DNA of 64,000 nucleotides from Escherichia phage EI-SP-GF: sequence record OR992645.1. The stretch is one strand, 5' to 3'. Below are positions 1 to 64,000 of the stretch, one piece after another (within the stretch, counting starts at the first letter, position 1; the number at the start of each line of letters is the position of its first letter). The notes below the pieces were generated by a model. The model did not search any database and was not told where the DNA came from. It saw only the letters and a list, made by a program, of their open reading frames with translations. The position numbers were made by a program, and so were the translations under genes.

Positions 1-92
1 GACATGCAGCTGCCTGAAAATGGCGGGGCAAGACTAGCGACCTTGCCCGAACATGAACGACACAATTCGAATGGGAGCAGATAGACTATCTG

Positions 93-1181
93 ATGTCTCG
101 TCTGCGATCTCAGTCAAAGTATCCATCAAGAATGGTTATCAGCTGTAACCCCGATTCAGAACACATGCTTGCCAAACTGGTTAGATGGTGGTTGGACGAT
201 GAAGGGTATCCAGATCCGGAGAAATGCGGTAAGAAAAGATATTTTATCCGACGCGACGGTGAATTTATCTGGGGAGACTCTAAAGAAGAGTTGATAGAGA
301 AATACACCACGGTTAACGGACTTGGCGTAGAGATCAAGCCAAGACCGTTGTCATTCTCGTTCATAGGCGCAACAATATTCGATAATCCTGTCTGTTTGAG
401 AGACAACCCAGAATACCTTGCTTTCCTCGAAGGTCTACCAGAGCTGGAAAAAGCTCAGCTTCTCCATGGTAACTGGTTTGCAAAGCCTGAGGGTGCAAAC
501 TATTTTCAAAGATCTTTCCTTCGTGATGCCGATAGAGTACCTCTTGGGTCAGTATCTTGCAGGGCATGGGATAAGGCAGGAACCGAGAGAACTTCCGGTA
601 ATAAATTTCCTGACTTTACTGCCAGTATTAAGGTAAGTAAAGATAGCGACGGCTTTTATTACCTGTCCGGTGATTATTGTCCTGAGAACGTGGATGACGG
701 GAGGTATTCCACAGGTCTGGAAGGCAAGTTCTGTAAAAAGGCTGGTGAACGAGATGTGATCATCAGGAAACAGGCGCAGTTCGATGGTGATGATTGCATA
801 ATCGTCTTCTCTGTGGACCCAGGGCAGGCAGGTAAGAGTGAGTTCTTAACCTCCTCCAGATCCTTGCTTGCCGAAGGGTTCAGGGTTGAAGAAGACCCAA
901 TGCCTTCCAACAAGTCTAAACTGACAAGGTTCTCACCTTTTGCCAATCTTGCCCAACAAGGAATGGTGAGGATTGTAAAATCCAGTTTCCATCCTGATAC
1001 TCTGGAAGCATTTCTGACTGAACTTGAAAAATTCAACGGGGAAAGATCAACATTTAACAGAAAAGACGACTGGGCCGACTGTGTAGCTTCTGCGATTAAT
1101 TTCCTAGAGAAAGAGGAGGTAGCACTTCCTTGTGTGATTCCATCAATCTCATCACCTTCTATGTTCAAGCGTTTTATCTAA
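93..1181 (+). CDS. terminase large subunit, C-terminal (nuclease-domain) portion; ATPase N-terminus not contained in this ORF
   Basis: 362-aa ORF directly upstream of the portal gene; product has no Walker A motif; a frame-1 ORF entering from the window start stops at 82-84 while this frame opens at 57, so the gene looks split or frameshifted. Confidence 0.5.
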   Translation: MSRLRSQSKYPSRMVISCNPDSEHMLAKLVRWWLDDEGYPDPEKCGKKRYFIRRDGEFIWGDSKEELIEKYTTVNGLGVEIKPRPLSFSFIGATIFDNPVCLRDNPEYLAFLEGLPELEKAQLLHGNWFAKPEGANYFQRSFLRDADRVPLGSVSCRAWDKAGTERTSGNKFPDFTASIKVSKDSDGFYYLSGDYCPENVDDGRYSTGLEGKFCKKAGERDVIIRKQAQFDGDDCIIVFSVDPGQAGKSEFLTSSRSLLAEGFRVEEDPMPSNKSKLTRFSPFANLAQQGMVRIVKSSFHPDTLEAFLTELEKFNGERSTFNRKDDWADCVASAINFLEKEEVALPCVIPSISSPSMFKRFI

Positions 1182-1184
1182 GTG

Positions 1185-1213
1185 TTGCCAATCTTAATTA
1201 GATGTGGTACAAT
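1185..1213 (+). promoter_or_regulatory. sigma70-like promoter (TTGCCA-N17-TACAAT, TGn extended -10) upstream of portal gene
   Basis: -35 ttgcca 1185-1190, 17-nt spacer ending tgg, -10 tacaat 1208-1213; member of a motif repeated 7 times in the structural block. Confidence 0.4.
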
Positions 1214-1231
1214 AAAGTAATTGGAGATACT

Positions 1232-1257
1232 AGCCCTCTGACGAGGGCTATTTTGTT
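1232..1257 (+). terminator. hairpin plus T-tract after terminase gene (lies in portal 5' leader)
   Basis: agccctc-tgac-gagggct stem-loop followed by attttgtt. Confidence 0.45.
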
Positions 1258-1281
1258 ATACTGTTTTGAGGGGTAAAGCTT

Positions 1282-2838
1282 GTGTCCAAAAAGAACCGCA
1301 GGAAACACAACGCCACAGCCAAAACTGTGAATAAATCTGGGAACGCAGGCGCACCAACTCATAATGTTCGTATGAGTGAGATCGGTTCTGGCGCACTTTC
1401 CCAAATTATGGCAGAATCGCAATCTATGATGGTTGAGGAATTGCGTTGGCCTCAGCTGATTGCCACAGTGGAGACTATGAAATGTGATTCCACAGTTGCT
1501 ACTGCCTTAGATACAAAATATGTTTTCATCACGAAAGCATTCAATGATTTTAAGATCCTTTATAATGTTAAAAGTGAAGACTCTAAGAAAGCTGCCGAGC
1601 TTATAGAGTATTCTTTGCGTAATTTGGCAAACCAACAAACTCTTCGAGATATTGCAAGAAGCGCAGCTACCTTTAACGAGTATGGTTTTTCACTGTTTGA
1701 GAAAGTATACCGCAGAGAGAAAGAAGGTAAATATGCCGGGATGCTTCTTATCGATAAAATTGCATTCCGACCTCAGGCCAGCCTGTCCAGATCAGAGCCG
1801 TTTGTTTTTGATAAGAATAGCAGAACACTGACAGGTATTTATCAGTCACCTAATGCATTTCTAAACACTCAGAATGCACGCTGGGCTGGACCTCTTGCTG
1901 CAATGCCTTCAAAAGGCTTTAATGAGCCTGAAATTTTCATCCCTGCTAAAAAGCTTATGCTCATGACCCTGTCAGGAACAGAATCTAACCCTGCAGGTGT
2001 GTCACCTATGATAGGTTGCTACAGATCTTTCCGTGAGAAAGTTCTGATTGAAAACCTTGAGGTTGTTGGCTGTTCCAAAGACCTTGGTGGTGTGCTTGAG
2101 CTGAAAATTCCTTCCAATATTTTGAACAAGGCCAGCATTGACCCGAATTCAATGGAAGGGAGAATGGTTGCAGACCTTATGCTTGACGCAGCAAACGCCC
2201 ATAGTGGTGAGCAAAGTTTCTTTATACTTCCGTCTGATAGAGATAAGTCTGGTAAAGAGCTTTACTCCATGACCCTGAAGGGGGTTGACGGTATGGGTAA
2301 GCAGTATTCCACTAAAGATTTGATTGATGCCCGTAAAAAGGCGATTCTTGACCGTTTCGGTGCTGGCTTTATTAACCTAGGTAACGATAACGTTGGATCC
2401 TTCTCTCTGTCTGAGTCAAAACAGTCTATCCATGGTCATTTTGTTCAGCGTGATATAGATATTATCACTGAGGCCTTCAATAAGGATCTTATTCCACAGC
2501 TTCTGGCATTGAATGGTATCATCCTTGAAGATGATGATATGCCTAAACTGAAACCTGGTCTGATTGAAGAAGTGGATATGGAGAGCTTCTCCAAGTTTGT
2601 CCAGAGGATCGGTGCTGTAGGTTACTTGCCAAAAACTCCTGCAGTAATTAATAAGATTCTTGAAGTAGGCGGGTTTGATGAAAGATTTGACGAGGACATG
2701 GATCAGGAAGAGCTGATGAAGCTCTTGGGCCAGGACATCAGTAGAGCTGGTGATGGAATGGCTGCAGGATCCACTGGCAACGGTACTTCTAAGATATCAT
2801 CAACCAGAGATAATTCCATATCCAACATGGAAAATTAA
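1282..2838 (+). CDS. portal protein
   Basis: 518-aa ORF, GTG start with gagggg RBS; size and position between terminase and scaffold/capsid genes. Confidence 0.6.
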   Translation: MSKKNRRKHNATAKTVNKSGNAGAPTHNVRMSEIGSGALSQIMAESQSMMVEELRWPQLIATVETMKCDSTVATALDTKYVFITKAFNDFKILYNVKSEDSKKAAELIEYSLRNLANQQTLRDIARSAATFNEYGFSLFEKVYRREKEGKYAGMLLIDKIAFRPQASLSRSEPFVFDKNSRTLTGIYQSPNAFLNTQNARWAGPLAAMPSKGFNEPEIFIPAKKLMLMTLSGTESNPAGVSPMIGCYRSFREKVLIENLEVVGCSKDLGGVLELKIPSNILNKASIDPNSMEGRMVADLMLDAANAHSGEQSFFILPSDRDKSGKELYSMTLKGVDGMGKQYSTKDLIDARKKAILDRFGAGFINLGNDNVGSFSLSESKQSIHGHFVQRDIDIITEAFNKDLIPQLLALNGIILEDDDMPKLKPGLIEEVDMESFSKFVQRIGAVGYLPKTPAVINKILEVGGFDERFDEDMDQEELMKLLGQDISRAGDGMAAGSTGNGTSKISSTRDNSISNMEN

Positions 2839-2905
2839 AAATTATCAACACAGGGGGTTGCAAAACCTCCTTTGGCGTGATAAAATAATCCACATGGGGA
2901 ATAAG

Positions 2906-3325
2906 ATGCCACAGGAAGAAATGATTTCCTACGAAATCATCTACGAGCCTGACACTAAAGATGCTCACGGTGAGTGGATGAGTAAAGACACCATCAAAAA
3001 GGCTAAAGATAACTGGGACGCAGCATACGCTGCAGGCCTAGTTTCTGAAAACCTTTTCCACTTGACCTCTACAGATGCTTTCACTATTGAAAAGACGTGG
3101 ATTCAAGAAGAGTTTGATGTTGTAGTAATTGGCACTGAGCAGGTCATCAAGGCTGGCTCTTGGGTTGCTAAAGTTAAATACAATAATCCTGAATTATGGG
3201 AAGCTAAGAAGGCTGGCATTGTTGGTGGCCTAAGCATTCAGGCAACAGGTAATGTTGATGAAGAAACTGGTGAAATTACCAACGTAAACTTCGGGATCAG
3301 TGTTGTAGAAGAGGGCAATGAATAA
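2906..3325 (+). CDS. head morphogenesis protein (possible prohead protease or scaffold-associated, XkdF-like guess)
   Basis: ORF in track begins 2750 but overlaps portal; in-frame ATG at 2906 (or 2894) after portal stop with GGGGA RBS; function inferred from position only. Confidence 0.35.
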   Translation: MPQEEMISYEIIYEPDTKDAHGEWMSKDTIKKAKDNWDAAYAAGLVSENLFHLTSTDAFTIEKTWIQEEFDVVVIGTEQVIKAGSWVAKVKYNNPELWEAKKAGIVGGLSIQATGNVDEETGEITNVNFGISVVEEGNE

Positions 3326-4302
3326 TGTCTGAAAAAACGATTACTATTAAAGAGAAGGGGATTGCCCTGTGCCATAAGGCGCAAGGCTATAGCGCTAACA
3401 ACAGACCTGTATCTCTTTTGATGAAGAGTGATCTTAAGCCTGAGCAGTTAACAGACGATATTGTTAAGGCACTTCGCCAAGTTACTGTGGAGCTTAGTTT
3501 TGAAGAATACCTGCGTCGTTTCTTCGATATGTGGTATGATGATGCTAAAGCACTTGCACACATGCTTGGTTTTGAGATTGAAGAGGAGGCTTGGGCTAAA
3601 GAGCATCCCGATTGGGAATGGGCGCAAGCTGACGCAGAGTCTTGTATTGCATGGCTGGAAGAGCGTTGTGATAACGTGACCATTCATAAGGCTGCAAAAG
3701 AAGGCAAGCAGCTTAGTGTGGTAGATCAGTACAGCCTGTTAAAAACACAACAGATTTTTGAACAAGTAACCGCTGATCTCTTCGATAAAGAAGGGAACCT
3801 GATCAAGGCGGTACAGGAACCTACTGAGGTAGATAAAACTACCGAGGTGGATGATGTTGCAAAATCCGCAAATACCGAGGAGAATCCGGTGGACGTAACC
3901 AAAACTAAAGAGTATCTGGATCTGCTGAAGCAAGTAGAAGAGCTGAAAGCAACCCAGAGTAAAGCTGAAGAGATCATCAAGGCCCAGGTTGAAGTTGAAA
4001 AAGCTAAAATGCTGACTAAGGCTCAAGCTTTAAGCTTTGTTGGTGAAGAAGATCACGCAACCCTGGTTGACTTCATGCTGGAAAAAGCTAACGAACCTAT
4101 CGTAGCTATGCTGGAGAAAGCTCAAGCAAAAATTGAAGAGCTGGAAGCAGAGGTGCATAAAACTAAAGAAGAGTTTGCCACCACTGAACATGGTAATGAT
4201 GGCGAACCTGTTGTGGATGATATTGCAAAATCCGCAGAAGAAATTCTTGCTGAAAACGTTGCAAAAGCACTTGCTCGTGCACGTGCAGAATCTAACAAAT
4301 AA
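3325..4302 (+). CDS. scaffolding protein
   Basis: 325 aa, very acidic and coiled-coil rich (EELKATQSKAEEIIKAQVEVEKAK...), located immediately upstream of capsid genes, start overlaps previous stop (TAATG). Confidence 0.55.
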   Translation: MSEKTITIKEKGIALCHKAQGYSANNRPVSLLMKSDLKPEQLTDDIVKALRQVTVELSFEEYLRRFFDMWYDDAKALAHMLGFEIEEEAWAKEHPDWEWAQADAESCIAWLEERCDNVTIHKAAKEGKQLSVVDQYSLLKTQQIFEQVTADLFDKEGNLIKAVQEPTEVDKTTEVDDVAKSANTEENPVDVTKTKEYLDLLKQVEELKATQSKAEEIIKAQVEVEKAKMLTKAQALSFVGEEDHATLVDFMLEKANEPIVAMLEKAQAKIEELEAEVHKTKEEFATTEHGNDGEPVVDDIAKSAEEILAENVAKALARARAESNK

Positions 4303-4322
4303 GACATTAACGGGGGAAATAA

Positions 4323-4712
4323 ATGATTACCGCTCAATATTCTGATATCGTGCTCGGCAAAGTTGATTCTAGCGATGCTGGCTACAATTTTAAAGAGATG
4401 GAAATTACACTGACAGAGCACCATCATGCTGGTACTGTTGTAACAAAAACTGGCACTATCGCTAACGATGATGGCTCAGATGTTTATGGTGTTCTTGTAG
4501 ACCGAGCTCTGGTAAAAGATGCAGGAAAAGTTCATCTTGCTGAGCCTCTGCAAACAGGTCAGAAATATAAACTGGTTGTTGCAGTTCACGGTGTTACCTT
4601 TGCAAAAGATAAGCTGCTGGGGTCTAACGGTGAAGCAGCTAAGCAGGCTGTCCTTGAAAAGCTGGAAGCTCTGGGTAACAAAGTCCACGTCCAGACTCTT
4701 GGTGAAGAGTAA
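4323..4712 (+). CDS. small capsid accessory protein (possible decoration protein)
   Basis: 129-aa ORF with GGGGGA RBS between scaffold and major capsid genes; assignment positional. Confidence 0.3.
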   Translation: MITAQYSDIVLGKVDSSDAGYNFKEMEITLTEHHHAGTVVTKTGTIANDDGSDVYGVLVDRALVKDAGKVHLAEPLQTGQKYKLVVAVHGVTFAKDKLLGSNGEAAKQAVLEKLEALGNKVHVQTLGEE

Positions 4713-4759
4713 GCCCTAAATTGTTCGGGAAATATTTAAGTTTTACTTTGGAGAAATAA

Positions 4760-5767
4760 ATGATTACTCGTAAAGATGAATTTGGCATTGTTGATTTAGG
4801 TGCTACTCTGGAACTTGTTCCGCGCCAATTCCGACTGATTACTGGTATGGATCTGTTCGAAACCCGTCTCGGCACCTCAACGATTGCTCAGATCGAGCGT
4901 GTTGATGAAGTTGTAACCGACATTCCGGCACGCCGTCGTGGTGGTGAGCGTAACTACGTTGGTAGTGAACGTGCCCAGGTTAAAAACCTGAACATCCCGT
5001 TCTTCCCTCTGGACAAAGGCATCACTGCCGCAGATGTTCAGAACTTCCGTCGTTACTTCACCCCTGATGCTCCGAAAACTGTTCAGGACGTAGTAACCCG
5101 CGTTGTTCGCCGTATCCGTGTTTCTCATGAAGCACTGCGTGAGAAAGCACTGTTCCAGGCTATTCTGGGTAAATCCTATGCACCTGGTGACACCACCTGT
5201 CAGTATGACTACTACACTCTGTGGGGTGTGTCTCAGAAGTCTGTTGAGATCGACCCTGCAAAAGCAGATCAGGATCCTATGGAGGTTCTGGAAGAAGCTC
5301 GTCTGCACATCGCACTGCAAGCTGGTGATAACGCAGCTGGCTATCGTATTGTAGCTCTGTGCTCACCAGAGTTCTTCAGTGCTATTACCCATCACCCGCT
5401 GGTAGAACTGGCATACACCTATTACGGCTCTGCTCAGGAACCTCTGCGTCGCCGTCTGGGTGCTGGCGGTCAAGACAGCGTATACCGTGTGTTTGAACAT
5501 AAAGGTATCACCTTTATCGAAGATATTTCTGGCAATATTCCTAAGAAAGAGGCTCGCATCCTGCCGATGGGTATTGATCAGATGTTCCAGCTGCACTTTG
5601 CTCCGGCAGACGATGTTAACGAAGCAAACACTCCAGCACAGGAACTGTACATGTGGTACAAACACTCTGCATACCTGCGTGAAGAGAAGATTGAATCTGA
5701 AACTTCCATGCTGGCAGTTAACACCCGTCCAGAGCTGGTTGTTAAAGCAACTCTGAAAGGTGAATAA
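4760..5767 (+). CDS. major capsid protein
   Basis: 335-aa ORF after scaffold, strong RBS, strongly biased codon usage (CGT/CTG/GGT/AAA rich) typical of highly expressed genes, followed by strong terminator. Confidence 0.65.
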   Translation: MITRKDEFGIVDLGATLELVPRQFRLITGMDLFETRLGTSTIAQIERVDEVVTDIPARRRGGERNYVGSERAQVKNLNIPFFPLDKGITAADVQNFRRYFTPDAPKTVQDVVTRVVRRIRVSHEALREKALFQAILGKSYAPGDTTCQYDYYTLWGVSQKSVEIDPAKADQDPMEVLEEARLHIALQAGDNAAGYRIVALCSPEFFSAITHHPLVELAYTYYGSAQEPLRRRLGAGGQDSVYRVFEHKGITFIEDISGNIPKKEARILPMGIDQMFQLHFAPADDVNEANTPAQELYMWYKHSAYLREEKIESETSMLAVNTRPELVVKATLKGE

Positions 5768-5791
5768 TCACTAAGGTGATTCATCCCATAT

Positions 5792-5824
5792 GGGGAGGGG
5801 GTTCTCCCCCTCCCCTTTTTATTT
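5792..5824 (+). terminator. rho-independent terminator after major capsid gene
   Basis: ggggaggggg-ttct-ccccctcccc perfect 10-bp stem followed by tttttattt. Confidence 0.75.
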
Positions 5825-5848
5825 ATTAGGGTTTAACAGGAGTGTCCC

Positions 5849-6676
5849 GTGAATAGAGCCGTGTATCCAGTCGAGTATGATCCTCTATTAAGAGTTTTCA
5901 ACAATCAGTTAAGTTTTTATCAATTTTTAGCACAATACAATCCAGAAATCAATGTTGGTTTATCAGCCCTACTGCCACCAACAGAATTCGTTATTGGCAG
6001 TGTCCACTATCCGTGCAGAACGATTGTAGACTTCTTCGAGAAGATTGCAAAACACACAGGCCTGCCAATTGATACTGGTATTTCAACTATCCGTATGGGT
6101 GTTATTCTTCTGTTCTTCACAGAGAACCTTGATGAAAGCACTTTAACACTGCAAAGCGGTGATGTCAATATCACACTCACCCCGTCAGTGTTTAAAGAGG
6201 TAGATGCGGCTTTCCAAGTTTCCGTGGCAGAGGGCCATCTATGGGACCCTGTAGGGATGCCTAAAAAAGTGACCATAAACGATGAGCAATGCAACATTGT
6301 TTATGAAGAAGATACCCAAACTTTCACCATTGAGTGGCCTAAGAAACGTTCTCAGGTTGTAAATCTTGGACTGGTGTCTACGATAGCTCCACCGCCTGAA
6401 CCAGAGCCGGAGCCGCCTGTAGGTCCTACTGAACCTGGTGGTGACGGTGAAGTTACTGTAGCAGATCCGCAAGATGTGACTGTATCCTCTTCCTCATTTG
6501 TAGCCGTTGAGAATAAGGATGAAATCCTTAAACAGGCCGCAGCTCTTAACAACGAAGATGACAAAAGTGGTTCAAAAGATGCACTCCAAACCTTCGCTAA
6601 AGAGTACGGTGTTACCTTAAGTAAGGCAAAAACTTTCCAAAATATGATGAAAGATTTTGAGGCTGCACTGGCATAA
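5849..6676 (+). CDS. hypothetical virion protein with Pro/Glu-rich linker
   Basis: 275-aa ORF, GTG start with AGGAG RBS; contains PPPEPEPEPPVGPTEPGGDGE linker. Confidence 0.5.
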   Translation: MNRAVYPVEYDPLLRVFNNQLSFYQFLAQYNPEINVGLSALLPPTEFVIGSVHYPCRTIVDFFEKIAKHTGLPIDTGISTIRMGVILLFFTENLDESTLTLQSGDVNITLTPSVFKEVDAAFQVSVAEGHLWDPVGMPKKVTINDEQCNIVYEEDTQTFTIEWPKKRSQVVNLGLVSTIAPPPEPEPEPPVGPTEPGGDGEVTVADPQDVTVSSSSFVAVENKDEILKQAAALNNEDDKSGSKDALQTFAKEYGVTLSKAKTFQNMMKDFEAALA

Positions 6677-6685
6677 TTTTGTTAA

Positions 6686-6720
6686 GGCCCCTTCCAAATC
6701 AGGAATGGGGCTTTATTTTT
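6686..6720 (+). terminator. weak hairpin plus T-tract
   Basis: ccccttcc-aaatca-ggaatgggg followed by ctttattttt. Confidence 0.35.
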
Positions 6721-6735
6721 ACGAGGTATTTTCAA

Positions 6736-7356
6736 ATGGCATGGTATGAAGATGAAGAGATTATCCCGTCACCGCCTAACCATGATGGTGTAGTCGATAC
6801 CCCAGAAGAACCACCAAAAGAAGATCCTGTGCCTCCGGAACCTGATCCAGACCAACCTCTTATTGATATTATGAGGTTATTGCTTGGCAATGTTGATGAG
6901 GAAACTCTCCCTGATGAGGTAATTAAAACATTCCTTGACATGGAGAAGTTGAAACTAAATTATCCGGCAGATCCTGATAAGCTACCTCTGCTTAAGTACA
7001 ATGTGCTTGTGCAACTTGTGCGGTGGCTGATGATGCAGGAAGTGTCCAGTGGTAATGCAAGTATAACTTCCCGTCTGGAAAAAATAGGTGATGAGACCAT
7101 AGAGATTCGTGGTGGATCTTCCTACGCCCAATGGAAGGATTTTCTTGATTGGCTGCTGGCACACCCAGACTATGTAGATTCTGAGTTAGATGCTTACAGC
7201 AGAATGATTATCATTGGTGGTGTTCGTGTAGACGAAGGAATTCGGGTTAAATTTAATGAAAACAGCAACGGACCGTTCGATGTCCAGGGGATTACACCTA
7301 TTAGTGGTCTAAATAATCAACCTCCTCGCCACCCAAGACGCAAACGCAGTTTTTAA
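6736..7356 (+). CDS. hypothetical structural protein (head-tail region)
   Basis: ORF frame opens 6679 but first 57 nt contain the terminator hairpin; in-frame ATG at 6736 (MAWYEDEE...) chosen. Confidence 0.45.
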   Translation: MAWYEDEEIIPSPPNHDGVVDTPEEPPKEDPVPPEPDPDQPLIDIMRLLLGNVDEETLPDEVIKTFLDMEKLKLNYPADPDKLPLLKYNVLVQLVRWLMMQEVSSGNASITSRLEKIGDETIEIRGGSSYAQWKDFLDWLLAHPDYVDSELDAYSRMIIIGGVRVDEGIRVKFNENSNGPFDVQGITPISGLNNQPPRHPRRKRSF

Positions 7357-7362
7357 AAATTG

Positions 7363-7391
7363 TTGCTTTTGATGTATCTTTGTGGTAAAAT
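7363..7391 (+). promoter_or_regulatory. sigma70-like promoter TTGCTT-N17-TAAAAT with TGn extended -10
   Basis: ttgctt 7363-7368, 17-nt spacer ending tgg, taaaat 7386-7391; RBS gaggaa and ATG 7410 follow. Confidence 0.45.
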
Positions 7392-7409
7392 ACATTAGTG
7401 AGGAATATA

Positions 7410-7868
7410 ATGCTAAAGGTTAAATGTCAAACAAGGTTCAACCTAAAGCGTTTAGATCGCTTTTATAAAGACCTTGTGAAACTTGAAAGCAAAACAATAA
7501 CCTACGGCTTTTATGATGAACCTCACCCGTCAGGCTTAAATATGGCAACATTGGCAGCTATTCACAACTTCGGTTGGAACGGGCTGCCTGTTCGCAATTT
7601 CATGGAGACGGCCTTTGCATTTCACAGCACGCAACTACAGACCTTGACAGAAAAATTGTTGAGAGCTATGGCTAGAGGATCAAGTGCAGAGGCTGTTCTT
7701 AGACAGATGGGGGACACAGGGGCCAAAGCTATCCAGTTTGTTATTGAGGCTGGTCAGTTTAGTAACCCTACTGTTAGTGAGCAGTGGGCACAAGAGAAGG
7801 GCTTCAACGAGGCTATGCGGCATTACGATGTGCTGCTTGAATCTGCAACCTTTAAAATTGGACAGTAA
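7410..7868 (+). CDS. head-tail joining / neck protein (hypothetical)
   Basis: ORF in track starts GTG 7398; ATG 7410 has better RBS spacing; position between head and tail genes. Confidence 0.45.
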   Translation: MLKVKCQTRFNLKRLDRFYKDLVKLESKTITYGFYDEPHPSGLNMATLAAIHNFGWNGLPVRNFMETAFAFHSTQLQTLTEKLLRAMARGSSAEAVLRQMGDTGAKAIQFVIEAGQFSNPTVSEQWAQEKGFNEAMRHYDVLLESATFKIGQ

Positions 7869-7882
7869 AATAAGGGGGTTGA

Positions 7883-8308
7883 GTGGCAGCAGGTTATAAG
7901 CTGATAGGAAAGAACAGGCTAATACCTCGTAAAACATTCAAAGGTCGCCACAGAGTGTATAACAAAACAGTTGGTGGTCCTTTTGCTAACGAGGGGTTAG
8001 AACTTGAGTATGAAGAGTTTGATGTCTTAGAGTGTGTTGTGCAGCCGTTGACAGGAAGGGCAGCTAAAGATTACTCCTCTCAAATAAATCCTGAGGGTGA
8101 CAGACAGTACGAGGCTTTTACAGTTTACTCCTCAACCAAGTTGTATAGTCCAGACGAAGGAACATATGCAATGGCTGATCAAATTCAACTGCCTGACATC
8201 CGTGGTGACCTGAAGTGGTTTACCGTTTTAAAATGTGATGCTTATGTCACGTCTGGTGGTGGAAGATATAGATTTTTTGTGGTAGAAGAGCCTGAAGGAG
8301 AAAACTGA
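7883..8308 (+). CDS. head-tail joining protein (hypothetical)
   Basis: 141-aa ORF, GTG start with AAGGGGG RBS. Confidence 0.45.
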   Translation: MAAGYKLIGKNRLIPRKTFKGRHRVYNKTVGGPFANEGLELEYEEFDVLECVVQPLTGRAAKDYSSQINPEGDRQYEAFTVYSSTKLYSPDEGTYAMADQIQLPDIRGDLKWFTVLKCDAYVTSGGGRYRFFVVEEPEGEN

Positions 8309-8859
8309 TGGAAGCTTTCGAAAAAGTTTTTTCTGATCTTGAAACAACCATCGCTAAGCTTGTCAAGGTTGCCACAGGAAGAACTGTAGTTCTGGCAGAA
8401 AGCTCTACCATACCGAAGCCGGAAGGTGAGTTTGTACTTTTGCAAACCCTGGCGATCAATCCCACCACTTGGGAAGATAATGAGTTTCAAGATGCGGAGG
8501 GTAATGCTTACGTCACCCACAGTTATACTGTTACTTATCTGTTAACAGCTTATCGCGGCAGGGCATATGCTGCACTTAGCAGAGTATTGCAAGCAATAAA
8601 CCTTCCAATGTTTTATGACAAGTATTTCCCTCTGGGATCGTGCTTTGCCTACTCTAACAATTCAACAATTTCACCTCAAAGGGTGCCGTTGAATAAGCAG
8701 ACGTATGAAAATAGAGCCACCGTAATGCTGACATTTAACGTAAGGTTTGTTGAGACAGACATTGGGGCTTTTGAGGATCTTCAGGGAATTAAGGCTGAAA
8801 TAACCACACACTTCCCTTCACCCAATTCTGGTAAAGCGGTTACAGACAGTGGTCAGTAA
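8308..8859 (+). CDS. tail completion / neck protein (hypothetical)
   Basis: 183-aa ORF, start overlaps previous stop (TGATGG), immediately upstream of sheath-like gene. Confidence 0.45.
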   Translation: MEAFEKVFSDLETTIAKLVKVATGRTVVLAESSTIPKPEGEFVLLQTLAINPTTWEDNEFQDAEGNAYVTHSYTVTYLLTAYRGRAYAALSRVLQAINLPMFYDKYFPLGSCFAYSNNSTISPQRVPLNKQTYENRATVMLTFNVRFVETDIGAFEDLQGIKAEITTHFPSPNSGKAVTDSGQ

Positions 8860-8874
8860 TCGTTATAATTGTGT

Positions 8875-8891
8875 AGTGTAATGATTACACT
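8875..8891 (+). promoter_or_regulatory. perfect 8-bp inverted repeat AGTGTAAT-g-ATTACACT downstream of a TATAAT box (8864-8869)
   Basis: palindrome read directly in the intergenic region before the sheath-like gene; candidate operator or RNA hairpin. Confidence 0.3.
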
Positions 8892-8931
8892 GCGTGTTTG
8901 ATATCCGTGCACAGATATTAAGAGGAAACAA

Positions 8932-10308
8932 ATGCCATATTTAGATAAAGTGGTAGATGTTACAGTTAACCTCGGAACCCAACCTATTGACACTGTAGGT
9001 TTCGAAACTCCCCTGTTCATCGCTATCCACAACAACTTTACTGAGCGAGCTCGCGTATATGCGGAGCTGGATCAGATGGTGGAAGATGGTTTCGCACAAG
9101 GCTCTGCAGCGTATGAGTTTGCAGCAAAAGCTTTTGGTGGTGTATTCCCTCCACAATATGTTATGATCGGCAGACAGGCCAAAGAAAAAACCACTGTAGA
9201 TTTTAAAGGTATTGCTGCCGCAGCTGATACTGATGTCGTAATGACTATTGCAAAAGGTGGCTACAATACCTCTCTGATAGTGCCTATCTCTGGTGGAACA
9301 GGTGCAACTCAGATTGCAGAGTCAATGAAGACTAAAATCGAAGCAGATGATAATTTGGACGGTATCACTGTAGAGGCTGAAGAAGGTGTTATCACCATCA
9401 CTGGTGACTGCACTGTTGGTTATCATACTGGTAACTATACAATCAAAAATATCGCCAATTCTGAAAAACCTTCTACAATAGTTGATAAGATCAATGCTGA
9501 GCGGGACAATTGGTACTTCCTGTGCCATGAAGACCACACCGACATTGAAGCATGTGCTAAGTGGGCTCAGGCCAACTACAAGCTGCACGTCTACTCTACT
9601 GCAGAAGATGTGACTGGCAAAGACAGTAACATCGCTACCAAACTGAAAGCTGCACAATATGACAGTGTTGGCATGTACGATCCTCGTGCAGATAAGGACT
9701 TCCCGGAGGGTGGTATCATAGGTGCTATGGCATCCAACGATCCGTCCTACGGTGACAGCTTGCACTTAAAACAGATGCCAGGTGTGATTGCACCATCTCT
9801 GACTTTAACTCAGCGTATGGCGATTTGGGAAAACCACGTTAACTTCTACAGAATGATTAACGGTGTTGGCGCTTTCTGGGAAGGTAAGTGTGCTTCAGGT
9901 CAGTATGCAGACGCTATTCGTTTTGCACACTGGATCAAGTTCAGATCTGAAGAATCCATGTTTGGGTACATGCATCGCCGCTCCAACATGGGTTTAAGCA
10001 TGAAGATGTCTGATGATGATCTTCCGGTTATCAAGTCTGTTCTGATGAACAACCCGATCAATACTGGCATTAAGAATGGCGCGATCCTGACAGGTTTTGA
10101 CGAAGACAACAATGTGTTCTACGACCCGATCATCACAGTTCCTAAACGTGCAGAGATCCCAACCAATCAGTTGGCTGCTCGTGTTCTGGAAGGTGTGAAA
10201 GTAGAACTGGTGTATAACAACGCCCTGCACTTCGTTCGTATCCGGATCAACGTCCTTCTGGACAAGGTTGGTTCTAAATCCACCAATGCTGTTGCAATGA
10301 CTGAATAA
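8932..10308 (+). CDS. tail sheath-like major tail protein
   Basis: 458-aa ORF followed by a 157-aa tube-sized protein, chaperones and tape measure; baseplate spike/wedge genes downstream support a contractile tail. Confidence 0.5.
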   Translation: MPYLDKVVDVTVNLGTQPIDTVGFETPLFIAIHNNFTERARVYAELDQMVEDGFAQGSAAYEFAAKAFGGVFPPQYVMIGRQAKEKTTVDFKGIAAAADTDVVMTIAKGGYNTSLIVPISGGTGATQIAESMKTKIEADDNLDGITVEAEEGVITITGDCTVGYHTGNYTIKNIANSEKPSTIVDKINAERDNWYFLCHEDHTDIEACAKWAQANYKLHVYSTAEDVTGKDSNIATKLKAAQYDSVGMYDPRADKDFPEGGIIGAMASNDPSYGDSLHLKQMPGVIAPSLTLTQRMAIWENHVNFYRMINGVGAFWEGKCASGQYADAIRFAHWIKFRSEESMFGYMHRRSNMGLSMKMSDDDLPVIKSVLMNNPINTGIKNGAILTGFDEDNNVFYDPIITVPKRAEIPTNQLAARVLEGVKVELVYNNALHFVRIRINVLLDKVGSKSTNAVAMTE

Positions 10309-10318
10309 GGAAGACTAG

Positions 10319-10792
10319 ATGGAAACTCAAATTTTAACTCCTTATGCTTATGACCCTAAAAAGGTCAAACTGTATCTGATGCAGCAGCGTGTCACTGGCT
10401 TCGCTGCTGACACCAAGATCGTTGTTTCAAGAAATGAAGACAACATCTACCCTCACGTTGGTGTGGATGGCGAAATGTCTGCGGCTCTGTCTCGTAACCA
10501 ATCTGGTGTTATGACTGTATCTTTGCAGAACACTTCTGTATGGAACGCCTACCTTTCCGACTGGCAGAAACAGGCATCAATTACTGGTCTGGTATTCTTC
10601 CCTGTTCTGCTGGAAGGTAGCCAGGGCCCTGGTATTGCCACAATCGGTTGGATCCAGAAACAGCCTGACCTGACTTATGGAACCGAAGTAGGTCAGCTGG
10701 ATTGGGATATCGGTATCCTGGATGCATGGCTCAACCGTGACAACATCACTGGTGCTCTCACTGGCCTCGCAGGTCTTGCAGGTATTATCTAA
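10319..10792 (+). CDS. tail tube protein
   Basis: 157-aa ORF between sheath-like gene and tail assembly chaperones, AAGGA RBS. Confidence 0.55.
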   Translation: METQILTPYAYDPKKVKLYLMQQRVTGFAADTKIVVSRNEDNIYPHVGVDGEMSAALSRNQSGVMTVSLQNTSVWNAYLSDWQKQASITGLVFFPVLLEGSQGPGIATIGWIQKQPDLTYGTEVGQLDWDIGILDAWLNRDNITGALTGLAGLAGII

Positions 10793-10810
10793 GAGCACAC
10801 TTCAGCATAA

Positions 10811-10841
10811 GCCTCACCTTCTGGTGGGGCTTTTTGCTTTT
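10811..10841 (+). terminator. rho-independent terminator after tube gene
   Basis: gcctcacc-ttct-ggtggggc stem-loop followed by tttttgctttt. Confidence 0.65.
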
Positions 10842-10882
10842 ATGGTTCTGACACACGTTCTTGAATTGCTTGAAAGGTTAAA

Positions 10883-10911
10883 TTGACAATGCACCATAAT
10901 CATGGTAAAAT
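10883..10911 (+). promoter_or_regulatory. sigma70-like promoter TTGACA-N17-TAAAAT with TGn
   Basis: ttgaca 10883-10888, spacer 17 nt ending tgg, taaaat 10906-10911. Confidence 0.5.
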
Positions 10912-10954
10912 ACACAAATATGGTGCACAACATGACTAATAAGGATGCTATAAA

Positions 10955-11428
10955 ATGGCTATAAACTTTAGACCTACAACAGAGATTGACTTAGCAGGGC
11001 ACAACTTCGTGATCACCCACTGGGGGCCGATGAAGGCAATGAAAAATATGCCTAAGATTGGCAAGATTGTGGCTGTCCCGTTAGGTGCTATCGGTGGATC
11101 TATTATCTCAGGTGGTCAGAATATGGCTGAGGTTCTTCCTACTGCTCTGGCCTACCTGTTCCAGGAGCTTGATGACAACTCTATTGAAGAGTTGTTTAAA
11201 ATCTTGTTCGAAGATATTACTGTAGACGGTGTGGATAGGCTTAATCCAGATGTTGTGTTTGCAGGGCATCTGCTGGAGATGATTAAACTGGCAGGTAAGG
11301 TTCTGGAGGTTAACTACGGCTGTTTTTTCACACAAGACGGTTTAGGAAGCCTTCTGGAGATGTTACAGCAGATGGGTATGATTCAGCAGGTGAACAATCT
11401 GGATCAGACTCCGGAAGAGCAGGAATAA
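10955..11428 (+). CDS. tail assembly chaperone (short form)
   Basis: 157-aa acidic ORF between tube and tape measure genes. Confidence 0.6.
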   Translation: MAINFRPTTEIDLAGHNFVITHWGPMKAMKNMPKIGKIVAVPLGAIGGSIISGGQNMAEVLPTALAYLFQELDDNSIEELFKILFEDITVDGVDRLNPDVVFAGHLLEMIKLAGKVLEVNYGCFFTQDGLGSLLEMLQQMGMIQQVNNLDQTPEEQE

Positions 11429-11688
11429 GCAAAGTTGTTGTGAGAGCCAGTGAGTGGGCAGCTAAGAACAGCTCACTTAACTGGTTCGACTTTCTTTGGT
11501 GTAGGGTGCTCAAGAACTTTAAAGGGGAAAATTTTGAATCGCTTAATCTTGCAGATATGGCGTATTTCCTCAAGCTGTGTGAGTATCTTGATATCGAAGA
11601 ATTCCTAGATACCGTCCAAAACAGGGAAATGGAGCGGGAGCAGAAGGCTGCCGCAGCTGCTGCGAAAGCTAAGCGCAGGAGAGGATAA
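10955..11688 (+). CDS. tail assembly chaperone, predicted -1 frameshift fusion product
   Basis: overlapping -1 frame ORF (track ORF 11440-11688 extends upstream to 11287) ends with a Lys/Arg/Ala-rich tail; classic G/GT-like arrangement upstream of tape measure. Confidence 0.4.
11323..11329 (+). other. candidate -1 programmed ribosomal frameshift slippery heptamer T_TTT_TTC
   Basis: 0-frame codons tgT TTT TTC in the chaperone ORF; the -1 frame is open from 11287 to 11688. Confidence 0.45.
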
Positions 11689-11693
11689 TCTAA

Positions 11694-11730
11694 GGGCCGG
11701 ATTCCTTTTCTGGGATCTGGCCCTTTTTAT
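11694..11730 (+). terminator. imperfect hairpin plus T-tract
   Basis: gggccggattcc ... gggatctggccc followed by tttttatt. Confidence 0.4.
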
Positions 11731-11742
11731 TATGAGGAAAAC

Positions 11743-14082
11743 ATGGCTACAAATAAGATAGTTGCCACAACAGTCAACAAGATTGGCTTTGAGATAGAGA
11801 ACTCCTCCTACAAAAAAGCTGTAGAGAAAATTCGCAGTATCGGGAAGGAGTTCAGGAAACTGGGCGAGGATTTTAACTCAGCCAACCCTATGAGCAGATG
11901 GCAGGCAGTGGCTGTTAAAACTCAGCAGACAATGCAACGTGTTGCCAGACAGCAATCCCAAGCAAATGCTAAACTGCACAGGGAGAGCGTTGCTCAGGCC
12001 AAGAAAGAGGCTGCAGTAAAGGCTGCAATAGAGCGCAGGGAGAATGCAAGACGTAAGCAAGCTGTAGGCAATATTACCGCCAAAAACCCAGAGATGGCTA
12101 GGATGCGTAAGTTCTACCAGCAGCAAGCTAAAGAGGCCAAAAAAGCTGCCAAATCTGCACCAGTATCCTATGGTGGTTATAAGGCACCTAAGGCAAGAGT
12201 TCTTGCTAACGCCAAGTCTTTCAGATATATCCCAGGCAACCCTAACATGGGTGGGGTGGCTTCAGATCCTAATCTTGTGAAAGCCCAGACTGCTGCCATG
12301 AACCGTTATCACAGACAGTTAAGAAGGGACAGCAAAGCTGGGATGGATAATAGGCTTATGGCAGATCGTGAGGCAAGGAGAACCCACCTCTACAACTCTG
12401 CGATAAGACTTTCTGCCAAATATGGTGCCGGATTCCGTGGTAGTCTGTCTGGATATTCGGAGTTGGAGTCCAGATTTGCTCGCGGGGAAATGAGTAAGTC
12501 AACCTTTAACGCCCACCTGTCTGCGTTGCAGTCTGGGTTTAAAAGTGCCACCAGCCAAACTCTGACCCTCGGTGATGCTATGAGGGATTTGCGTAGATCT
12601 GTAATCAACGCTACAGCTGCGTATACCGCTTTTTCTGGATTTGCTGCAGTTAACAGATCCGGTCATATGATGGAGGGGGCAAGTGCTGCTCTTACTGCTG
12701 TTACTGGAGATCCAAACAAAGCCAACAGTGAAGTTGCGTTTGTCCAGCAGGAGGCTATGCGTCTTGGTTTTGACCTCAAGTCTGGTCTTCAGGGTTATTC
12801 TCAGATGGCGGTGAACGCCAAAAATCAGATGACAAACCAAGAGGTGCATGAGCTATTCTCTGCATACTCGCAGTATGCTGCTGCTTACGGTGCCGATGAG
12901 GTAAAATACCAGCGCGGTATTATGGCAATCCAGCAAATGCTCGGTAAAGGGCAAGTAATGTCCGAAGAACTGAAGCAACAACTTGCTGAAGCATTACCTG
13001 GTGCATACGAACCTTTTATCAAAGCTACCCAAGAGGCTTTTGGTCTTGCTGAGCTCTCCATGGATCAGTTCATGGATATGATGAAAAAAGGTGAAGTTAA
13101 AACAGCCAAGATCATGAAGTATGTGGCTAAGTACATGAATGAGGCATCTGCAGCTGGTTATGAAAGAATGCAGAAGTCTAACGTACTGGCAGAAAACAGA
13201 CTGAAAACCTTTATTGAACTGTCCCGTCAGAAACTGTTCACACGTTGGGCAGATGAGCTGACAGAGTTCTACTACACCTTAATCCGCACAGGTGAGACCC
13301 TGCAATTTGTGTGGGATGCCGCTGGTGATTTTGTTAGCGGGTTTGTGAGAGGTTTGAACTGGGTTGTTGGTGAACTAAACAACACTATAGTTAAGATCCG
13401 TTTGTTTTTCCTTGAATGGGGAATTAAATGGGGTATCATAACTGCTAAGACGAAGGAATATTCCGAAGAGATACATGACACCTTTAGCATGGCTAAATGG
13501 GCAGGGTATGCTGCTGCAATCATGCTGGTAGTGAACGCCCTTACCAAAGGGTTTGTTATGGCATCCATGCTTGTAAAAACATTTAAGTTCCTCAGCAACC
13601 TGAGAGGTGCAGCTGGAGCTGCAGGTGCTGGTGCAGTAACCGCAGACGGCTCTGGAGGAGGAGCAGCCGGAAAAGGTGGTGGAGGCATTAAGACGCCTGG
13701 CGGTAAAGTTGGCATTCTTGGCAAACTAGGTATCATTGGCACAATACTGAGTGCCGGAGAACTATTTAATGACCGTTTCAACCCGCTGAGTGAAAGAAAT
13801 CAACAGCTGGATACCATCAGCGATATGATTCGTAAAGACATCATATCTGGAGGTAACGGGTTTGTTGATCCTCTAAGCACCTTGCCGGGAGGTACTCTTC
13901 CGTTACCAGGTGGTCCTGGTTTTGCTTCTCAATTAAGAACCATGGAAATGCTACCTTTAGAGATCAGTGATGGTAAAATCACGATTTCAATAGATGAGGG
14001 TGAGTTTAGCAAAATATTTGATGCAAAACTTGAGTGGGAGAACAGTAAAGATATCAACTTTATGTCCACAGACCTTTGGTAA
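11743..14082 (+). CDS. tail tape measure protein
   Basis: 779 aa, long alpha-helical N-terminal half, Gly-rich segment GAAGAAGAGAVTADGSGGGAAGKGGGG, position after chaperone pair. Confidence 0.8.
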   Translation: MATNKIVATTVNKIGFEIENSSYKKAVEKIRSIGKEFRKLGEDFNSANPMSRWQAVAVKTQQTMQRVARQQSQANAKLHRESVAQAKKEAAVKAAIERRENARRKQAVGNITAKNPEMARMRKFYQQQAKEAKKAAKSAPVSYGGYKAPKARVLANAKSFRYIPGNPNMGGVASDPNLVKAQTAAMNRYHRQLRRDSKAGMDNRLMADREARRTHLYNSAIRLSAKYGAGFRGSLSGYSELESRFARGEMSKSTFNAHLSALQSGFKSATSQTLTLGDAMRDLRRSVINATAAYTAFSGFAAVNRSGHMMEGASAALTAVTGDPNKANSEVAFVQQEAMRLGFDLKSGLQGYSQMAVNAKNQMTNQEVHELFSAYSQYAAAYGADEVKYQRGIMAIQQMLGKGQVMSEELKQQLAEALPGAYEPFIKATQEAFGLAELSMDQFMDMMKKGEVKTAKIMKYVAKYMNEASAAGYERMQKSNVLAENRLKTFIELSRQKLFTRWADELTEFYYTLIRTGETLQFVWDAAGDFVSGFVRGLNWVVGELNNTIVKIRLFFLEWGIKWGIITAKTKEYSEEIHDTFSMAKWAGYAAAIMLVVNALTKGFVMASMLVKTFKFLSNLRGAAGAAGAGAVTADGSGGGAAGKGGGGIKTPGGKVGILGKLGIIGTILSAGELFNDRFNPLSERNQQLDTISDMIRKDIISGGNGFVDPLSTLPGGTLPLPGGPGFASQLRTMEMLPLEISDGKITISIDEGEFSKIFDAKLEWENSKDINFMSTDLW

Positions 14083-14091
14083 TTAAACTAT

Positions 14092-14120
14092 GTGGGGGCT
14101 TCTGGCCCCCTTTATTTTAT
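14092..14120 (+). terminator. rho-independent terminator after tape measure gene
   Basis: gggggc-ttctg-gccccc followed by tttatttta. Confidence 0.65.
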
Positions 14121-14125
14121 CAGTG

Positions 14126-14154
14126 TTGTAAAAACGGCTATTTTATGATACAAT
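14126..14154 (+). promoter_or_regulatory. sigma70-like promoter TTGTAA-N17-TACAAT with TGn
   Basis: ttgtaa 14126-14131, 17-nt spacer ending tga, tacaat 14149-14154. Confidence 0.4.
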
Positions 14155-14187
14155 ATCTAAATGGTATCGGAGTGTCCTGGAGAGGTT

Positions 14188-15072
14188 ATGCCAAGTAATA
14201 TAGTTGATGAAAAAGACCTGTACAAGCCTCAAGAGGTTAAATCTCCAAAGGCTGAAAAGGCAGAGCAGCAAACTGAAAGTGATGTAAAGTATACTATGTT
14301 TGTCAGCGGTCTTAACTACGGCGGTCGCAATATAGAGATGAAGGGTAAAAACTTCACTAACGACCTTGCCATTATCTTCGATCAGGTTGAGAATTATTCT
14401 TTTAAACAAACGGTCGATAAGTCAGATTTTGCAGTAGAAGATAAGTCTACCCTGTCAGACCATGCGGTGGTTAAGGATGGGGTATTTTCTTTCACTGGTC
14501 GGGTAAATACATCTCCTCATATAATTTATGAGCAAAACTACATTGATAGAAATACTGACTCCAAAAACCCTGCAGCGTCTATGCGACCTGGTGCGGCATT
14601 AGAAGCTTTGACAGAGATCATTAATAAGCGACAGTTGGTTTCTTTAGTTACCGAGGAGAGACTCCTTGAAAACTACATTATAACCAGTCTTTCTGCCAAC
14701 AAGTCTGTTGGTGAAGGTGCTGCAATGGTGTTTGATGTGGAACTTACAGAATTCCGCACATTCTACTTGAACAAGGTTGTTAATGCAACTGTATACAGCA
14801 ATCCTAAGAAGGTCGGTAAGACTCAACAAAAAGGTGCTGTCAACGATTGCAAGAATGGTAGTAACGTAGGTAACAAGAGAGACACAGGGGCATTTGCAGA
14901 CACCGCGTCCACAAATGCTGCAGAAGAGTGGCAGCCATACAAATCCATGATGTGGACAGATGAAAACGGTGTTACCCAATCAGCTGCAGATTGGTACTAT
15001 CAGGAATATGGAAGACCTTCCACCATAGTCCCATCTGAGCAGGGGAACTACAACAAAGTTAACGGAAAATAA
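14188..15072 (+). CDS. tail/baseplate assembly protein (post-tape-measure), function unknown
   Basis: ORF frame opens at 14161 but promoter -10 sits 6 nt upstream of that ATG; ATG 14188 has GGAG RBS. Confidence 0.45.
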   Translation: MPSNIVDEKDLYKPQEVKSPKAEKAEQQTESDVKYTMFVSGLNYGGRNIEMKGKNFTNDLAIIFDQVENYSFKQTVDKSDFAVEDKSTLSDHAVVKDGVFSFTGRVNTSPHIIYEQNYIDRNTDSKNPAASMRPGAALEALTEIINKRQLVSLVTEERLLENYIITSLSANKSVGEGAAMVFDVELTEFRTFYLNKVVNATVYSNPKKVGKTQQKGAVNDCKNGSNVGNKRDTGAFADTASTNAAEEWQPYKSMMWTDENGVTQSAADWYYQEYGRPSTIVPSEQGNYNKVNGK

Positions 15073-15084
15073 GGGGAGCGTGTA

Positions 15085-15465
15085 ATGGAGCTTAAAGATT
15101 GGTGCATAATCACCTTTGTGTGGGACATTGACGGCTTTCCTGATCAGACCATGCGTGTGGTTTTAGATAATGAAACCTATGAAATGCGTATGCAATGGAA
15201 CGAGAGGGATGAGTCCTGGTGGTTATCTCTTGGTCCAGTAGGCGACAGTCCTTTAGTAACCAGAAAAGTAACAGCTTGTCAAGACATTTTAGACGGACTG
15301 CATTACAGAGACGATTTACCGAAGGGTAGGCTGATGGCCCTGTCGTTTAAAGACGATCAATATTGGGGCAGGGTTGGAAGATACAACCTTGGGGCCAGAT
15401 CTGAGCTACAACTTGTATACGGCACCCCAGTTGATCTTTACAAGGAACAGCAAGGGTTAGCATAA
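15085..15465 (+). CDS. small tail/baseplate protein
   Basis: 126-aa ORF with RBS, in baseplate gene run. Confidence 0.45.
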   Translation: MELKDWCIITFVWDIDGFPDQTMRVVLDNETYEMRMQWNERDESWWLSLGPVGDSPLVTRKVTACQDILDGLHYRDDLPKGRLMALSFKDDQYWGRVGRYNLGARSELQLVYGTPVDLYKEQQGLA

Positions 15466-16469
15466 TGGCAGAGTATAGACGTAGAACATGGCGATTATTG
15501 TTTGGTCGCCCTGTAGAACATGGCGGAAAATCAAAAACCAATATCCCAAAATCTGTTGAAAAGAAAGGAGAAAGTGATTCTGGCGTTTATGAGATTAGCT
15601 CAGACACAGGTGCTGCCAATATAGAGTTCGACATACAAAAGGATAACACCAAAGAGCCAAACAAAGGCTATGTGATAGTTTACAACCTGTCTGACGATAC
15701 GGTTAACTATCTGGACATGCACCAGGCTGATGCTCTTGCGGTGATGTTTGAGGCTGGCTATGATAATGAGAACCAGTTGATATTCTCCGGAACTGTAGAG
15801 TTTGTTGAAGACAGGTGGGAAGGTCCGACTAGGAAAACTAAGTTCATCTTTGGAGATGGCACTGAGAACATCATTAAGTGCCAAAGCACCAGATCTTATC
15901 AGAAAGGTACACCTCTGGACTCTGTGCTTAATGACCTCCTGAAGGATATGAACTTACCAAAAGGTAGGGTTGTTGGTTTTGGAAACCAAACTTTGCAATA
16001 CTCCATGGCTTTCTCGGGGAATACTGCAGAGAACCTCCGCAGATTTGCAAGACTGACCAACTCAACATTTAGCGTTCAGGATGGGGCTTTATATTGGACC
16101 AAGGTTGGAAAAAGGTTCAAGGACTCTGTGTTTGAAATTAGTGCAGAGTCTGGGATGCACGGATCGCCCACCCCTAAAAACCCAGAGCCTGCGAGAAAAC
16201 GGAAAGCTAAAGCTGCTGCAAAAGGCGGTTCAACATCTAAAAAGAAAAAGAAAAACCCGAAAGAGGACGTTGGTCTTACCGTGACCACATGCCTTAACGG
16301 GGCTATCCTCCCAGAGTCAACCATCTATCTTAAGAGCAGACAATATACAGGCTTCTACAAGGTGATCACAGTGCACCACAAAGGCACCATCGAAGGAGGT
16401 GATTACATTACAGAGCTTGGACTTGGGGAAGCTGTTGGTGGGATTGTTGACAAAACTGAGGAGGTATAA
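15465..16469 (+). CDS. baseplate hub-like protein (P2 gpD / XkdQ-like, tentative)
   Basis: 334 aa, start overlaps upstream stop, immediately upstream of gpV-like spike; internal Lys-rich segment. Confidence 0.4.
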   Translation: MAEYRRRTWRLLFGRPVEHGGKSKTNIPKSVEKKGESDSGVYEISSDTGAANIEFDIQKDNTKEPNKGYVIVYNLSDDTVNYLDMHQADALAVMFEAGYDNENQLIFSGTVEFVEDRWEGPTRKTKFIFGDGTENIIKCQSTRSYQKGTPLDSVLNDLLKDMNLPKGRVVGFGNQTLQYSMAFSGNTAENLRRFARLTNSTFSVQDGALYWTKVGKRFKDSVFEISAESGMHGSPTPKNPEPARKRKAKAAAKGGSTSKKKKKNPKEDVGLTVTTCLNGAILPESTIYLKSRQYTGFYKVITVHHKGTIEGGDYITELGLGEAVGGIVDKTEEV

Positions 16470-17146
16470 TGGCAATAAACAGGAAAGATGCTGCTGTAAG
16501 ATCCTTTATAGAAAAAATAATGAGGGACTACCACACCAGTATTAGAGCCAGAGTTGTCAGTGTAGATTACAGTATCCCCTCTGCAGCCGTGCAGCCAATA
16601 GCCGAAACCATGTTTGACGATGGGGATGTAGAAAGGTACCCTCTTATCTATGATGTTCCAATCCAGGTGATGTCTGCAAACGGTGGGAAGGCAAGGTTAA
16701 CGCTTCCTATTAAAGCTGGTGATGTTGTAGGGCTGCAATTTTCAGAGAGAAATGAAAACAATAACGATGACCAGCAAACCCACGGCCTGTTTCCAGGATG
16801 GGCTATCACCTCTGTTCATTCAGACTCGAATGCTTTGCAGATCGATCCTGATAATGTAGAGTTATGGAATGATAGGGTTTATTTTAAGCTAACACCTTCT
16901 GGTGATTTTGAGCTTCAAACACCTGGTGGGACATTACGGTGCGACAGTAGCGGGGAGTTTTCTTTCACCAACGGGGCTGCCAATTTACGAGCTGCTGTGG
17001 ATGGAAATATCAGAATGAATGGTGCCACAATAGACCCATCAGGTAGAATTATAACGGCTGCTGGTGTGGATTTGGACTCATTCTATGCAGAATATAAAGG
17101 TCATACCCACTCTTGCCCTGATGGCGAGACAAGTGGACCGCACTAA
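16469..17146 (+). CDS. baseplate central spike protein (P2 gpV-like)
   Basis: 225 aa ending ...YKGHTHSCPDGETSGPH, resembling the His-containing apex motif (HTH..PGD.GGTTG.P) of gpV-type spikes. Confidence 0.65.
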   Translation: MAINRKDAAVRSFIEKIMRDYHTSIRARVVSVDYSIPSAAVQPIAETMFDDGDVERYPLIYDVPIQVMSANGGKARLTLPIKAGDVVGLQFSERNENNNDDQQTHGLFPGWAITSVHSDSNALQIDPDNVELWNDRVYFKLTPSGDFELQTPGGTLRCDSSGEFSFTNGAANLRAAVDGNIRMNGATIDPSGRIITAAGVDLDSFYAEYKGHTHSCPDGETSGPH

Positions 17147-17158
17147 TAGAGGGCTTGA

Positions 17159-17875
17159 ATGGCTACGCTTTATAGTGATATATTGATGGACCCACAGACA
17201 GGTGATTTGGCGATAGACAAAGGTCTTGAGTTGATAGATTCAAACCAAGTAAGTCTGCGCCAGCGCCTGTGGATGAGGTTTAATACATGGAAGGGGAGCT
17301 GGTACTTTGATGAGTTGTTTGGCTTCCCTTATATGGACTTTCTCAGTAAGAAGGTCATGAAGACTGTTCTTGATAACAAGATTATGGAAGTGGCAAGACA
17401 AGAGCCAGATGTGCTAAACATCATAAACTTCCAGTCTACTATGGATCGAAGATCGAGAACATACCAAGCGTTCTTTGAGGTTGTTACCAAGGAGAACGAG
17501 ATTGTAAGGCTGGCTTTCGTAGGTCTTGATCAGTTTACCTACCCACAGCCTGATGACGGGGCAACCTCTCTTTGTGATGATGAAGGTTGGATTAAGTGGG
17601 CTAATAAACTGTACTACCTGATCAACTTCAGATTGCCTAGAACTGGAGATGCTACGTGGTGGAACCAGTATGCTGGTCCTGAGATGGAAAACCCGATTCC
17701 TGTAGGTTCTCTGTTGACTCAGAATAAAGATCTGTTGATGACTGATGCAGAACAAACCATTAACCGCAATACCTGGACGCTTGCTCCAGATGAGCGCGAA
17801 TATTCTGGTGTTATTGCTACCTCTAATGATGAGGCTATTGCCAACCAGTCTGGTCGTGCTATCGATGTTAACTAA
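17159..17875 (+). CDS. baseplate wedge protein (gpW/gp25-like N-terminal domain)
   Basis: N-terminal region GDLAIDKGLELIDSNQVSLRQRLWMRFNTWKGSWYFDELFGFPY...EPDVLNI fits gpW/gp25 pattern. Confidence 0.5.
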   Translation: MATLYSDILMDPQTGDLAIDKGLELIDSNQVSLRQRLWMRFNTWKGSWYFDELFGFPYMDFLSKKVMKTVLDNKIMEVARQEPDVLNIINFQSTMDRRSRTYQAFFEVVTKENEIVRLAFVGLDQFTYPQPDDGATSLCDDEGWIKWANKLYYLINFRLPRTGDATWWNQYAGPEMENPIPVGSLLTQNKDLLMTDAEQTINRNTWTLAPDEREYSGVIATSNDEAIANQSGRAIDVN

Positions 17876-17884
17876 GGAGAAATC

Positions 17885-18553
17885 ATGGCTGTAGCTTATC
17901 CTACAATACCAATCCCAGATCTTGAAGATGCAGAAACAGTCTTGAGTGATGACTTCTTGGTTGTCAACCAGACTGACGGGACAAGAAAGGCTAAGATTGA
18001 TGATGTTGTCAATGATCTTAGCATTACTAAAATAGTTTATTTCACAGAGGGCGGTTATCTTAAGAGCAAGAAGGATTTTGCTTATGATCCGGAAACTAAG
18101 CGCTACTACACATGGAATGGAGATTATCCTAAAATAATCCTCCCAGATTCTACTGTAGAGGGTGCCGGAGGTGTGTCTGCAAAAGCATGGTCTGTTTTTG
18201 GAGAGCTTGCTGCAACTTCTTCAGGTAGGATAGTTGATTACGGCTCTATTGGTGGTCAACTTGACATGGATCTTGACGTTGCAGACACGTTTAAAGTTCG
18301 GCTCACTTCAAACACTACAATCTCTTTTGAAAATCAAACAGAAGGGCTCGACGGAGTGGCAAGAACTATAACTGTATGCATAACGCAGACCTCGGGTGGT
18401 AACAAAGTTTATTGGCCTGACAATGTTAAATGGGCCTACGGGAGAGATCCTATCCTAACATTTACAGCTGGTGCAACAGACATTTTCAAGTTGGAAACAT
18501 ATGATAATGGACTAACTTGGTACGGGGCACTGATCATCGCAGGAGCTATCTAA
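17885..18553 (+). CDS. tail fibre/tailspike N-terminal anchor-domain protein
   Basis: 222 aa; N-terminus (DDFLVVNQTDGTRKAKIDDVV...FTEGGYL...DFAYDPE) is paralogous to the N-terminus of the 1268-aa fibre at 21188. Confidence 0.55.
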   Translation: MAVAYPTIPIPDLEDAETVLSDDFLVVNQTDGTRKAKIDDVVNDLSITKIVYFTEGGYLKSKKDFAYDPETKRYYTWNGDYPKIILPDSTVEGAGGVSAKAWSVFGELAATSSGRIVDYGSIGGQLDMDLDVADTFKVRLTSNTTISFENQTEGLDGVARTITVCITQTSGGNKVYWPDNVKWAYGRDPILTFTAGATDIFKLETYDNGLTWYGALIIAGAI

Positions 18554-18554
18554 G

Positions 18555-21152
18555 ATGCGTATTCAACACAACATTGATAACGTATTTCAGATGATCGAGG
18601 GGCACAGGAAGTGCCTCGATAACAACACAGGTATTACCAATCTCCCTACACAGAACAAACTGGTAAACCAGGATGGACTTATAGCGTCAGGTTGGTCAGG
18701 AAGTAAGATAAATAATGATTGGGCAATGCATGAGTCCCAAGCCGTGTTGATTCTGGGATACATTGAGGCATACAGGGCATCAAAAAGCGATTTTTATCTA
18801 GACAGGGCCAAAGAGGCTTGGGAAGCCTACAACAGTCATCTTCTGGGAGTATATGCAGTAGAAAGTAAAATGCAAAGATTGTCCCACTACCCGTTATCCA
18901 CAGATGGAGTTCCATCACATGGTGGGTTTAAAGATGTGGTTGTGTCTTTTAACAAAGGTAGAGGAAAAATCCCAGCAGGATCCCCGACATGGGGAGAATA
19001 CTTGGACAAGGCTTTTCAGGCGTATAACGGTGTTTTAGGAAGAAACACTGTAGACTCTGATGTTTACGGCGGCACAGATGCTAATCCTAATTGGACAACT
19101 TCCGGATTAAGTTGGTGGGTTGAGTGGTATATAGCATGGGATGGTAACCGCTATTGGGCCAACGGTAGCATAGCCGACAGTGGTCATACGTCTGCAGAGT
19201 TCGGCACAATCCAACTGCAAGATAAGGGTGTTACAGGCAACCACAAGGTTACCTATTGTGTGAGATTGCCTAAAGAGCAGGGAGGATCGGTGATACCTGC
19301 TGGATCCCCTGTAATTGTAAATCCTATAAACGTGGTTGCAGACAATCAAGCCCCAGAGTTAGACGGGGAAGAGATGTGGTGTGACGCTTGTTATCAACTC
19401 TACACCTTGACAGGTGAGGAAAAGTATTACACCGCGTTTAAGCAGTCTTACAATAAGTTGCTTAATTTTAGTGATATAAATGCCTACGACAAGCTGTTCA
19501 GAAAGACCACGTTGATTAAGGCCCCGTTCACAGATGGCACTTGTCTAGTTGCAGGAACAGTACCTGTCATGAGTAGGGATAGTGACGGATATATCAATTT
19601 TAGAATGAACGCACGCCAGCCTTGCGAAATAATCCAAAAAGGGACTACATACAAAATAGGCAGAGATGCTGAAATTGTTATGAATTTCGGAGGAGAAGGG
19701 GTTCTGTTCCAGCCACATTTCATCCTTAATGATGGCAACAATAACAAAAAACAGTACAGAATAGGTGTACCTTTTGGAGGGGCAGAGGTAACAGAAACAG
19801 TTGCCAAGGTTACTGATTTTGTAGAGGTGGTTGGTAAAGACGGTAACCCGTATCTCTTGCCAAAAGAGGAAAACATTGCCGTAAGCGGTGGCGCTAGTGT
19901 TAGTATGCAGTATGATACCGACATTTACAACCACTCTGACAACTTCACCCGTTGCAACATAGTAAGAGGCAAGGTAACTTTCAATTTTGGAAGAGAGATT
20001 TCTTTAAACTCAGTGACTTATCGGTCAGATGATGAGATGGTAAGGGTCAAATTTCTTGACAAAGACCGTTGGTTATGGTATGCTGATCTATATGCTACTA
20101 ACGGGCAATGGATAACAGAAACTCTTACCCTGGGCGATTTTAAACTAGACCCAACACAACCTCATCACACAGAAGATGAGATTAAACCTTTCTTTGCTAA
20201 CCCTAAAGGAATTACCTCTGTAGATTTCAGTCTGAGCGACAGGCAGATAGGCAATGGCTTGTTCGATCTGTATTGCGTCAACACGCTGCCGCAATTTTAT
20301 GTTGCAGATAGGGATGCTTATCTGATCTGGTTTAGTGTATGGATGGCAAGCAAGACAGAATCAACCGCCAAGGTTGGTGATTGCTATGTCAGAAACTACA
20401 AGCAAGGAGCATACAGACACACTCCTGGTGTGTTCCCTGCTGGGAAGGTGATAGATAAGGAAAACTATCTCTTAGAGGAAAAGCCAAATTGGCCCTATCC
20501 TGGCATGCAATACCCAGCAGTCTACTGCATGGGTGCAGAAAACATAGATCGCCATAGATTGTCAAATACAATAGGCTTTCTGTACGACTCTCAAGTCTGG
20601 TATAATAATACATTTAAGACAGAGGGTCCAGTTGCCTCACGTTATGTATGGCAAAGAGGTAATGAAGGGTTGACTGGTTGGTGGGAGATGGTAGATAACT
20701 CTAAGCTCCAGTCAAGATCTTTTGTTGCTGCGTGCCGCACAATATATGAGCTCAAGAAACATAAAGAACCTGTTGATGAAAGACTGTTCCTGTTCTGCCA
20801 GAAATGGGCATGGTTCCTCAACAGATTCCAGTCATCTCATTCAGGAAATCTACCTACAGACTTTAACACCTCTGGAGGATACTCTTATCAGGACAGAGGA
20901 GACAGGATGTGGGTGGTAGGTGAATGGCTTGCAGGTTGCTGCTGGCTAGGTCTTTGCGGGTATTCAGAGACAATACCTCAAATAGATATTGTTGTAGAGG
21001 CCTGTATGAAGTTACTGCAAAAGCACCACTTCATTAACGGGGATAATGTTTTAAACGGCTGCTGGGCAGTTTCTGATCCGGTAGGCTATCACTCTGGCGA
21101 AATCCTTCGCGGTCTGGGACTTTATGCTCAATACCGTGGATTGTACCTTTAA
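18555..21152 (+). CDS. large tail-associated protein, putative carbohydrate-active enzyme (depolymerase candidate)
   Basis: 865-aa ORF starting 1 nt after the anchor-protein stop with AGGAGC RBS; Trp/Tyr-rich, no fibre repeats; enzymatic role is inference. Confidence 0.4.
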   Translation: MRIQHNIDNVFQMIEGHRKCLDNNTGITNLPTQNKLVNQDGLIASGWSGSKINNDWAMHESQAVLILGYIEAYRASKSDFYLDRAKEAWEAYNSHLLGVYAVESKMQRLSHYPLSTDGVPSHGGFKDVVVSFNKGRGKIPAGSPTWGEYLDKAFQAYNGVLGRNTVDSDVYGGTDANPNWTTSGLSWWVEWYIAWDGNRYWANGSIADSGHTSAEFGTIQLQDKGVTGNHKVTYCVRLPKEQGGSVIPAGSPVIVNPINVVADNQAPELDGEEMWCDACYQLYTLTGEEKYYTAFKQSYNKLLNFSDINAYDKLFRKTTLIKAPFTDGTCLVAGTVPVMSRDSDGYINFRMNARQPCEIIQKGTTYKIGRDAEIVMNFGGEGVLFQPHFILNDGNNNKKQYRIGVPFGGAEVTETVAKVTDFVEVVGKDGNPYLLPKEENIAVSGGASVSMQYDTDIYNHSDNFTRCNIVRGKVTFNFGREISLNSVTYRSDDEMVRVKFLDKDRWLWYADLYATNGQWITETLTLGDFKLDPTQPHHTEDEIKPFFANPKGITSVDFSLSDRQIGNGLFDLYCVNTLPQFYVADRDAYLIWFSVWMASKTESTAKVGDCYVRNYKQGAYRHTPGVFPAGKVIDKENYLLEEKPNWPYPGMQYPAVYCMGAENIDRHRLSNTIGFLYDSQVWYNNTFKTEGPVASRYVWQRGNEGLTGWWEMVDNSKLQSRSFVAACRTIYELKKHKEPVDERLFLFCQKWAWFLNRFQSSHSGNLPTDFNTSGGYSYQDRGDRMWVVGEWLAGCCWLGLCGYSETIPQIDIVVEACMKLLQKHHFINGDNVLNGCWAVSDPVGYHSGEILRGLGLYAQYRGLYL

Positions 21153-21187
21153 CATAGGGGGCTGTTTGCCCCCTTTCAGGAGAAAGA

Positions 21188-24100
21188 ATGGCTGATATTA
21201 AAGTTGTCAGAATTGAATCTCTTCCTGCCACTACCGCAGTGACAGAGGATGATTACCTGGTTGTTCAACAACCAGACCTGACCCGTCGTGTAAAAATTGG
21301 CGATGTTGTCCATGTGGATGGGACTGTTTCTCATGTAATCTCCTTTAAGGAAGGTGGTAAGTTAAACGGCCCAATGGATTTTGCCTACTTCGAAGAGGAA
21401 GATCTATACCTGCGTTGGAAAGGCGAATTTCCACACACTGTCCCTGCACTGTCTTCACCATATTCTGACGGTGGTATTACTGACGCTGCGTGGATGGTAT
21501 ATACAGATCCGTCCTTAAGGGAGGAGCTGGAGTCTACCATTGGCGCATCTATGATCATGACAGCCGAAGGGCAGTCTGTCCAAGATGTAATGGATGTTAC
21601 TGTTCAGACAGCCAACGATGCTAAAGCACTTGCACAGCGGGTAGATTTTGGCACAGTGCATACTGTAGGCGATGTTATTCACCTTGTCAACTTTGTTGGT
21701 CCTGCAGTTATTGAAGAGGGAAGAACTACTAACTACCCTTCTGAAGCGGCGGGTGAAAAATTTCTGAACGGTGTGGTATCTCGTCGTGATACTACAACTG
21801 TTGATGGCATTTTCCGTGGCGCTACCTCCGGAGCCATGTATACCATTGCAGTAACCAACGGTGTAGCAACAACAAAAAGAATAGCACTTCGTGACGAATT
21901 TAAACGCCTGGAGGCAAACAACCCAACAAGAACAGTTATCCGTGCCGGAGATGATTTAAACACAGCAGGGTACTTGCAGCTTGATGCAACAGGCCGTTGG
22001 GGTATGTGGAACCAACAAACAGCTTCGTGGCAACCTCTTGCTATAGAGCAAGGCGGCACAGGGGCCAGAGATGCCGCAGGTGCACGCATTAATTTAGGGG
22101 CTTTCTATAAGCAACGTGCAGCCCTTGAGTCAAATTTTAATATCAATAACTTGACTGGTAATCAGGATGGTATATACTACCAGCCGATGACTGCTTATGC
22201 AACTGAGGCAAATGGTTACCCTGCAGGTTCTGGTGCTGGTCACTTGATTGTCTGGCAGAACAATGCTAACGGCGGTACAGGTTGTCGTCAGGAATACTAT
22301 CCATTCTCTAACGTAGATGTTTGGTATTTGAGAACCTATCAGGCCAACACAAATCAGTGGACTGCATGGCAGCCAATGGTCAGACCCCGTAACGATGAGA
22401 CCTTTAGATCGCACATCGGTCTTGGGTCTAGGAATTCTCCTACCTTCGGGCACCTTTACCTGTCTCAAAGCTCGGCTGATGTTAAGTCGGCATCAGGTAT
22501 TGTTAACGGGGACAAATACAGCGCTGACGGTGTCCTTGAGCATGGGTATAGGATCTACTCTGAGGTAAGAAACGACAATAAGGCTTGGTTGACAATCCAC
22601 CTGCACAAAGGCGCAAAAGGATCTGAAACTCATAGATATTTAGGCTTCCGCGAGGATGGGGTCTTAGATTGTCCTAAATATATGCAGGTTGGTGATCTGA
22701 ACGGTCAGCTGGCAAACTGGGGACTTGGAGAATGGATCCGCAGTTCAGGAGCAGAAAGAGGTTTCTGGGGATCTAAGAAAGCCGCCAAGATGGTTATCTG
22801 GGATGGCGGTATGGACGAGCAAGGTGAAGGAACGCTTGAGTGGGGTGTTTATAACAACCGGAAAGCCAAATGGGAACCACTACCGATAGCTTGTGGTGGT
22901 ACCAGTGCCAGGACTGTAGGGGATGCTCAAGCACAATTCAGAATCCCTCTGGCATCAGGCGCTAGACCATATGTAAACCTGCCTAGAACTGCAGCTATGC
23001 AGGACGGTAAGTATTATCCTATTATCGTCAGAACTGACCCCAACTTTGCAGCAACTATCGGGACAGATTTAACCATTGTCACCAGATCTTCTTCTGGCGG
23101 CGACCCAATGAACTGTGCTACACTACAGTGTCACTACAGAACTGGTGGCTGGACAGACAGAGGTGATTCTTTCCAAGGGGTTATTAATTTCTACCAAAAC
23201 GAGAGAGCAATCCTCGGATGTGTATCTCCAACCAGAGGTAAGCAGGAGTATGTTGCATTCTATGTAGAGGCACGTGCATTCCCTGTTACAGTATATGCTG
23301 GCGCTACTGTAATAGAAGTGTCAACCAGGGAGGCTGATTGGCAAGTAGGCAACGTGACAGGTAACCAAGATGGTGTCAAGTTCTGTGCTCCTCTGGAATC
23401 TGCAGATTTGAGTCTTGCAATCAAAGGTGATGATGTAACAAACACCAGACCTCTGGTTGAGTTCAAAGGAACATCAGGTTTCTACACTGGTGGTGGAACT
23501 ATGTGGCACTACCTGGGGACTCCTGAACGCTATGCAGTGATGAGCAAAACGAACATGCCTAAAGTCGAGCTGTGGGCAGACGGTCTTGACTATTTGTGCT
23601 ACGGCGGTCCTAGAAAGGCATTATTCTCTAACGCGGGATTCCAGTGTGCATCTGACGGAACAGAGGATCTAACTAACGGCACGTTTACCTCTAAATGTGG
23701 TAATGGTGCTGGCCTTAAAGGCCAAGCAGAGTTCAGGTCTACTCCAGAAGCTGGTCAAGTTATTGTTCGAGATGTTGTGGGAACAGCTCATAGATTCTAC
23801 AACTTCAACAAAGATGGTACTTTCTCAGCCCCAGGTGGTTTTGTATGTCATACTGGTGGAGACTGGAACAACCAGTTCGGGCCTAATAACCCGTCAAAAA
23901 TAATGGCTGGCAACGTCAACGGACCAGAAGGTTCGATGGTTGTTGGTGGGTTGTCTGTGGCGTTTTCTGGAAACTATGCCTTCCAAATGGCTGGTCGCCT
24001 TGATCAGTTATACACCAGATCTATTGAGGGTGGTAACCACAGGGCGTGGAACAAAGTTATTCAGCACCGTGGTCAAGGTCTGGGGACAGAAGACCTTAAT

Positions 24101-24994
24101 GCCTACGATGGTAGCCGTGAAGGTTTCTATCACCAAGGTTCAAACGCTGACGCACTTGTAATAGATCGCCACTACCCTGCTCCGTACGCTGGTACACTGC
24201 TTGTTTACAAAAACACAGCTAACAGACCTCAAGGTTGTGTGCAGGAATATATCACCTATTTTGGTGACAGATATACTCGTGCTGGTAACTACGTTGGCGA
24301 TGTCTTTACTTGGGAAGAATGGAGACACGATGCTGGTAAAGGCATTCAGTTAAGACCTAATTACACTTTTGGTGAAACCAGTAATCAACTGGAAATTCAT
24401 GTCGGTGCTAATAGTCTTTCTAGCAACGCCGATAACTTACCTACCAATACAGGTAGAATGTTCTATTGGGGTAACGCAGACAGGAAGAACGTGCTTGAGT
24501 TTCAGGTAAACGACAACGCTGCATCTGCTAGCTGGGTATTCCACTGTGGCACTAGGTCAGACGAGGCTAAGTCAAGATATTTTGCTGTCAACGGTGTAGT
24601 AGAGTGCACCACTGTGAGCCAGAGCTCTGATAGAGACCTGAAGGACAATATAGAGGTTATTCCTAACGCGCTGGAAGCTATCCGTAAGATGAAGGGCTAT
24701 ACCTACACTTTAAAAGAGAATGGTATGCCTCACGCGGGGGTAATTGCTCAAGAGGTCATGGAAGCATTGCCAGAGGCAGTAGGGTCTTTCGTGAAAAGGA
24801 AGGAAATCCCAAACCCTGATCAAGATGGAACTCCTTTGATAACAGAAGAAAGGTTCTATAACGTTGACTACGCAGCTGTAACAGGCTTGCTTGTCCAGGT
24901 TTGCAGGGAACAGGACGATAAAATAACCGCCCTTGAGGAGCAGGTTAAAAAATTGACAGAGGTTGTTACTGGGTTGCAAGAGAAACTGAAGTAA
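21188..24994 (+). CDS. tail fibre/tailspike with C-terminal intramolecular chaperone (peptidase S74-like)
   Basis: 1268 aa; N-terminal anchor domain; GGTGARDAAGARINLG and GGTSARTVGD fibre motifs; C-terminus SDRDLKDNIEVIPNALEAIRKMKGYTYTL...GVIAQEVMEALPEAV matches S74 autoproteolytic chaperone signature. Confidence 0.75.
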   Translation: MADIKVVRIESLPATTAVTEDDYLVVQQPDLTRRVKIGDVVHVDGTVSHVISFKEGGKLNGPMDFAYFEEEDLYLRWKGEFPHTVPALSSPYSDGGITDAAWMVYTDPSLREELESTIGASMIMTAEGQSVQDVMDVTVQTANDAKALAQRVDFGTVHTVGDVIHLVNFVGPAVIEEGRTTNYPSEAAGEKFLNGVVSRRDTTTVDGIFRGATSGAMYTIAVTNGVATTKRIALRDEFKRLEANNPTRTVIRAGDDLNTAGYLQLDATGRWGMWNQQTASWQPLAIEQGGTGARDAAGARINLGAFYKQRAALESNFNINNLTGNQDGIYYQPMTAYATEANGYPAGSGAGHLIVWQNNANGGTGCRQEYYPFSNVDVWYLRTYQANTNQWTAWQPMVRPRNDETFRSHIGLGSRNSPTFGHLYLSQSSADVKSASGIVNGDKYSADGVLEHGYRIYSEVRNDNKAWLTIHLHKGAKGSETHRYLGFREDGVLDCPKYMQVGDLNGQLANWGLGEWIRSSGAERGFWGSKKAAKMVIWDGGMDEQGEGTLEWGVYNNRKAKWEPLPIACGGTSARTVGDAQAQFRIPLASGARPYVNLPRTAAMQDGKYYPIIVRTDPNFAATIGTDLTIVTRSSSGGDPMNCATLQCHYRTGGWTDRGDSFQGVINFYQNERAILGCVSPTRGKQEYVAFYVEARAFPVTVYAGATVIEVSTREADWQVGNVTGNQDGVKFCAPLESADLSLAIKGDDVTNTRPLVEFKGTSGFYTGGGTMWHYLGTPERYAVMSKTNMPKVELWADGLDYLCYGGPRKALFSNAGFQCASDGTEDLTNGTFTSKCGNGAGLKGQAEFRSTPEAGQVIVRDVVGTAHRFYNFNKDGTFSAPGGFVCHTGGDWNNQFGPNNPSKIMAGNVNGPEGSMVVGGLSVAFSGNYAFQMAGRLDQLYTRSIEGGNHRAWNKVIQHRGQGLGTEDLNAYDGSREGFYHQGSNADALVIDRHYPAPYAGTLLVYKNTANRPQGCVQEYITYFGDRYTRAGNYVGDVFTWEEWRHDAGKGIQLRPNYTFGETSNQLEIHVGANSLSSNADNLPTNTGRMFYWGNADRKNVLEFQVNDNAASASWVFHCGTRSDEAKSRYFAVNGVVECTTVSQSSDRDLKDNIEVIPNALEAIRKMKGYTYTLKENGMPHAGVIAQEVMEALPEAVGSFVKRKEIPNPDQDGTPLITEERFYNVDYAAVTGLLVQVCREQDDKITALEEQVKKLTEVVTGLQEKLK

Positions 24995-25001
24995 CTGTTT
25001 T

Positions 25002-25030
25002 GCCCTCGCTTCGGCGGGGGCTTTTTGTTT
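25002..25030 (+). terminator. rho-independent terminator (UUCG-loop hairpin)
   Basis: gccctcgc-ttcg-gcgggggc followed by tttttgttt. Confidence 0.7.
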
Positions 25031-25033
25031 GTA

Positions 25034-25062
25034 TTGCGTATTAACTCAAAATCTGGTAAAAT
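25034..25062 (+). promoter_or_regulatory. sigma70-like promoter TTGCGT-N17-TAAAAT with TGn
   Basis: ttgcgt 25034-25039, 17-nt spacer ending tgg, taaaat 25057-25062. Confidence 0.45.
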
Positions 25063-25093
25063 AACTATCATGATTGTTTAACCTGGAGGCACA

Positions 25094-25684
25094 ATGTTTT
25101 TATGGGAAAGGCCTAGATACCTTCCAGATATTAGATTGGAGCTGCTGGCAGATATTGTTACGTTTAAAAGTCCGTTTACAGGTAAAACGCAAAAAGTGAC
25201 CTATGCCACACCTAACTGGAAAGGCACTTTGACGGTTTCCAATATCAGCGAGTCACAGTTGCTAGAGCTTAAGAGCTTTGTTGATCAGGTGTATAAAGAC
25301 GGGAACATTTTTCTTATTAAAACGTACGGTCACTCAGTAACAGCTAATGAGCCAATCGCCCTTGGGCCTACCGGTAACGACGATTTTTTGAAGACGGTCG
25401 GATGGGAGCCAAACAGAGACATAGCCAGAGCTGGGGATAAAATATCTGTTAACGATGAATTGAAAGTGGTAACAGCTCCAGTGCGCAGCGATGGTGTTGG
25501 GTCTGCTGTTATAAGCATATCTCCAAGACTTAGAAAACCTATTGCCGCAGGGGACACTATGAAGATAATAACTCAATCCCCAAAGGGTAGGTTTCATATC
25601 AGAGATATTTATAAAATTAAGCAAAAAGTCGATGCTATGCAAAAAGGTGATAATATAGTTATCAACTTCTTTGAGGATTTCTAA
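25094..25684 (+). CDS. tail tip assembly protein (lambda gpM / GTA g12 position, tentative)
   Basis: 196-aa ORF with GGAGG RBS, first gene of a four-gene run ending in the lambda J-like protein. Confidence 0.4.
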   Translation: MFLWERPRYLPDIRLELLADIVTFKSPFTGKTQKVTYATPNWKGTLTVSNISESQLLELKSFVDQVYKDGNIFLIKTYGHSVTANEPIALGPTGNDDFLKTVGWEPNRDIARAGDKISVNDELKVVTAPVRSDGVGSAVISISPRLRKPIAAGDTMKIITQSPKGRFHIRDIYKIKQKVDAMQKGDNIVINFFEDF

Positions 25685-25685
25685 G

Positions 25686-26237
25686 ATGATTAGAGCGCCA
25701 TTAGATAATTTATTTCTTGAAAAGCTGGAGCTTGATAGTGTTGAGATCTTAATTGCTGCAAAGCTAGAGCTACCAACAGGGACTGTCAGGGTGTGCTCAG
25801 GAACTGGTGTTGTGGTGATTGAGGGGCAACATTTTATAGGGATAGGTGGATCAGCAACATTGACTGCTGTGTCTGAGAAAGATGCTACCAACTTCGGATC
25901 TGTGGTAGCAACATTGAACGGATTTGATCCCAAGTATGTAGGTGATCTGCTGAAGACAGAGTATTCGGGTTGTCGTGCCACGTTGTATATCACAGCTATG
26001 GAGAATGGTTTACCTGTTACAACCAATGGCTTGTTTGACGGCCTTATAACAGACATGGCTATTCAGACAGGGGAGAATAGTGCTTTGTCCATATCCATAT
26101 CTTCCATCTTCAACAGCTGGTTAAGAGGTTTTCCTTATCGATACACAGAGGAGAGCCATAGCTCAAGAAACGATAATGACAGATTTTTTAAATATGTGGA
26201 TCAGGTGGCAAGCCGCCCGATCATTTGGGAGGTTTAA
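25686..26237 (+). CDS. tail tip protein (lambda gpL / GTA g13 position, tentative)
   Basis: ORF frame opens 25671; ATG 25686 follows upstream stop; position-based call. Confidence 0.4.
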   Translation: MIRAPLDNLFLEKLELDSVEILIAAKLELPTGTVRVCSGTGVVVIEGQHFIGIGGSATLTAVSEKDATNFGSVVATLNGFDPKYVGDLLKTEYSGCRATLYITAMENGLPVTTNGLFDGLITDMAIQTGENSALSISISSIFNSWLRGFPYRYTEESHSSRNDNDRFFKYVDQVASRPIIWEV

Positions 26238-26662
26238 TGAGCACACACCCTCGTTTAGTAGACTGGCAAGAAAGATTGTGGAAAGTGTTTGACGAAGAAG
26301 CTACCGTCCAGTTTGAATGGGGATTCCACGATTGTTGCACTTTTGCGGCTAAATGTGTTGATGCCCAATATGGAACAGATTTTCTTTCTAACTTTGAAGG
26401 AACGTATAAAACAGAGTTGGAAAGCAAGAGATGGTGCATGCTCCGTTTCAAAACCACCCACCTGCCTACTATTTTTGATCTCTTTTTGACTCGACTGGAT
26501 ACTCCTAAACAGGTTCAGCGTGGCGATATTGTTATTTTCGAAGGTCTGAACGGGCTCACCGCTGGTGTGTTCTGGAACAACCAGATTTGGGCGAAAGGTG
26601 ATAAGGGGATCTTTATGTTCGACATGAAAGATTCTATCGTTGTTGATGTCTGGAGGTATTAA
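26237..26662 (+). CDS. NlpC/P60-like tail tip protein (lambda gpK C-domain / GTA g14-like)
   Basis: EWGFHDCCTFAAKCV (Cys-containing motif) and RGDIVIFEG; catalytic His not evident; located directly upstream of J-like gene. Confidence 0.4.
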   Translation: MSTHPRLVDWQERLWKVFDEEATVQFEWGFHDCCTFAAKCVDAQYGTDFLSNFEGTYKTELESKRWCMLRFKTTHLPTIFDLFLTRLDTPKQVQRGDIVIFEGLNGLTAGVFWNNQIWAKGDKGIFMFDMKDSIVVDVWRY

Positions 26663-29600
26663 TGCCAATTGCAATGATTGATAACATCGTTGCTTCTGCA
26701 AGATCTTCGAGCTATGACTGGAACGCATCCAAGGCAGCTCTGGCTGACAGCCTGAACACTGTTACCACCAGAACCCTGGATAAGATTTTCGAAGGTAACA
26801 AATCTTACAGAAGTCAGCAAGATAGACAAAAGCTTCTCAGATCTTCTGCTGCACCTTGCTCTGTAGTGTATGGGAAGACACGCACATCTGGATTGCTTGC
26901 GTTTTTGGAGCAGGACAGGGACAGAACCCTTCATTGTGCTATTGTTCTTGCCAATCATCCCTTGGAAGGTATAGAAGATATACTTATCGACGGTAATCCT
27001 ATTTCCTCGTATGGGGATTTGGTATCGTGGGAGTTACATAACGACAGGAAAACCTCTGATCCTTTCATGGGTACACACTGCCCTTCGTGGTCACCAGACA
27101 TGATAGGTAGAGGGATCAGTTGGCTACGTGCCAGCTTTAAGTTTGACCCTAACAAGTTTCCTTTTGGGTTGCCAAACGTTACACTCGTCAAGGTTGGTAA
27201 AAAATGTTATGATCCTCGTATCAGTAAAGAGGTGTATACCAATAACGCTGCCTTGGTGATTCTGGACTACCTAAGAACGTACCTTAAATGTCCTGACGAA
27301 ACCATCAACTGGGAGTCCTTCAAGGAAGCTGCCAACATATGCGATGAGGCTGTAAAAAACGCGGACGGAACCAGTGAGCGCCGTTACACCATTAATGGCG
27401 AGTTCGACATGGATGAAGCACCAGCAAGCATTATGGCAGAGATGCTGAAAGCTTGTGGTGCAGACCTTAGCTATGTAGCTGGCAAATATGGTCTGCTGGT
27501 AGGTGCATACTATGGCCCGGCAACAATGACACTTAGCGAGAACTGTGTTTGCGGTGAGGTTAAGATCTATCCTGAAGCCTCCTTCGACAAAAGATCCAAC
27601 ACAATAACTGGCAGATTCACTAGTCCGGCCAAAGGGTATTCTGAAACAGATTTTCCATCAGTGTTTGTCCCAGAGTGGGTAGAGAAGGATGGAGAAAGAA
27701 AGATAATCGATATAGATTATCGCTTTGTTACCAGTCCTTATCAAGCTCAGCGTGTTTCTGCAATCTTCTTAAGACGTGCCAGAGCTGGTAGGATTATTGA
27801 AGTAACCTGCAATATGCGGGGTTTTAAATTTAAGCCTGGGCGTTACGTTACGATGGACCTCCCAAGTATTGGTATAGTGGGCCAAGAAATGAGGGTTCTT
27901 GAATGGGAGTTCACCAAAAAGGGCGGTGTCAAGGTAAAACTCCGTCAAGATGCTAAAGAGTGGAATGATGCCACAGGGCAACTTCCGGATTCTGGAGATG
28001 TGGATATTCCGATATCCCCGTCCGGCGTAGCTCAACCGCAAAACTTCAGATACTCTGTTCTTCAAGCTGGGGAAGTAACTCATGGTGTTTTGGCTTGGGA
28101 CAACGTTGGAACTTATGCTCAAAATATTGTGCAGGTAAGAAAGAACGGAGAGATTATTTGGACAGCACAGACAGTTGAGCAGTTTGTCCGCGTAGAAGGA
28201 TTGACCAAAGGGTCATACACAGCAACCGTGGTTGCAACATCTTATAAAGGTGGTGTATCTCCAGAAGCTTACTGCGAGTTTAACATTCAAGCACCTGAAG
28301 CTCCTGTTTCTGTAGAAGTTAAGCAGGGATACTTTGCTATCACCTTGATTCCGCACAGCAGGGACTTAGCAAGTGTAAGCACCCAGTATGATTTTTGGAC
28401 ATCTGGTATGACAAGGTTGCCGGACACAAGTGATGCAACCGTTACTTCAAAAGCCACCCGTATGGGTGTTGGTTCAACTTGGACATCTGAAGGTCTGCAG
28501 AACGATAAGATTTATTATTGGTATATTCGAACCACAAACGCTTTTGGTAGTTCTCAGTTTGTAGAATGCGCTGCACGCTGCTACACCTCTATTGAAGATT
28601 TGATGCCTCAGATAGATGCTGAATTTAAAAAGACAGAAACTTATAAAGAGTTGATGAGCACTTTAGATTCCTCTATCGAGGAGGTTGAAAATCGTGTCAC
28701 AGAGCTTAACAAGTACATGGACGGAAGGGTAGATGAGGCATTCCAACAACTTGGAGATAGGATAGGTGCGGTAGTTGCAGAGACAACTCAGAAGTTTGAG
28801 GATGTCAATGGTAATATCACAGCTCTGGATAGGAAACTTGTTGCTGCACAGAACAAGTTCACCAACGATCTGAACACTGAAAGTGGAAGACTGGCATCCC
28901 TGATCGAGACAACCAATAAAGCAACCACTGATCTTCTGAACAAAAAGACAGAGGCTTTAGACGAGAAATTGGTTGCAGCCAAAGGGGAGTTGGTAGAACA
29001 AATAAGTGGTGTGGAGAGCGGATACCTTGCCGGAGATAAAACTCTAGATGGCAAGATCAATACCCAGAGAACGGAACTTGATGCAAGCATCTTAAGCACC
29101 AACCAGGCGACAGTGGATCTTCTCAACAGGACATCTGAAACTTTGGATCAAAAGATCAGTCAGACAAACGCGACGGTATCTAAGAACTATACCACCCTTG
29201 ATGGTAAGATAACTACCGCAAAAACTGATCTCAATACCTTGATTGCCAATACCAACAAGGCCACCACAGATTTGTTGAATCAGAAAACCTCTGCACTGTC
29301 GGAGCAGATAACTTCTGCACGTGGAGAAATTTCTACCAACAAACAGGCGATTAAGGATTTGGATGGTAAGCTGACCTCCACAAAAACAGCACTGGACGCT
29401 ACAATCTCCGATACCAACAAAGCAACCGTGGATCTTATTAACGGCACAGCGTCAGCTATTCGTCAAGAACTTGCTGTTGCTAAGCAGGAGATCATTGATG
29501 ATGTCGGTGATGTGTCAGAGCTTAGAGCTGCAGTAGCTACAACATCTAAGGCTGTGACAGACTTAGAGGGCAAAGTAACTGCTCAATGGGGCACAAAAAT

Positions 29601-30501
29601 ACAGGTAGACTCCGCAGGGAATAAGTATGTGGCAGGTATCCAATTGGGCATGGAAGGCTCTGGAGGCCAAGTTCAATCATACTTCATGGTTAGTGCAAAC
29701 AACTTTGCGGTATACAACCCCGGAAATGGAACAGCAACCCTTGCTTTCGCAATCAAGAACAACCAAGCATTCTTGAAAGATGCTTTTATAGAGAACGGGA
29801 CGATCTCTTCTGCCAAGATTGCACAAGAAATTTCGTCTAACAACTACGATGGCAACGGGTACCATAAATACGGTTGGTATATTAACAAGAACGGACACGC
29901 CCAGTTTATGGATGTGTGGGTGAAAGGTAACATCAACGCTAGTGCAGGTAACTTCACAGGGGCAGTTAACGCTACCAGTGGCACTTTCCGTGGGGATGTT
30001 TATGCCAATAATGGTAGCTTTAGAGGCACCATAGATGCAACAGGAGGTACATTCCGTGGACGTGTAGAAGCTTCCGTTATCCGTGCTAACCAGTTCGAAG
30101 GTGCAATCGTTGCACATAGGACCTATGGTGACTGTCCTCCGGTATATAACTCGCAGCAGAGGGTTTGCCGTTGGAGGTGGAGATATGTGGACAACGTTTC
30201 AGGGCAAGGTAAGAACGTAACATTCTTCTTTAAACTAAACGGAACCTTGTCTGGCTCCCAGCTCAACGTTTGGATAGCCGGACATCAAATCCTTGCAGGT
30301 AAGAAGTACGGAAACGACAACAACGGCATGTGTGCGGTAGGGATAACTGGTCTCGGTGAACAAACCATAGACATTATCGTCGAGATATACACACCATGGT
30401 CAACGTCAAGCGTGACAGGAGTTACAATATCTTGTCCAACCGTAATAGTTAGTCGTTCAAACTCTAGCTTCCAGGGACCTTGGAACGAGTCTCATGACTA
30501 A
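26662..30501 (+). CDS. lambda gpJ-like host specificity / central tail fibre protein
   Basis: 1279 aa; FN3-region motifs PEAPVSVEVKQGYFAITLIPH...FW...YYWYIRTTNAFGSSQFVE and VQSYFMVSANNFAVYNPGNG...NNQAFLKDAFI closely parallel lambda J ([21 protein letters not shown]...YYFYIRSVNTVGKSAFVE; LSQFLVAANRIAFIDPANG). Confidence 0.8.
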   Translation: MPIAMIDNIVASARSSSYDWNASKAALADSLNTVTTRTLDKIFEGNKSYRSQQDRQKLLRSSAAPCSVVYGKTRTSGLLAFLEQDRDRTLHCAIVLANHPLEGIEDILIDGNPISSYGDLVSWELHNDRKTSDPFMGTHCPSWSPDMIGRGISWLRASFKFDPNKFPFGLPNVTLVKVGKKCYDPRISKEVYTNNAALVILDYLRTYLKCPDETINWESFKEAANICDEAVKNADGTSERRYTINGEFDMDEAPASIMAEMLKACGADLSYVAGKYGLLVGAYYGPATMTLSENCVCGEVKIYPEASFDKRSNTITGRFTSPAKGYSETDFPSVFVPEWVEKDGERKIIDIDYRFVTSPYQAQRVSAIFLRRARAGRIIEVTCNMRGFKFKPGRYVTMDLPSIGIVGQEMRVLEWEFTKKGGVKVKLRQDAKEWNDATGQLPDSGDVDIPISPSGVAQPQNFRYSVLQAGEVTHGVLAWDNVGTYAQNIVQVRKNGEIIWTAQTVEQFVRVEGLTKGSYTATVVATSYKGGVSPEAYCEFNIQAPEAPVSVEVKQGYFAITLIPHSRDLASVSTQYDFWTSGMTRLPDTSDATVTSKATRMGVGSTWTSEGLQNDKIYYWYIRTTNAFGSSQFVECAARCYTSIEDLMPQIDAEFKKTETYKELMSTLDSSIEEVENRVTELNKYMDGRVDEAFQQLGDRIGAVVAETTQKFEDVNGNITALDRKLVAAQNKFTNDLNTESGRLASLIETTNKATTDLLNKKTEALDEKLVAAKGELVEQISGVESGYLAGDKTLDGKINTQRTELDASILSTNQATVDLLNRTSETLDQKISQTNATVSKNYTTLDGKITTAKTDLNTLIANTNKATTDLLNQKTSALSEQITSARGEISTNKQAIKDLDGKLTSTKTALDATISDTNKATVDLINGTASAIRQELAVAKQEIIDDVGDVSELRAAVATTSKAVTDLEGKVTAQWGTKIQVDSAGNKYVAGIQLGMEGSGGQVQSYFMVSANNFAVYNPGNGTATLAFAIKNNQAFLKDAFIENGTISSAKIAQEISSNNYDGNGYHKYGWYINKNGHAQFMDVWVKGNINASAGNFTGAVNATSGTFRGDVYANNGSFRGTIDATGGTFRGRVEASVIRANQFEGAIVAHRTYGDCPPVYNSQQRVCRWRWRYVDNVSGQGKNVTFFFKLNGTLSGSQLNVWIAGHQILAGKKYGNDNNGMCAVGITGLGEQTIDIIVEIYTPWSTSSVTGVTISCPTVIVSRSNSSFQGPWNESHD
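28860..29480 (+). repeat. in-frame tandem repeat region encoding repeated T-x-NKATTDLLN-x-KT/ TLDGKI coiled-coil units inside the J-like gene
   Basis: protein segments TNKATTDLLNKKTEALDEK / TNQATVDLLNRTSETLDQK / TNKATTDLLNQKTSALSEQ / TNKATVDLINGTASAIRQE recur about every 40 aa. Confidence 0.5.
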
Positions 30502-30507
30502 CAGTAA

Positions 30508-30536
30508 AGCCCCGCTTCGGCGGGGTTTATTTTTAT
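30508..30536 (+). terminator. rho-independent terminator (UUCG-loop hairpin)
   Basis: gccccgc-ttcg-gcggggt followed by ttatttttat. Confidence 0.7.
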
Positions 30537-30543
30537 GCTCAGA

Positions 30544-30572
30544 TTGACTATTGTTACAAAATTTGGTAAAAT
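30544..30572 (+). promoter_or_regulatory. sigma70-like promoter TTGACT-N17-TAAAAT with TGn
   Basis: ttgact 30544-30549, spacer 17 nt ending tgg, taaaat 30567-30572. Confidence 0.5.
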
Positions 30573-30605
30573 ACCTTGTAGAGATTTTCATACCGGAGGA
30601 GTGAC

Positions 30606-32096
30606 GTGGCTAAGTATGGATTGACAGAGGCTGGTTTCGTTATACCAACCCTAAATGACCTAATCGTTGAAACTAAGCAAAGCCTGATCCGTGCTTTTGG
30701 CGAAAACTTCAACGTACAGAGTAACTCCGTTGCAGATAAGCTGACCACTATCTTCAACGAGCGAGAGTATCAACTTATTCTTATGGCAGCATCTGTATAC
30801 GCATCGCAGACGCTGTATGGGGCAGAAGGTATTTACCTGGATGAGCTTCTTGGAAGACAGGGTATTTACCGAAGAGGCCGTTCTAAATCATCAGGTACCT
30901 GCCAGTTGACAATCAACACAACTGTGCCGTACAATATGATTTATGATTCCAAAACTTATACGCTGGACAGTGGCAACTTTGTTCTTAGCAACGATGTGCA
31001 GGTGGCGGGAAATCTTATTGCTCACAGAATAAACGCTCCAGACCTAAGAATTGGGAAATACAACTTTCAAATTACCAACCAGACAGACGGAAGTATCAAA
31101 ACAAAAAGTCTGGTTTTAACAGATAAGGCTCTGGACTCTTCTGATTTGCCAAGCTTTTACGGCGAGATTAAGCAATTCATTGTCGATAATACAACCCTGC
31201 TGAATGATGATTTAATTCAGATAGATATGTTGACAGGGACGTTGTGGATAGGGTACAATTCGAATCTTGATCAAGTTGGACTTAATAGCAGGGTAGATTT
31301 CAGAGTATCCCCGATTGTAGGGGAAAGAACTATCACCCTAGATGTTATCGCTAACGAGGCTGGTGAGCTGTCAAGAGAGGCAGAAACCGTGACAACAATG
31401 TCACCTACTCCCAGTGGATTTATCAAGCTTACCAACCGAGAAAGATTCAATGAGGGTAGGGATGTTGAGAAAGACTCTGAGTATCGCTTAAGAGCTTCCA
31501 GCACTAAACAGCTGACATCTAAAGCTACCCGTCCTGCAATCCTTAGCGCTGTAAGCGAGGTGAAAGGTGTTGAGAAAGTAAGAGTGTTCTCCAACAACAC
31601 CGATAAAACGGATGCGAAAGGTATACCACCTTATAAGTTTCAAGTGGTGGTGTTTGGTGGTGCAACAGAGGATATCTGTCAGGCGCTGTATCAAACCATA
31701 GCTTGCACAAACAGAACTTATGGGAATATCTTCTACGATATTACCACATCAGACGGTCAGACTGAAAGGATTTATTACTCCAAGGCAAATACCTACCGCC
31801 TAGATGTAAGAATTACCTACTCAGGTGCTGCGCTTTCCACAACCGAAAAAGATGCCATTGTAGAGGCTCTTTTACAGGTTGTTAACGGACTGGATGTTGC
31901 AGATACGTTGTACAATATCCAATTGGTTGGTGCTGCATCAGCTGCTGTGTCAATAGGCAGATTTAACAGACTTGTGATTCAAGTAAAACCTGTGGGAGCC
32001 TCTGATGAAGCTTACACTACAAACGATATTGTTGCAAACATGACTGAGGTGTTTGACCTAGACGAAAGTAATATAACTTTCCAACAAACTATTTAA
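30606..32096 (+). CDS. baseplate J-like wedge protein (P2 gpJ / T4 gp6 family, tentative)
   Basis: 496 aa, GTG start with GGAGG RBS; C-terminal half shows the same pattern as P2 gpJ (alternating hydrophobic strands, ...YNIQLVGAA...); followed by gpI-like gene. Confidence 0.45.
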   Translation: MAKYGLTEAGFVIPTLNDLIVETKQSLIRAFGENFNVQSNSVADKLTTIFNEREYQLILMAASVYASQTLYGAEGIYLDELLGRQGIYRRGRSKSSGTCQLTINTTVPYNMIYDSKTYTLDSGNFVLSNDVQVAGNLIAHRINAPDLRIGKYNFQITNQTDGSIKTKSLVLTDKALDSSDLPSFYGEIKQFIVDNTTLLNDDLIQIDMLTGTLWIGYNSNLDQVGLNSRVDFRVSPIVGERTITLDVIANEAGELSREAETVTTMSPTPSGFIKLTNRERFNEGRDVEKDSEYRLRASSTKQLTSKATRPAILSAVSEVKGVEKVRVFSNNTDKTDAKGIPPYKFQVVVFGGATEDICQALYQTIACTNRTYGNIFYDITTSDGQTERIYYSKANTYRLDVRITYSGAALSTTEKDAIVEALLQVVNGLDVADTLYNIQLVGAASAAVSIGRFNRLVIQVKPVGASDEAYTTNDIVANMTEVFDLDESNITFQQTI

Positions 32097-32107
32097 GGCG
32101 GTGAGAT

Positions 32108-32794
32108 ATGGCAGAGATTAAGTCGGATGTCAACCACATCCACACTCTGCCAGATTTTGTTCAGGGAGGTCTTGATTACCTGCCTGGAGATTTTCTGGCT
32201 GAGAAGGTTAATTTAGTCACATTCTTAACCGTGTACCTTAAAAGGTTGGAGGATGTTGATAAAATGCTGGTAGGCTTGGCTGAAGGAAGATTGCTTAACA
32301 ATGCCAGCGGGAGATACCTTGACGAAGTTGGTAATCAACTCGGTATTCTTCGGAATGGGCTTTCAGATGCGGATTTTCGTGCTACCCTGGTTATTCAGCA
32401 AGCAGCAGCATCAAGGGGTGGGACTCGCGAAGATGTCATCTCCACCTTGCGACAATTGTTCGGAAGAGACAATTTCGATACGTGGAAAGGTGACAATTTC
32501 AGGTTTGACATAAACATTAGAAAAACTTGCTTTGACATATTGCAGTCTATCGACCAGATCTTAGATATGCTGCCATTGCCTTGTCATTTGCGTCTTACGG
32601 AGTCGCAAGGGCAAGCTTTTGGTTTTGAAGGGGACTCTACAGCTCTCGGCTTCGGATCAGTGTGGGAAGAAAACCAGTTCGGGGTTGGTGGGCTGGCTAC
32701 TTTGTTATATGTTCCTGACGTAAGACCTGATTGGGATACCACAACTATTTATTGTGAAAGTATTACAGTAAACGCAACTAGACAGGAGGGTTAA
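32108..32794 (+). CDS. baseplate wedge protein (P2 gpI-like, tentative)
   Basis: 228-aa ORF immediately after baseplate J-like gene. Confidence 0.4.
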   Translation: MAEIKSDVNHIHTLPDFVQGGLDYLPGDFLAEKVNLVTFLTVYLKRLEDVDKMLVGLAEGRLLNNASGRYLDEVGNQLGILRNGLSDADFRATLVIQQAAASRGGTREDVISTLRQLFGRDNFDTWKGDNFRFDINIRKTCFDILQSIDQILDMLPLPCHLRLTESQGQAFGFEGDSTALGFGSVWEENQFGVGGLATLLYVPDVRPDWDTTTIYCESITVNATRQEG

Positions 32795-34866
32795 TGGCAA
32801 CAGCTGTTTTTAAACCTTACCGTGATTACTCTACAATGGCTGCACGGTTTCATTACCGCACAGTTCAGGATACTGCAGTTCCGGGTAGGGATTATGATCA
32901 TGTTGAGGGCGATGTAACTATCCCGGTTGGGGCAACCAGTATTGAGATCCCTGTAGAAATTGTTGACAAATTGCCAAACAGGTTGCCAAGAAGCTTCTTT
33001 ATGGAGTTTTCATCAAACTCCCAAGGGGTTATGATTGGAACACAAAGAGCGAAATGTACAATAGTTTCAGATGAGAATCTTGACAGAATATCTTGGGATA
33101 CCGTTGAGGAGAGAATGTTTCACCCAAGATACTGGGTTACAACCACACAGCAGACTGAAAGCACCTGTATTGTTGCGGATAATAACTGCTGTATTAACCG
33201 TTTAGTGTCAAGAACATATGGGGGCATGGCTGGGTGCATTTGGGAAACAGTTGACAAGTATGACCATTTCGGCATTGGATTTGATGATCACTACGAGATG
33301 AGAAACACCAAGCTTTGGTTCAGAATGTCAATAACCAATGCCAGCAACTTCTCCACCCCTGAAAAGATGATTATGACTGTAGACCTTGTTGATGGTACAA
33401 TCATCTATGTTCCTTTAGCTCAATATGCTGTCAGCATCTCAGAGGATAAGAATGTTGCAGAAATTCATATTGATTTCGAGGACTGCGTCGGGATGGACCA
33501 GAACAACAACATGATGGGTGTTGATCCTCGGCAGGTGAGAAGGATTCTAATACCACTTATGCCTAAAGATTGGGTAGGTAATAGCACAGACCCGAGAACG
33601 GAAAATGTAGAGTGTGAGTTGCGTCTAGATCTTCTTCAGCCGGACACAGGCTGGAAAATGATGCAACTTAACAATATTCAGGTGAAAGAACACGATGTTG
33701 GGATCTGCACAGCATATGACGATATGTGGAACGTATCCCCTTTAAGGGTGTTGAGCAATATCAAGCGTCTGGGCTATACAGGAACCATAAACCATTATGT
33801 TGGTATGAGCCATTATTATGACTACACATGGTCAGGAACCCAATGGTCTATAAACAAAACAGGAGCTCTAAACGCTGCAGCTTATAAATGGCATGATGAT
33901 TTTATGTACAATGCCAAACGACATGACTTCGACGTTATGCAGTCTGTAAGCTTTGAGCTTTATAGCGATGCCTGTCCGTTGGAATGGACCCAGAGAGACT
34001 GGAACGATAACTATGCTAAAACAGGCTATACGCCTTGTAGTTACCTCCTGTCTCCAACCATTGAAGAGGGCATGAATTTCCTTACTGCAGTATTTAAGAA
34101 TTTTGCATCAGCCGCTATGAGAAACAACCTGCCAGTGATTATGCAGATTGGTGAACCGTGGTGGTGGTTCAATACCGATACTCGTAAGCCTTGTATTTAT
34201 GACTACCCTACAAAGCAGGCGTTTTATGATGAGACTGGTGAATATGCACTAGACATTGGGACTATTGACGATCCTAAAACTGGCGGTGTTTATGACAAGT
34301 ATGTAGCATTTTGTCGTGGTAAGCTTGGCGCTCGTATTGCAGCCATTTCAAAGGCAATAAAAGCACACGCTGCATCGGCTCAGATGACAGCTTTACTGTT
34401 TTTCCCCACTATTATGGAAACCGAGCTTACGCAAAAACTGAACCTTGCTGACCAATATAAAAAGGAAGCAGGTGCTCTTGATTTCTTCTGCACTGAGTGC
34501 TACGATTGGGTGATGCAGGGAGGTATTGAAAAGGCAAAAGAGTCTGTAAACATACCTATCGTTAAGTTAGGTTGGAAACCGTCTGAAATACAATACCTTG
34601 CAGGGTTCGTTCCTAGCAAAGAGCTTGCTCCGGTATATGGCTACGACCCAACCAGGAATTACCAAGAATTTTTATGGAGATGTATTTGCGGAAACATGGC
34701 AACCATAGAGTATAGATACCCTGAGGTAAAACAGTATGTGTGGGCATACCCGCAAGTAATGTCTGACAGCATCACTGTTACCGCCAGAGATTCTACTGTT
34801 CTGCATATGGGGCAGGTTGCTCTGAAAGGGTATGTAGAAGATGTTGTTCCGCCAGACTTCTCATAA
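32794..34866 (+). CDS. tail-associated protein with N-terminal Calx-beta-like domain and large C-terminal domain (possible glycoside hydrolase / TIM-barrel)
   Basis: N-terminus VPGRDYDHVEGDVTIPVGATSIEIPVEIVD resembles Calx-beta motif; C-terminal region Trp-rich (GEPWWWF); enzymatic role is inference. Confidence 0.45.
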   Translation: MATAVFKPYRDYSTMAARFHYRTVQDTAVPGRDYDHVEGDVTIPVGATSIEIPVEIVDKLPNRLPRSFFMEFSSNSQGVMIGTQRAKCTIVSDENLDRISWDTVEERMFHPRYWVTTTQQTESTCIVADNNCCINRLVSRTYGGMAGCIWETVDKYDHFGIGFDDHYEMRNTKLWFRMSITNASNFSTPEKMIMTVDLVDGTIIYVPLAQYAVSISEDKNVAEIHIDFEDCVGMDQNNNMMGVDPRQVRRILIPLMPKDWVGNSTDPRTENVECELRLDLLQPDTGWKMMQLNNIQVKEHDVGICTAYDDMWNVSPLRVLSNIKRLGYTGTINHYVGMSHYYDYTWSGTQWSINKTGALNAAAYKWHDDFMYNAKRHDFDVMQSVSFELYSDACPLEWTQRDWNDNYAKTGYTPCSYLLSPTIEEGMNFLTAVFKNFASAAMRNNLPVIMQIGEPWWWFNTDTRKPCIYDYPTKQAFYDETGEYALDIGTIDDPKTGGVYDKYVAFCRGKLGARIAAISKAIKAHAASAQMTALLFFPTIMETELTQKLNLADQYKKEAGALDFFCTECYDWVMQGGIEKAKESVNIPIVKLGWKPSEIQYLAGFVPSKELAPVYGYDPTRNYQEFLWRCICGNMATIEYRYPEVKQYVWAYPQVMSDSITVTARDSTVLHMGQVALKGYVEDVVPPDFS

Positions 34867-34878
34867 TCAGGAGATAAA

Positions 34879-35919
34879 ATGTCAAAACCTAGTTTTCCAT
34901 TAGAGATTTGGGCAGAGGAGGATCAGGTTCTGCCTAACACCCACAGACAGAACAGGCTACGCCCGATTGATGATTTGTGGAGAAAAGGTTGGGATCTTGG
35001 TCAAAAGCCGTCATGTGAAGAACTTAACTATATTTTCAATATGCTCGGGACTTGGGCAAAATATATTGCTGACGAGCAGATCCCCGCCCAAGAGGGCCGT
35101 TATCTGGTACGTGATAATAACCTGAGCGATCTTCTGAACATTCCTGTCGCCCGTAGAAACCTTGGGATTATTACTAAGGAAGAGGCAGACGCCAGGTATG
35201 TAAAAGTTACAGGAGATACAATGACAGGCCCCTTAGGTTTGCAGCGTATCAACTTTAAAGCTGCCGAGACAGATAAGGCTTGGATAGAGACAACTATTGG
35301 TCCAGATAAGACAACTCTCGACTTTGGGTTAAGTGATAACACTGGGGCGTTTGATGATGGTGGCACATCTACAGTAGATGCGTTTCGTTGGAGATTCCAG
35401 CCAACTCAGCCAGACATTAATCCAGAGTTCACTTTGATGTACCTGAACGCGATCACGGCTAACCGTGCGCTGTTGAAAGTGGTAGGTAATGTTGAAGTTG
35501 TCGATAACATGCGGTGTAACAACCTTACCATCAGCAGCACAGCAACATTCACCAACTGTAATGTGGCTAGTCAGTTGACAGCTGGGTCCGTATATGTTAA
35601 TGGCGGCGCAAGTTGTGACAGTATGGTTGTAAGAAGCCAGCATTGTGTTGTCGGTAACAGAAATGTGGTGCGCTCTGTGAATGGAGTGACGGCTAACGGT
35701 AACGGCGATGTAACGATCACCATCCCGCAGACAGGGGTACAGGATATCAGAATCGGTGCAAGACTTGTTGATGGTGTTTCTGAATCTCCAGTTCGCAACG
35801 GCTACGTTGTCACAGGTTGGCATTTTGGTGATAAAAAAGAGATGCGTGGTTCAACCTACTGGGCAGGACCTTTACAAAAACTTGTAAATGGTCAATGGAT
35901 CACTGTTAATTATGCGTAG
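34879..35919 (+). CDS. tail fibre protein (short fibre, copy 1)
   Basis: 346 aa; TGDTMTGPL fibre motif; paralogous to 36935-37978; followed by Tfa chaperone. Confidence 0.7.
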   Translation: MSKPSFPLEIWAEEDQVLPNTHRQNRLRPIDDLWRKGWDLGQKPSCEELNYIFNMLGTWAKYIADEQIPAQEGRYLVRDNNLSDLLNIPVARRNLGIITKEEADARYVKVTGDTMTGPLGLQRINFKAAETDKAWIETTIGPDKTTLDFGLSDNTGAFDDGGTSTVDAFRWRFQPTQPDINPEFTLMYLNAITANRALLKVVGNVEVVDNMRCNNLTISSTATFTNCNVASQLTAGSVYVNGGASCDSMVVRSQHCVVGNRNVVRSVNGVTANGNGDVTITIPQTGVQDIRIGARLVDGVSESPVRNGYVVTGWHFGDKKEMRGSTYWAGPLQKLVNGQWITVNYA

Positions 35920-35933
35920 ATCGGAGGACTAGC

Positions 35934-36518
35934 ATGAAAATACTTCAAGAGTTTAAACTTTACCAACCGGGATCTGGCGAATACTACACCAACAAGGAGA
36001 CCAAGGAGCTGACTCCTCAGGAGGTTGAGGATTACACAGCATACACTGGATATTTTTTACGTAATGATGATGGCGATTGGTATGTGCAATCACGAACACT
36101 GCGACAAGAAAATCCCGGCTGTATCTTCTTACTTGTTGACGAGAAGGGTATTCTTAAGACATCTACAGAAGAACCTGATGCCTTGTGGCCTGCTCCAGGT
36201 CTTCGTGTGGTTATCGCCAAAAAAGAAGAGGTACCAGAAAACATTATGCTCCACCACGACGCTTTGCGTTTAGTTGGTGATGAATTTGTCACAGACAATG
36301 AATTCTTTGTTCAACAGGCAGAGGGTGTCATAGAGACAGAACTTGCTTGGGCTACTGCTAGAATTGGTGCCTATCAAGACATGATTGACCTTGAATACGA
36401 TCTTACTGATGACCAAAAACGCAACATCAGAGATTTGAAAATGTACAGGGTAAAACTTCTTGAAATAGATACATCTAAAGCCCCTGACATTTTCTTCCCG
36501 GAACGACCTACCCTCTAA
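35934..36518 (+). CDS. tail fibre assembly protein (Tfa / P2 gpG-like chaperone)
   Basis: C-terminal motif QKRNIRDLKMYRVKLLEIDTSKAPDIFFPERP matches the conserved Tfa C-terminal signature (..YR..L..vDts.APdI.WP..P). Confidence 0.75.
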   Translation: MKILQEFKLYQPGSGEYYTNKETKELTPQEVEDYTAYTGYFLRNDDGDWYVQSRTLRQENPGCIFLLVDEKGILKTSTEEPDALWPAPGLRVVIAKKEEVPENIMLHHDALRLVGDEFVTDNEFFVQQAEGVIETELAWATARIGAYQDMIDLEYDLTDDQKRNIRDLKMYRVKLLEIDTSKAPDIFFPERPTL

Positions 36519-36529
36519 GAGGAGGTGTT

Positions 36530-36844
36530 GTGGAGTTGGATTTGGCGGCATTGTACGGTATCTGCATGGGTACCGTTGTCCCGATCTGTGTATGGGCTTT
36601 CAACCAGTGGCACACCAAATGGAAAGGTATTTCCAAGAGGTTGGATGAGCTGGAGAAAGACCTCATTTTAGTGAAAAATAGCATGGTTACAAAAGATAGA
36701 CTTGATTCCATTATCGAGACCCGGTTAAGTAAGCTAGAGGCCGATATTAACGACCTTAAGCAAGATGTCAGGACAGATGTCTCCGGTATCCGAGCTGATG
36801 TACAAAAGATTTTGCACATGCTTGTAGAGCATAGTAAAAGGTAA
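36530..36844 (+). CDS. small membrane protein with N-terminal TM helix and coiled coil (holin/spanin-like candidate)
   Basis: 104 aa, GTG start with AAGAGGAGG RBS; hydrophobic LAALYGICMGTVVPICVWAF then charged coiled-coil. Confidence 0.4.
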   Translation: MELDLAALYGICMGTVVPICVWAFNQWHTKWKGISKRLDELEKDLILVKNSMVTKDRLDSIIETRLSKLEADINDLKQDVRTDVSGIRADVQKILHMLVEHSKR

Positions 36845-36874
36845 ACAAAGGTAAGAACGGTAAGGATGCCGTTC

Positions 36875-36903
36875 TTGCATTTTGTTCTCTAAAGTGTTAA
36901 AAT
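36875..36903 (+). promoter_or_regulatory. sigma70-like promoter TTGCAT-N17-TAAAAT with TGn, overlapping a weak upstream hairpin (36855-36874)
   Basis: ttgcat 36875-36880, 17-nt spacer ending tgt, taaaat 36898-36903. Confidence 0.45.
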
Positions 36904-36934
36904 AGTCCTTAAGGAATTTTCTCAGGAGAATGTG

Positions 36935-37978
36935 ATGACTAAACCAGTTATCCCTCTCGATATTTGGGCCAATCAGGATGTTGTGCTTGAAAATACAGGA
37001 GAGTTGAACAAGTCTCAACCGAACAAAGAAGAGAGATTGAAAGGTTGGGATATGACACAAAGGATAGCATGTGAAGTTGTTAACTTTGAACTCCACATGC
37101 TCTCTGCGTGGCTAAAGCATTTAACAGAAGATGTTGTCCCTGGATGGGATAATAGATTCTTAAGGGTCACTAATAATCTGGCAGACGTTCCAGACAAAGC
37201 TGCTGCACGTAAAGTCCTCAATGTATACTCGCCTGAAGAAATGGATGACCTGTATGTTGACAAGACTGGGGACACAATGACCCAGACTCAAACTTTGGGT
37301 CTTCAAAGAATCGAGTTTGCATCCGCGTCAACAGACAATGCAGCGATATACACCACCATAACTCCAGACAAAACGATGATGGATTTCTGGATTATGGACA
37401 ACATCGGCGGCGCTGACGGCACAGACCTTGATGATCCTTCTCACCAAATAGACGGTTTCCGTTGGAGATTTCAACCTTCTGGTGGGCAGCCTGTGTTTTC
37501 GGCTATGAAGCTTAATGCTATAACTGCCAACCGTGCAAGACTGGCTATCCAAGGGAATCTTGAATGCAATGATGCAAAAAGCTCCTCTGCAAATGCTAAT
37601 GCGGTAACGATACCAAGAGCCACTGTTAATGGACAACAATCCTGCGGCAGCGCTCAAATAGGTGGAAGAGTGGATTGTAACGATAACACCGCCAGGGGTC
37701 AATATGCAACAGTTGGTGGGAGAAACGTGGTCCGCAGGGTAAATGGTAGTAGCGCAGATAGCAGTGGTAACCTTACTATTCCTATGCCTAGTAGGGGTGT
37801 TGAAGATGTAAGGATAGCAAACCGTTTCAGAACCACCTACAGAGAATCAAGAGTATACCCTGGGCATGTAATGTGCTCCGGCAATTACGCCTATAAACAC
37901 CCGTATCAAGGCGACTATTGGACTGGTGCCATTCAAAAATTTGTAAACGGTCAATGGATCACTATATCTTATGCTTAA
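36935..37978 (+). CDS. tail fibre protein (short fibre, copy 2, paralog of 34879-35919)
   Basis: N-terminus PLDIWANQDVVLEN / KTGDTMTQTQTLGLQRIEF and C-terminus ...FVNGQWITISYA align with copy 1 (...LVNGQWITVNYA); ATG 36935 preferred over GTG 36932. Confidence 0.7.
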   Translation: MTKPVIPLDIWANQDVVLENTGELNKSQPNKEERLKGWDMTQRIACEVVNFELHMLSAWLKHLTEDVVPGWDNRFLRVTNNLADVPDKAAARKVLNVYSPEEMDDLYVDKTGDTMTQTQTLGLQRIEFASASTDNAAIYTTITPDKTMMDFWIMDNIGGADGTDLDDPSHQIDGFRWRFQPSGGQPVFSAMKLNAITANRARLAIQGNLECNDAKSSSANANAVTIPRATVNGQQSCGSAQIGGRVDCNDNTARGQYATVGGRNVVRRVNGSSADSSGNLTIPMPSRGVEDVRIANRFRTTYRESRVYPGHVMCSGNYAYKHPYQGDYWTGAIQKFVNGQWITISYA

Positions 37979-37987
37979 AGAGGGTAA

Positions 37988-38254
37988 ATGAAATTAACTC
38001 AGTTTTTATGGGGGTTGGTTGCGGCATCGGATGACCCTACGAAAGTGTCCCAATCTAAGCTATGGTCAAACATAGGCATGGCAGTGATGACTGGGGTGTT
38101 TATTCATATGGGGTACAATGATACGCTTCCTGAATGGTATGCGTGGATATACGCACCTTCAGTAGCCTGCCCCCAGCTTATTAGCAAATTCATCTCGCTC
38201 CGGTGGGGTTGCCAGCACCCTGACCACGTTAAAAACGAAGAGCAAAAAGCTTAA
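37988..38254 (+). CDS. small hydrophobic membrane protein (possible holin-like)
   Basis: 88 aa with at least two hydrophobic segments (FLWGLVAAS; NIGMAVMTGVFIHMGY; WYAWIYAPSVA). Confidence 0.4.
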   Translation: MKLTQFLWGLVAASDDPTKVSQSKLWSNIGMAVMTGVFIHMGYNDTLPEWYAWIYAPSVACPQLISKFISLRWGCQHPDHVKNEEQKA

Positions 38255-38263
38255 GGAGAAATC

Positions 38264-40009
38264 ATGGCGCAAGACATGACAAGCTTCGAGCAGGCGGTAG
38301 ATCAAGTAATTGTTGATTCTGAACGTTTGCACTTGGTTGTCAACGGTAACGCTGTGGATGAAGTTGTCGTAGAGGATGGGACCACTATCCCTACGGTACG
38401 AAAAGCCATGCTTGACAACCTTTATTTTAAAACGCCACCGATCCCTTGGGCGTATGGTGCATCCACAACAGTTTTTAACCAGCTGTATGAGTTTAAAGGA
38501 GATACAGGCCCTCAGTGGTGGTACGCTCCAGCAGCGTCAAAATCTAACCCGGTTAGGATGCCAGCAGATCCTTCACAATCTCCGAACTGGAGATTATACA
38601 CCGACTCTGCAGTAATGGCAAAATACTACGCAAAACTTAACAGCCCAAGGTTCGAAGGTGACCCGAGAGTACCTACACCTCCAATGGATGATAAGTCCGA
38701 GTCTATAGCAAACACAGAGTTTGTTGTTGACTATGTGGATAGCATATTTAAAGCCATGGAGGGGATGAAAGTTACTGTAGGATCTTTGGTGGTAAAAGGT
38801 CTTACAGAACTTGCTAACACTATAGTTGGGGGTACCCTTACCTTACACGGACCTGTTAATGGAGCAGATTCTACTGCACGCTTCAGGAACCTAATCCTTA
38901 CGGCAAATACTTCTACACTGACTTTTGCGTGGAGCGATCCTAAGCATGCAGACTGGAGAAGCACAGAGCTGCAACCTCATGAAGTATCAACTCACAGAGT
39001 TATAGCTGACACTATAACTTCTGGGAAACCAGTGGCTAATAACAACGATGTGCATTTTGATGGTCTAGGTAATAACTTTTTTGACTACGTGTACATTCGC
39101 GGTAATGCCATGAAGGCAGCCACCGAACCGACATTGCAGGTTGATGGGACCACCAGGGTTAAGAACCTTGAGGTGACAGGCACCGTTACAGGGATAACCT
39201 ACTCTGTAGATGGCACCATGATCTACCCTAGCTATATTGAAAGCACGGGAGATGCACTGATCAATGGAGATTTAGAGGTTGGCGGATCTATAGTCATTCG
39301 TGGCACAGCATCTGTCCAGAACATATCTTTAAATACTCTGAGGGTGAATGAGCGTGCCACTTTTGAAGGAGAAGGGCTTACAGCCAACAAAGGTGTAATT
39401 ACCGAGCTGACAACCACCACTTTAACTGCAACAACTGCAAACTCTGAAAACTGCAACGTTACCAGAAACTTGCAGGTAAATGGAGATGTTAGTTTAAACG
39501 CAGCAGGGACTGGCACCACCTACCTTCACAACCTTGAAATATCAGGTACAGTGACTGGGTGGCTGCCAGACTTCTCTAATGTCAACTTTGTCTGTAATGG
39601 CATTAACTCCAGTGGCAAGATAACCACCTCTCAAGAAATTGAAGCTGGTAAAACTATTACTGCCCCTGCTTTCCATGCAGGGAAGGTGGAGTTTGACTTA
39701 GAGGAGGCTGACGCATCTAGTGGGACATGGACACCTAACGGGCAGGCCAATATGTATGTTGTCCACGCGAAAGGGGACTTTACAATAGGGCAATGGCCTG
39801 GAACATCGGCTGAAGATAAACCTTACCCGTTCACTGCAATCATCTATGTCATTCAGGATGCTGTAGGCCACAACGTGACTTTACACGATAAATATGCCAT
39901 ACTGTCGGCTACTCCTGTTATTAACAACAAAGCCAACAGTGTCACCTTGCTACAATTGACATATTGTGGTGTTGGTGATATTGTGGATGTGGTTATTGCA
40001 CAACGTTAA
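38264..40009 (+). CDS. tail fibre protein with beta-helix-like repeats
   Basis: 581 aa; N-terminus MAQDMTSFEQAVDQVIVDSERLHLVVNG typical of fibre N-termini; repetitive T/G/N-rich beta-strand segments. Confidence 0.6.
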   Translation: MAQDMTSFEQAVDQVIVDSERLHLVVNGNAVDEVVVEDGTTIPTVRKAMLDNLYFKTPPIPWAYGASTTVFNQLYEFKGDTGPQWWYAPAASKSNPVRMPADPSQSPNWRLYTDSAVMAKYYAKLNSPRFEGDPRVPTPPMDDKSESIANTEFVVDYVDSIFKAMEGMKVTVGSLVVKGLTELANTIVGGTLTLHGPVNGADSTARFRNLILTANTSTLTFAWSDPKHADWRSTELQPHEVSTHRVIADTITSGKPVANNNDVHFDGLGNNFFDYVYIRGNAMKAATEPTLQVDGTTRVKNLEVTGTVTGITYSVDGTMIYPSYIESTGDALINGDLEVGGSIVIRGTASVQNISLNTLRVNERATFEGEGLTANKGVITELTTTTLTATTANSENCNVTRNLQVNGDVSLNAAGTGTTYLHNLEISGTVTGWLPDFSNVNFVCNGINSSGKITTSQEIEAGKTITAPAFHAGKVEFDLEEADASSGTWTPNGQANMYVVHAKGDFTIGQWPGTSAEDKPYPFTAIIYVIQDAVGHNVTLHDKYAILSATPVINNKANSVTLLQLTYCGVGDIVDVVIAQR

Positions 40010-40018
40010 TATATCTGA

Positions 40019-40043
40019 CCGCTCCTGACGGGGCGGTTTTCTT
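40019..40043 (+). terminator. rho-independent terminator
   Basis: ccgctcc-tgac-ggggcgg followed by ttttctt. Confidence 0.65.
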
Positions 40044-40057
40044 ATCTGGAGAACACA

Positions 40058-40834
40058 ATGCTTCCAATCCCTTTGCTAAAACTTGGTCGTCATTTCCTCG
40101 ATAAGAGGGGTGGAGTTAAGGAACTTGCTGTTCTGTCATACCCAATAGACAACAGTGACGGTACAAGCACTACAGTAGCCTATGTAAATAGCTTAGCTAT
40201 ACTTTTTGACGATGGTCAGCTTAATATTACTGGCTATAACAAGTTCGGGGAGTGTCGCACTGGGGATCGTAACCCTATAAACTACCCGAGCGAGACGGCC
40301 TGGAATGTTGATCATGTGTGGAGAGCAGACCGTGCGTTTGTGATCCGGACTTTTGATAACCAGTTTTTCTACATCGGCTGCACTGCAGGTCTTATCGGAT
40401 CCACTGCGGCAGGTGGTAACGATGTTTGCGTAAACGAGTGGACACCTCTTCCGGAACAGATTGTTAAAGGATTGCACCTTGACACCCACCCAGAGCGCCT
40501 TATTGAGGTAATGGGAGGTATTAACAACACTGTCTGGGTTATTGCAGAGGCAGAAGGTACTGGCATACTGAACCTGTATGGGTCTGGTAACAACACCTAC
40601 GGATCTTTACATGTAGATAAAAACCAGCATGCAACTCCTGTAAAGATTGGTGAAACATCAGAAAATCCTGAAACAGGCCCTTGGAAAAACCCAAGTATCA
40701 ACTGCGAGGTGCATGACAACTCTGTTATTTTCGGTGGGCCTAGAGGTTTTTGGATTGCTGGATACGACTTTCTGAGAAACAACAGTAGAAACGACCTTGT
40801 TTGGCCCCTGCTCAGATTACTCGCAACGATTTGA
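40058..40834 (+). CDS. RCC1-like beta-propeller repeat protein (possible N-terminal part of the following giant protein)
   Basis: 258 aa with GxNxxGxLG-like repeats (YGSGNNTYGSLHVD); ORF ends inside the start region of the 1626-aa ORF in another frame. Confidence 0.5.
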   Translation: MLPIPLLKLGRHFLDKRGGVKELAVLSYPIDNSDGTSTTVAYVNSLAILFDDGQLNITGYNKFGECRTGDRNPINYPSETAWNVDHVWRADRAFVIRTFDNQFFYIGCTAGLIGSTAAGGNDVCVNEWTPLPEQIVKGLHLDTHPERLIEVMGGINNTVWVIAEAEGTGILNLYGSGNNTYGSLHVDKNQHATPVKIGETSENPETGPWKNPSINCEVHDNSVIFGGPRGFWIAGYDFLRNNSRNDLVWPLLRLLATI

Positions 40835-40869
40835 AAGGCATTCCTGCAGATGAGGAGTGGAAAGGATTC

Positions 40870-43800
40870 ATGTGTGGTCCGAACGGGGCGATAATTGCAA
40901 CGCAGAGGATGCACAAGCCTAATGATCAGCAACTTGTTAACGTATTCTACGGGCAAGATGTCTGGGGAGATGATACATGGCGTTCCTTAAATATTACCTA
41001 CACCCATGAAGTAATAATGGCTCGTGGGTACGGAACAAGTGGCATTTTCTTCAATAATGGTACTAAGCAGTATCGCGGATTCTCTCGCAACCTGTGCAAC
41101 GATATTGGAGCACAATCTGCAAACAATAATCCTCGCGCCAATTTTATCCATTATCAAGCTCTTGCTACAGCCAAGTATGTTGAGCAACGACTGCCAGTTA
41201 GCTGGACAGAGAGTGTTTACTTCCAGGGTATTCATAGAGAAGGTTTTTTAGGGACCTTTACCGTTGTTAATGGCAAACTTTGGTGGTCAGGCATCCCAAG
41301 GGGAAGTTTTGCAGGATCTAATAACCTGTTTGGCGGCAGACTTAACAGCCAGGGGTTCACAGAGGTTCCTGAGAATTGGTATAAAAATGTCCCAGTAGAT
41401 AGTTGGGATATTGATGATATTTTTGACGTTAACGGTGTTAGCAGTGTTAGCAATATTTACATCGGTGACACGGTCAAGATGAAATTGAAGCCTCAACCAG
41501 AGGGGGCCACGTTCATTATTGACAAGATTGAACTGGTAAATGCTGCAGGCACGGTTGTTACAGATGCAAATTACCAATTCTCCACCAACTGGAACCACGG
41601 CGGGGCCAACGAGGTTGTTGTTACTCAGTATAACAGAAATGTTAACAGACGCGGTCTGTACTCTGTAAAAATAACCTATCATGACAAGCATGGCACGGGC
41701 AGAACTCACACAACAAGGACTTTGAACTGGAACACTATAGTTCCTGCGTATCCGTCTGATGGTAAATGGCACACTGTAGGCAGAAACAAACAGTTCCATG
41801 TTAACGATACTGTGTACTTTGGGCTTAACGCTGCTCAGCCAGCTCCAGAAAGCGATACAGCGTATATGGTTCGGCTGCACAGGCAAGATGCTGGGTCTGT
41901 TACCTACGATGTGACCCAAGAGATCTACAATCAGAGACGCTCCACGTATGACAATATTGTGAAAACACAAGCCTTGTGGGAGTTCAACCCTAACGGCAAA
42001 GGTGGTAAAATGTTGCAGGTTAACGAGCAAAACGGAACATCGTTAACTGTCCACGAACACCCAGACCCTTGGCCTGACCCTGGTAAACCTAACTCAGGTG
42101 CTCGCACACTGCAAGTTGTCAGTCATGATGTAGGCTATTTTGGGATACGTTGGGAGGCCACAGTAAAATATGCCGATGGGACAACAAACAACATAGGGAT
42201 TACGCTTGGTGGCACTAGTGAGAGTAACTCGCTGAAAATTGCCTACACTCCTAGAGGTATCTCTATTGACAACATGGATATAGTCCGTAACGGTTACGGA
42301 GATGTAAACATCAAAGTTACTCTTGGTGAGCATCTTGGCGGAGAAAGGATCATTATGTATGCCTTTGATCATGACCCTCGAACCAACGGAACTTATGCAA
42401 ATCAGGCCTGGAGTTACCTGATAAGTGCACCTGAGCCGAATACTAAAGAATTCTACTACGGTATGAAGCGAGATGTGTGCAAGAAAACAGGAACACACGA
42501 CTGGATTGCTATCTGTGTTAAAGATGAGAGAACAGCTTGGGATGAGCCTGTTAACCGCTGGTTCATAGGTATTCCCACCAGAAGTGATAAATACGTTGAA
42601 GAATATATTGTATGTATGGGCGGCACCAACCTCAACATGTGTTGGAACGAGGACGCAAACAAATATTCTGATTATGACTATATGAGGGACTACTCTTGTA
42701 ATCAATGGTTCAACCAATCCGGGTATGCTAATAGACAGTCAAGGGTAAACCCTGCAATCTTCACAGATACGCAGGTTTTCTTGACAAAACAGGCCAACGA
42801 GGTTCAGACCTTCAAGAACAACTATGATCCTAACAAGTGGTTCTACAACTGTTCCGGAGCAATATTCTGGGGGCCTGGTGAACTGCCTGATAGTGGTTCT
42901 TGCTTCGAGGCTGCAACCTATGGCAGTGACTATATTATGGGGCAGGTCAAGAAGTACAAGATGATTCCAGGACCTGAAACTTTAGGTAATGCTGTTGACC
43001 CGTACATAAATTTCGCAGCTATACATGCTAATATGGATGGAGAGAGATATCCGTTTGTTGTTCCGTTAACTTGGGGGTACAAACGTGTCGTGATGATTAT
43101 TAAATGCGATCTGATCGGGAAGCAAGTTCTTGCAGAAAATGGAACATCCACACACCCTTTTGAAGTTGCTCTGCACTACCAGTTTGCAGACTCACCATAT
43201 GCAGGGGATAAAAGAATATCCGACACAGACTCTAAGCGCTGTAAGAAAGTTTTACTTGGAGCCGGGTGGTGGTGGTACGAGTTTGATTTGACAGATAAGT
43301 TCACAGATGATACCAAAACTCTCACAGGTATCCGTCTGGACCTTGGTGAGAACATGCATAAAAGTGTTTGTGATGGTACCTACGGTGACCCTACGGTATA
43401 TCTAAAGTATGTTTCTCTTGAGCATCGCGAAGAGGATGTTTACGGTCCAAAACTGAGATTGTTTGGCGCATGGATTGCCAAAGACAGAGTAGGTATGGGT
43501 AAGAAGGTGAGAGGCTTCTTGATAGATGTAGGGACAGAGGACATGCTGGTTAATGCAGTATGGCCTGAATTACCCGGAACTCAGTGGAACAACTCTGCCA
43601 AATCTATAAACTGGTACAATATTCACAGAGCTATGTGGACCACTAACTGCTACTTGTGGAGAGAGCTTAACGATCAGGCCTTTGGCTTTAGTAACGGCAG
43701 AAGGATGGCGATCATTTGCTGGACAACATTGCAAAGATGTTATGACCATGACTATGAGATTGGTGGTAGGGCATGGAAAGATATCAGGGACAGAGTTATA

Positions 43801-45681
43801 TACAATTTTGCAGACGATAATGGTGGCGGGGCATATAACTTTGGCACAAGCCGACTTATCCATTTGAACGGATCCTCAGCCTACAAGAAAGAGGGTTACT
43901 CTGGGTCTATGATTGAGTGGGGTCTGGTGAAAGATGCTCGCGTATTGATGGGTCAACAACTTGCTGCTGCAATAGGACCTAGCGCAGTGCAGTCGGTTAA
44001 ACCAGCGTGGTTCGATATCCCAATATGGTCATCTGGAACACCAGGAACTGCGGCAATTAACCCTACCACCGGAGATTTGGAAATCTCTTGGGAGGACTTA
44101 AAGCAGGTCGGTGGCTGGGATAAGACTGGGTACCAGGTGCAATGGTGGAGATCTGACGGATCGTTAGCGGCTGATGAGTTTGTTAAGGACAATTTCTACA
44201 CCATGTCCTCTGCAAAAGCACAACAATTGTTTGGTCAGGCCACCCCGTCAACGATCACTATGTCCATGTGCTGTAAAGACAACAGGACGGGAGCTCTGGG
44301 ACCAAGGGTTGCTAAAGTTTTCTCAGGTATTAAATGGAATCTCCCTGTTCAAAGTGTTTCATGGAAGCAAATAGGTGATAACAAGCTGCTGGTTACTCCT
44401 GCCTGTCAGTTCAACGCAACTCTTAACGTTGATCCTGCTGTTGCGGCAAACTCAGCTAAAGCTTCTGACTTCTCTGTGTCTAACACTGCTATGGCAGATG
44501 TGAGGAAGATTGACACACTGAACGCCAGAATTACCTGTAAAAACACTTATGGCACATTCCAGATCATCAACAACTTCACAGATGCTGATTCTAAGGTAGT
44601 AAGGACAGCAAGCCAGACTATGCAGTTGGGCACTCTGGCATACTCTGCCCTGATCACTGAACAATCTCCTACTCTTCAGGGTGGGGGTGTTGGTAAGTTG
44701 ATCACAACACCTGTGTGGAAGCCAAATGAGTGGGTTGTGTTTGATTTGACTGTAGACTTCTCCAGTGACAATAACTGGACATGGGTAAGGAATTGCTTGC
44801 CACAGTTGATGGGCGGTCCAAATTCCGTTAGTGATAGCCACGACTCTACCGATCCGAGCGTGTTCCAGGTGGGGAAAACTCACCCAGAGACTGGGGAAAC
44901 GTTGCCTGACAGGAAGTATGCTTTAGTTTGCATCTCCAACGGCAAGGCAGATATAACCTTCTCGGGGATACACTCGTATAACGGCACTTACAACTTCTCT
45001 AAAAAGTACAGCCTCAAGGCAGGTAACATTATAGACGAAGTTGGTCCGTTATATAACCCAGGTAACGGTATTGGGATTGTAACTGGTATTCTTCCTATGC
45101 AGGAGCCTTCTATAACCCCAGCCAACGTGCCTGGTATCAGAAAAACTTGGGAAAGTAGCAATACCAATATTGCAACAGTGGATGCTACCACAGGACTGGT
45201 AACATTTAAGGCTACCGGGAATGTCACCATAAGGTTTGTAGTTACAGATGATGCAGGCCGCAAAACGTCTTCAACATCGTTTACTGTCAAACAGATGGCA
45301 CCTCAGTGGTTTATTTGGGAAGGAAATCCTCTTGACGGGGCTTACCCTAGACCTGCAGGAACGTCTAATATGAGGGTCTTTACCGGTCCAGTCATGGACA
45401 ATCCAACCACAACCACCAACCCTGCATTTTTTGGTGCTTACATACCTGAAATTATTGGCCTACCAAGGAACCAAATACAATTGCTTTTCGGGGCAGGCGT
45501 TGATGGTCTAGCCACTTTCGGGTACAGTGACAACATTGATGCAGCCAGAAGCTCGGGTTGGATTGGATTTAAGTTCCAGTGGAACCCTGGTGGTAGAACA
45601 TTAGGTCTTGCAAGTGTAGGTGTTATGCTGCCTGGCAACCAGCAATACCATCTCGAAGCTTATACAAACTTCCCTAGTTAA
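40870..45681 (+). CDS. giant virion-associated protein with propeller-like repeats and C-terminal Ig-like (BIG2-like) domain
   Basis: frame open from 40789; track start is TTG 40801 without RBS, first ATG 40870; BIG2-like segment NVPGIRKTWESSNTNIATVDATTGLVTFKATGNVTIRFVVTDDAGRKT near C-terminus. Confidence 0.6.
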   Translation: MCGPNGAIIATQRMHKPNDQQLVNVFYGQDVWGDDTWRSLNITYTHEVIMARGYGTSGIFFNNGTKQYRGFSRNLCNDIGAQSANNNPRANFIHYQALATAKYVEQRLPVSWTESVYFQGIHREGFLGTFTVVNGKLWWSGIPRGSFAGSNNLFGGRLNSQGFTEVPENWYKNVPVDSWDIDDIFDVNGVSSVSNIYIGDTVKMKLKPQPEGATFIIDKIELVNAAGTVVTDANYQFSTNWNHGGANEVVVTQYNRNVNRRGLYSVKITYHDKHGTGRTHTTRTLNWNTIVPAYPSDGKWHTVGRNKQFHVNDTVYFGLNAAQPAPESDTAYMVRLHRQDAGSVTYDVTQEIYNQRRSTYDNIVKTQALWEFNPNGKGGKMLQVNEQNGTSLTVHEHPDPWPDPGKPNSGARTLQVVSHDVGYFGIRWEATVKYADGTTNNIGITLGGTSESNSLKIAYTPRGISIDNMDIVRNGYGDVNIKVTLGEHLGGERIIMYAFDHDPRTNGTYANQAWSYLISAPEPNTKEFYYGMKRDVCKKTGTHDWIAICVKDERTAWDEPVNRWFIGIPTRSDKYVEEYIVCMGGTNLNMCWNEDANKYSDYDYMRDYSCNQWFNQSGYANRQSRVNPAIFTDTQVFLTKQANEVQTFKNNYDPNKWFYNCSGAIFWGPGELPDSGSCFEAATYGSDYIMGQVKKYKMIPGPETLGNAVDPYINFAAIHANMDGERYPFVVPLTWGYKRVVMIIKCDLIGKQVLAENGTSTHPFEVALHYQFADSPYAGDKRISDTDSKRCKKVLLGAGWWWYEFDLTDKFTDDTKTLTGIRLDLGENMHKSVCDGTYGDPTVYLKYVSLEHREEDVYGPKLRLFGAWIAKDRVGMGKKVRGFLIDVGTEDMLVNAVWPELPGTQWNNSAKSINWYNIHRAMWTTNCYLWRELNDQAFGFSNGRRMAIICWTTLQRCYDHDYEIGGRAWKDIRDRVIYNFADDNGGGAYNFGTSRLIHLNGSSAYKKEGYSGSMIEWGLVKDARVLMGQQLAAAIGPSAVQSVKPAWFDIPIWSSGTPGTAAINPTTGDLEISWEDLKQVGGWDKTGYQVQWWRSDGSLAADEFVKDNFYTMSSAKAQQLFGQATPSTITMSMCCKDNRTGALGPRVAKVFSGIKWNLPVQSVSWKQIGDNKLLVTPACQFNATLNVDPAVAANSAKASDFSVSNTAMADVRKIDTLNARITCKNTYGTFQIINNFTDADSKVVRTASQTMQLGTLAYSALITEQSPTLQGGGVGKLITTPVWKPNEWVVFDLTVDFSSDNNWTWVRNCLPQLMGGPNSVSDSHDSTDPSVFQVGKTHPETGETLPDRKYALVCISNGKADITFSGIHSYNGTYNFSKKYSLKAGNIIDEVGPLYNPGNGIGIVTGILPMQEPSITPANVPGIRKTWESSNTNIATVDATTGLVTFKATGNVTIRFVVTDDAGRKTSSTSFTVKQMAPQWFIWEGNPLDGAYPRPAGTSNMRVFTGPVMDNPTTTTNPAFFGAYIPEIIGLPRNQIQLLFGAGVDGLATFGYSDNIDAARSSGWIGFKFQWNPGGRTLGLASVGVMLPGNQQYHLEAYTNFPS

Positions 45682-45690
45682 CAGGAGACA

Positions 45691-45724
45691 AATAAAAAGG
45701 GGCCAAACGGCCCCTTTCTTTTTA
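45691..45724. terminator. bidirectional rho-independent terminator between convergent blocks
   Basis: A-tract aataaaaa, ggggcc-aaac-ggcccc hairpin, T-tract tttcttttta. Confidence 0.75.
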
Positions 45725-45727
45725 TAG

Positions 45728-45928
45728 TTAGTAATACTCCCAACATGCCCCATCTTCAGACGGCTTGACTCGCTTACCCTTGTGGTCCACATAAGTGTAA
45801 CCGCAACCTTCGCAGATAACAGGTGCCGCATAACCTTCCTTCCACTGATCTTCTGTGATCAGTCCTTCCAGATCTCTGCAGTCAAAACCAAACAACTCTT
45901 CAGAACAATTTTTGCAAAAATCAGCCAT
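45728..45928 (-). CDS. small zinc-ribbon protein
   Basis: 66 aa with CKNC ... CEGC pairs. Confidence 0.5.
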   Translation of the reverse strand: MADFCKNCSEELFGFDCRDLEGLITEDQWKEGYAAPVICEGCGYTYVDHKGKRVKPSEDGACWEYY

Positions 45929-45931
45929 TTC

Positions 45932-46339
45932 TCAGTCCTCGCATTTAACAAATTTTTCTACAGATCCACCAAGCACAGCTTGTTGTTTGATGGCACTTTC
46001 TTCATCATAGTGGATAGACTTATGTTCCGTACCTCCGAACTTACCTGTGTGGAAGGTGTGCACCCAAATCTCTTTGGGAAGGGATTTATTCTCTTCTTCC
46101 ACCAATTCCCACATACCCCACAAGTGATCTGTGATATCTTTGATGAAATATCCCTCGCCGAGGTTTGTATTCACACTATAGGCCGATTCGTGATCTCCGT
46201 GAATATAACGGAAGGCAGTATACTCTTTCCCTGGCGTGAAGTGGGTATCCATCAGTATAGCTGTTAGAGAATTAGGGTCTCGAAAGCCCAAGAACTTTAG
46301 TTTAACAATTTCGACGTTCACACTTGCAAGATTATCCAT
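45932..46339 (-). CDS. hypothetical His-rich protein
   Basis: ORF in track begins at TTG 46414; ATG 46339 (MDNLASV...) has GAGGAG RBS; contains HGDHE and HTFHTGKFGGTEH. Confidence 0.45.
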   Translation of the reverse strand: MDNLASVNVEIVKLKFLGFRDPNSLTAILMDTHFTPGKEYTAFRYIHGDHESAYSVNTNLGEGYFIKDITDHLWGMWELVEEENKSLPKEIWVHTFHTGKFGGTEHKSIHYDEESAIKQQAVLGGSVEKFVKCED

Positions 46340-46502
46340 GACAATCTCCTCTGCTTGGTTGATGAGATAATCATATATAAATCTGGTGTTGATGTCAAGC
46401 TTAATTTTAAGCAATTTGAGAGGGTATTTTATTTAGAGAGGTAATCACACAGAGGTAGGCAGTTTATGAAGGCACAGGCCTCGTTTGAGGCCTTAAAACA
46501 GA

Positions 46503-46883
46503 TTATGACGATTTGACGTAGCGCTCTGACAAAGCTGGGAAGCCAAAAGCAGCACCTACACTACCGTACGCTATCCACCATTGAAGTTCATCGTGACACC
46601 ATTTTCCGATCAGAAAGGTGCTGGGGTAGCGAGTCAGTATTTTGGCATAAGCTTTAGGGTCTGCATCCTCTGGGATAATGATGCTTGGAACATCTTTGTT
46701 ATGACCACAGCAGCAGTTTAGAGTTTTCAATCCTGCCGCCCATAGACTCATGATAGGTTTAGCCATGCACTTATCAAGGCACACACGTTTTTTGCCGTCA
46801 CGGAGCTTTTTAGGCACATCAACGATAACATTTGGATGCTTGGCACCTTTCACTTTCCAATTATAAGATTTACACTTGCACAT
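46503..46883 (-). CDS. Cys-rich putative zinc-binding protein
   Basis: 126 aa with CKCK, CLDKC and CCCGH clusters; GGAGA RBS. Confidence 0.5.
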   Translation of the reverse strand: MCKCKSYNWKVKGAKHPNVIVDVPKKLRDGKKRVCLDKCMAKPIMSLWAAGLKTLNCCCGHNKDVPSIIIPEDADPKAYAKILTRYPSTFLIGKWCHDELQWWIAYGSVGAAFGFPALSERYVKSS

Positions 46884-46913
46884 TTAGTCAGTCTCCATCT
46901 AGAAAGCCATACT

Positions 46914-47084
46914 TTACTTAAAGTCTTTGTCACCTATTACGATTGCACGAATCCACTCATTGTGATGCTCAATGGATGTAAGGTGTAACATAATGCAGTG
47001 ATTGTCATTACCGAACACGGCTCGATAAGCCTTAGCAGCACCATGATATAACTTCCACATCACGTAATGGTATCTTCGTTTCAT
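46914..47084 (-). CDS. small hypothetical protein (56 aa, below ORF-track cutoff)
   Basis: ATG at 47084 overlaps the TGA stop of the HAD gene (ATGA coupling); translated by hand. Confidence 0.3.
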   Translation of the reverse strand: MKRRYHYVMWKLYHGAAKAYRAVFGNDNHCIMLHLTSIEHHNEWIRAIVIGDKDFK

Positions 47085-47554
47085 GGTTCTTTCTCCGGTT
47101 CAGGATCTGGGTAATCTTCAATAATAAAGGGCCATCCGTTACGCTTAGCGTCAGACTTATACTCAATCTCCTTCATTGCAAACTCTAACTGATTCTTAGC
47201 CGGAATGCAAGCTGGAGAGTCATCAACCCAGATGTCTGGGTAGATATCAAACTGCGCCAGATAAGCGGCCTTCTGAACGCCTCCAGTATAAAACACTCCA
47301 ACATCGAGCTCCTTGCGCCAGTATTCGATGTCCACGTTGTCTTGAGTGATGAATCGGGAAGTCACAAGATAGACTGTCCACCCTTCCTTCTTCAGGTCCT
47401 TAATAAGGCGGGAGAAGATGAAAGGGCTCGCATTAAACGTTCCATCAAAGTCAATAGCAATGATGTGTGTGCCGTGACGAGTCTCATATGGATTACTCGT
47501 GGTGAGATTGCTGTAGTTAAAAGGTACTTCTTCTCCGCAGTAGCTGTAGTCCAT
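47081..47554 (-). CDS. HAD-superfamily phosphatase (nucleotidase-like)
   Basis: motif I IIAIDFDGTF (DxDGT), motif II VYLVTSR, motif IV DIWVDDSP; ATG 47554 preferred over GTG 47560. Confidence 0.65.
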   Translation of the reverse strand: MDYSYCGEEVPFNYSNLTTSNPYETRHGTHIIAIDFDGTFNASPFIFSRLIKDLKKEGWTVYLVTSRFITQDNVDIEYWRKELDVGVFYTGGVQKAAYLAQFDIYPDIWVDDSPACIPAKNQLEFAMKEIEYKSDAKRNGWPFIIEDYPDPEPEKEP

Positions 47555-47556
47555 AT

Positions 47557-47832
47557 TCACACCTTCTCGTTGATAAATTTACGGGCGGTTTGGTGAGTTG
47601 TTTCTGCTGTCTTCAGAATGATATTAATTTTATTGTCAAGATCATTCATCTCAGCAGTTAATTCAGGAATCTCTCCAGCATGCATGGTGAAATCATACAT
47701 AGACATACCCAGGATCTCATTGATGCGGCGGTTGCATTCTGCAGCACGCTGGTTCATTTTCCAAGCTAACACCAAAGCCTCCTGCGTAGCCTCCAGTGCA
47801 AAGTCTAATACGTCAGCTTCTTCTTTCGTCAT
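47557..47832 (-). CDS. hypothetical protein
   Basis: 91-aa ORF, tightly packed in leftward block. Confidence 0.45.
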   Translation of the reverse strand: MTKEEADVLDFALEATQEALVLAWKMNQRAAECNRRINEILGMSMYDFTMHAGEIPELTAEMNDLDNKINIILKTAETTHQTARKFINEKV

Positions 47833-47888
47833 CTCAGTCTCTCTTGTTGTATTGTTGATAGGTGTATGAATGCTTTATAACTCACCTT

Positions 47889-48455
47889 TTATTCAAACTG
47901 CAATAGCAAATCCACTACCGCGCTAGGTCTGTCAACAAATTCCCCAGGCCCACATGCCCACAGAGGGTATCCGTCTACATACCGCCAAATCCAACCTGCA
48001 GTGTGGAGTTCTAGCAGGGCAGTACCGTCTTTACTGTCAACCACTCTTTCCCACAGTGTTGGGCAGCGAAGCTTGAGGATCGGATCCCCTCCCTTATACC
48101 CATCCATGTAGATACCCATCGCAAAGTTTAACATCATCTTTTTGTGCACTGACCTCTTACTGAGGGTGCTCATCACTTCCTCTTTGTGAATGTTTGTAAG
48201 CTTCTCCTTGGCTACCCGCAGATCGTTGCAGCCATTGTTCAGAAGATCTTCCAGACACTTGATCCGAAGGTCGTGAATATCTTTGTCGTGCACCGTTGGT
48301 ACAGGGTCGTAGCGATAGAGCACCGTTGATACAAGGTTGCTCGGGTGTGGGTCTGACAGCAACCCATAACCCCAATACTCCTCTGTATCTGAAAGGACAA
48401 GACACCCAATGTCTCTGTCAAGCTTTCCTGTGTTGTAAGCCACATTGACCGCCAT
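47889..48455 (-). CDS. hypothetical protein
   Basis: 188-aa ORF with GGAG RBS. Confidence 0.5.
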   Translation of the reverse strand: MAVNVAYNTGKLDRDIGCLVLSDTEEYWGYGLLSDPHPSNLVSTVLYRYDPVPTVHDKDIHDLRIKCLEDLLNNGCNDLRVAKEKLTNIHKEEVMSTLSKRSVHKKMMLNFAMGIYMDGYKGGDPILKLRCPTLWERVVDSKDGTALLELHTAGWIWRYVDGYPLWACGPGEFVDRPSAVVDLLLQFE

Positions 48456-48457
48456 GA

Positions 48458-48703
48458 TTATAGCTCCACTAGCAAAGTGCTCTCAAAATGCCTCTCATGC
48501 AGACCGTTATAAGGAACCACTTCCACAACACCGTCGCGGATGTATGGAGCCATCATGGTGACATAATCACCGAACGGGTTGACATTATCACTAACCACGA
48601 CCACATGCTGGCCCTCCTTGGCAGAGTGCCAGATAGATCTGCACTTCATCATGTGTTCGAGAGCGCCAGGTAAAATCTTGTTACGTTCTTTACGGGTCTT
48701 CAT
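48458..48703 (-). CDS. hypothetical protein
   Basis: 81-aa ORF; start overlaps upstream stop (ATGA). Confidence 0.45.
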   Translation of the reverse strand: MKTRKERNKILPGALEHMMKCRSIWHSAKEGQHVVVVSDNVNPFGDYVTMMAPYIRDGVVEVVPYNGLHERHFESTLLVEL

Positions 48704-49149
48704 AACAGATATAGCTCCTTATGAAAGTGGGCTTTCAATTTCTCACCGAGAAACTTCTTGATACCTTCCTCTAAAGTGTTTTCGATGTAGTCCAACTTAA
48801 CTGCTTCGATGGACATATCATAGATCGCCAGCTCTAAGCTGTCAAGTCCCATCATAGCATGAACCATAAGATTTTCATCTTCAGATACATTCAGGGGACT
48901 TCCTATAACATCTGGAGGTAGAATAGTTTCCCAATTATTCTGGGCGGTAGATCTCCCGCCATCCACCTTACGTCTCAGCTCGAATGTATTCTTAGTGTAG
49001 AACACTTCATAAGAAACGATACGACTGTCACTCTCATAATGGACGAAGTTCAAGTAGGAGCCCAGCCGTAGTCGGCAAACTTCTACCCCAAACCATTGTT
49101 TCTTATAAGAATTCAGGCTAATGCTGTCGCATTCACGTTTGCTCAACAC
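48700..49149 (-). CDS. hypothetical protein
   Basis: 149-aa ORF, GTG start with AAGGAGAG RBS. Confidence 0.5.
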   Translation of the reverse strand: MLSKRECDSISLNSYKKQWFGVEVCRLRLGSYLNFVHYESDSRIVSYEVFYTKNTFELRRKVDGGRSTAQNNWETILPPDVIGSPLNVSEDENLMVHAMMGLDSLELAIYDMSIEAVKLDYIENTLEEGIKKFLGEKLKAHFHKELYLL

Positions 49150-49165
49150 GGCTCTCTCCTTCTTG

Positions 49166-49399
49166 TTAATCTTCGTAAATAATGATTTCTGCTTTAGGTT
49201 TTCGTGCTTTCAGGTCCAGCTCTATCCAGTGCACCATCGCTGTTTCAAGAAAAACAGCCTGGATGCATCCGTCTTCAGCGTGCCCTACCAGCATAACAAG
49301 ATCTTCACATTCATCATCTGCATCACGGACATACAAGATCTCTCCAGATTCAAAGTCTTTCACAACCTGATTGCTGGATAATTTACGAATTTTTGCCAT
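49166..49399 (-). CDS. hypothetical acidic protein
   Basis: 77-aa ORF with RBS. Confidence 0.45.
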   Translation of the reverse strand: MAKIRKLSSNQVVKDFESGEILYVRDADDECEDLVMLVGHAEDGCIQAVFLETAMVHWIELDLKARKPKAEIIIYED

Positions 49400-49400
49400 A

Positions 49401-49664
49401 TCAGAAACCCTCTAAAAAGCTCTTGTAGAAAATAATCTCAGTATCCACACCAGTCACGATCTTGTCGTTCCTGATTTCATCTGTAAGATAGGTGTCAAAA
49501 CGCAGCACCTGTGTGGTATTGTCACACATCCACTCGGCTGTGACCATGGCAAAAATCTTGGCATCTTCATTATCTGGTGTGAATGTTACCACCTCACCGC
49601 ATTTAAACTTTTCGATAGGTTGCGTGTTAGCTTTTGGTTCTGCAATGGTGATTTTTGTAGTCAT
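49401..49664 (-). CDS. hypothetical protein
   Basis: 87-aa ORF with GGAGGA RBS; start overlaps upstream stop. Confidence 0.45.
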   Translation of the reverse strand: MTTKITIAEPKANTQPIEKFKCGEVVTFTPDNEDAKIFAMVTAEWMCDNTTQVLRFDTYLTDEIRNDKIVTGVDTEIIFYKSFLEGF

Positions 49665-49930
49665 TACTCTTCCTCCATAGTTTCACCAAATACTTCGATA
49701 CGAGCGTCAAGCTCTGTTGCTTTCAGCTCCCCGACAAAATCTTTCAGTTCTTTCTCGTCAAGATCGTATGCCCACACACAAGATGAGCATGCAGATTTCA
49801 CGATTAGCAGTGTAGATACACGGCCTGACTCTGTAATCATGCTCACAATGGTTCCTACAGGGAACGTGTTGATAGCTTTTTTAACTGGGCGTTCAGCTTT
49901 AATTACTACCTCTGTTGCCATAAATACCAT
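49664..49930 (-). CDS. hypothetical protein
   Basis: 88-aa ORF. Confidence 0.45.
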   Translation of the reverse strand: MVFMATEVVIKAERPVKKAINTFPVGTIVSMITESGRVSTLLIVKSACSSCVWAYDLDEKELKDFVGELKATELDARIEVFGETMEEE

Positions 49931-49936
49931 CCTCTC

Positions 49937-51397
49937 TTACTTAGCATACTCGATTAATTCCACAGTTTTCCCAAAGCTCGGGATATAATTTTTATTATAC
50001 CCTTCAGTGAGAACCCATAAAGTATCGTACTTTTTCCACTTGTTGTCAACAGCCTTTTGTTCAAAGTTATGCTCAAAGTAGAGGTCGGTAAGGACGATGA
50101 CATCTTTTGCATTCGGTATGTTAGCATCCAGATACTCGAACACGCAGGCGGCTGTTGTGCCCCATGTTGAGTGGACCTCATAGTTGATCATCTCATCGAT
50201 GTTACCGCGAGTGTATACTTTAACCTCTCCAACCTCGGTTGACCAACAGAACATCGTAACCTTAAACTCTTTATACAAATTGCACAACCCGGTGATCTCA
50301 TTGAACATTTTCTTTAAAGTTCTTTGCGAGATCGATCCAGAAACGTCCAAAGCCACTACAATATCTATGGTGTTTTCCGGATTACGACCAGGAACAATAA
50401 TGTGTTGATTCTTGTTTATAGCTCTAACTTTTCGCATTGTGGTGGTCAAAGACCCAGATCGGCGACCAGGTTTTCTGTAGGTTAGCTCGGCCTTTCGTTT
50501 AGACAACATACGTTGCTTAATAATATCTATATAGTTGATTACAGGCTTGCCTCTGTTTTTGACAAACTCGCGCACCGCCTCAGGGCAACGACCTCCTGAA
50601 GCTTGCATTGCTGCTTCCAACATGTCACCAGAGTCCTGCATGGCCTGATCTTTATCAGATTGACTGATTACTGGTTGCGGCTGATCATACCCCATAGCCT
50701 TTCCAAGATCATCACTAGTGCCACCGTTCCCGCTCATGTGATCATCGGTTTGTCGTTTATCTCCTTGGGAGTTCTCGCCTTTACCATTCTTACTTTTACC
50801 GCTATTCTGATCTCTTTGTTTATCAAGAACTGCATAGACGTTCTCAGCAATCCATCCATGAAACTTCATGTCGCAGTAGCAATTAGCTAAGAAGCCAAAA
50901 GGCTTACCTTTTACGAACTCAGTGCTTTTCCCCTTCGGGAAGAAAACACAAGGAGGCTTGCTAAAGTCAACCACAAGACCTGTGTTGATAACGTGATCAC
51001 AAGCAATATTGAACAGTTCCGGCTCAAAGCTTTTACCACGGACCAGATGATCACAGATAATATGCCCCACCTCATGTGACAGAAGGAAGGCCACCTCTTT
51101 CACAGATTTTGGGGAATAGAAAACCTCAGCCATCTCAAACTGCTTGTCAGTCAGAGATGCTTTAAGAATGGTTTTACGCTCATCTGCCAACCCCATAATG
51201 AACTCAGGGCTGTAGTAGATGCGTTTATGGTCTGTTGCCATAGTGGAGCACCATGTGTGGTTTTCTACGAACTGCAACCCTGACAACAGTGTGCCATAAA
51301 ACGGCAGCTTTTCAAGAAGGTACATGCGAGCGGCCTGCAGCATTCGCAAGGCATCATCTTTTTGTGCGGTAATGATTTCTGAACTTCTGCTATCCAT
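49937..51397 (-). CDS. VWA-domain protein with N-terminal HExxH metallopeptidase-like domain (DUF2201-type)
   Basis: HExxH motif in LLSHEVGHIICDH; MIDAS motif DxSxS in VVALDVSGSIS; ATG 51397 with GGAG RBS preferred over 51418. Confidence 0.7.
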   Translation of the reverse strand: MDSRSSEIITAQKDDALRMLQAARMYLLEKLPFYGTLLSGLQFVENHTWCSTMATDHKRIYYSPEFIMGLADERKTILKASLTDKQFEMAEVFYSPKSVKEVAFLLSHEVGHIICDHLVRGKSFEPELFNIACDHVINTGLVVDFSKPPCVFFPKGKSTEFVKGKPFGFLANCYCDMKFHGWIAENVYAVLDKQRDQNSGKSKNGKGENSQGDKRQTDDHMSGNGGTSDDLGKAMGYDQPQPVISQSDKDQAMQDSGDMLEAAMQASGGRCPEAVREFVKNRGKPVINYIDIIKQRMLSKRKAELTYRKPGRRSGSLTTTMRKVRAINKNQHIIVPGRNPENTIDIVVALDVSGSISQRTLKKMFNEITGLCNLYKEFKVTMFCWSTEVGEVKVYTRGNIDEMINYEVHSTWGTTAACVFEYLDANIPNAKDVIVLTDLYFEHNFEQKAVDNKWKKYDTLWVLTEGYNKNYIPSFGKTVELIEYAK

Positions 51398-51430
51398 TAA
51401 AACTCCAGAAGGGGCCATTGGCCCCTGTCA

Positions 51431-52420
51431 TTATTTAACGTGCTTGAAAATACCAGCCAACTCGGTCATTGTCATGCGAGTGGTCTTCATAAGGTCTGTC
51501 ATAGCCTTCTCCATGATTGGAGATACTACCATGAAGTTACCTTTGGTGAAACCTTTGTTCCAGTCGGTAACTAATAGGGGTTTAAGTCCGGCACCGAGAC
51601 GTTCACCAGTTAAAGCACAACATTTTCGAATGTATGTGCTCTTAAACTGGCTGAATGACAGATCAACTTTCATACCTGCATCGTAGAACGTCTGGCAATA
51701 GAAAGTGTAAGCTTTGGCAATCTCAACATCGTCAGGCAGTGCAGGAACCTCTTCTGTAAGCTCTTCTTCGACCCCTTGAGGCTCTTTTTCCTCTTCGTAA
51801 GCCTGTTGCGTCATCTCTTCAATCTCCTCTACTACAGGCTCGTTTACAATGTCAGAAATGTGCTTGTTGGCTCCACGATTAGCCATGAAGTTTTTAAAAT
51901 CCTGCATTGGTGACATATCTTCCTCCCATTCTTCGTCAAAGAGTGCTAGTTTATCCTCTTCCGTTCCATATTGCAAGATGAAATCTTCAAAAGTGTAATC
52001 ACCTTTCAATTTCTCCATACGCTCTTCGCTCAGGTGGAGCATCATCTGCTGGACAATTTTTCGATCAGTTTTATCTTTAATCAGGACTGCGGTCTTTTTA
52101 TCTACCAGACAATCCTTTAGAGAGTTGCATCTCAATCCCACCACACAACAGTTATCAACCGCATAAGGACCTTCATCATCTATCCGCTCTAGAGATGGGT
52201 AGAAAGGATTTCCCAGTCCGTTTTCATCTGTGTGCATGTCGAAAGGTATAAGGGTATAGTCGCATACCCCCTCTCCTAAAAGTTTTTTACCAAATAGGAG
52301 ATATTCTTCCCATGACAGGTTGAACTCTATATCTCGTTTCCGTGCATTATTCTGTTTGCGTCTGTATTTTTTGAGCAAGCGCTCTAACTCTTCTGGTGTA
52401 TAATATTTTTCAAGATTCAT
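51431..52420 (-). CDS. HNH_3-like domain protein (degenerate HNH/AP2-type, two related modules)
   Basis: SLERIDDEGPYAVDNCCVVGLRCNSLKD and LVTDWNKGFTKGNFMVVSPIMEKAM both fit the ..ID..G.Y...N..VV.....N..K pattern; ATG 52420 with AAGAGA RBS preferred over TTG 52486; central acidic linker. Confidence 0.4.
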   Translation of the reverse strand: MNLEKYYTPEELERLLKKYRRKQNNARKRDIEFNLSWEEYLLFGKKLLGEGVCDYTLIPFDMHTDENGLGNPFYPSLERIDDEGPYAVDNCCVVGLRCNSLKDCLVDKKTAVLIKDKTDRKIVQQMMLHLSEERMEKLKGDYTFEDFILQYGTEEDKLALFDEEWEEDMSPMQDFKNFMANRGANKHISDIVNEPVVEEIEEMTQQAYEEEKEPQGVEEELTEEVPALPDDVEIAKAYTFYCQTFYDAGMKVDLSFSQFKSTYIRKCCALTGERLGAGLKPLLVTDWNKGFTKGNFMVVSPIMEKAMTDLMKTTRMTMTELAGIFKHVK

Positions 52421-52451
52421 GAGTTGTCTCTTGTTCTCTGTGGGTGGAGAA

Positions 52452-52480
52452 ATCTTACCAAGCGCCTGGGGAGATGTCAA
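52452..52480 (-). promoter_or_regulatory. leftward early promoter TTGACA-N17-TAAGAT
   Basis: on minus strand: -35 ttgaca (52480-52475), 17-nt spacer, -10 taagat (52457-52452). Confidence 0.5.
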
Positions 52481-52493
52481 CCTCAAAAACGTG

Positions 52494-52522
52494 TTGACTT
52501 TACTCTAAATCTCCGATATAGT
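52494..52522 (+). promoter_or_regulatory. rightward early promoter TTGACT-N17-TATAGT
   Basis: ttgact 52494-52499, 17-nt spacer, tatagt 52517-52522; AGGAG RBS and ATG 52563 downstream. Confidence 0.5.
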
Positions 52523-52562
52523 GCACCCATTCGAAAGAAAACTAACATAGGAGCACTTATTC

Positions 52563-53462
52563 ATGGCAAATCTTAACAGTTTTAGCACCAGGTGGCAACA
52601 GGATATAACAACCAATCTTTCAGCTGGAGATATCCTTTCTGCAATTTACGAGGCTTTGGATGATAAAGCTACTTCAAGATCGGTTTGTACTAATCCGCTA
52701 ATTCCTATGGTGATGAAGGTAATTGAGCGGAGGTTGGTATCTGGGTCCGATAAGTGGACATACCTTGATAATGGAGGGCATACTTACTCCAACGGATATG
52801 TTGATATAAAAGTGGAATACGCAGTATCATACCGCCGGAGCGGTTCTGTAACTTTCAACTTCTCTGGAGGTTTCCGATCTCTGGCAACTTCACCTTTTGT
52901 TTCCTCAGAGGAGAAGTATGAGCTGCCATTTCTTTGGATGATGGCTAACGCGACAGGAAAAACCCCCGTTAGCATCCGAGTAAAATACAACTACAACGGA
53001 TCTAGTAAGATCTATGCCGAGAGTGTCTCAGCAAGTTTTTATTTTGTGATGGGGGATGGAATCCTCAAACATATAAAGATGTGCGATATGCATGATGTTA
53101 TAAATGAAGTGACTGATAAGAATGTCCTAGTGAAAGACCTCAATAATTTTTATACACCTGGAGACTATTACGTCAACCGCCCACTGTGCATCTTTAATGC
53201 CGCACACCCTTTAGGTGAGTATTTGATCGCCAATAGCGATATTGCCAATAATCGCTTCGAGGTAGCAAGAGTACAGAATGAGGTGTTGACATCTTGCAAG
53301 AGCGGTGATAAGTTTACCGAAGAAGAGATGGGTGTTTTAGAGATGATGGGATATAAGTGTAGCCTTTGGGTAGATGAGGTGTTTAATGACGGCATCTATG
53401 GACAGGATATTTACCCACTAAAGAAGTATACTGATTCCAGTTTAATTTACGCGGAGATTTGA
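52563..53462 (+). CDS. hypothetical protein (first gene of rightward block)
   Basis: 299-aa ORF with AGGAG RBS. Confidence 0.5.
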   Translation: MANLNSFSTRWQQDITTNLSAGDILSAIYEALDDKATSRSVCTNPLIPMVMKVIERRLVSGSDKWTYLDNGGHTYSNGYVDIKVEYAVSYRRSGSVTFNFSGGFRSLATSPFVSSEEKYELPFLWMMANATGKTPVSIRVKYNYNGSSKIYAESVSASFYFVMGDGILKHIKMCDMHDVINEVTDKNVLVKDLNNFYTPGDYYVNRPLCIFNAAHPLGEYLIANSDIANNRFEVARVQNEVLTSCKSGDKFTEEEMGVLEMMGYKCSLWVDEVFNDGIYGQDIYPLKKYTDSSLIYAEI

Positions 53463-53464
53463 CT

Positions 53465-53737
53465 ATGATGAAGTCATGTGGTAGTGTATATTATGTTGGT
53501 GAGAATGTTCAGGCAGATAGTGTGTGGAAATCCATTAAGTCCACCACCGATGATGCCTTCTTGAGCGGGTTATGTTTCCCCAATCCTGGGGACATTCTCC
53601 CTCACCCTGGGGATTTTGTTGTCAACAAGACAGACGGTTATACCGTGTGCCTGATGGTTGAAAAAATCTTTTTAGACACTAGACACAATCACCGTCTTGT
53701 GCTAAAATTTCAAGAATGTAAAATGACAGTTGCCTAA
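53465..53737 (+). CDS. hypothetical protein
   Basis: ORF in track starts TTG 53459; ATG 53465 with GGAG RBS. Confidence 0.45.
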   Translation: MMKSCGSVYYVGENVQADSVWKSIKSTTDDAFLSGLCFPNPGDILPHPGDFVVNKTDGYTVCLMVEKIFLDTRHNHRLVLKFQECKMTVA

Positions 53738-53749
53738 GGAGGCCTATCA

Positions 53750-54106
53750 ATGTCTAAAGTTACTTATCGTGCAGCTATTTACTGCAATGAGCAACCAATC
53801 AATAGTGATGGTCACTGCTTTTTTAAAGAAAATCAGTTGGGCTGTATTGCCCTCCCTGATGAAGGGGAAGGTTATATGATTGCATTGACAGGGTTTGAGC
53901 CTGAAGCCTTGGAAGCCAATCTGGACTACCTAGTAGAGAAGGGTGCTGCAGACTTGGTTGCCAATGGCCTCTCCATAAGCCTTGAAGAAGTGGAGCGCTT
54001 CATGGGCAATTACCGTGTAGTGCGTGAGTTCACTATCGAGGTGGAAACTCCAGAGTGGGGTAGCACTGAAACTAATGCTGAAGAAAAAGAAGAGGGGGTA
54101 GAATAA
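53750..54106 (+). CDS. hypothetical acidic protein
   Basis: 118 aa, AGGAGG RBS. Confidence 0.5.
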   Translation: MSKVTYRAAIYCNEQPINSDGHCFFKENQLGCIALPDEGEGYMIALTGFEPEALEANLDYLVEKGAADLVANGLSISLEEVERFMGNYRVVREFTIEVETPEWGSTETNAEEKEEGVE

Positions 54107-54363
54107 TGAAAGTGCAGATCTTGACTAATGCCGAGAAGATGTTTATCGAAGATACGCCTTTTGAAACTGGTGAGCTACAGTTTGTATATTTTGTTGACTT
54201 AGATAAGGTTTTTCCTGCGCTGAATCTGGGTTTGGAGAAAGTACCTTATAAAACTCTATGCCAGGTTGTCCGTGCCTTAGCAGCAGATGGAGAGTTCCAC
54301 ACCCTTGAAGATATCCAGACCTATGGGTATCTTGAACTGCAACGAGAAGAAGAGGTAGACTGA
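54106..54363 (+). CDS. hypothetical acidic protein
   Basis: 85 aa, start overlaps previous stop. Confidence 0.45.
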   Translation: MKVQILTNAEKMFIEDTPFETGELQFVYFVDLDKVFPALNLGLEKVPYKTLCQVVRALAADGEFHTLEDIQTYGYLELQREEEVD

Positions 54364-54365
54364 TA

Positions 54366-54746
54366 ATGGCCCAGTGGAAGACAACAGTTGACCTTCATGA
54401 TCAGTGGTTAGGACGCATAACTGAAGACGGGAAACTGGTAGAGTGGGACAACAAGCATGTTAGCGAGTTGGCAAGTATTGTGGCTGGCAAGTTACGCTCC
54501 AAGTTCCCTGAACAACTGGATCCTGATAATTCAAAGTTCGATCCTGAGTTGGAGGATGTTGTATACTACTTCGATACCGTGGATGACTACGATGCGTGGC
54601 TTGCAGCACGGAATCTTTACCCGCAAGGCTCTGCTATGCGCCAGATGGAAGAAGATTATCCTCCGTGTGAGCAATTCAATAGCGCAATGACTTGCCTCTA
54701 TGATTGGGCAGATAAGAACCTTGTCTGGATTCGAACTGCATTCTAG
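54366..54746 (+). CDS. hypothetical protein
   Basis: 126 aa. Confidence 0.5.
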   Translation: MAQWKTTVDLHDQWLGRITEDGKLVEWDNKHVSELASIVAGKLRSKFPEQLDPDNSKFDPELEDVVYYFDTVDDYDAWLAARNLYPQGSAMRQMEEDYPPCEQFNSAMTCLYDWADKNLVWIRTAF

Positions 54747-54761
54747 TAGGTGGTGGCAGGG

Positions 54762-55055
54762 ATGCCGCTTAGAAGAGTAATAAACATGTTATACCAGAAA
54801 CACGAACTTTGTGCAGAAAAAGAGTTAAATTTTGACAAAGTTATCCACAGATATTGTTACGGGAAAACCGGAAGATACCTAAAAAGGTGGACTCCAGCAT
54901 TCTTTCACCCCAGCAGGAGACTAAGCCCTGAAGAAGCAACAGCAGAAAGGGTTGCATACAACTGGGAAGTTGTGTACGATATTGACAGATCCGATGTGAC
55001 ATCTGTTTTGGAAAACTTTGAAAACACTTACACACAAGTAGAGGACTTTTACTAA
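54762..55055 (+). CDS. hypothetical protein
   Basis: ORF in track starts GTG 54750; ATG 54762 with GGTGG RBS. Confidence 0.45.
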   Translation: MPLRRVINMLYQKHELCAEKELNFDKVIHRYCYGKTGRYLKRWTPAFFHPSRRLSPEEATAERVAYNWEVVYDIDRSDVTSVLENFENTYTQVEDFY

Positions 55056-56239
55056 TGTCAAGAAACGTATTTGAAAGTGGTCAAATCACTGTCCGTGAGT
55101 TGCCAGCTATTATTCAGTTTGCCCAGCGTCATAACCGATCTGTCCTGATTTTAGGACCAATGGGCGTGGGTAAGAGCCAGGTGATGAAGCAGATTGCCGA
55201 TAATATGTTCGGTGAGCGAGATGACAACCTGGTTGACGTGCGACTGTCAGATAAAGATCCTGCCGACTTATCTGGGCTACCTATCCCTGTAGAAGCGGAT
55301 GGAACTACACGTACAGTGTTTGCAATTCCAGAATTTTGGCCTTCGGATCCGGACTGGAGCGGAATTATCTTTCTGGATGAGCTTACTCATGCAGATAATT
55401 ACCTGCAAAAGGTTGCAATGCAGATTATGCTCGACCACAAGTGCGGCACCTATGCATTCCCTAAAGGCTCTGTTTTTGTGGCTGCGGGTAACCGTTCTAC
55501 AGATGGTGCGGTTCTTTCGGCGCTCGAAGCTCCTCTGGCTAACCGCTTTATCATTGTAGAGGTTACAAGCAATGCAGAGGTGTTTATTGAGGACTACGCA
55601 TTCCTTAATGGGGTGCATTCCTCTGTAATTGGATATCTGAAAAGAGTTCCATCAGCTATCGATAATTATGAGGCTATGGCTGAGATTAATTGTCCATCTT
55701 TTGCCACACCGCGATCTTGGGTTGCTGCATCTGATATCTTGCACGATTTTGACAGCGGTATTATTTCTGACGCTATGGCCCGTGTTCTTCTGCAAGGTGC
55801 TATTGGTCACACTGCAGCGGTAGAGATCTGGACCTACCACACCAAGAAACGCAACTTACCGGAAATCGGTCGGATTATGGCAGGTGGTTGCAAAGAATAC
55901 GTAGGTCCTAAGCAGCCAGACATCTTGTGGATTCTTGGATCTGAAGGTTGTATCGCTATTCGTAATATGATGGAAAATGCAAGTATCTCTGACGAAGATC
56001 TTGTCAGCTGCGTGGCAAACTTCCTCGATTTCCTTTGGGAAAACTTCAAGGACGAGAACCGAGATTTTGTATTCTCAGTCTTTATGGCGATGATGAAACC
56101 TAACGCCTTAGGAAATGCCTTGCTTATCGGTAAAGGGCGTGACAAGATCGTTGCTCAACTGATCAAAGCGTACCCAAACCTGATGAAGATTGTAAAAGAG
56201 TTTGGTGAAGAGTTTAGCGCCATTTTAGCTAAAGCTTGA
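55055..56239 (+). CDS. MoxR-type AAA+ ATPase
   Basis: Walker A GPMGVGKS, Walker B IIFLDEL, sensor-1 AAGN and Arg-finger-like ANRF. Confidence 0.75.
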   Translation: MSRNVFESGQITVRELPAIIQFAQRHNRSVLILGPMGVGKSQVMKQIADNMFGERDDNLVDVRLSDKDPADLSGLPIPVEADGTTRTVFAIPEFWPSDPDWSGIIFLDELTHADNYLQKVAMQIMLDHKCGTYAFPKGSVFVAAGNRSTDGAVLSALEAPLANRFIIVEVTSNAEVFIEDYAFLNGVHSSVIGYLKRVPSAIDNYEAMAEINCPSFATPRSWVAASDILHDFDSGIISDAMARVLLQGAIGHTAAVEIWTYHTKKRNLPEIGRIMAGGCKEYVGPKQPDILWILGSEGCIAIRNMMENASISDEDLVSCVANFLDFLWENFKDENRDFVFSVFMAMMKPNALGNALLIGKGRDKIVAQLIKAYPNLMKIVKEFGEEFSAILAKA

Positions 56240-56248
56240 GGAGGTTGT

Positions 56249-56629
56249 ATGGCTAAAGTAGGTAAGCGGGGAAACTACTTGGTGGTATTGACCGAGGAGC
56301 CGGAGAAGGAGTACGAATGCAGCTCCACTTGTGTGATCGATATCCGAGAAAAAGATGTGGATGAAATCTGGTTTAAAATACTGGACGCTTGCGACAGCAG
56401 TGACTATTTCTTCATCTATGTCAACGATAAAGCTGGGTTCTTCCATGACGATGGGGAATTACCGTATGAAATTTATGAACTTGTAGAGGCTTGCCATCGT
56501 GGAGATGCGGAGTTGTTTGGTCTACGGCTGAAAAGCGGTAAATTCTTCTATCAAGATGAATGCATGAATCTTCACAACTTCGTAGAGGGGACTTGCAACG
56601 ATGGAGAGATTTTGGCACACTACGATTAA
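56249..56629 (+). CDS. hypothetical protein
   Basis: 126 aa, GAGGAGG RBS. Confidence 0.5.
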   Translation: MAKVGKRGNYLVVLTEEPEKEYECSSTCVIDIREKDVDEIWFKILDACDSSDYFFIYVNDKAGFFHDDGELPYEIYELVEACHRGDAELFGLRLKSGKFFYQDECMNLHNFVEGTCNDGEILAHYD

Positions 56630-56643
56630 TTTCTAAGACACAC

Positions 56644-56671
56644 CCCCGCTTCGGCGGGGATTTTCTATTTG
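56644..56671 (+). terminator. rho-independent terminator (UUCG-loop hairpin)
   Basis: ccccgc-ttcg-gcgggg followed by attttctattt. Confidence 0.6.
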
Positions 56672-56679
56672 GAGCTATT

Positions 56680-57180
56680 GTGAAAATTAAAATCTTTGCT
56701 ATTATTTTGAGCGCATTTTTATCGCTGCCTGTTGTTGCAGCACCAAAACAAAAAGTATATCACACTTGCAAGCCGTCGGATACTAAGGAAAACATTCTAG
56801 CATGCAATATCTACAGGGAGGCTAGAGGGGATGGCACGATGGGTATGCTGGCATCCGGATTTGCCACACTAAACAGGAAATCCCACCCCAAATACCCAGA
56901 CACTATAAGAAAGATTGTCTACCAACCTAACCAGTTTTCGTGGACAAACCACGGCAAAACTTTTAAGGTGACAGAAAAAGATTCATGGGATCACGCTAAA
57001 AGTCTTGCAAAGATGCTTCTAAAGGTCTATAATAACAACCATGTTGCATACATGGCTATGGATATAACAGGTGGAGCAACACACTACCATACAACAAAAG
57101 TACGACCGAAATGGGCAAAAAAGATGCAGAGGACAGCTCAATTCGGGAGTCATATCTACTACAAGGAGCGCAATAAATGA
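56680..57180 (+). CDS. endolysin, SleB-like cell wall hydrolase (Hydrolase_2) with N-terminal signal peptide
   Basis: GTG 56680 with GGAG RBS (upstream part of track ORF contains terminator hairpin); signal-like MKIKIFAIILSAFLSLPVVAAP; CNIYREARGDG...NQFSW motifs of SleB-type hydrolases. Confidence 0.65.
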   Translation: MKIKIFAIILSAFLSLPVVAAPKQKVYHTCKPSDTKENILACNIYREARGDGTMGMLASGFATLNRKSHPKYPDTIRKIVYQPNQFSWTNHGKTFKVTEKDSWDHAKSLAKMLLKVYNNNHVAYMAMDITGGATHYHTTKVRPKWAKKMQRTAQFGSHIYYKERNK

Positions 57181-59159
57181 TTGTAAACAGCAATGAAACT
57201 AAAGCGGTGCTAACTGGGAATATGGAGGTAACCCGGGGATCAATTTCTCTGAACAAAGAGACTTTTGGGCTAATCATCAAAGGGATTTATGAAGATAAGG
57301 TACTGGCAAGCTGCCGTGAACCGATCTTCAATGCTGTGGACTCCCATGTTGAGTCTGGACGGGGTGATGTTCCGATCATCATTCACTCTCCTACAGACCT
57401 TGAACCATACTTCTTTGTGCAGGACGTTGGATTAGGCATGTCAGAAGAGATGGTCCGCAACACCTTCATGAACCTCGGAGAGTCAACCAAGCGCAACAGC
57501 AACGCTCTGGTAGGCAATAAAGGTGTTGGTTCAAAGGCCCCGTTCAGTATGGTGGACACTTTCGATGTAATCAGTGTGCACAACGGTGTGGAAAGCACAT
57601 ACCTATTGTTCTTAGACCAGGGTATCCCAAATGTCACCAAGATCCGTGAGCGGAAGACTGAAGAGCACAATGGGGTAAAAGTTCAGTTTCATGTTAAGAA
57701 AGAGCATGTTCTGAAATATCGTACCGCTATTGCATCATGCCTGCGCTATGCAAAATTTCCGTTCACTGTCACCGATCCGATGACGAGCAAGATGCTGGAG
57801 GGGGACAAAGTAGAGGCGCAGTATCGCTACGAGAAAGATGGTTGGAAAATGACTATCCTGAAAGGTTATACCAGCTCTGATGAGAGCCGTGTTGTGATGG
57901 GTCACCAACCTTACCGCTCTAAGTTCCTGGAGACATTGACCGATTACCCTGCAATCTGCGTGGAAATTCCTATTGGGGATTGCAATATTAACCCTGGGCG
58001 TGAATGGACCATAGAGGGCCATGACGACGGTGGATTCCAGGATCGCCTGGAGGCCTTTGTCAAAGAAGGTATACGTCTTCGCGGGGCAGAAGTTGTTGCA
58101 GAACTGGAGACGGCAAAAACCTCCGCAGAAGCACGTGAAATGATGAAGAATAGTGGGGTGTTCGGACACATCTTCGGTAAAAACTTTATGTGGAACCGTT
58201 GGGAAGAAACAGGACTTGGAGACTTAGGCGATTGTGAAATTTTCGCTGGCGGCTTAAATAAAGGCCGCATAGGCTATGCTCGTTATGGAAAGTCAGAGTT
58301 CTTACGGGGAGTCTATTTAGTATTTAACGACGGAGACGGCAAATATAACCGAAATAAGTGTAACTACTTAAGCGAGATCACCGGACGCAACGTTTTCTAT
58401 TGCCGTAACACGGATCTGGTGGAAGAGTTTAAAGAAGCGGCACACCACCCGTTCTTTGCAGATACGGTCAAATTGTTATCAGAGCTCCCTCGCCGACCTG
58501 TCAAGAAAGGTGAAACAAAAACTCGTTATGAGCCAGGCTATTGGGTTAAAAAACTTGAGAAGGATGGTTACTTCCGCCGTGAACGTATTACTAAGGCAGA
58601 GTTCCGGAAGATTAAACACTGCATCCCTTATGAGGGTGATATCCAACGTGGAAGTTGTTGGCTGGGGCAGATGAGTAACATCTACCAGCAAGATTATGAC
58701 CGTGTACGTGCGGCACTTCAGATTCCTGAAGGTGAAGATCTGTATCTGGTATCTGAATCTCGTCTGCTTTGGACTGATCCTGATTGCCAGTATGTTACAG
58801 AGAAGAATGTGGAGCACCTGTTGAAAGAGGATGCTTGGAAATTCTTACTGACCCGTGCAGCAAATGAGACTTCTTATGACAGCCTGTATAGACAATTAGG
58901 GAAAATTATTCCCATGCAAGATTTTGGAAATTATCGGCCACATTTCCACAAGTGGGAAGGTAACACCACGTGGAAGCACAGTGAGCTAAATCATCGTGCC
59001 AAAATCTTAATCGCCAACCGAGTTAAATGCGGGAAGGCCTATATTGCAAGATTGGAAAAGAAATACCCACTTTTGAAGCATGTAGGCTTGAAATATTGGG
59101 ACACCCCTGCTATGATTGAATACCGTGAGCTGATTGATACAAAGAATAACACCAAATAA
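57177..59159 (+). CDS. rIIA-like protein with N-terminal GHKL (histidine-kinase-like) ATPase fold
   Basis: N box EPIFNAVDS, G1 box VQDVGLGMS, G2 box GNKGVGSKAPF; 660 aa; ATGA overlap with endolysin stop. Confidence 0.5.
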   Translation: MIVNSNETKAVLTGNMEVTRGSISLNKETFGLIIKGIYEDKVLASCREPIFNAVDSHVESGRGDVPIIIHSPTDLEPYFFVQDVGLGMSEEMVRNTFMNLGESTKRNSNALVGNKGVGSKAPFSMVDTFDVISVHNGVESTYLLFLDQGIPNVTKIRERKTEEHNGVKVQFHVKKEHVLKYRTAIASCLRYAKFPFTVTDPMTSKMLEGDKVEAQYRYEKDGWKMTILKGYTSSDESRVVMGHQPYRSKFLETLTDYPAICVEIPIGDCNINPGREWTIEGHDDGGFQDRLEAFVKEGIRLRGAEVVAELETAKTSAEAREMMKNSGVFGHIFGKNFMWNRWEETGLGDLGDCEIFAGGLNKGRIGYARYGKSEFLRGVYLVFNDGDGKYNRNKCNYLSEITGRNVFYCRNTDLVEEFKEAAHHPFFADTVKLLSELPRRPVKKGETKTRYEPGYWVKKLEKDGYFRRERITKAEFRKIKHCIPYEGDIQRGSCWLGQMSNIYQQDYDRVRAALQIPEGEDLYLVSESRLLWTDPDCQYVTEKNVEHLLKEDAWKFLLTRAANETSYDSLYRQLGKIIPMQDFGNYRPHFHKWEGNTTWKHSELNHRAKILIANRVKCGKAYIARLEKKYPLLKHVGLKYWDTPAMIEYRELIDTKNNTK

Positions 59160-59169
59160 GGAGACAGTT

Positions 59170-60375
59170 ATGATTTTCATCTACGAACACTTCAAAACTC
59201 GTAAAGAAGCACGCGACCGCCGTGCAGAACTTGAGAAGAAGGGTTTCACATGTGCCATTGAGAAAGGTGACACAACCTGGACACTGGCAGTTGGTGCCCC
59301 AGAGTTGTTCGATCCTGACCGTGACAGCGTCTGCTACACCCGTGAGGATTTTGAAACCCGCGAAGAGGCCCGTTTATTTCGATACGGTCTGGAAGATAAC
59401 GGTAAGTACGCTATGATCTTAGATTTAGGCGAAGGTTCCGTTAAACGTTGGGGCGTGGTATACCCACTGTGTGTTGTTCACGGTGTGGGGTTCACTGGGG
59501 TAGCAATCAAGTCAGAAGAACCTTTAGTAGAAGTCAAAGATCCGGTGCTGGAGGTGGTGAGCAGTGTGTCTCAGCAACAGACTCGAAGCATCGAGCCTTT
59601 GGTGGTTATTTGCGGGGAACTCCTCCAGATCACCTGCAACGAAGGCATTTTTGAAATTCGCCGCAGTGAAAGTGAGGAAGTTTACCAGAAAGTCTTCGAC
59701 CATATCTCTGTTCAGGAATATGACGAGGCAATTGGTGAAATCCTTGTCTGGCTGGAACGCAAGAATGAGTTCACCACACTTGCAGACAACCTGATCATGA
59801 AAGATGGTAAGCTCTACTACTACGGTGTAGAGATGCGATCCACCATTGCAAAGAAAATTGAGAAAGATTATGCAGACGGAACACTGGATGACCGCTATGT
59901 GAAATTCCTCGTTCGCCTGCTACGCAATCCTTCTGCAAAATCTGTAAACATGCTCTACGATTTTATGCAGGCAAACGACATTCAGATTGCAGAAGATGGT
60001 CGAATCATTTGCTACAAAGGGGTTCAGTTTAACGGCGACAAGTGGGTGGATTGGCACAGTGGTAAAGTCCCACAATACCAGGGGGCTTTTGTATCCATGC
60101 CTCGTAACTTTGTAGAGGATGATCCGGAAGCTGCATGCTCTTATGGCCTGCACTGTGCCAGCAAAGAGTATGCAAAGAGCTACGGAACTGTGATGACGGT
60201 TATGGTTGACCCTGCCGATGTAGTTAGTGTACCTTACCAACACAACAGCGCCAAGTGTCGTGCATGCCGCTACGAAATCGTAGTAGCTCCAGAATCACGC
60301 AAAGATGGCGACCCAATTGAGTACGTGGTTGACCGCGACGGTAATACTATCGACATTATCTACGAGGAGGCGTAA
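59170..60375 (+). CDS. hypothetical protein (possible rIIB-like partner)
   Basis: ATG 59170 with TAAGGAGA RBS; adjacency to rIIA-like gene is the only basis for rIIB suggestion. Confidence 0.3.
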   Translation: MIFIYEHFKTRKEARDRRAELEKKGFTCAIEKGDTTWTLAVGAPELFDPDRDSVCYTREDFETREEARLFRYGLEDNGKYAMILDLGEGSVKRWGVVYPLCVVHGVGFTGVAIKSEEPLVEVKDPVLEVVSSVSQQQTRSIEPLVVICGELLQITCNEGIFEIRRSESEEVYQKVFDHISVQEYDEAIGEILVWLERKNEFTTLADNLIMKDGKLYYYGVEMRSTIAKKIEKDYADGTLDDRYVKFLVRLLRNPSAKSVNMLYDFMQANDIQIAEDGRIICYKGVQFNGDKWVDWHSGKVPQYQGAFVSMPRNFVEDDPEAACSYGLHCASKEYAKSYGTVMTVMVDPADVVSVPYQHNSAKCRACRYEIVVAPESRKDGDPIEYVVDRDGNTIDIIYEEA

Positions 60376-61745
60376 TGGAAAAAGGGCAGTACGATGTAGG
60401 CACAGATGCTGCCCTTGTTGCAATCATGAGTGGTGAGAATGTCTTCGTAAGTGGACCTGGTGGAACCGGGAAGACATATCTTATCAACATGATCCAGTCC
60501 ATGTATGGAGACTCTTGCATAACGGTTGCCCCGACAGGGGTAGCCGCTTTAAACGTTAATGGAGCAACAGCGCACCGAACTTTCGATCTTGCCGCAGGTG
60601 TGAGCATGGAGTCAGACTGGACAGCAATAAGGGCAAAAACAGCAAAGCCTCTGAAAAGCAAGGCATTTACCATCCTAATTATCGATGAAATTTCTATGAT
60701 CCGTGCTGACAAGTTCATAGAGATGGATAGAAAACTCCGCTTTCTTCGGAAAAATGACAAACCTTTCGGGGGCATTCAGGTGTTATTGTTTGGAGATTTC
60801 TACCAAGCACCTCCGGTTGTCTCTTCTATGGAGAAGGAAGCCTACTTCAACTTCTACCACACAGATCTGTGTTGCTATACAGAGTCTTGGGAGGATCTTA
60901 ATCTTCACAATATAGCTTTAGTAGACCAGTTCCGTCAGGAATCTGTTCGCTTCGCCACAATGTTGAACTGTGTTCGTGAAGGTCGTCGCATAAAAGAGGT
61001 TGTAGCAGAGCTTAACACTCGTTGCTATCATGGTGGTGTCCCAACCGATGCCTTGACCATCTGTGCCACCAATAAGCAAGCAGAAGAGGTGAACAGACGT
61101 TTCTATGATGCCATCAAGGCCCCAGAGAAGACCTACATTGGTAAAATGAAAGGTAAGTTCCCCTCCACACTACCTGTGGAGCAGGAAATGAGGCTGAAGA
61201 TAGGGATGAAGGTTATGATAACCTCAAACGATGTTGACCCGACACACAAAGTTCCGTACTATGTCAACGGGACACGCGCCACAGTGGTAAAATTCAAGAC
61301 CAAGTCTGTGGTGGTTGAGCTGGAAGACGGGACACAGGTTGAAATCGAGCCGAGATTGTGGGAGAATAACGAGTACAAACCTTCCCAGAGGTACAATATT
61401 GCCGAAAGGAAGATGGAGAAGTTCATAGAGAGGGTTGTGATCGGGTCTTATGAGCAACTTCCTTTGAAATCTGGGTACGCAGTAACATCGCATAAAAGTC
61501 AAGGACTTACGTTAGATTGTTACAACCTAGACCTCGGAAAGAACGGAGCTTTCTCTCCCGGAATGACGTATGTTGCCTTGAGTCGGGTTAAGACGATACA
61601 AGGAATAAACTTGTTGCGTCCATTAAGAGAGGTGGATATTATTGTTGACCCGAGAGTCGTAGAGTTTTATAATACAACTTTCCCTGGCTTAGACGAGAAA
61701 GTCAGGAAAGATTTTGAAACTAGAGCAGAAAAGGGGGACGTATGA
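60375..61745 (+). CDS. SF1B DNA helicase (Dda / PIF1 / RecD-like)
   Basis: Walker A VSGPGGTGKT, Walker B ILIIDEISM, C-terminal YAVTSHKSQGLTLD motif. Confidence 0.75.
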   Translation: MEKGQYDVGTDAALVAIMSGENVFVSGPGGTGKTYLINMIQSMYGDSCITVAPTGVAALNVNGATAHRTFDLAAGVSMESDWTAIRAKTAKPLKSKAFTILIIDEISMIRADKFIEMDRKLRFLRKNDKPFGGIQVLLFGDFYQAPPVVSSMEKEAYFNFYHTDLCCYTESWEDLNLHNIALVDQFRQESVRFATMLNCVREGRRIKEVVAELNTRCYHGGVPTDALTICATNKQAEEVNRRFYDAIKAPEKTYIGKMKGKFPSTLPVEQEMRLKIGMKVMITSNDVDPTHKVPYYVNGTRATVVKFKTKSVVVELEDGTQVEIEPRLWENNEYKPSQRYNIAERKMEKFIERVVIGSYEQLPLKSGYAVTSHKSQGLTLDCYNLDLGKNGAFSPGMTYVALSRVKTIQGINLLRPLREVDIIVDPRVVEFYNTTFPGLDEKVRKDFETRAEKGDV

Positions 61746-62083
61746 GTTTGTGGAGAAATATAGTTAACTACGTGTGCGGTAATCCAAATCCTGAAGAGAA
61801 GGATGTTGTGATTCACGATTTTACTAAAAGATCTCGTGAAAAAGACCTCCTGCTAACAAAGGTGATCGATAAAGACCCTGCAGTAGGAGATTGGGCAGGT
61901 TTTGCGTTTACATCTGACAAATACACCTTTAACAAAGGTGACTACCTTGTTGTGGATTTTAACGAAGACATCGAGGGTGCTGAACCTTACTATCAGACCC
62001 TTATCGTTGCAGAGTGTGTTGAGCTCTCTGCAAACATGCACAGTTTGATTCTTTTTGAGCTTGACTCTGAAGACCTTCAGTAG
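61742..62083 (+). CDS. hypothetical protein
   Basis: 113 aa, ATGA overlap with helicase gene. Confidence 0.5.
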   Translation: MSLWRNIVNYVCGNPNPEEKDVVIHDFTKRSREKDLLLTKVIDKDPAVGDWAGFAFTSDKYTFNKGDYLVVDFNEDIEGAEPYYQTLIVAECVELSANMHSLILFELDSEDLQ

Positions 62084-62143
62084 TAAGATGTGAGTCTAAA
62101 GGGGAGGCACTCCTCCCCACAAAAACTAAGGAAGCACTAAACG

Positions 62144-62446
62144 ATGAAACGTTATAAACCATACACTTTTGAAATCGATTTCGAACTTGACGATATGTTT
62201 ACTGTGGAAGCTCAGGCAGTTGTCCAGTTGCCAGACCCGGAGTGCCGTGATTCTGATGTTGACTATTACGGATTTAGACAAATTACCGATGTGCATGTTT
62301 ACCACAACGGTGAAGAGGTGAACTTCCACCAACTGCCAAACGATATGCGCCACTCAATTTACAAACGTGCAGCCCGTGAACTAGAGTCCTATCTGGATGC
62401 AGCGACGACAGCAGCTGCGTTTGCGGAAGAAGTAGGAGGTTTCTGA
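62144..62446 (+). CDS. hypothetical protein
   Basis: 100 aa, AAGGA RBS. Confidence 0.5.
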   Translation: MKRYKPYTFEIDFELDDMFTVEAQAVVQLPDPECRDSDVDYYGFRQITDVHVYHNGEEVNFHQLPNDMRHSIYKRAARELESYLDAATTAAAFAEEVGGF

Positions 62447-62841
62447 TGATTACAGGTGTGAAGATTATCCAATACCACTTAACCAAATTGGAGGATGCTG
62501 AAAAAGAGCTTGCAGAAGTTCTGAATAGTGGATATACTTTGCTATCATGCGCCTGCTCAGACACCTACGCTGTGTGGACACTTATCCGGAAGGAAGAGCC
62601 TGCGGGGATCTTGGTGCCAAACCCTAAGATCATTAGTGAGGTGGATGACTACGCTCAGGACGGCCTTCCAGAAGGCTGGGAAGTATGGGAAGGTGGTGAA
62701 AACCCTGCGCCAGGTAAGTGGGTAAAATACAAACTACGTAGCGGTGCACAGCACGCTGGATACTCTGATAACCTGGACTGGAGTCATTCTTCACCGGAAT
62801 CATTGGTAAGTGCATATGATATCATAGCTTTTAAGGAATAA
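62446..62841 (+). CDS. hypothetical protein
   Basis: 131 aa, start overlaps previous stop. Confidence 0.5.
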   Translation: MITGVKIIQYHLTKLEDAEKELAEVLNSGYTLLSCACSDTYAVWTLIRKEEPAGILVPNPKIISEVDDYAQDGLPEGWEVWEGGENPAPGKWVKYKLRSGAQHAGYSDNLDWSHSSPESLVSAYDIIAFKE

Positions 62842-62853
62842 GGAGAAGGCGGT

Positions 62854-63336
62854 ATGTCAGATTTTATGTGGAAAGTGGGTTATGCCTCTCCTGAAATGTG
62901 CGAGGCTTGCTTTGTAAAAATAGGCCGCGAGGATATTGACAAAGTAATCTTTAAGTTTCGTGATGTATCTGTGATCGGCAACCGAGTGCTTAAGCACTTA
63001 AAGAATCTGAAGCTCACCAAAAAGAAGTTCTTCGGACTTTTCGAAGAGAAAGTTGATGCTTGGACCCATTGCATTCAGGAAGCTAAATCTCACTACAGTG
63101 CTATCGTTACCCCAGAACGGGTAGCCAAGATGGAAGGATTCATCAACAGCACAGAGTTTGAGTGCCTAAAGGCTGCCCTTGATAGCTATCCAAAGTGCCT
63201 CAAACACCTTGACAAGTATGTAGAAAAGGATGGTGAAATGTATCTCACTCTGGACGCATACTATGAGATGCAAGAAATTTTAAATTTAGATTTGACATTG
63301 GTATCCACCGAGTATACAATAGGTATCCGGGTTTAA
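62854..63336 (+). CDS. hypothetical protein
   Basis: 160 aa, AAGGAGAAGG RBS. Confidence 0.5.
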   Translation: MSDFMWKVGYASPEMCEACFVKIGREDIDKVIFKFRDVSVIGNRVLKHLKNLKLTKKKFFGLFEEKVDAWTHCIQEAKSHYSAIVTPERVAKMEGFINSTEFECLKAALDSYPKCLKHLDKYVEKDGEMYLTLDAYYEMQEILNLDLTLVSTEYTIGIRV

Positions 63337-63342
63337 CACTAG

Positions 63343-63369
63343 GCCCTGCCCGAAAGGGTGGGGCTTTTT
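63343..63369 (+). terminator. hairpin with GNRA (GAAA) loop plus T-tract
   Basis: ccctgccc-gaaa-gggtgggg (with G-U pairs) followed by ctttttg. Confidence 0.45.
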
Positions 63370-63387
63370 GCATTAGGAGACAGCAAA

Positions 63388-64000
63388 TTGAAATTTATCT
63401 ACAAAGACCACTACCACAAAGGTGTTGTGTGGAGTCTATTTGACGGGTCTGGTGGTGCAGTTATTGACTGGGCAAAAGCTGGGTACCTGTGCCTGTGCTT
63501 TAATGCAGAAGGTGCTGACCACGGTAGTTATGCAGAGGTGATAACCGATCATCCCAATATTCACTATGTGGATTATTGGATTGACCCATGGTTCCCTCAG
63601 GAAACTTTTTGCATGTACCCAGCTCCAGACTTTATTCTTGCATTTCCTCCGTGCACGCATTTAGCGGTGTCGGGTGCTGCACATTTTAAGAAAAAGCTGG
63701 CTAAGGACCCCCTGATCCAAATTAATGCTGTAAAGGATGCTCGGGTTGCGGAAGAGCTGGGAGAGATTTACGATTGCCCGTGGCATGTAGAGAATCCTGT
63801 TGGTGTTATGTCCACACTGTGGCGCAAACCTGATTACCGTTTTCATCCTTCTGACTATGGCGGGTATTTACCGGAGGATGATGTAAACCCCTGGTTTCCT
63901 GAATTTATAGCTCCACGTGATGCCTATCCAAAAATAACTTGCGGCTGGATAGGTAATGGATTTATAATCCCGGCCACAAAACCTGTCCCGCAAATAGTTG
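63388..64000 (+). CDS. DNA cytosine-C5 methyltransferase-like protein (5' partial, continues past window end)
   Basis: hand-translated from TTG 63388 after AGGAGA RBS: motif I SLFDGSGGAV (FxGxGG), motif IV AFPPCTHLAVSGA (PC catalytic Cys), motif VI HVENPVGV (ENV); no stop before window end. Confidence 0.5.
   Translation, partial: MKFIYKDHYHKGVVWSLFDGSGGAVIDWAKAGYLCLCFNAEGADHGSYAEVITDHPNIHYVDYWIDPWFPQETFCMYPAPDFILAFPPCTHLAVSGAAHFKKKLAKDPLIQINAVKDARVAEELGEIYDCPWHVENPVGVMSTLWRKPDYRFHPSDYGGYLPEDDVNPWFPEFIAPRDAYPKITCGWIGNGFIIPATKPVPQIV

Follow-up and report, generated by a model that had tools for sequence, protein, structure and literature searches.

A td-like group I intron very probably interrupts the large terminase gene of an rV5-like Escherichia phage

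The window, which is the whole 64,000-nucleotide stretch of Escherichia phage EI-SP-GF DNA analysed here, very probably opens within a td-like self-splicing group I intron, 59 nt ahead of its 3′ splice site, and this intron interrupts the gene of the Vequintavirus terminase large subunit (TerL). In the proposed mechanism, the pre-mRNA would fold into a ribozyme core, and exon 1 (GAGGGU) would be cleaved behind its final U, the base in the U-G wobble of P1, through attack by an external guanosine. The released exon would in turn attack just after the terminal G at window position 59, and the joined exons would make up a 1548-nt ORF coding for a normal, one-piece TerL of 515 residues. This TerL intron is already known, as it is annotated in rV5, the type phage of the genus.

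The main value of recognizing it here lies in annotation. Gene callers and many GenBank records, including those of phages magaca and SophiaRose, break TerL up into two or three ORFs named 'terminase large subunit', and taking the intron into account gives the correct, single 515-residue protein. TerL commonly serves as a phylogenetic marker and in the prediction of packaging strategies. The window would add to the examples of selfish group I introns located where an essential gene is most conserved, and phages that are otherwise near-identical differ in whether they carry the intron. This presence/absence pattern is textbook behaviour and is on record for rV5.

The truncated TerL gene and its relatives

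Analyses of the left edge of the window indicated that the truncation of TerL reported by the first-pass annotation is real and not due to chance. ORF calling and a motif scan confirmed that the 362-residue ORF is devoid of a Walker A motif (pattern [AG]xxxxGK[ST]), and Walker B is missing from it as well. Frame 3, which is that of TerL, opens at position 57, after a TGA at 54-56, and frame 1 is open from base 1 up to a TAG at 82-84, which corresponds to 27 codons in the window; both of the previously reported boundaries are thus correct. The product read from position 57 matches Terminase_6N at profile positions 110-211 of 215 (31.8 bits), followed by Terminase_6C, and the window therefore harbours the second half of Terminase_6N together with Terminase_6C. 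The frame-1 stretch, 32 codons long in its magaca context, is no ATPase piece of the terminase in another frame. Its comparison with protein families gave no match and no terminase similarity. It is a chance-level ORF in non-coding intron RNA (P9/P9.2 region). The features that we assigned to this part of the window, all on the plus strand, are as follows.

1 to 59, plus strand: predicted 3′ end of the TerL group I intron (last 59 of 319 nt, magaca-type allele), based on identity with magaca, RF00028 and the td alignment
1 to 9, plus strand: last 2 nt of the GAGA loop and P9 3′ strand CAUGCAG, based on the Rfam alignment and the minimum-free-energy (MFE) fold
26 to 48, plus strand: predicted peripheral hairpin GGGCAAG-ACUAGCGAC-CUUGCCC, based on the MFE and centroid folds and on td homology
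59, plus strand: predicted terminal guanosine (omega-G), with the 3′ splice site between 59 and 60, based on the in-phase boundary and on 9/9 alleles
60 to 1181, plus strand: TerL exon 2, 373 codons and a TAA, covering the terminal part of the ATPase domain (with motif III, SCNP) as well as the RNaseH-like nuclease domain, based on the frame, the splice model and Pfam
93 to 1181, plus strand: 362-residue ORF with an ATG start, from ORF calling
376 to 377, plus strand: unoccupied second TerL intron site, in the ATA codon of ...GATIFDNP (GATI/FDNP), based on the comparison of the window with metagenomic contig L011
1231 to 1260, plus strand: terminator-like hairpin (1231-1250) and T-run after the TerL stop, with an equivalent Rho-independent terminator in the rV5 RefSeq record

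Database searches placed the window in the genus Vequintavirus, as an rV5-like E. coli myovirus. Positions 46703-48002 of Escherichia phage magaca (MN850612, Vequintavirus) are 100% identical to window 1-1300. More than 100 further rV5-like records are at least 95% identical to the same segment, and approximately 119 records are at least 90% identical to it. Over 25 kb, the best megablast match reaches 95.9% identity, and no database record is identical to the window; a 40-mer from the variable region at 4395-4434 had no exact match in viral_contigs or genome_contigs.

Rfam searches of the window alone returned no match, neither for the whole window at the gathering threshold nor for positions 1-300 at E≤10, because the 59-nt remnant of the intron is too short. 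Relatives were therefore used. We read exon 1 and the intron core from genomes identical to the window over its first 1.3 kb, mainly from the magaca locus (L001, in which position 5001 corresponds to base 1 of the window). All allele states were supplied by six contigs with an identical head decoration protein, which are 95.7-98.7% identical over their main aligned segments.

Identity with magaca remains at 100% over the first ~2.4 kb of the window and falls sharply from ~4400, in the region of the head decoration gene. A position-wise comparison of window 1-6300 with L001 gives 1276 mismatches over 6300 nt, a figure inflated by indels past ~4400, and gapped BLAST gives 97.8% identity. By these alignments, the window is a mosaic matched by no single database genome.

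Predicted intron structure and spliced product

The Rfam family RF00028 (Intron_gpI) matched the magaca locus with 84 bits, for a gathering threshold of 50 (E 2.9e-20), over the complete model (1-253) and between L001 positions 4731 and 5009, the latter corresponding to window position 9; this match lies between the two TerL pieces. The same RF00028 match was found in SophiaRose and in L011. In the Rfam alignment, P1 is formed by GAGGGU/UA (the slash marks the splice site) and UAGCUCUC, with a U-G wobble at the last base of exon 1. The P9 hairpin CUGCAUG-GAGA-CAUGCAG, at L001 4992-5009 in that alignment, is reproduced in the MFE fold. The 340-nt region folds with a z-score of -5.3 relative to shuffled sequences, and P1, P3, P8, P9 and the last hairpin are all reproduced. 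We also inspected by eye a possible P10 pairing with exon 2, which revealed no convincing continuous helix; this pairing is weak or ambiguous.

The 3′ part of the intron is similar to that of the T4 td intron, with approximately 82% identity over 77 nt that encompass the P7 3′ strand, P9 and also the last hairpin; the alignment extends to the terminal G, with an offset of one base. Relative to the td hairpin GGGUAAG/CUUAUCU, 7/7 pairs are kept by compensatory changes, of which one is double (C-G to U-A) and two are single (G-C to G-U). The hairpin at window 26-48 lies at the position of what we take to be P9.2 of the td intron. The td intron differs in that it interrupts a thymidylate synthase gene and carries I-TevI (GIY-YIG), and its 5′ two-thirds cannot be aligned by blastn. 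Other matches were found elsewhere. Intron positions 130-319 (~190 nt) are 72.6% identical to unannotated stretches of phiKZ-like Pseudomonas jumbo phages (~277-280 kb), and shorter matches to the intron core were detected in Bacillus, Staphylococcus, Xanthomonas and Vibrio phages. These similarities suggest that the td-like intron lineage might be widely shared.

In magaca, the 5′ splice site is predicted after GGT (L001 4740) and the 3′ splice site after the base equivalent to G59 of the window, which delimits a 319-nt intron preceded by a 426-nt exon 1. The insert opens with an in-frame TAA and contains 3-10 stops in every frame. Exon 1 of magaca codes for 142 residues, with Walker A (GAAGSGKS) and Walker B (MVCFDE) motifs. 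Based on the relatives, exon 1 of the window genome is expected to end in ...TTCGATGAGGGT / ...ATGGTTTGCTTCGATGAGGGT and to be followed by an intron 5′ end predicted to read TAATTTGTAGCTCTCG... The predicted spliced junction is GAGGGT/ACACAA, i.e. GAGGGT/ACACAATTC, giving MVCFDEG/TQFEW at the protein level, and the tryptic peptide of spliced TerL that spans the junction should be LNHQGLEYTMVCFDEGTQFEWEQIDYLMSR.

Several features point to this register. Past the TGA at 54-56, G59 is the sole G that directly precedes a codon boundary in phase, and splicing after it yields ...FDEG/TQFEW..., as in the intron-less alleles. The last base of exon 1 is T in 9/9 intron-containing alleles and C in 4/4 intron-less ones, and the last base of the intron is G in 9/9; the first codons of exon 2 vary among intron-containing alleles. 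Alignments of intron-less genomes with the window do not begin until about positions 53-66. We also considered a register shifted by one base to the left (...GAGGG / GACACAA, which likewise codes for EGTQ), and we rejected it on the grounds that it breaks the rules of a U at -1 and a terminal G and fits the intron-less DNA less well.

The 1548-nt ORF obtained by joining exon 1 to window 60-1181 has exactly the same length as the intron-less TerL genes of ECP2303 and C12, and its product shows 0/515 differences from that of the latter and 2 from that of the former. The TerL proteins of two metagenomic intron-less alleles are 515 residues long as well. Spliced TerL matches profile positions 2-211 of 215 of Terminase_6N in a single stretch across the junction (72.2 bits), and Terminase_6C with 27 bits. 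The motifs GAAGSGKS, MVCFDE and SCNP are found at residue 27, residues 136-141 and residues 170-173, respectively. The hallmarks of T4-type large terminases, an ATPase and an RNaseH-like nuclease in one polypeptide, are found together only on the spliced product. A PDB sequence search with spliced TerL returned nothing at E≤0.01. The intron is located one codon past Walker B, and such highly conserved sites are typical locations for selfish introns.

Altogether, the insert that splits TerL has the sequence characteristics of a canonical, td-like group I intron, with a core that scores above the RF00028 gathering threshold, a U-G wobble in P1, a terminal G and an ORF restored by excision. The first-pass annotation had suggested an insertion that could be an intron or intein-like. 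Its first option agrees with the RF00028 group I assignment, and the second does not, as the insert is not an in-frame ORF. From the features of the insert, we infer GTP-dependent self-splicing; our literature search found no direct splicing assay (e.g. by RT-PCR) for this TerL intron.

Intron forms and alternative explanations

The intron was found in 52 of the approximately 119 database records that are at least 90% identical to window 1-1300; 22 of the 52 harbour an ORF-less form of 319/320 nt and 30 a form of 883 nt. The latter, present in BASEL phages such as MaxBurger, in rV5_ev146 and in APECc02, shares the splice sites and the ribozyme core outside P8. It differs in P8, where another stem, GAATGTGT...ACACATTC, replaces the short hairpin AAGCG-GTTGTTGT-CGCTT, and its loop contains a 591-nt ORF coding for a 196-residue protein of the Endonuclease_7 family (PF02945). 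Because of this P8 insertion, the RF00028 score of the 883-nt form falls to 48.7 bits. The window stops short of P8, and the closest allele, that of magaca, contains no homing endonuclease ORF.

We consider it likely, from the sequence of the last 59 nt, that the unseen 5′ part of the intron corresponds to the 319-nt, ORF-less form, because the G at window position 55 is that of the magaca-type allele. The same splice sites would also be compatible with an unseen part of the 883-nt form and its endonuclease gene, which is unlikely but has a number of points in its favour: this form is the more frequent one in the records, it is almost the same as the window over the last 59 nt, and it is carried by rV5_ev146, which is 99.8% identical to window 1-1300. 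Nevertheless, position 55 is an A in the 8 other aligned intron alleles, including all five of the 883-nt forms, and the four records whose intron is 100% identical to that of magaca all harbour the 319-nt form. G55 can be deduced for naswa, naam and 'C2', with introns 100% identical to that of magaca.

We find each of the other explanations far less probable. TerL might be composed of two associating polypeptides, one running from exon 1 to the TAA at the start of a non-splicing insert and the other starting at ATG 93, similar to the split NrdA of Aeromonas phage Aeh1. The separate 142- and 362-residue 'terminase' ORFs of gene callers and of several GenBank records would fit this organization, and a non-splicing HNH insert was reported in another gene of phage CB7 (PMC7344957). 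It is nevertheless very improbable given the intact ribozyme core, well over the Rfam threshold, the conservation of U and G at the 5′ and 3′ splice sites in 9/9 alleles, and the phase-exact excision. Translation from ATG 93 would moreover lose 11 conserved residues (TQFEWEQIDYL), the sole Shine-Dalgarno-like sequence, GGGAG at 72-76, is 16 nt upstream of that codon, and the split would cut the ATPase fold right behind Walker B. The genuinely two-piece terminase of the first-pass annotation is unnecessary as well as unlikely, since exact excision gives an ORF colinear with those of the intron-less alleles.

Even more remote is a frameshift around window 50-95, whether due to sequencing or assembly errors or to programmed ribosomal frameshifting, as had also been envisaged. 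Two frames do overlap at 57-84, but between the coding pieces lie 319 nt (883 nt in some relatives) of structured RNA in which every frame contains stops, the frame-1 stretch does not resemble a terminase, and the insert recurs in 52 records; together with the RF00028 match and the exact restoration of the ORF, this led us to discard it. We give equally little credit to an intein or to TGA recoding. The only frame-3 stops in window 1-92 are indeed TGA codons (15-17 and 54-56), but the codon at 54-56 is TAA in 8/9 other aligned intron alleles, TGA being found in the window and magaca, and translation table 11 gives long ORFs over the remainder of the window. The region is a structured RNA that matches RF00028, opening with an in-frame TAA and with stops in each frame, rather than an in-frame Hint-domain ORF.

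Junction variants, known introns and flanking regions

The intron-less alleles (L004, L005, L012 and L013) all have GGC/ACG at the junction, with CAG as the next codon in three of them and CAA in one. The intron-containing junction reads GGT/ACA CAA in seven of nine alleles, while the remaining two have GGT/ACA CAG and GGT/ACG CAG. C12 differs from the spliced ORF at 9 nucleotides, 3 of which are located at most 7 nt from the junction (window 60-68 region). This clustering of synonymous differences could reflect the requirement for U-G in P1, co-conversion or immunity of the endonuclease site.

A second TerL insert, of roughly 1 kb and with an HNH endonuclease gene, occupies, in rV5, SophiaRose and L011, the site left vacant in the window. 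That of L011 gives a weak RF00028 match (34.8 bits, L011 5763-6001). The exon flank of this second site is ACC AT/T in the intron-containing alleles vs ACA AT/A in the window. At least four allele states can thus be distinguished, namely intron-less, 319-nt and ORF-less, 883-nt with an Endo VII-type gene, and with a second, HNH-endonuclease intron. On a speculative note, to which we grant little probability, the TerL gene of Vequintavirus might be a polymorphic arena of mobile introns in which the element of the window competes between co-infecting phages rather than being a neutral passenger. The synonymous differences at the junction could then mark cleavage-resistant intron-less alleles and co-conversion tracts, and the unseen 5′ part of the intron could deviate from all of the catalogued forms.

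The RefSeq record of rV5 (NC_011041) gives TerL (rv5_gp065, 'ORF64ABC') as three joined pieces, and the second of its introns carries the gene of an HNH endonuclease. Kropinski et al. 2013 (PMC3606486) devoted a section entitled 'Introns in terminase' to it and thanked D. Shub for placing the intron; the paper used BLASTX and such expert placement. The first TerL intron of rV5 is the same as that described here, with a length of 319 nt, 98.7% identity to the magaca allele, and a location after a 426-nt exon 1, at ...FDEG/TQF.... The differences are the second, HNH-endonuclease intron at the site corresponding to 376/377 of the window and a few point differences, e.g. an A at window position 55. 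The BASEL (Maffei et al. 2021) and rV5_ev records give TerL as two joined pieces that enclose a 'putative homing endonuclease'. Splicing of a TerL group I intron was demonstrated by RT-PCR in Pectobacterium phage CB7 (Certrevirus, Vequintavirinae; PMC7344957). That intron differs by carrying an HNH gene, and it shares the host gene and the intron class with the one described here. A group I intron also interrupts terL in Lactobacillus phage LL-H (Mikkonen & Alatossava 1995).

In magaca, TerL was called as a 142-residue ORF (L001 4315-4743) and a 362-residue ORF, about 350 nt apart. The preceding gene, magaca_89 (L001 4028-4315), is labelled 'putative large terminase subunit', but it is an o-spanin gene and is annotated as such in other records. 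An unusual tRNA of 98 nt (L001 2869-2966), labelled 'tRNA-OTHER' in magaca but 'tRNA-Stop(tta)' in SophiaRose, belongs to the tRNA cluster located upstream of TerL. Downstream of TerL, a promoter-like site (TTGCCA-17-TACAAT, with TG) and the terminator-like hairpin were detected within window 1185-1260, between TerL and the portal gene.

Two observations concern the relatives of the window. Contig L008 harbours at 16535-18403 a 611-residue DUF723 ORF between the tail tube and tail assembly chaperone genes, which is absent at window ~10853-10861; it is likely to be a free-standing gene of the homing-endonuclease type. Lastly, the UNVERIFIED MG0656xx records ('Campylobacter phage' C12, C2, A14x and others) contain Vequintavirus genomes that hardly differ from those of rV5-like E. 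coli phages, and their Campylobacter jejuni host label looks doubtful.

Follow-up and report, generated by a model that had tools for sequence, protein, structure and literature searches.

The window considered here, a 64,000-nucleotide stretch of Escherichia phage EI-SP-GF DNA (sequence record OR992645.1), is Vequintavirus DNA, i.e. that of an rV5-like E. coli myovirus, and is 93-96% identical to rV5-like genomes over the late-promoter region. Its late module covers 45.7 kb, of which ~1.1 kb (roughly 2.4%) is intergenic. Eight putative promoters split this head and tail module of ~45 kb, giving eight units. Seven of these sites, at positions 1185, 7363, 10883, 14126, 25034, 30544 and 36875, had been proposed in the original prediction, and all seven match the pattern TTGNNN-N17-TA[A/C]AAT on the plus strand; a search of the window added a further site of the same form at 2858. 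All eight are intergenic, lie on the plus strand in the orientation of the genes that they precede, and end (last base of the -10) 18-68 nt before a start codon with a Shine-Dalgarno sequence. Intergenic DNA is AT-rich.

Organization of the eight sites

The first site (1185..1213, plus strand), TTGCCA-17-(TGG)TACAAT, precedes the portal gene, which starts with GTG at 1282. It corresponds to rV5 P064 and to an annotated promoter of phage Gotham, and its orthologues in Gotham and Bas59 have TAGAAT as the -10. A terminator-like hairpin (1231..1250, plus strand; TAGCCCTC-tgac-GAGGGCTA followed by TTTTGTT), which is rV5 t064ABC (Table S4D), lies 3' of this site within the portal leader; the other leaders are unstructured. 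The second site (2858..2886, plus strand), TTGCAA-17-(TGA)TAAAAT, is located 19 nt before the ATG of the prohead protease gene at 2906 and heads the operon protease-scaffold-decoration-major capsid; it is likewise annotated in Gotham, and its TTGCAAAA and TGnTAAAATAA are kept across four genera. The third site (7363..7391, plus strand; rV5 P056), TTGCTT-17-(TGG)TAAAAT, lies 18 nt before the ATG at 7410 and heads the neck and tail-completion genes followed by those for sheath and tube.

Each of the remaining five sites has an intrinsic terminator just upstream, on the same strand. The terminator at 10809..10832 (rV5 t052) follows the tail tube gene and lies 50 nt upstream of the site at 10883..10911 (plus strand; rV5 P051), TTGACA-17-(TGG)TAAAAT, which is 43 nt before the ATG at 10955 and whose -10 is flanked by a 9-nt inverted repeat (10890-10898, 10919-10927). 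The terminator at 14094..14110 (rV5 t049) follows the tape-measure gene, 15 nt upstream of the site at 14126..14154 (plus strand; rV5 P048), TTGTAA-17-(TGA)TACAAT; 33 nt further on, the ATG at 14188 opens an operon for the tail-tube initiator, the baseplate hub and two large fibre genes. The terminator at 25002..25021 (rV5 t041), GCCCTCGCttcgGCGGGGGC with a T-run, is 12 nt upstream of the site at 25034..25062 (plus strand; rV5 P040, annotated in Gotham), TTGCGT-17-(TGG)TAAAAT, located 31 nt before the ATG at 25094. The terminator at 30507..30528 is 15 nt upstream of the site at 30544..30572 (plus strand; rV5 P036), TTGACT-17-(TGG)TAAAAT, located 33 nt before the GTG at 30606 of a baseplate protein operon. 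Finally, the 3' arm of a stable hairpin at 36851..36878 (plus strand; -17.3 kcal/mol, z = -6.1), which is followed by ATTTTGTT, overlaps the -35 TTGC of the site at 36875..36903 (plus strand; rV5 P030), TTGCAT-17-(TGT)TAAAAT; this site lies 31 nt before the ATG at 36935 and serves the short tail fibre and distal fibre genes.

Several details of the original prediction are refined by this inventory. The core tggTAAAAT, said to be common to five sites, is present in four of the seven (7363, 10883, 25034 and 30544), the others being TGGTACAAT at 1185, TGATACAAT at 14126 and TGTTAAAAT at 36875. The proposed distance of 45-70 nt fits six of the seven, with 47-72 nt from the start of the motif to the start codon, but not the site at 1185, with 97 nt; counted from the last base of the -10, the distance is 18-43 nt and, for 1185, 68 nt. 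A terminator hairpin just upstream, described as usual, was found at 10883, 14126, 25034, 30544 and 36875, while at 1185 the hairpin is located downstream, in the leader, and none was found at 7363 or just upstream of the additional site at 2858.

Non-random occurrence and conservation across genera

In the alignment of the eight sites, the only conserved columns are TTG of the -35, TG at positions -15/-14 and TA.AATA, with a spacer of 17 bp. The -10 hexamer is TAAAAT or TACAAT in every site, i.e. it matches TATAAT at 5 of 6 positions with invariant A at -11 and T at -7, and both the TG and an A at -6 are found in all eight. The -35 elements match TTGACA at 3-6 of 6 positions. The 10-mer TGNTAMAATA has nine plus-strand matches in the window, eight of which are intergenic within the late module (binomial p≈1e-12). 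TTG occurs exactly 17 bp upstream in all eight intergenic matches, with a chance of ~0.017 per site.

Repeats of this kind could in principle be non-functional and arise merely from the AT-richness of intergenic DNA or from the T-tracts of terminators, as five of the eight sites adjoin terminator T-runs. However, the pattern TTGNNN-N17-TA[A/C]AAT was counted 11 times in the window versus 1.73 expected by chance, and none of 100 dinucleotide-preserving shuffles reached this count. Also against a by-product are the exact register of TTG, TG and hexamer in all eight sites, the strand bias of TGNTANAAT in the late module (16 plus-strand versus 1 minus-strand occurrence), and the conservation of the boxes, but not of the spacers, across genera. 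Six other gaps of the late module, including the terminator-bearing gaps at 5768-5848 and 11689-11742, lack the motif. The by-product reading is refuted as far as sequence analysis reaches, and we assign it a practically negligible probability.

Within the genus, the gaps of the window, Gotham and Bas59 hardly differ and therefore have no discriminating power, so the comparison was made across genera. Seunavirus, Mydovirus and Certrevirus retain the extended -10 element at orthologous gaps, although their spacers have diverged. Sites orthologous to 7363 were found in SSE121, VLCpiM5a, KaOmega and POP18, and in the same four phages TGATAAAAT or TGCTAAAAT is located 3' of the tape-measure terminator, orthologous to the site at 14126. 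At two orthologous positions in other genera the -35 TTG is replaced by TTT, as at the extended -10 elements orthologous to 30544 in SSE121, VLCpiM5a and KaOmega. The window was also scanned with a weight matrix for which only sites of Seunavirus, Mydovirus and Certrevirus had been used. Among about 128,000 positions, the eight sites took ranks 1-7 and 9, with 7363 as the best match (31.5 bits), 36875 scoring 27.3 bits and 1185 in the 9th place; seven sites in the window scored at or above 15 bits versus 0-1 in shuffled windows. In a sample of Vequintavirinae-like portal-protease gaps from IMG/VR, drawn through the protease protein rather than through the motif, TTGnnn-17-TGnTAnAAT was present in 19 of 19 gaps, 16-20 nt before the start codon.

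The eight sites are very probably functional extended -10 promoters read directly by host sigma-70 RNA polymerase. They carry the hexamer, the TG, a partial -35 at the appropriate spacing, and an intergenic co-oriented placement expected of such promoters, and 9-11 of their 12 hexamer positions agree with the host consensus, in addition to the TG. In silico, the proposal that sigma-70-like promoters head the structural operons finds good support in statistics, strand, position and cross-genus conservation. In the predicted mechanism, TGnTA(A/C)AATA would be contacted by sigma regions 2.4 and 3.0, and the partial -35 (TTGnnn) 17 bp upstream by region 4. At five of the eight sites transcription would restart just after an intrinsic terminator, and the leaders would be short, about 12-36 nt, given a start ~7 nt after the -10. 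Both the firing of the eight sites and its timing are what we infer here; together, the sites would constitute the late promoter class of the phage.

Late and early promoter classes

Late and early promoters differ statistically as classes, the early class being characterized by perfect TTGACA and a variable -10. In the complete genome of Bas59, the 10-mer occurs 11 times, always on the plus strand; nine occurrences are intergenic and seven lie ahead of late operons, while none was found in the 34-kb leftward DNA-metabolism cluster. Two late-type motifs fall outside the structural module, and the genes behind them give no functional clue. The early-class candidates of Bas59, located in early regions, have spacers of 16-18 bp, variable -10 hexamers and TG in ~38%, and in this last feature the two classes overlap. 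Perfect TTGACA is found in 1 of 8 late versus 33 of 56 early promoters (p=0.02), and TA[AC]AAT in 7 of 8 versus 6 of 56 (p=2e-5), with only 2 such -10 elements (TA[A/C]AATA type) among the 29 perfect-TTGACA early promoters. TG is present in 8 of 8 late promoters versus 11 of these 29. The split between perfect TTGACA with a variable -10 and a weak -35 with an invariant TGnTA(A/C)AATA is kept in Vequintavirus, Seunavirus, Mydovirus and Certrevirus. Early promoters previously described for Vequintavirinae (rV5 Table S4A; Certrevirus AAAA-N3-TGTTGAC-N19-TATAAT, PMC7344957) are likewise of host type and come from the same phages, but sit in early regions, whereas the class reported here sits in the structural module.

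The original prediction had offered two alternatives: either the modules are transcribed constitutively, or a regulator acts on the motif. Regarding the latter, an inverted-repeat search around the promoters gave only site-specific repeats, none of them common to the set, and a column-conservation profile of the eight sites from -75 to +38 revealed no extra conserved box; hence there is no sign of a regulator that would bind DNA and recognize the motif. No Rfam match was obtained in the window. The frequent TTGC of the -35 was also considered as a trace of a MotA box, and this reading was rejected: TGCTT is found only in 7363, at -34 to -30, in the wrong register, and not in the other -35 hexamers (TTGCCA, TTGCAA, TTGACA, TTGTAA, TTGCGT, TTGACT and TTGCAT). 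In T4 middle promoters, which depend on MotA and AsiA, the MotA box (a/t)(a/t)(a/t)TGCTT(t/c)A has its centre at -30, with ~12 bp between box and -10 (PMC3950348). The 'putative transcriptional regulator' of Bas59 was discarded as a late regulator, as it matches a replication-initiator-like HTH family.

If transcription is constitutive, the sites would be ordinary sigma-70 promoters whose initiation is not timed. The structural genes would then be transcribed from the beginning of infection, and late output would come to dominate through template multiplication and decay of early transcripts. The good match to the host consensus, the lack of a further conserved operator or activator site and of a recognisable dedicated late regulator agree with this account, as does the argument of the rV5 authors that sigma-70-like promoters found genome-wide speak against modification of the polymerase (PMC3606486). 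It leaves unexplained why late promoters avoid the consensus -35, why their TG is constant and their TA[AC]AAT nearly so, and why the same split is upheld in four genera. Moreover, early expression of dozens of virion proteins would be atypical for large lytic phages. We regard constitutive transcription as a real possibility, one held at well under even confidence.

The systematic difference between late and early promoters leaves room for regulation via RNA polymerase rather than via DNA. The account of timing that we prefer, tentatively and at somewhat less than an even chance, is a class switch, in which an early phage product would weaken initiation that depends on the -35 and region 4, so that TTGACA-dependent early promoters would be silenced while the -35-independent extended -10 promoters would stay active. 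More specifically, the two classes may reflect a switch, so far undescribed, by which rV5-like phages act on the polymerase: an early protein that shows no detectable AsiA or gp39 homology would disable -35/region-4 recognition; this is a rather doubtful conjecture at present. Such a switch would turn off host promoters together with the phage's own early promoters and pass E. coli RNA polymerase to the extended -10 late class. The conservation of the -35 TTG at exactly 17 bp suggests that region 4 is still used, which is awkward for a switch acting purely by region-4 displacement, although two orthologous positions carry TTT in other genera.

No AsiA- or gp39-like protein was identified, and the sole candidate in the window is the product of an Srd-like ORF (51431-52486, minus strand), the first leftward early gene, which is possibly the switch protein. 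Its weak PHROG matches are phrog_4592 (8e-13) and phrog_1400 (6e-10), the labels being 'decoy of host sigma70' and 'Srd'; the PHROG family that it matches best carries the label HNH endonuclease, and no Pfam domain was found. A second 'anti-sigma factor' of related records was rejected: it belongs to the DUF2201/VWA proteins and has a MoxR ATPase as its partner, and its label was probably transferred. In the literature, we found no transcription-start, transcript-mapping or time-course data for Vequintavirinae phages; in one candidate transcriptome paper, the sequenced phage turned out to be T5-like.

Phages of the rV5 type find wide use against E. coli, Salmonella and Klebsiella, both in phage therapy and in biocontrol cocktails, and knowledge of what drives their virion genes aids annotation, reporter-phage design and engineering. 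The additions made here are modest: a better fit to sigma-70 extended -10 promoters than to T4-like late promoters, conservation in four genera, and separation from the early class. This separation gives a concrete, cheaply testable hypothesis for late timing in a phage with neither its own polymerase nor its own sigma factor.

Comparison with known systems

The sites are already known: the 2013 description of rV5 gives them, with the consensus TggTAaAAtA, as its putative late promoters (Table S4C in Additional file 4 of Kropinski et al. 2013, Virol J 10:76; PMC3606486), and the GenBank record of phage Gotham marks promoters at the orthologous positions. No other description of the motif was found in the literature. 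As the motif is the very element that the rV5 authors had named a putative late promoter, a late promoter is not lacking, contrary to the framing of the original prediction. The seven rV5 elements equated above with window sites are near-identical to them in sequence, and two, P036 and P051, are also listed among the sigma-70 promoters of that paper. The rV5 list differs in several respects: it lacks the protease-proximal site (window 2858), includes a weak eighth site, P055 (TGGTAGAAGA), with no counterpart in the window, gives the P048 sequence out of register, and reports the motif without the -35 TTG or the 17-bp spacing.

The same authors liken the motif to the T4 late consensus TATAAATA, which raises the possibility that a gp55-like or sigma-like phage factor, instead of sigma-70, reads TggTAaAAtA. 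The motif is almost wholly confined to late operons, and its -10 (TA[A/C]AATA) is unusually fixed and rare among early promoters; with T4 late promoters, which depend on gp55, gp33 and gp45, it shares an A/T-rich -10-region element ahead of virion genes. The likeness is unsupported by the present tests. A single copy of TATAAATA was counted in the window, versus 1.9 expected, and it lies within a gene on the minus strand; the consensus is absent from the late gaps and matches none of the eight sites. The TG at -15/-14 and the TTG 17 bp upstream, both invariant in register, are contacted by sigma-70 and have no equivalent in T4 late promoters, and at the orthologous gaps of more distant relatives full TTGACA-17-TAnnnT promoters are found. 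The rV5 paper reports no homologues of gp33, gp45 or gp55 (PMC3606486), and the curated annotation of Bas59 contains neither a sigma factor nor homologues of these proteins. A T4-type late promoter was rejected on these grounds, and a phage factor of this kind is improbable; the motif fits the sigma-70 extended -10 type.

Like the extended -10 (TGn) promoters of E. coli, the phage sites have TG one base before TAnnnT, a partial -35 and a 17-bp spacer. They differ from the E. coli set in being unusually uniform (TA[A/C]AAT followed by A at -6, the third base of the hexamer never being T) and in serving, as an entire class, a single functional module.

A further parallel is provided by gp39 of Thermus phage P23-45 and AsiA of T4, small phage proteins that displace or remodel sigma region 4, with extended -10 promoters escaping their action (PMC3950348). 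The systems have in common a phage that lacks its own polymerase, late genes behind extended -10 promoters, and competing promoters of the -10/-35 class; in rV5-like phages this arrangement is seen as TG in 8 of 8 late promoters with a weak -35, versus perfect TTGACA in 33 of 56 early ones. The two-class pattern is consistent with a switch that, in the manner of these proteins, blocks recognition of the -35, without proving one. The late promoters of P23-45 have no -35, while those of Vequintavirus keep the TTG in 8 of 8, and it is only partly lost in other genera. Unlike in the P23-45 and AsiA systems, the -10/-35 class to be silenced in rV5-like phages would include the phage's own early promoters.

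Predicted extended -10 promoters ahead of the structural units

Many Vequintavirus genomes (rV5-like E. coli myoviruses) match the whole length of the window at 92-96% identity, and the window is collinear with the BASEL phage Bas59 (EduardKellenberger, MZ501061), whose curated annotation was used as the gene map. The late module (window 1-45.7 kb, + strand) comprises genes for the large terminase, portal, prohead protease, scaffold, decoration protein, major capsid protein, neck and tail proteins, sheath, tube, tape measure, baseplate, and a long tail-fibre series. The remainder contains a leftward early cluster (45.8-52.5 kb) and a rightward early cluster (52.5-64 kb) with rIIA/B, helicase, and other genes. 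In GenBank, 16-18 "Campylobacter phage" records (MG0656xx) that give Campylobacter jejuni as host share 92-94% identity with this E. coli Vequintavirus window over tens of kb; their host assignment looks doubtful.

The original prediction proposed seven TTGnnn-N17-(TGn)TA[A/C]AAT promoters heading structural operons, and all seven sites exist. The pattern TTG-N20-TA[A/C]AAT occurs 11 times in the window versus 1.73 expected, a count reached by no shuffle; eight of these matches, on the + strand within 1-37 kb, are the seven claimed sites and one more of the same form at 2858. These eight late sites, all on the + strand, precede the following units: portal (1185); protease to major capsid protein (2858); neck genes to tail tube (7363); two small genes, then the tape measure behind an internal terminator (10883); tail-tube initiator, baseplate hub, and two fibre genes (14126); and three baseplate/fibre units (25034, 30544, and 36875). 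The core tggTAAAAT, said to be shared by five sites, is found in four of the seven. Motif start and start codon, proposed to be 45-70 nt apart, are separated by 47-72 nt at six of the seven and by 97 nt at 1185. A terminator-like hairpin lies upstream, as described, at 10883, 14126, 25034, 30544, and 36875; at 1185 it is 3' of the site, and 7363, like the additional site 2858, has none. The interpretation as a whole is supported in part, namely for sigma-70-type promoters ahead of structural units.

In each of the eight late sites -15/-14 is TG and -6 is A, and the column profile of the aligned sites from -75 to +38 contains only TTG, TG, and TA.AATA as conserved columns. The 10-mer TGNTAMAATA has nine + strand matches, eight of them in intergenic late-module DNA (~1.1 kb, 2.4%; p≈1e-12), each with TTG exactly 17 bp 5' of the hexamer. 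A weight matrix was built solely from sites of other genera, SSE121 (Seunavirus), VLCpiM5a (Mydovirus), and KaOmega and POP18 (Certrevirus-like). Among ~128,000 positions on both strands it ranked the eight window sites, all intergenic and on the + strand, 1-7 and 9, which argues that the motif is not a circular construct; seven sites scored at least 15 bits in the real window versus 0-1 in shuffled windows. In the complete Bas59 genome TGNTAMAATA occurs 11 times, always on the + strand (9 intergenic, 7 ahead of late operons), and its count in the 34-kb leftward DNA-metabolism cluster is 0.

Judged from the alignment, the conserved positions (-35 TTG, 17-bp spacer, TG at -15/-14, A at -11, and T at -7) are the exact sigma-70 contacts, and the late sites are classified as predicted extended -10 promoters. 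Direct recognition by the sigma-70 holoenzyme is the best-supported reading and is very probably correct. Recognition in the manner of T4 late promoters fails, since TATAAATA is missing from the late gaps, T4 late promoters lack the -35 and TG elements that the window sites carry, and no homologues of gp33, gp45, or gp55 were reported in the rV5 paper (Kropinski et al., 2013). A MotA-box reading was also rejected on comparison of the aligned sites.

Leaders, repeats, and terminators in the late module

Within the leader of promoter 1185, ahead of the portal start codon (1282), lie a terminator-like hairpin (1231-1250) and then a T-run; in Nernie (phi92-like) and ukendt (phAPEC8-like) the portal gene is likewise preceded by a promoter and then a leader hairpin. 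The 1231-1250 hairpin could lower portal expression by attenuation, make the mRNA more stable, or be the terminase terminator set after the next promoter. At 10883 the -10 element is flanked by a perfect 9-nt inverted repeat, TGCACCATA / TATGGTGCA (10890-10898 / 10919-10927). In phi92-like and more distant relatives (L007, 21558-21653; L074-L088) the -10 of the portal→protease promoter lies between inverted repeats followed by a T-run, and the repeat changes in sequence while its complementarity stays (AAATATCC..GGATATTT versus TATATCCTAT..ATAGGATATA). An operator, a terminator overlapping the promoter, and a processing site are possible functions.

Strong terminators, 5792-5815 (gap 5768-5848) and 11692-11725 (gap 11689-11742), lie directly ahead of the genes at 5849-7356 and of the tape-measure gene (11743-14082), respectively, and these genes have no recognisable promoters of their own. 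Their transcription presumably relies on read-through of the terminators, possibly as a dosage device. The tail sheath gene is preceded by a gap with a perfect TATAAT (8864-8869) that lacks TG and has a poor -35; TGGTAGAAGA, the weak "P055" motif of rV5, is absent from this gap. In the late module (window 1-45700) the coding strand has 16 copies of TGNTANAAT and the opposite strand one, with ~4-5 expected per strand; antisense extended -10 promoters may have been selected against.

Conservation in related genera and earlier predictions

In four Vequintavirinae genera the extended -10 element is retained, with diverged spacer and flanks, in the orthologous gaps between portal and protease, upstream of the tail-completion genes, behind the tape-measure terminator, and upstream of the baseplate operon. 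The portal→protease gap keeps both TTGCAAAA and TGnTAAAATAA across genera; in the post-tape-measure and baseplate gaps TTT replaces the -35 TTG in some genera. In an IMG/VR sample drawn via the protease protein, and so not conditioned on the motif, TTGnnn-17-TGnTA[A/G]AAT was found 16-20 nt 5' of the start codon in 19 of 19 distinct Vequintavirinae-like upstream regions; lineages with abutting portal and protease genes have no such site. The more distant relatives Nernie and ukendt possess full TTGACA-17-TAnnnT promoters at the corresponding gaps, which points to host-type promoters within the structural module as an old trait of the supergroup. The Certrevirus literature describes an early promoter only (PMC7344957).

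The late sites are already known as predictions and are ordinary in kind. The seven originally noted correspond to P064, P056, P051, P048, P040, P036, and P030 of rV5 (Kropinski et al., 2013, Table S4C); P036 and P051 are also in the rV5 sigma-70 promoter list, and the same paper describes extended -10 regions in 11 of 33 promoters. Promoters at orthologous positions, 2858 included, are annotated in the GenBank record of phage Gotham. Those of rV5 and Gotham are predictions throughout, and the literature yielded neither 5'-end maps nor a time-course transcriptome for any phage of this subfamily. The present analysis adds site 2858, the eighth, upstream of the operon of head genes; the assignment of the -35 TTG and fixed 17-bp spacer to the motif; its conservation over four genera; and a quantitative contrast between late and early classes in Bas59.

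Late and early promoter classes

In Bas59, perfect TTGACA is present in 1 of 8 late versus 33 of 56 early promoters (p=0.02), whereas TA[AC]AAT is present in 7 of 8 versus 6 of 56 (p=2e-5); TG occurs in all 8 late promoters versus 11 of 29 early promoters with perfect TTGACA. Two further late-type motifs (~23187 and ~35174) lie in the Bas59 early region, outside the window: TTGTAA-17-TGCTAAAATA ahead of bas59_0084/0085, and TGTTAAAATA, which lacks a -35, ahead of bas59_0115, downstream of a putative holin. The genes behind these motifs may be expressed late although they lie within the early cluster.

The timing of the late sites is inferred. They may simply be constitutive promoters, with an output that rises with genome copy number, an account only slightly less likely than the switch considered next. 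The systematic split between classes would be expected from an early phage product that impairs initiation dependent on -35/region 4, and such a switch is plausible, if tentative. Two observations count against it: the -35 TTG is kept in the late sites, and no identifiable effector was found. The sole candidate in the window is an Srd-like product (51431-52486, -), which matches PHROG families weakly and has no Pfam domain; its likeness to Srd is distant, and its best PHROG family is labelled HNH endonuclease. Divergent early promoters lie at ~52.49-52.56 kb (52490-52560). Several GenBank records give the name "anti-sigma factor" to the two genes that open the leftward early operon (49937-52486, -). 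The product of the one that is not Srd-like is a DUF2201 metallopeptidase/VWA protein; since 55055-56239 codes for a MoxR-type ATPase, the label looks like annotation transfer. An early product of the proposed kind would spare the extended -10 class, as do T4 AsiA and P23-45 gp39, which weaken -35/region-4-dependent initiation and leave extended -10 promoters active (PMC3950348).

Follow-up and report, generated by a model that had tools for sequence, protein, structure and literature searches.

How a single operon could supply about six copies of a tail terminator and hundreds of copies of sheath and tube proteins is the question posed by the tail genes of Escherichia phage EI-SP-GF (sequence record OR992645.1), in which a TATAAT hexamer and a perfect palindrome stand in the untranslated gap just before the sheath gene. 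Typing of E. coli O157 makes wide use of rV5-like phages, as do therapy cocktails, and the control of their late genes has hardly been studied. The initial annotation of the site had left three readings side by side: a promoter reduced to its -10 box, a regulatory site for an activator or a repressor, and an RNA processing hairpin. In what follows, the window is the whole 64,000-nt stretch of DNA that was analysed.

Genomic context and transcription unit

The window comes from an rV5-like coliphage (Vequintavirus). The region studied is 97–99% identical to more than 110 such phages, with vB_EcoM-ECP26 as the best match (99.3% identity). Seventeen GenBank records labelled 'Campylobacter phage' (MG0656xx) are 98–100% identical to rV5-like coliphages across the region; their host labels are probably mistaken, or else the records come from contamination. 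The genes and signals that frame the gap are the following.

7383–7392, + strand: TGGTAAAATA extended -10 motif, published for rV5 as 'P056', upstream of gp56
8308–8859, + strand: gp54, tail/neck terminator protein (PF23961 Phage_tail_terminator_9, 6e-21; phrog_4528; equivalent to rv5_gp054)
8920–8934, + strand: Shine-Dalgarno sequence AAGAGGAAAC and sheath ATG, read directly and the same in both clades described below
8932–10308, + strand: tail sheath gene (phrog_205 tail sheath, 1.5e-118; equivalent to rv5_gp053)
10809–10832, + strand: intrinsic terminator 3' of the tube gene (rV5 t052), which ends the transcription unit

The gp54 stop codon (8857–8859) and the sheath ATG at 8932 delimit an untranslated gap of 72 nt (8860–8931), and the tube gene starts 10 nt after the sheath gene. 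Motif and terminator scans found neither a terminator nor a motif-class promoter between 7383 and 10809. Since TGGTAAAATA is present at 7383 and its next copy, at 10903, comes only after the terminator at 10809, gp56, gp55, gp54, sheath and tube make up one unit, which the motif at 7383 likely promotes. The unit runs from a neck protein (gp56), a head completion protein (gp55) and the tail terminator (gp54) to the sheath and the tube. The gap lies between genes for proteins of which a virion requires only a few copies (neck, head completion, tail terminator) and the two genes, sheath and tube, whose products it requires by the hundred.

Kropinski et al. (2013) described putative late promoters of rV5 with the consensus TggTAaAAtA, and TGGTAAAATA is the motif that they proposed (PMC3606486). 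Allowing at most one mismatch, we found it at 21 sites as compared with 5.9 ± 2.1 expected, 19 of the 21 being on the + strand. This enrichment and strand bias support the published putative late/extended -10 motif as a real signal. Copies are found, for example, at 1205, 7383, 10903, 25054, 30564 and 36895, and several lie inside ORFs.

The TATAAT hexamer and the palindrome

Two elements of the gap were read directly from the sequence.

8864–8869, + strand: TATAAT, a -10-like hexamer, in a single-stranded AU-rich linker (8860–8872)
8875–8891, + strand: perfect 8+1+8 palindrome AGTGTAAT-g-ATTACACT, the core of hairpin H1 (see below)

Both lie exactly where the initial annotation had placed them, separated by the five bases TGTGT (8870–8874), and its remark that no convincing -35 accompanies the hexamer was borne out: the best hexamer 18 nt upstream is TTACAG, with 2/6 matches, and the promoter scan returned no site ending at 8869. 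The TGn extension is also absent, TATAAT being preceded by CGT. A count of perfect palindromes (arms of 8 bp or longer, loops of 0–4) gave 10 in the window versus 5.8 ± 3.1 in Markov shuffles; for a loop of 1 the counts are 4 and 1.05, respectively. TATAAT occurs 11 times on the + strand of the window. Taken each alone, the hexamer and the palindrome are statistically unremarkable. What makes the site non-random is its conservation, together with the pairing kept in a diverged clade, and not the perfection of the palindrome.

A genome-wide search for the same palindrome had been suggested as a check. It gave no further copy in the window or in the remaining 79 kb of rV5 (about 143 kb), even with up to 3 mismatches, and on the strength of this single copy the palindrome was rejected as a repeated regulatory site. 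The half-site AGTGTAAT was found 7 times on both strands of the same 143 kb; two of these seven belong to the palindrome itself, as its arms, and there is no enrichment of the half-site.

Other small elements were noticed during these scans. Two more perfect palindromes, CTGGTTGTTCAACAACCAG and TCCGTAACGGTTACGGA, lie inside long ORFs, at 21257–21275 and 42284–42300. The consensus promoter in front of gp51 (TTGACA at 10883–10888, TGGTAAAATA at 10903–10912) is bracketed by a 9-bp inverted repeat (TGCACCATA at 10890–10898 and TATGGTGCA at 10919–10927), and in its geometry this arrangement (10883–10927) resembles an operator more than the sheath palindrome does. Finally, a mini-ORF (ATG ATT ACA CTG CGT GTT TGA, 8882–8902) begins in the loop of H1. 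It lacks a Shine-Dalgarno sequence, the sister clade does not keep its length, and it is probably meaningless.

Two hairpins predicted in the leader RNA

Folding of the transcribed gap predicted two hairpins.

8873–8893, + strand: hairpin H1, 9-bp stem with loop UGA (8882–8884), predicted in RNA
8899–8920, + strand: hairpin H2, 7-bp stem, C.A mismatch, G-C pair and UGCA loop, predicted in RNA

The H1 stem consists of G8873-C8893, U8874.G8892 and seven core pairs, with a possible G.U extension to 8870–8896. The 3' end of H2 adjoins the Shine-Dalgarno sequence. Pair probabilities of H1 were 0.88–0.98 in contexts from 86 to 500 nt, and those of H2 were 0.66–0.87 in the window and at least 0.9, up to 0.97, in the sister clade. 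The predicted dG of H1 was -9.9 kcal/mol as compared with -2.6 ± 1.8 for shuffles. Most of this stability is contributed by the outer pairs (8873–8874 with 8892–8893), present in read-through RNA (-9.9 kcal/mol); the palindrome core alone gave -4.4 kcal/mol, and H1 is AU-rich and of modest stability. The two-hairpin segment was more stable than its shuffles in both clades (p = 0.009 and 0.001). The fold of the whole 86-nt leader was no more stable than dinucleotide shuffles (z = -0.66).

Several specific roles were considered for these stems and set aside. An RNase III processing site was rejected because the stems are too short: such a site takes about 20 bp of double-stranded RNA, or about two helical turns, and H1 has 9 robust pairs (13 at most) and H2 has 8. 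A role of the hairpins in holding the Shine-Dalgarno sequence and the AUG open was unsupported, since 8920–8934 had an unpaired probability of 0.31 versus 0.385 ± 0.107 when the gap was shuffled; 75% of the gap shuffles were at least as open there as the wild type, and the sister clade behaved in the same way. A conserved pairing of the start region with a partner was rejected as well, the predicted partners being different in the two clades. Rfam covariance models gave no match to 8860–8931, even at E <= 10.

Conservation within Vequintavirus

Of the 116 Vequintavirus records, 115 share one and the same 84-nt segment (8851–8934). The sole variant, phiWec191, carries A8868G, which converts TATAAT into TATAGT. 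In contig L026, which is about 90% identical to the window, the gap is conserved at 72/72 positions. The flanking segments of this contig are lower, with 93.5% identity for gp54, 90.6% for the sheath gene and 83–98% for promoter or terminator gaps (P056 90.2%, t052/P051 91.5%, t049 83.5%), so that the 72-nt gap is the most conserved segment of the region. The whole gap is under strong purifying selection.

A diverged sister clade

Homologous leaders were searched for by pattern scans of IMG/VR and of metagenomes, by a sheath-protein-profile scan and by phage BLAST. Two leader types were found in all, each of them invariant. The only diverged lineage with a homologous leader is a sister clade of contigs from IMG/VR and metagenomes (L006–L009, L022, L037, L039 and L040; 117–140 kb), whose sheath protein shows 70% aa identity. 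It gave no megablast match in the phage collection and appears to be a genus-level group of Vequintavirinae.

In this clade the -10 region changes from TCGTTATAATTGTGT to TCGTTCTCCATGT: TATAAT is lost and a TTCTCCAT-type sequence is found instead. Upstream of the gp56 homologue, a full TTGAAA-N17-TATAAT promoter with a TG extension is present. The palindrome AGTGTAAT-g-ATTACACT becomes AGCGTAAT-g-ATTATGCT, with C-G in place of T-A at pair 3, where both bases have changed, and G.T in place of G-C at pair 4. In the flanks of H1, TGTGT/GCGTG, with one G-C and four G.U pairs, gives way to CATGT/ACTTG, in which four positions form Watson-Crick pairs and one is mismatched. In total, 6 of the 13 H1 pairs differ; 5 of them still pair and 1 is broken. 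Among the 5 pair-keeping changes, which come from two lineages only, 1 is compensatory (T-A to C-G) and 4 are one-sided (G-C to G.U, and three G.U to Watson-Crick). H2 reads U-GAUAUC-C-G-[UGCA]-C-A-GAUAUU-A in the window (8899–8920) and U-AAUAUC-C-UG-[UGCA]-CA-A-GAUAUU-G in the sister clade; two pairs are changed on one side and still pair, and a U-A pair has been inserted. The unpaired linkers are altered and carry indels, and the AU-rich linker is not kept.

RNAalifold recovered the identical 9 pairs of H1, with 1 compensatory and 2 one-sided changes. In simulations of H1 covariation (at least 12 of 13 pairs kept), p ranged from 0.009 to 0.18 according to the assumed transition bias, for two lineages; for H2, which MAFFT misaligns between the two leader types, p was 0.17–0.40, for two sequence types only. 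With just two lineages, the covariation of the stems is suggestive.

Hairpin, promoter, terminator or operator

Most likely, the palindrome is the first of two small conserved RNA hairpins before the sheath gene and not a promoter combined with an operator. Several observations argue for this RNA reading. Both stems are kept at about 70% identity while the TATAAT segment is lost. The G.U pairs work in + strand RNA only, since the other strand would hold C.A mismatches, and these pairs break the dyad symmetry of the DNA. The two-hairpin segment outperforms shuffles in both clades and H1 forms in contexts of up to 500 nt. The purifying selection on the gap points in the same direction, as does the context, an uninterrupted unit with the tail terminator upstream and the sheath and tube downstream, and the equivalent gaps of other Vequintavirinae genera likewise hold hairpins. 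Weak covariation, the modest stability of H1, the loss of the AU-rich linker in the sister clade, the hairpin-free gap of Mydovirus and the negative result on the openness of the ribosome-binding site count against it. The initial proposal of an RNA hairpin thus fits, with a stem that is kept in the 70% clade, forms in folds and is one of two, while its promoter and operator readings found no support: TATAAT is lost in the sister clade, the site is off-motif and unpublished, and the palindrome is unique.

The promoter reading deserves consideration all the same, although we regard it as unlikely. RNA polymerase, with or without a phage factor, would start at about A8875/G8876, 6–7 nt past TATAAT, and the sheath-tube mRNA would begin with the H1 core, which would shield its 5' end and boost output over the neck genes. 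Such an internal -10-only promoter would fit the perfect TATAAT with G at -14, a predicted start that falls on the opening bases of the palindrome, the invariance of the segment in the genus, and a need for sheath and tube products far above that for the upstream genes; P2 and Mu sheath genes, moreover, have their own activator-dependent late promoters with a poor -35. Against this, the site offers just 2/6 matches at -35, has no TG and is unlisted by the promoter scan. The sheath-proximal site, CGTTATAATT, has four mismatches to the 10-nt motif TGGTAAAATA, and the 41 promoters published for rV5 do not include it (Table S4, PMC3606486). The sister clade swaps TATAAT for TTCTCCAT, yet keeps both hairpins and the full promoter of the gp56 homologue, and the sole natural variant hits the hexamer (TATAGT). 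In addition, the outer pairs 8873–8874/8892–8893 lie upstream of the predicted start, so that the transcript would keep the -4.4 kcal/mol core only. A literature search found no published transcriptome of any Vequintavirinae phage. A T4-type late promoter was rejected: the sheath site reads TATAATTG, 6/8 with respect to the late box TATAAATA, and rV5 has no homologues of gp33/45/55 according to Kropinski et al. (PMC3606486).

H1 could also be a leaky intrinsic terminator or a 3'-end protective hairpin, ending or stabilising the neck-gene transcript while read-through reaches the sheath gene. A lenient scan, and only this one, flags 8870–8896 (3 G-C of 12 pairs, tail UUUGAUAU); the tail in question is TTTGATATCC here, and its counterpart in the sister clade is UUGUUAAUAU. 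At the equivalent position, other genera have a hairpin B that is GC-rich with a tetraloop, and in the Certrevirus-like contig L063 TTTTCTT comes after it. This possibility nevertheless seems quite improbable given 3 G-C pairs, a U-tract of UUU only and a dG of -9.9 as compared with -11.5 to -24.7 for annotated phage terminators, which have T runs of at least 4–5. Attenuation just before the most abundant tail protein would oppose the stoichiometric need, and no motif-class promoter is present downstream.

The prospect that a dimeric phage or host protein binds the 17-bp dyad as a DNA operator, controlling transcription through or from the site, appears remote. The perfect 8-1-8 dyad has a typical size for operators of helix-turn-helix dimers, its half-sites GTGTAA/TTACAC resemble those of the GalR/LacI family, the sister-clade dyad is 7/8 symmetric (12/13 if extended), and H2 is palindromic too. 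The palindrome is, however, unique in about 143 kb and its half-site is not enriched. Its outer specificity bases change in the sister clade from GTG to GCG/GCA, as RNA pairing through G.U predicts; the spacing is 1 bp short of the GalR operator; and a separate protein would be required for each of the two neighbouring palindromes, which are unrelated. No repressor is known to act here in this lytic phage, there is no adjacent gene for a cognate binding protein, and the position of the palindrome, downstream of the -10 box, is not one from which activators work. Sites for the host factors CRP, Fur, TyrR, LexA and GalR were rejected; GalR alone shows a resemblance, with the defects of spacing and outer bases just mentioned.

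It is very unlikely that the palindrome has no specific function and arose by chance in a gap whose conservation has another cause, such as the context of the ribosome-binding site. A 64-kb sequence is expected to hold palindromes of this size by chance, covariation is statistically weak, and Mydovirus has no hairpin at this place. Such an origin would nevertheless have to accommodate a gap conserved at 72/72 next to coding DNA that is 90–93% identical, two stems that survive at about 70% identity beside unpaired linkers with substitutions and indels, and significant stability in both clades.

A possible role in tail gene expression

Returning to the RNA reading, which we favour, we propose as the most plausible role, if one short of probable, that H1 and H2 act within the polycistronic neck-to-tube mRNA as a stability or processing determinant for its sheath-tube part. 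The palindrome would then be the DNA image of stem-loop H1, and H1 and H2 together would structure the untranslated 72-nt gap of a late mRNA that starts at the TGGTAAAATA promoter at 7383 and ends at terminator 10809, past the tube gene. The AU-rich single-stranded linker 8860–8872 (UCGUUAUAAUUGU) may serve as an entry site for an endonuclease of the RNase E type. After cleavage, H1 would be located at or near the new 5' end, followed by H2, and the two hairpins would shield the sheath-tube segment from 5'-end-dependent decay, so that this segment would outlast the upstream part. What the analysis shows is that the stems exist, are conserved, are specific to one strand and occupy this place in the genome; the processing and the stabilising effect are what we infer.

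A more elaborate role, with the leader as a control module for tail stoichiometry, we hold to be rather improbable. It could take two forms. In one, a Vequintavirus-specific internal promoter would give a transcript born capped by H1; in the other, a phage or host RNase or RNA-binding protein would recognise the two-hairpin RNA and uncouple sheath and tube from the neck genes. If the leader is merely a stabilising stem-loop, it is an element of an ordinary kind and a matter of routine annotation. Since the published regulatory map of rV5 shows nothing at this position, H1/H2 would add one element to it, and the 72-nt leader, as the most conserved stretch of the region, is a well-delimited place in which to map 5' ends and mutate the hairpins.

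Comparison with other genera and known systems

The TggTAaAAtA promoters of rV5, from the same genus, resemble the sheath site in that a late structural gene is preceded by a -10-type element. The sheath site differs from them at 4/10 positions, has no TG and is missing from Table S4 (PMC3606486).

In Seunavirus (PVP-SE1/4MG), Henunavirus, Certrevirus and A7_1-like phages, the gaps between gp54 and the sheath gene measure 60–130 nt and contain 3–4 stable hairpins with many G.U pairs. These hairpins (A–D) have the same position and strand as H1 and H2, and the ribosome-binding site AGAGGA(A/T) is common to the window and those genera. Sequences and hairpin numbers differ, the hairpin B of those genera being GC-rich with UUCG or GNRA loops, and the homology of H1 to hairpins A–D is uncertain. 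The equivalent gap of Mydovirus is 32 nt long and hairpin-free, so that a phage of this kind can in principle do without the element. Structured leaders in front of the sheath gene thus recur in the subfamily without being universal.

Further motifs were seen in the gaps of these relatives. In Seunavirus, Henunavirus, Certrevirus and A7_1-like phages (contigs L010, L013–L021 and L050–L066), a conserved hairpin YRGCAC-loop-GTGCTG is followed by the motif GGTCAATAA(Y); the near-identical GGTCAGTAATCG at 8850–8862 of the window includes the gp54 stop codon. The GC-rich hairpin B of L063 with its TTTTCTT looks like a true terminator, and the others do not. In L049, from a clade of sheath homologues with 53% aa identity, a 6-bp hairpin upstream of position 701 precedes the ribosome-binding site of the sheath gene; its palindromic loop AGCU is reminiscent of H2 with its UGCA loop.

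Activator-dependent late promoters are found upstream of the sheath genes of P2 (PF, Ogr) and Mu (C protein). The sheath leader is similar in that a usable -10 with a poor -35 lies directly upstream of a sheath gene. In P2 and Mu, however, the dyad bound by the activator is located upstream, around -55 or -35, whereas the sheath palindrome would cover +1 to +17, and the -10 of the sheath leader is not conserved in the sister clade.

In E. coli, the processing of papBA and the 5' hairpin of ompA are examples of mRNA stem-loops that set differential expression within operons. H1 has no sequence similarity to these elements, is short (9–13 bp) and AU-rich, and its role is a predicted one. The likeness lies in the arrangement, with a stable hairpin in an untranslated gap, immediately after an AU-rich single-stranded stretch, between cistrons of low and high demand in the same transcription unit.

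Follow-up and report, generated by a model that had tools for sequence, protein, structure and literature searches.

Introduction

The chaperone frameshift that gives gpG and gpGT in phage lambda, conserved among long-tailed phages, has been characterized previously (Levin 1993; Xu, Hendrix & Duda 2004, 2013, 2014; PMC5009743), and the E/E+E' frameshift of phage P2 proceeds with higher efficiency (PMC5009743). A -1 frameshift between TAC-N and TAC-NC has also been proposed in silico for Vandenendeviridae (Pakpunavirus and Nankokuvirus) and Andersonviridae, with an invariant GTTTTT (PMC12846349, Dec 2025); in the accessible part of this source, Vequintavirinae are linked to Vandenendeviridae and Andersonviridae by virion architecture, and the frameshift analysis covers the latter two groups only. 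In E. coli, U_UU.U_UU.C belongs to the efficient class of heptamers (H_HH.U_UU.Y) and is used by IS elements, and U_UU.C ranks above U_UU.U among the A-site tetramers (PMC4066793).

The present analysis concerns the chaperone gene of an rV5-like phage in a 64-kb window (the whole stretch of 64,000 nucleotides from Escherichia phage EI-SP-GF, OR992645.1, whose positions are used throughout). Sequence comparisons indicate that this gene very probably makes two proteins by means of a -1 ribosomal slip at TTTTTTC. Literature searches found no paper that explicitly describes this chaperone frameshift in Vequintavirinae or rV5. The site is an ordinary member of the known G/GT kind, unannotated in the public genomes inspected.

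Results

Chaperone gene and gene order

The chaperone ORF (10955-11428, +; 157 aa), whose zero-frame product is the short form (TAC-N), follows a ribosome-binding site, AGGA, at 10942-10945 (+). Significant matches were found with PF21822 (Phage_TAC_15) in Pfam (E = 3e-23; 83 bits against a cut-off of 22) and with PHROG 3840, 'tail assembly chaperone' (E = 1e-68), and the homologous ORF is named tail assembly chaperone in the records of phages Murica and VB-EcoM-WM. By family assignment, the upstream ORF is a predicted tail assembly chaperone, and the earlier note on this DNA, which had placed a chaperone ORF at these positions, is confirmed in this respect. The Phage_TAC_15 domain ends at residue 129; the proposed slip is located at residue 125. 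Ahead of the gene, a promoter-like TTGACA-17 nt-TAAAAT (10883..10911, +), with TG before the second hexamer, agrees with 11 of 12 consensus positions and, by this consensus match, may function as a promoter.

Upstream of the chaperone gene are the sheath gene (8932-10308; tail sheath in the Murica record) and a probable tail tube gene (10319..10792, +; 157 aa), the counterpart of which is labelled 'virion structural protein' (rV5 Orf52) in phage Murica; 'tail tube protein' is found among the features of this region in two BASEL records. The tape measure gene (11743..14082, +; 779 aa), annotated as such in relatives, defines the G/GT position, and the order sheath, tube, chaperone, -1 ORF and tape measure is that of G/GT. 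A terminator-like hairpin of 14 pairs with a T-run (11692..11725, +) separates the -1 ORF from the tape measure gene, and its counterpart carries a terminator annotation in phage Murica.

Slippery heptamer and -1 frame

The proposed -1 slip site, T_TTT_TTC (11323..11329, +; Cys-Phe-Phe), is read in the zero frame as TGT (11321-3), TTT (11324-6) and TTC (11327-9), that is, in exact X_XXY_YYZ phase, as the earlier note had also read it, and is the only canonical heptamer in 11314-11428. The occurrence of TTTTTTC alone was not significant, with 8 in the 64-kb window against 16.6 +/- 3.8 expected.

By frame arithmetic, the ORF ending at 11688 overlaps the chaperone ORF in the -1 frame. TAA stops in the -1 frame were found at 11284-11286, 11296-11298 and 11311-11313 (+), the last of which is the 5' limit of a productive slip; the frame opens at 11314, 9 nt 5' of the heptamer, and is stop-free to 11688. 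An open frame from 11287 to 11688 had been claimed; its end is correct, but its start is not, owing to the TAA codons at 11296-11298 and 11311-11313. This wrong boundary does not weaken the frameshift interpretation, and the possible slip window is narrowed to 11314-11428 because the frame opens only at 11314.

The slip product was computed as 125 + 119 = 244 aa with the C-terminal end ...EREQKAAAAAAKAKRRRG, where a fusion of about 245 aa with a basic tail had been expected beforehand. The -1 extension (11329..11688, +; 119 codons plus stop) comprises a linker and the 'T'-like C-terminal domain of TAC-NC. Its first part is a dual-coding overlap (11329..11428, +), in which the conserved C-terminal tail of the short form is read from the zero frame and the Gly/Ser/Asp-rich linker of the long form from the -1 frame. 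The extension matched PHROG 10409 (E = 2e-51; function unknown), and no Pfam match was obtained for the -1 ORF. AlphaFold2 prediction of the 244-aa fusion without an alignment was unusable (pLDDT 37.8), and this low-confidence model shows only coil at residues ~123-152 between helical parts.

In the window, the 121 codons 5' of the heptamer include 13 stops in the -1 frame, whereas the 119 codons 3' of it include none. If stops were as frequent there as upstream, a frame free of them would be expected with a probability of ~1e-6 over the 119 codons and of ~0.015 over the 37 codons before GTG 11440. Comparison of the -1 ORF with that of phage Murica gave dN = 0 and dS = 0.22 over 85 codons, and, as judged from such sequence data, the -1 ORF is under purifying selection and is a real coding sequence.

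Conservation among relatives

The comparison set consisted of 91 loci, corresponding to 58 distinct contexts, down to ~26% protein identity. Since the loci were gathered partly by a peptide pattern containing the Phe-Phe pair, conservation of FF at the amino acid level is partly built in, but that of the codon choices is not; furthermore, pooled counts overstate independence because the lineages are related. The -1 frame was open and the heptamer was kept in all 91 loci collected, and the heptamer was TTTTTTC in 57 and TTTTTTT in one (L035) of the 58 contexts. The codon preceding it was TGT (29 contexts), TCT (19), AGT (7) or CCT (3): always T-ending across three amino acids, compared with T at 27% of third positions in the background. 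TTT was invariably the first Phe codon, although it accounts for only 45% of the Phe codons in these genes. At 23 representative loci, -1 frame stops amounted to 248 in 2886 codons upstream versus 0 in 687 in the overlap, and the +1 frame of the same overlap contained 35 stops. The distance from the last -1 stop to the heptamer was often only 9-15 nt, with 3 nt in Aeromonas phage 4L372D, and R-F-R just past the slip was invariant in the Vequinta/Stephanstirm-like group. In Rheinheimera phage Barba21A, a Barbavirus, the Phe-Phe pair is lost, an in-phase G_GGA_AAG is located 9 nt further 3', and the -1 extension comprises 93 codons; the homologous spot of PAK_P3 is G_GTT_TTT. At the sequence level, this cross-lineage conservation puts the slip site far beyond chance. 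On the other hand, when the -1 domains of the enterobacterial group were compared, profile to profile, with those of the distant environmental/Pseudomonas group, the probability was 0.5%: the slip site is common to the whole family, while family-wide homology of the C-terminal domain is not supported by this comparison. No natural in-frame fusion was found among the 73 chaperone matches in the protein database (all 149-159 aa), nor among the 3 protein-database matches to the -1 part.

These data bear on the annotation of the region. The GTG at 11440..11442 (+) is used by GenBank relatives for a separate 82-aa 'hypothetical protein', as in the records of Murica and phi92, and it is located only 12 nt past the zero-frame stop; two separate genes might therefore be assumed from this annotation, with the second expressed from GTG 11440, perhaps through reinitiation by ribosomes that terminate at TAA 11426, and with the heptamer merely reflecting a Phe-Phe pair, invariant at the protein level, that the protein needs. 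We regard this arrangement as hardly probable. No good or convincing Shine-Dalgarno sequence was found 5' of GTG 11440, this start lacks conservation (L006 has TTG), and the conserved residues ISKVV occur at or before its position. The first ATG, GTG or TTG in the extension is codon 82 in L010 (phage Hena1), codon 86 in L013 and codon 64-70 in L012 and L017-L022 (a range of 60-86 codons has also been given for several homologues), and these late starts fall well within the conserved downstream domain. Since many relatives thus have no start until deep in this domain, GTG 11440 is not the general route, and is probably not the main expression route of the -1 ORF; the independent start at this codon, which the earlier note had put forward as the rival, is contradicted for the family. 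A need for FF also leaves unexplained the T-ending preceding codon (Cys, Ser or Pro), the constant order of TTT then TTC and the lack of -1 stops in the overlap of the representative loci. Several annotators called no gene in the -1 region: the records of slur16, Hena1, Ro121c4YLVW and ABPW7 have a gap of ~290-400 nt. Among the 11 GenBank records inspected, the -1 part was a small hypothetical protein or a gap, and a slippage join was annotated in none.

An extra U added by polymerase stutter on T6 would give the same 244-aa protein (UGU UUU UUU CAC...), and the conserved frame arrangement cannot separate such transcriptional slippage from a ribosomal slip because the product is the same. The site is a homopolymer run, extended to T7 in the homologue L035, and E. 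coli genes avoid runs of U7 and A7, possibly owing to transcriptional slippage (PMC4066793). Nevertheless, this mechanism appears very unlikely: the run is only T6, below the ~9 A or T of the established bacterial examples (PMC5009743), and the C capping it is kept in all but one of the 58 contexts, even though TTT in place of TTC would be synonymous and would make the run longer. The phase of the run is always the sole one that a ribosomal slip requires, and the run is replaced by G_GGA_AAG in Barba21A and shortened to T5 in PAK_P3, both of which suit a ribosomal slip and are poor for polymerase stutter. The loss of the T-run in Barba21A, which carries the G_GGA_AAG of lambda instead, favors ribosomal over transcriptional slippage.

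A ribosomal slip could also occur elsewhere in the overlap, for example, as an A-site-only slip at an in-phase tetramer 12 nt downstream, which is GGU_UUA in the window and GGU_UUC in most relatives. GGTTTCG shows strong conservation at 9-15 nt past the heptamer, both sites are within the open part of the -1 frame, and U_UU.C ranks second among the tetramers in E. coli (PMC4066793). However, the U_UUA of the window is a poor motif, heptamers are ~10-fold more efficient than tetramers (PMC4066793), and a distant clade with GGT ATT, and hence no motif, retains TTTTTTC; the conservation of GGTTTCG is explicable by dual coding (Gly-Phe in frame 0 and Arg-Phe-Arg in frame -1). A slip elsewhere than at the heptamer, such as at this tetramer, is extremely improbable.

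Upstream GGAGG and downstream RNA structure

A Shine-Dalgarno-like GGAGG (11305..11309, +), a possible stimulator, is located 13 nt 5' of the heptamer. GGAGG, GAGG or GGAG was found there in 45 of the 58 distinct contexts, whose lineages are not independent, and was absent in 13. The Glu codon at this position was GAG in 45 cases and GAA in 8, versus a background of 174 and 292, respectively, in the same genes. Internal Shine-Dalgarno sequences are reportedly spaced ~10-14 nt 5' of the heptamer, as Larsen et al. are said to have found in 1994. GGAGG is enriched across relatives and, by analogy with the stimulators of dnaX and IS elements (PMC5009743), may stimulate slipping.

A stimulatory stem-loop at 11330-11400, which the earlier note had suggested, did not gain support from RNA folding, with z values that were not significant and a main helix 19 nt downstream. 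In the window, downstream segments of 53, 60, 101 and 110 nt gave z = +0.75, +0.6, -1.41 and -1.43, respectively, and neither a stable hairpin nor a pseudoknot was found to begin at 5-9 nt past the heptamer. The predicted long-range helix between 11349-11359 and 11409-11420 (11349..11420, +), which starts 19 nt 3' of the heptamer, was rejected as a stimulator: z was -1.4, the spacer is too long, and L006, the nearest diverged group, does not retain the helix. Pairing of ACCGTC (11611-11616) with GACGGT (11336-11341) was regarded as a coincidence, there being no compensating change in the L006 group.

RNAalifold on 12 relatives returned no structure because the 3' arms were misaligned. In a hand-anchored alignment of relatives, a 6-bp long-range helix with two covarying pairs was detected, with 95% paired against 18-54% in slid controls; no more than two or three evolutionary events underlie this covariation, and the lineage of the window lacks the 3' arm. 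In some relatives, the helix has a 6-nt spacer after the heptamer. A composite signal shared by several phage families can be imagined from these elements, but appears doubtful. It would consist of the invariant nascent peptide (L)EVNYGxFF and the Shine-Dalgarno-like GGAGG that its codons encode, the heptamer and, in many relatives, the long-range helix, with the 5' arm 6 nt past the heptamer and the 3' arm 2-3 nt past the zero-frame stop, thereby enclosing the entire dual-coding overlap. If this were true, all ribosomes terminating in the zero frame would melt the helix, so that the frameshift rate could follow ribosome traffic, and this coupling could set the ratio of the short to the long form.

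Discussion

Proposed mechanism

At the sequence level, this locus shows every feature of a G/GT-type tail chaperone, and the G/GT-type interpretation offered in the earlier note is supported by position, the TAC family, the in-phase heptamer, purifying selection and conservation. In the proposed mechanism, one mRNA from the chaperone gene (10955-11428) would give two products. The majority of ribosomes would continue in the zero frame to TAA 11426, giving the 157-aa short chaperone. A minority would slip with tRNA-Phe on UUU (P site) and UUC (A site) of U_UUU_UUC (11323-11329), and both tRNAs would re-pair one base back, on UUU_UUU. Such ribosomes would resume at CAC 11329 in the -1 frame and terminate at TAA 11686-11688, giving the 244-aa long form (27 kDa) with the junction ...VNYGCFF|HTRRFRK... 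and the predicted tryptic junction peptide VLEVNYGCFFHTR. By pairing with 16S rRNA, the GGAGG located 13 nt upstream may increase the frequency of slipping. The slipping itself, a low ratio of the long to the short form and this Shine-Dalgarno effect, like the roles of the two chaperone domains, are what we infer from the arrangement and from known systems.

In the long form, the TAC domain at the N-terminus, shared with the short form, would be followed by an acidic Gly/Ser linker from the overlap and by a helical C-terminal domain with a basic tail. If the two forms act as lambda gpG/gpGT and P2 E/E+E' do, the N domain common to both may coat the tape measure protein and the rare C-terminal domain may recruit the tail tube protein, which would allow the tube and sheath to polymerize to the right length; neither form would be retained in the virion.

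Significance

The chaperone family was matched in 495 deposited phage records (~500 genomes), and its carriers include rV5-like, phi92-like, CR3-like and Aeromonas phages. The practical value of the site lies mainly in annotation, since the long form is absent from all 11 records inspected. For phage engineering and synthetic rebooting, it matters if an essential product for tail assembly is missing, and a codon-optimized or 'cleaned-up' genome would lose the slip site. The family also provides a data set on slip-site evolution, with U_UUU_UUC, G_GUU_UUU and G_GGA_AAG at the same place in one protein family. The understanding of frameshifting or tail assembly is unchanged by this site.

Comparison with known systems

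Similar to lambda G/GT, the ORFs of this locus overlap just 5' of the tape measure gene, the second is in the -1 frame, the slippery heptamer is in phase, both products would share a common N-terminal domain, and there is no strong downstream structure. On the other hand, no sequence similarity to G or T was detectable, and the Pfam family (PF21822) differs; the heptamer is U_UUU_UUC instead of G_GGA_AAG; the virus is a phage of 137 kb with a contractile tail; a putative Shine-Dalgarno-like element occurs upstream; and the frameshift here is predicted from sequence. Since the slip is 33 codons 5' of the zero-frame stop, the short form ends in a conserved 32-aa tail of its own, in contrast to lambda.

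The contractile tail and the U6-type heptamer are shared with P2 E/E+E', as is a -1 shift, 5' of the tape measure gene, into an ORF without its own ribosome-binding site, whereas the protein families are unrelated by sequence. The slippery sequence of P2 is reportedly T_TTT_TTG, as Christie et al. are said to have described in 2002. The last base of the present heptamer is C, not the G of P2, and the A-site tRNA is, therefore, Phe rather than Leu.

The E. coli dnaX and IS cassettes combine an upstream Shine-Dalgarno sequence, a heptamer and a downstream hairpin. An in-phase heptamer is common to these cassettes and the present site, and the SD-like GGAGG ~13 nt upstream, enriched beyond codon usage, is a possible counterpart of their Shine-Dalgarno sequence. 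However, no supported hairpin occurs 5-9 nt downstream in the window, the SD-like element is lacking in 13/58 contexts, and the expected efficiency is low against ~50% in the cassettes.

The site of Vandenendeviridae and Andersonviridae is homologous: '...LNFGSVF' of PAK_P3 (TCG GTT TTT C) aligns with '...VNYGCFF', and R-F-R follows in both -1 frames. The G_GTT_TTT of PAK_P3 is the frameshift site proposed in PMC12846349, and, as far as the accessible part of this source extends, the two cases also share the type of evidence, a -1 frame that is stop-free across alleles, and the error in public annotation, where the -1 part is a 'hypothetical protein' or a gap. They differ in how the tRNAs would re-pair: at G_GUU_UUU, as given there, only the A site would re-pair well, whereas U_UUU_UUC would permit a full tandem slip.

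Tail chaperone locus and candidate slip site

Over 10300-12300, the window shared 98% identity with a Vequintavirinae metagenomic phage and ~95% with >100 rV5-like Escherichia phages (~137 kb each). Approximately 23 GenBank records (MG0656xx) titled 'Campylobacter phage', with C. jejuni as the stated host, also matched E. coli rV5-like phages over the tail region (~95% DNA and 97-100% protein identity), suggesting wrong host labels or contamination. Genes for the tail sheath (8932-10308) and tail tube (10319-10792) were followed by a 157-aa ORF (10955-11428), an 82-aa ORF (11440-11688), and the tape measure gene (11743-14082). The 157-aa protein was a clear member of PF21822 (Phage_TAC_15; E = 3e-23, Pfam) and of PHROG 3840 ('tail assembly chaperone'), and PHROG matches of the 82-aa ORF were limited to families of unknown function. 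The chaperone gene looked like a small transcription unit of its own: a terminator-like hairpin (10809-10832) and a near-consensus promoter-like site (TTGACA-17-TAAAAT, 11/12; 10883-10911) after the tube gene, and a 14-pair terminator-like hairpin (11692-11725) separating the -1 ORF from the tape measure gene. A weaker promoter-like match (TGGAGA-16-TATGAT, 9/12; 11355-11382) inside the overlap of the two frames was probably due to chance: 2 sites were found versus 1.8 expected.

The earlier note had proposed a G/GT-type -1 frameshift in the chaperone gene, and this interpretation was supported, save for a small coordinate error and a stem-loop (see below). The heptamer TTTTTTC (11323-11329) was in the right phase, with the codons TGT/TTT/TTC (Cys-Phe-Phe) forming an exact X_XXY_YYZ site, and the ORF ending at 11688 lies in frame -1. 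Tandem slippage would yield 125 + 119 = 244 aa, with the junction ...VNYGCFF/HTRRFRK... (slash, slip point) and a basic Ala/Lys/Arg C-terminus. The -1 frame, said to be open from 11287, contained TAA at 11296 and 11311 and opened at 11314, 9 nt 5' of the heptamer; it contained 13 stops over the 121 codons preceding the heptamer and none over the following 119. TTTTTTC was under-represented in the whole window (8 copies on both strands versus 16.6 +/- 3.8 expected from shuffles), and its presence taken alone is unremarkable. Only two copies were on the + strand, and the one other than the candidate slip site (8327) was out of phase in its ORF.

Conservation of the candidate slip site

Homologous loci (26-99% protein identity) were gathered from IMG/VR (34), metagenomes (47), and GenBank phages, and included Vequintavirus, Henunavirus, CR3-like phages, Plateaulakevirus, Stephanstirmvirinae (phi92, phAPEC8-like), and many environmental contigs. 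The site was carried by 91 loci, representing 58 distinct 127-nt contexts, in which the heptamer was TTTTTTC (57/58) or TTTTTTT (1/58). The preceding codon (TGT 29, TCT 19, AGT 7, CCT 3) ended in T in every context across three amino acids, compared with a 27% background frequency of T at third positions, and the first Phe codon was always TTT, which accounts for just 45% of Phe codons in the same genes. Since nearby wobble positions (Val, Asn, Tyr, Gly) were free to vary, the constraint acts on the RNA heptamer, not on the protein alone. The amino-acid conservation of Phe-Phe and the pooled P-values need discounting, since a Phe-Phe pair formed part of one search pattern (of two) and the lineages share ancestry; the codon-level pattern is untouched by these caveats.

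Among 23 representative loci, the -1 frame upstream of the heptamer was interrupted by 248 stops over 2886 codons, and by none over the 687 codons from the heptamer to the zero-frame stop, an overlap with 35 stops in the +1 frame. The last -1 stop often preceded the heptamer by as little as 9-15 nt, and by 3 nt in Aeromonas phage 4L372D. Constraint within the overlap fell on the zero frame, which encodes a conserved C-terminal tail on the short form; the -1 frame reads there as a Gly/Ser/Asp-rich linker. In most relatives (L010-L026, L017-L022, and L039-L042 of the collected loci), GGTTTCG was kept 9-15 nt 3' of the heptamer, forming an in-phase U_UUC tetramer; it encodes Gly-Phe when read in frame 0 and Arg-Phe-Arg when read in frame -1. 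At 11339-11345, the window reads GGTTTAG (U_UUA).

Expression of the -1 ORF

The -1 ORF is genuinely protein-coding: a comparison with phage Murica gave dN = 0 and dS = 0.22 over 85 codons. Its separate translation from a start of its own, GTG 11440 in the window, is not the general route: this position was TTG in the nearest diverged group and altogether missing in others, and the -1 extension had its first ATG/GTG/TTG at codon 82 (L010 and phage Hena1), 86 (L013), or 64-70 (L012 and L017-L022), while a conserved domain (ISKVVxRAxEYAxKNSSLxWFDYLW...) begins at ~codon 40. In slur16, Hena1, Ro121c4YLVW, and ABPW7, an unannotated gap of ~290-400 nt precedes the tape measure gene; other records annotate a truncated 'hypothetical protein' in this region, and a slippage join was annotated in 0 of the 11 GenBank records inspected.

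Transcriptional slippage would lead to the same protein, and frame conservation cannot tell the two mechanisms apart because one added U in the transcript yields an identical product. The evidence favours the ribosome. The T-run was stopped at six by C in 57/58 contexts, even though TTC to TTT is synonymous, and known cases of bacterial transcriptional slippage involve runs of ~9 (PMC5009743). U_UU.U_UU.C belongs to the efficient E. coli ribosomal class H_HH.U_UU.Y, with U_UU.C ranked above U_UU.U at the A site (PMC4066793). The motif was also swapped in homologues, pointing to the ribosome: the homologous position in Pseudomonas phage PAK_P3 reads G_GTT_TTT, and the chaperone of Rheinheimera phage Barba21A (MK719733.1) has lost the TTTTTTC/Phe-Phe site (reading 'HYGCLTSGKSF'), with an in-phase G_GGA_AAG, the lambda motif, 9 nt to its 3' side (1218-1224) and a 93-codon -1 extension after it. 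Barba21A thus shows a natural slippery-motif swap inside one protein family.

Candidate stimulators and proposed mechanism

GGAGG was located at 11305-11309, 13 nt 5' of the heptamer, and an SD-like motif occupied this position in 45/58 contexts. The Glu codon forming it was GAG in 45 and GAA in 8, compared with 174 : 292 in the remainder of these genes. The pattern suggests an upstream stimulator of the dnaX/IS type, though the motif is absent from some contexts. The stimulatory stem-loop raised in the earlier note was unsupported, RNA folding revealing no significant downstream structure in the window. In 145-150-kb relatives (L010-L026, L017-L022), a putative long-range helix with 6-nt arms spans the entire overlap (~90-105 nt), with the 5' arm starting 6-7 nt after the heptamer and the 3' arm located 2-3 nt beyond the zero-frame stop. 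Covariation was seen at two pairs (AU to GC; GA/UC, AG/CU, GG/CC), 95% of helix cells were paired versus 18-54% in slid controls, and the Pro codon within the 3' arm was CCG every time; the window lineage is without this arm and without the helix. A distant clade had compact downstream hairpins (z = -2.3 to -4.1). Both structures are leads for these relatives alone.

We regard the -1 frameshift as very probably real. The majority of ribosomes would complete the 157-aa short form, and a minority, holding tRNA-Phe in the P site as well as the A site, would slip by -1 to produce the 244-aa long form, perhaps aided by anti-Shine-Dalgarno pairing with GGAGG. If the two forms work like lambda gpG/gpGT (PMC5009743), the N domain common to both would bind the tape measure protein, and recruitment of the tube protein would fall to the rare C-terminal domain. 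We infer the slip, how often it occurs, and these domain roles.

Comparison with known systems

No frameshift report for Vequintavirinae or Stephanstirmvirinae was found in literature searches, and the annotation of roughly 500 phage genomes could be corrected; the loci may also serve as a comparative data set for slip-site evolution. In PAK_P3 (NC_022970.1), an antisense ncRNA annotated from RNA-seq (1450-2100, minus strand) overlaps both the -1 ORF's end and the beginning of the tape measure gene. A specialist would not find this frameshift surprising: it is the conserved frameshift of tail chaperones described by Xu, Hendrix and Duda (2004), here in a protein family with no sequence relationship to lambda G/T. 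The closest described case is an in-silico -1 frameshift proposal (December 2025; PMC12846349) for the TAC-N (short-form) genes of Vandenendeviridae and Andersonviridae, at an invariant GTTTTT motif. Residue for residue, the site in PAK_P3 aligned with that of the window, and the R-F-R peptide after the slip was common to both.
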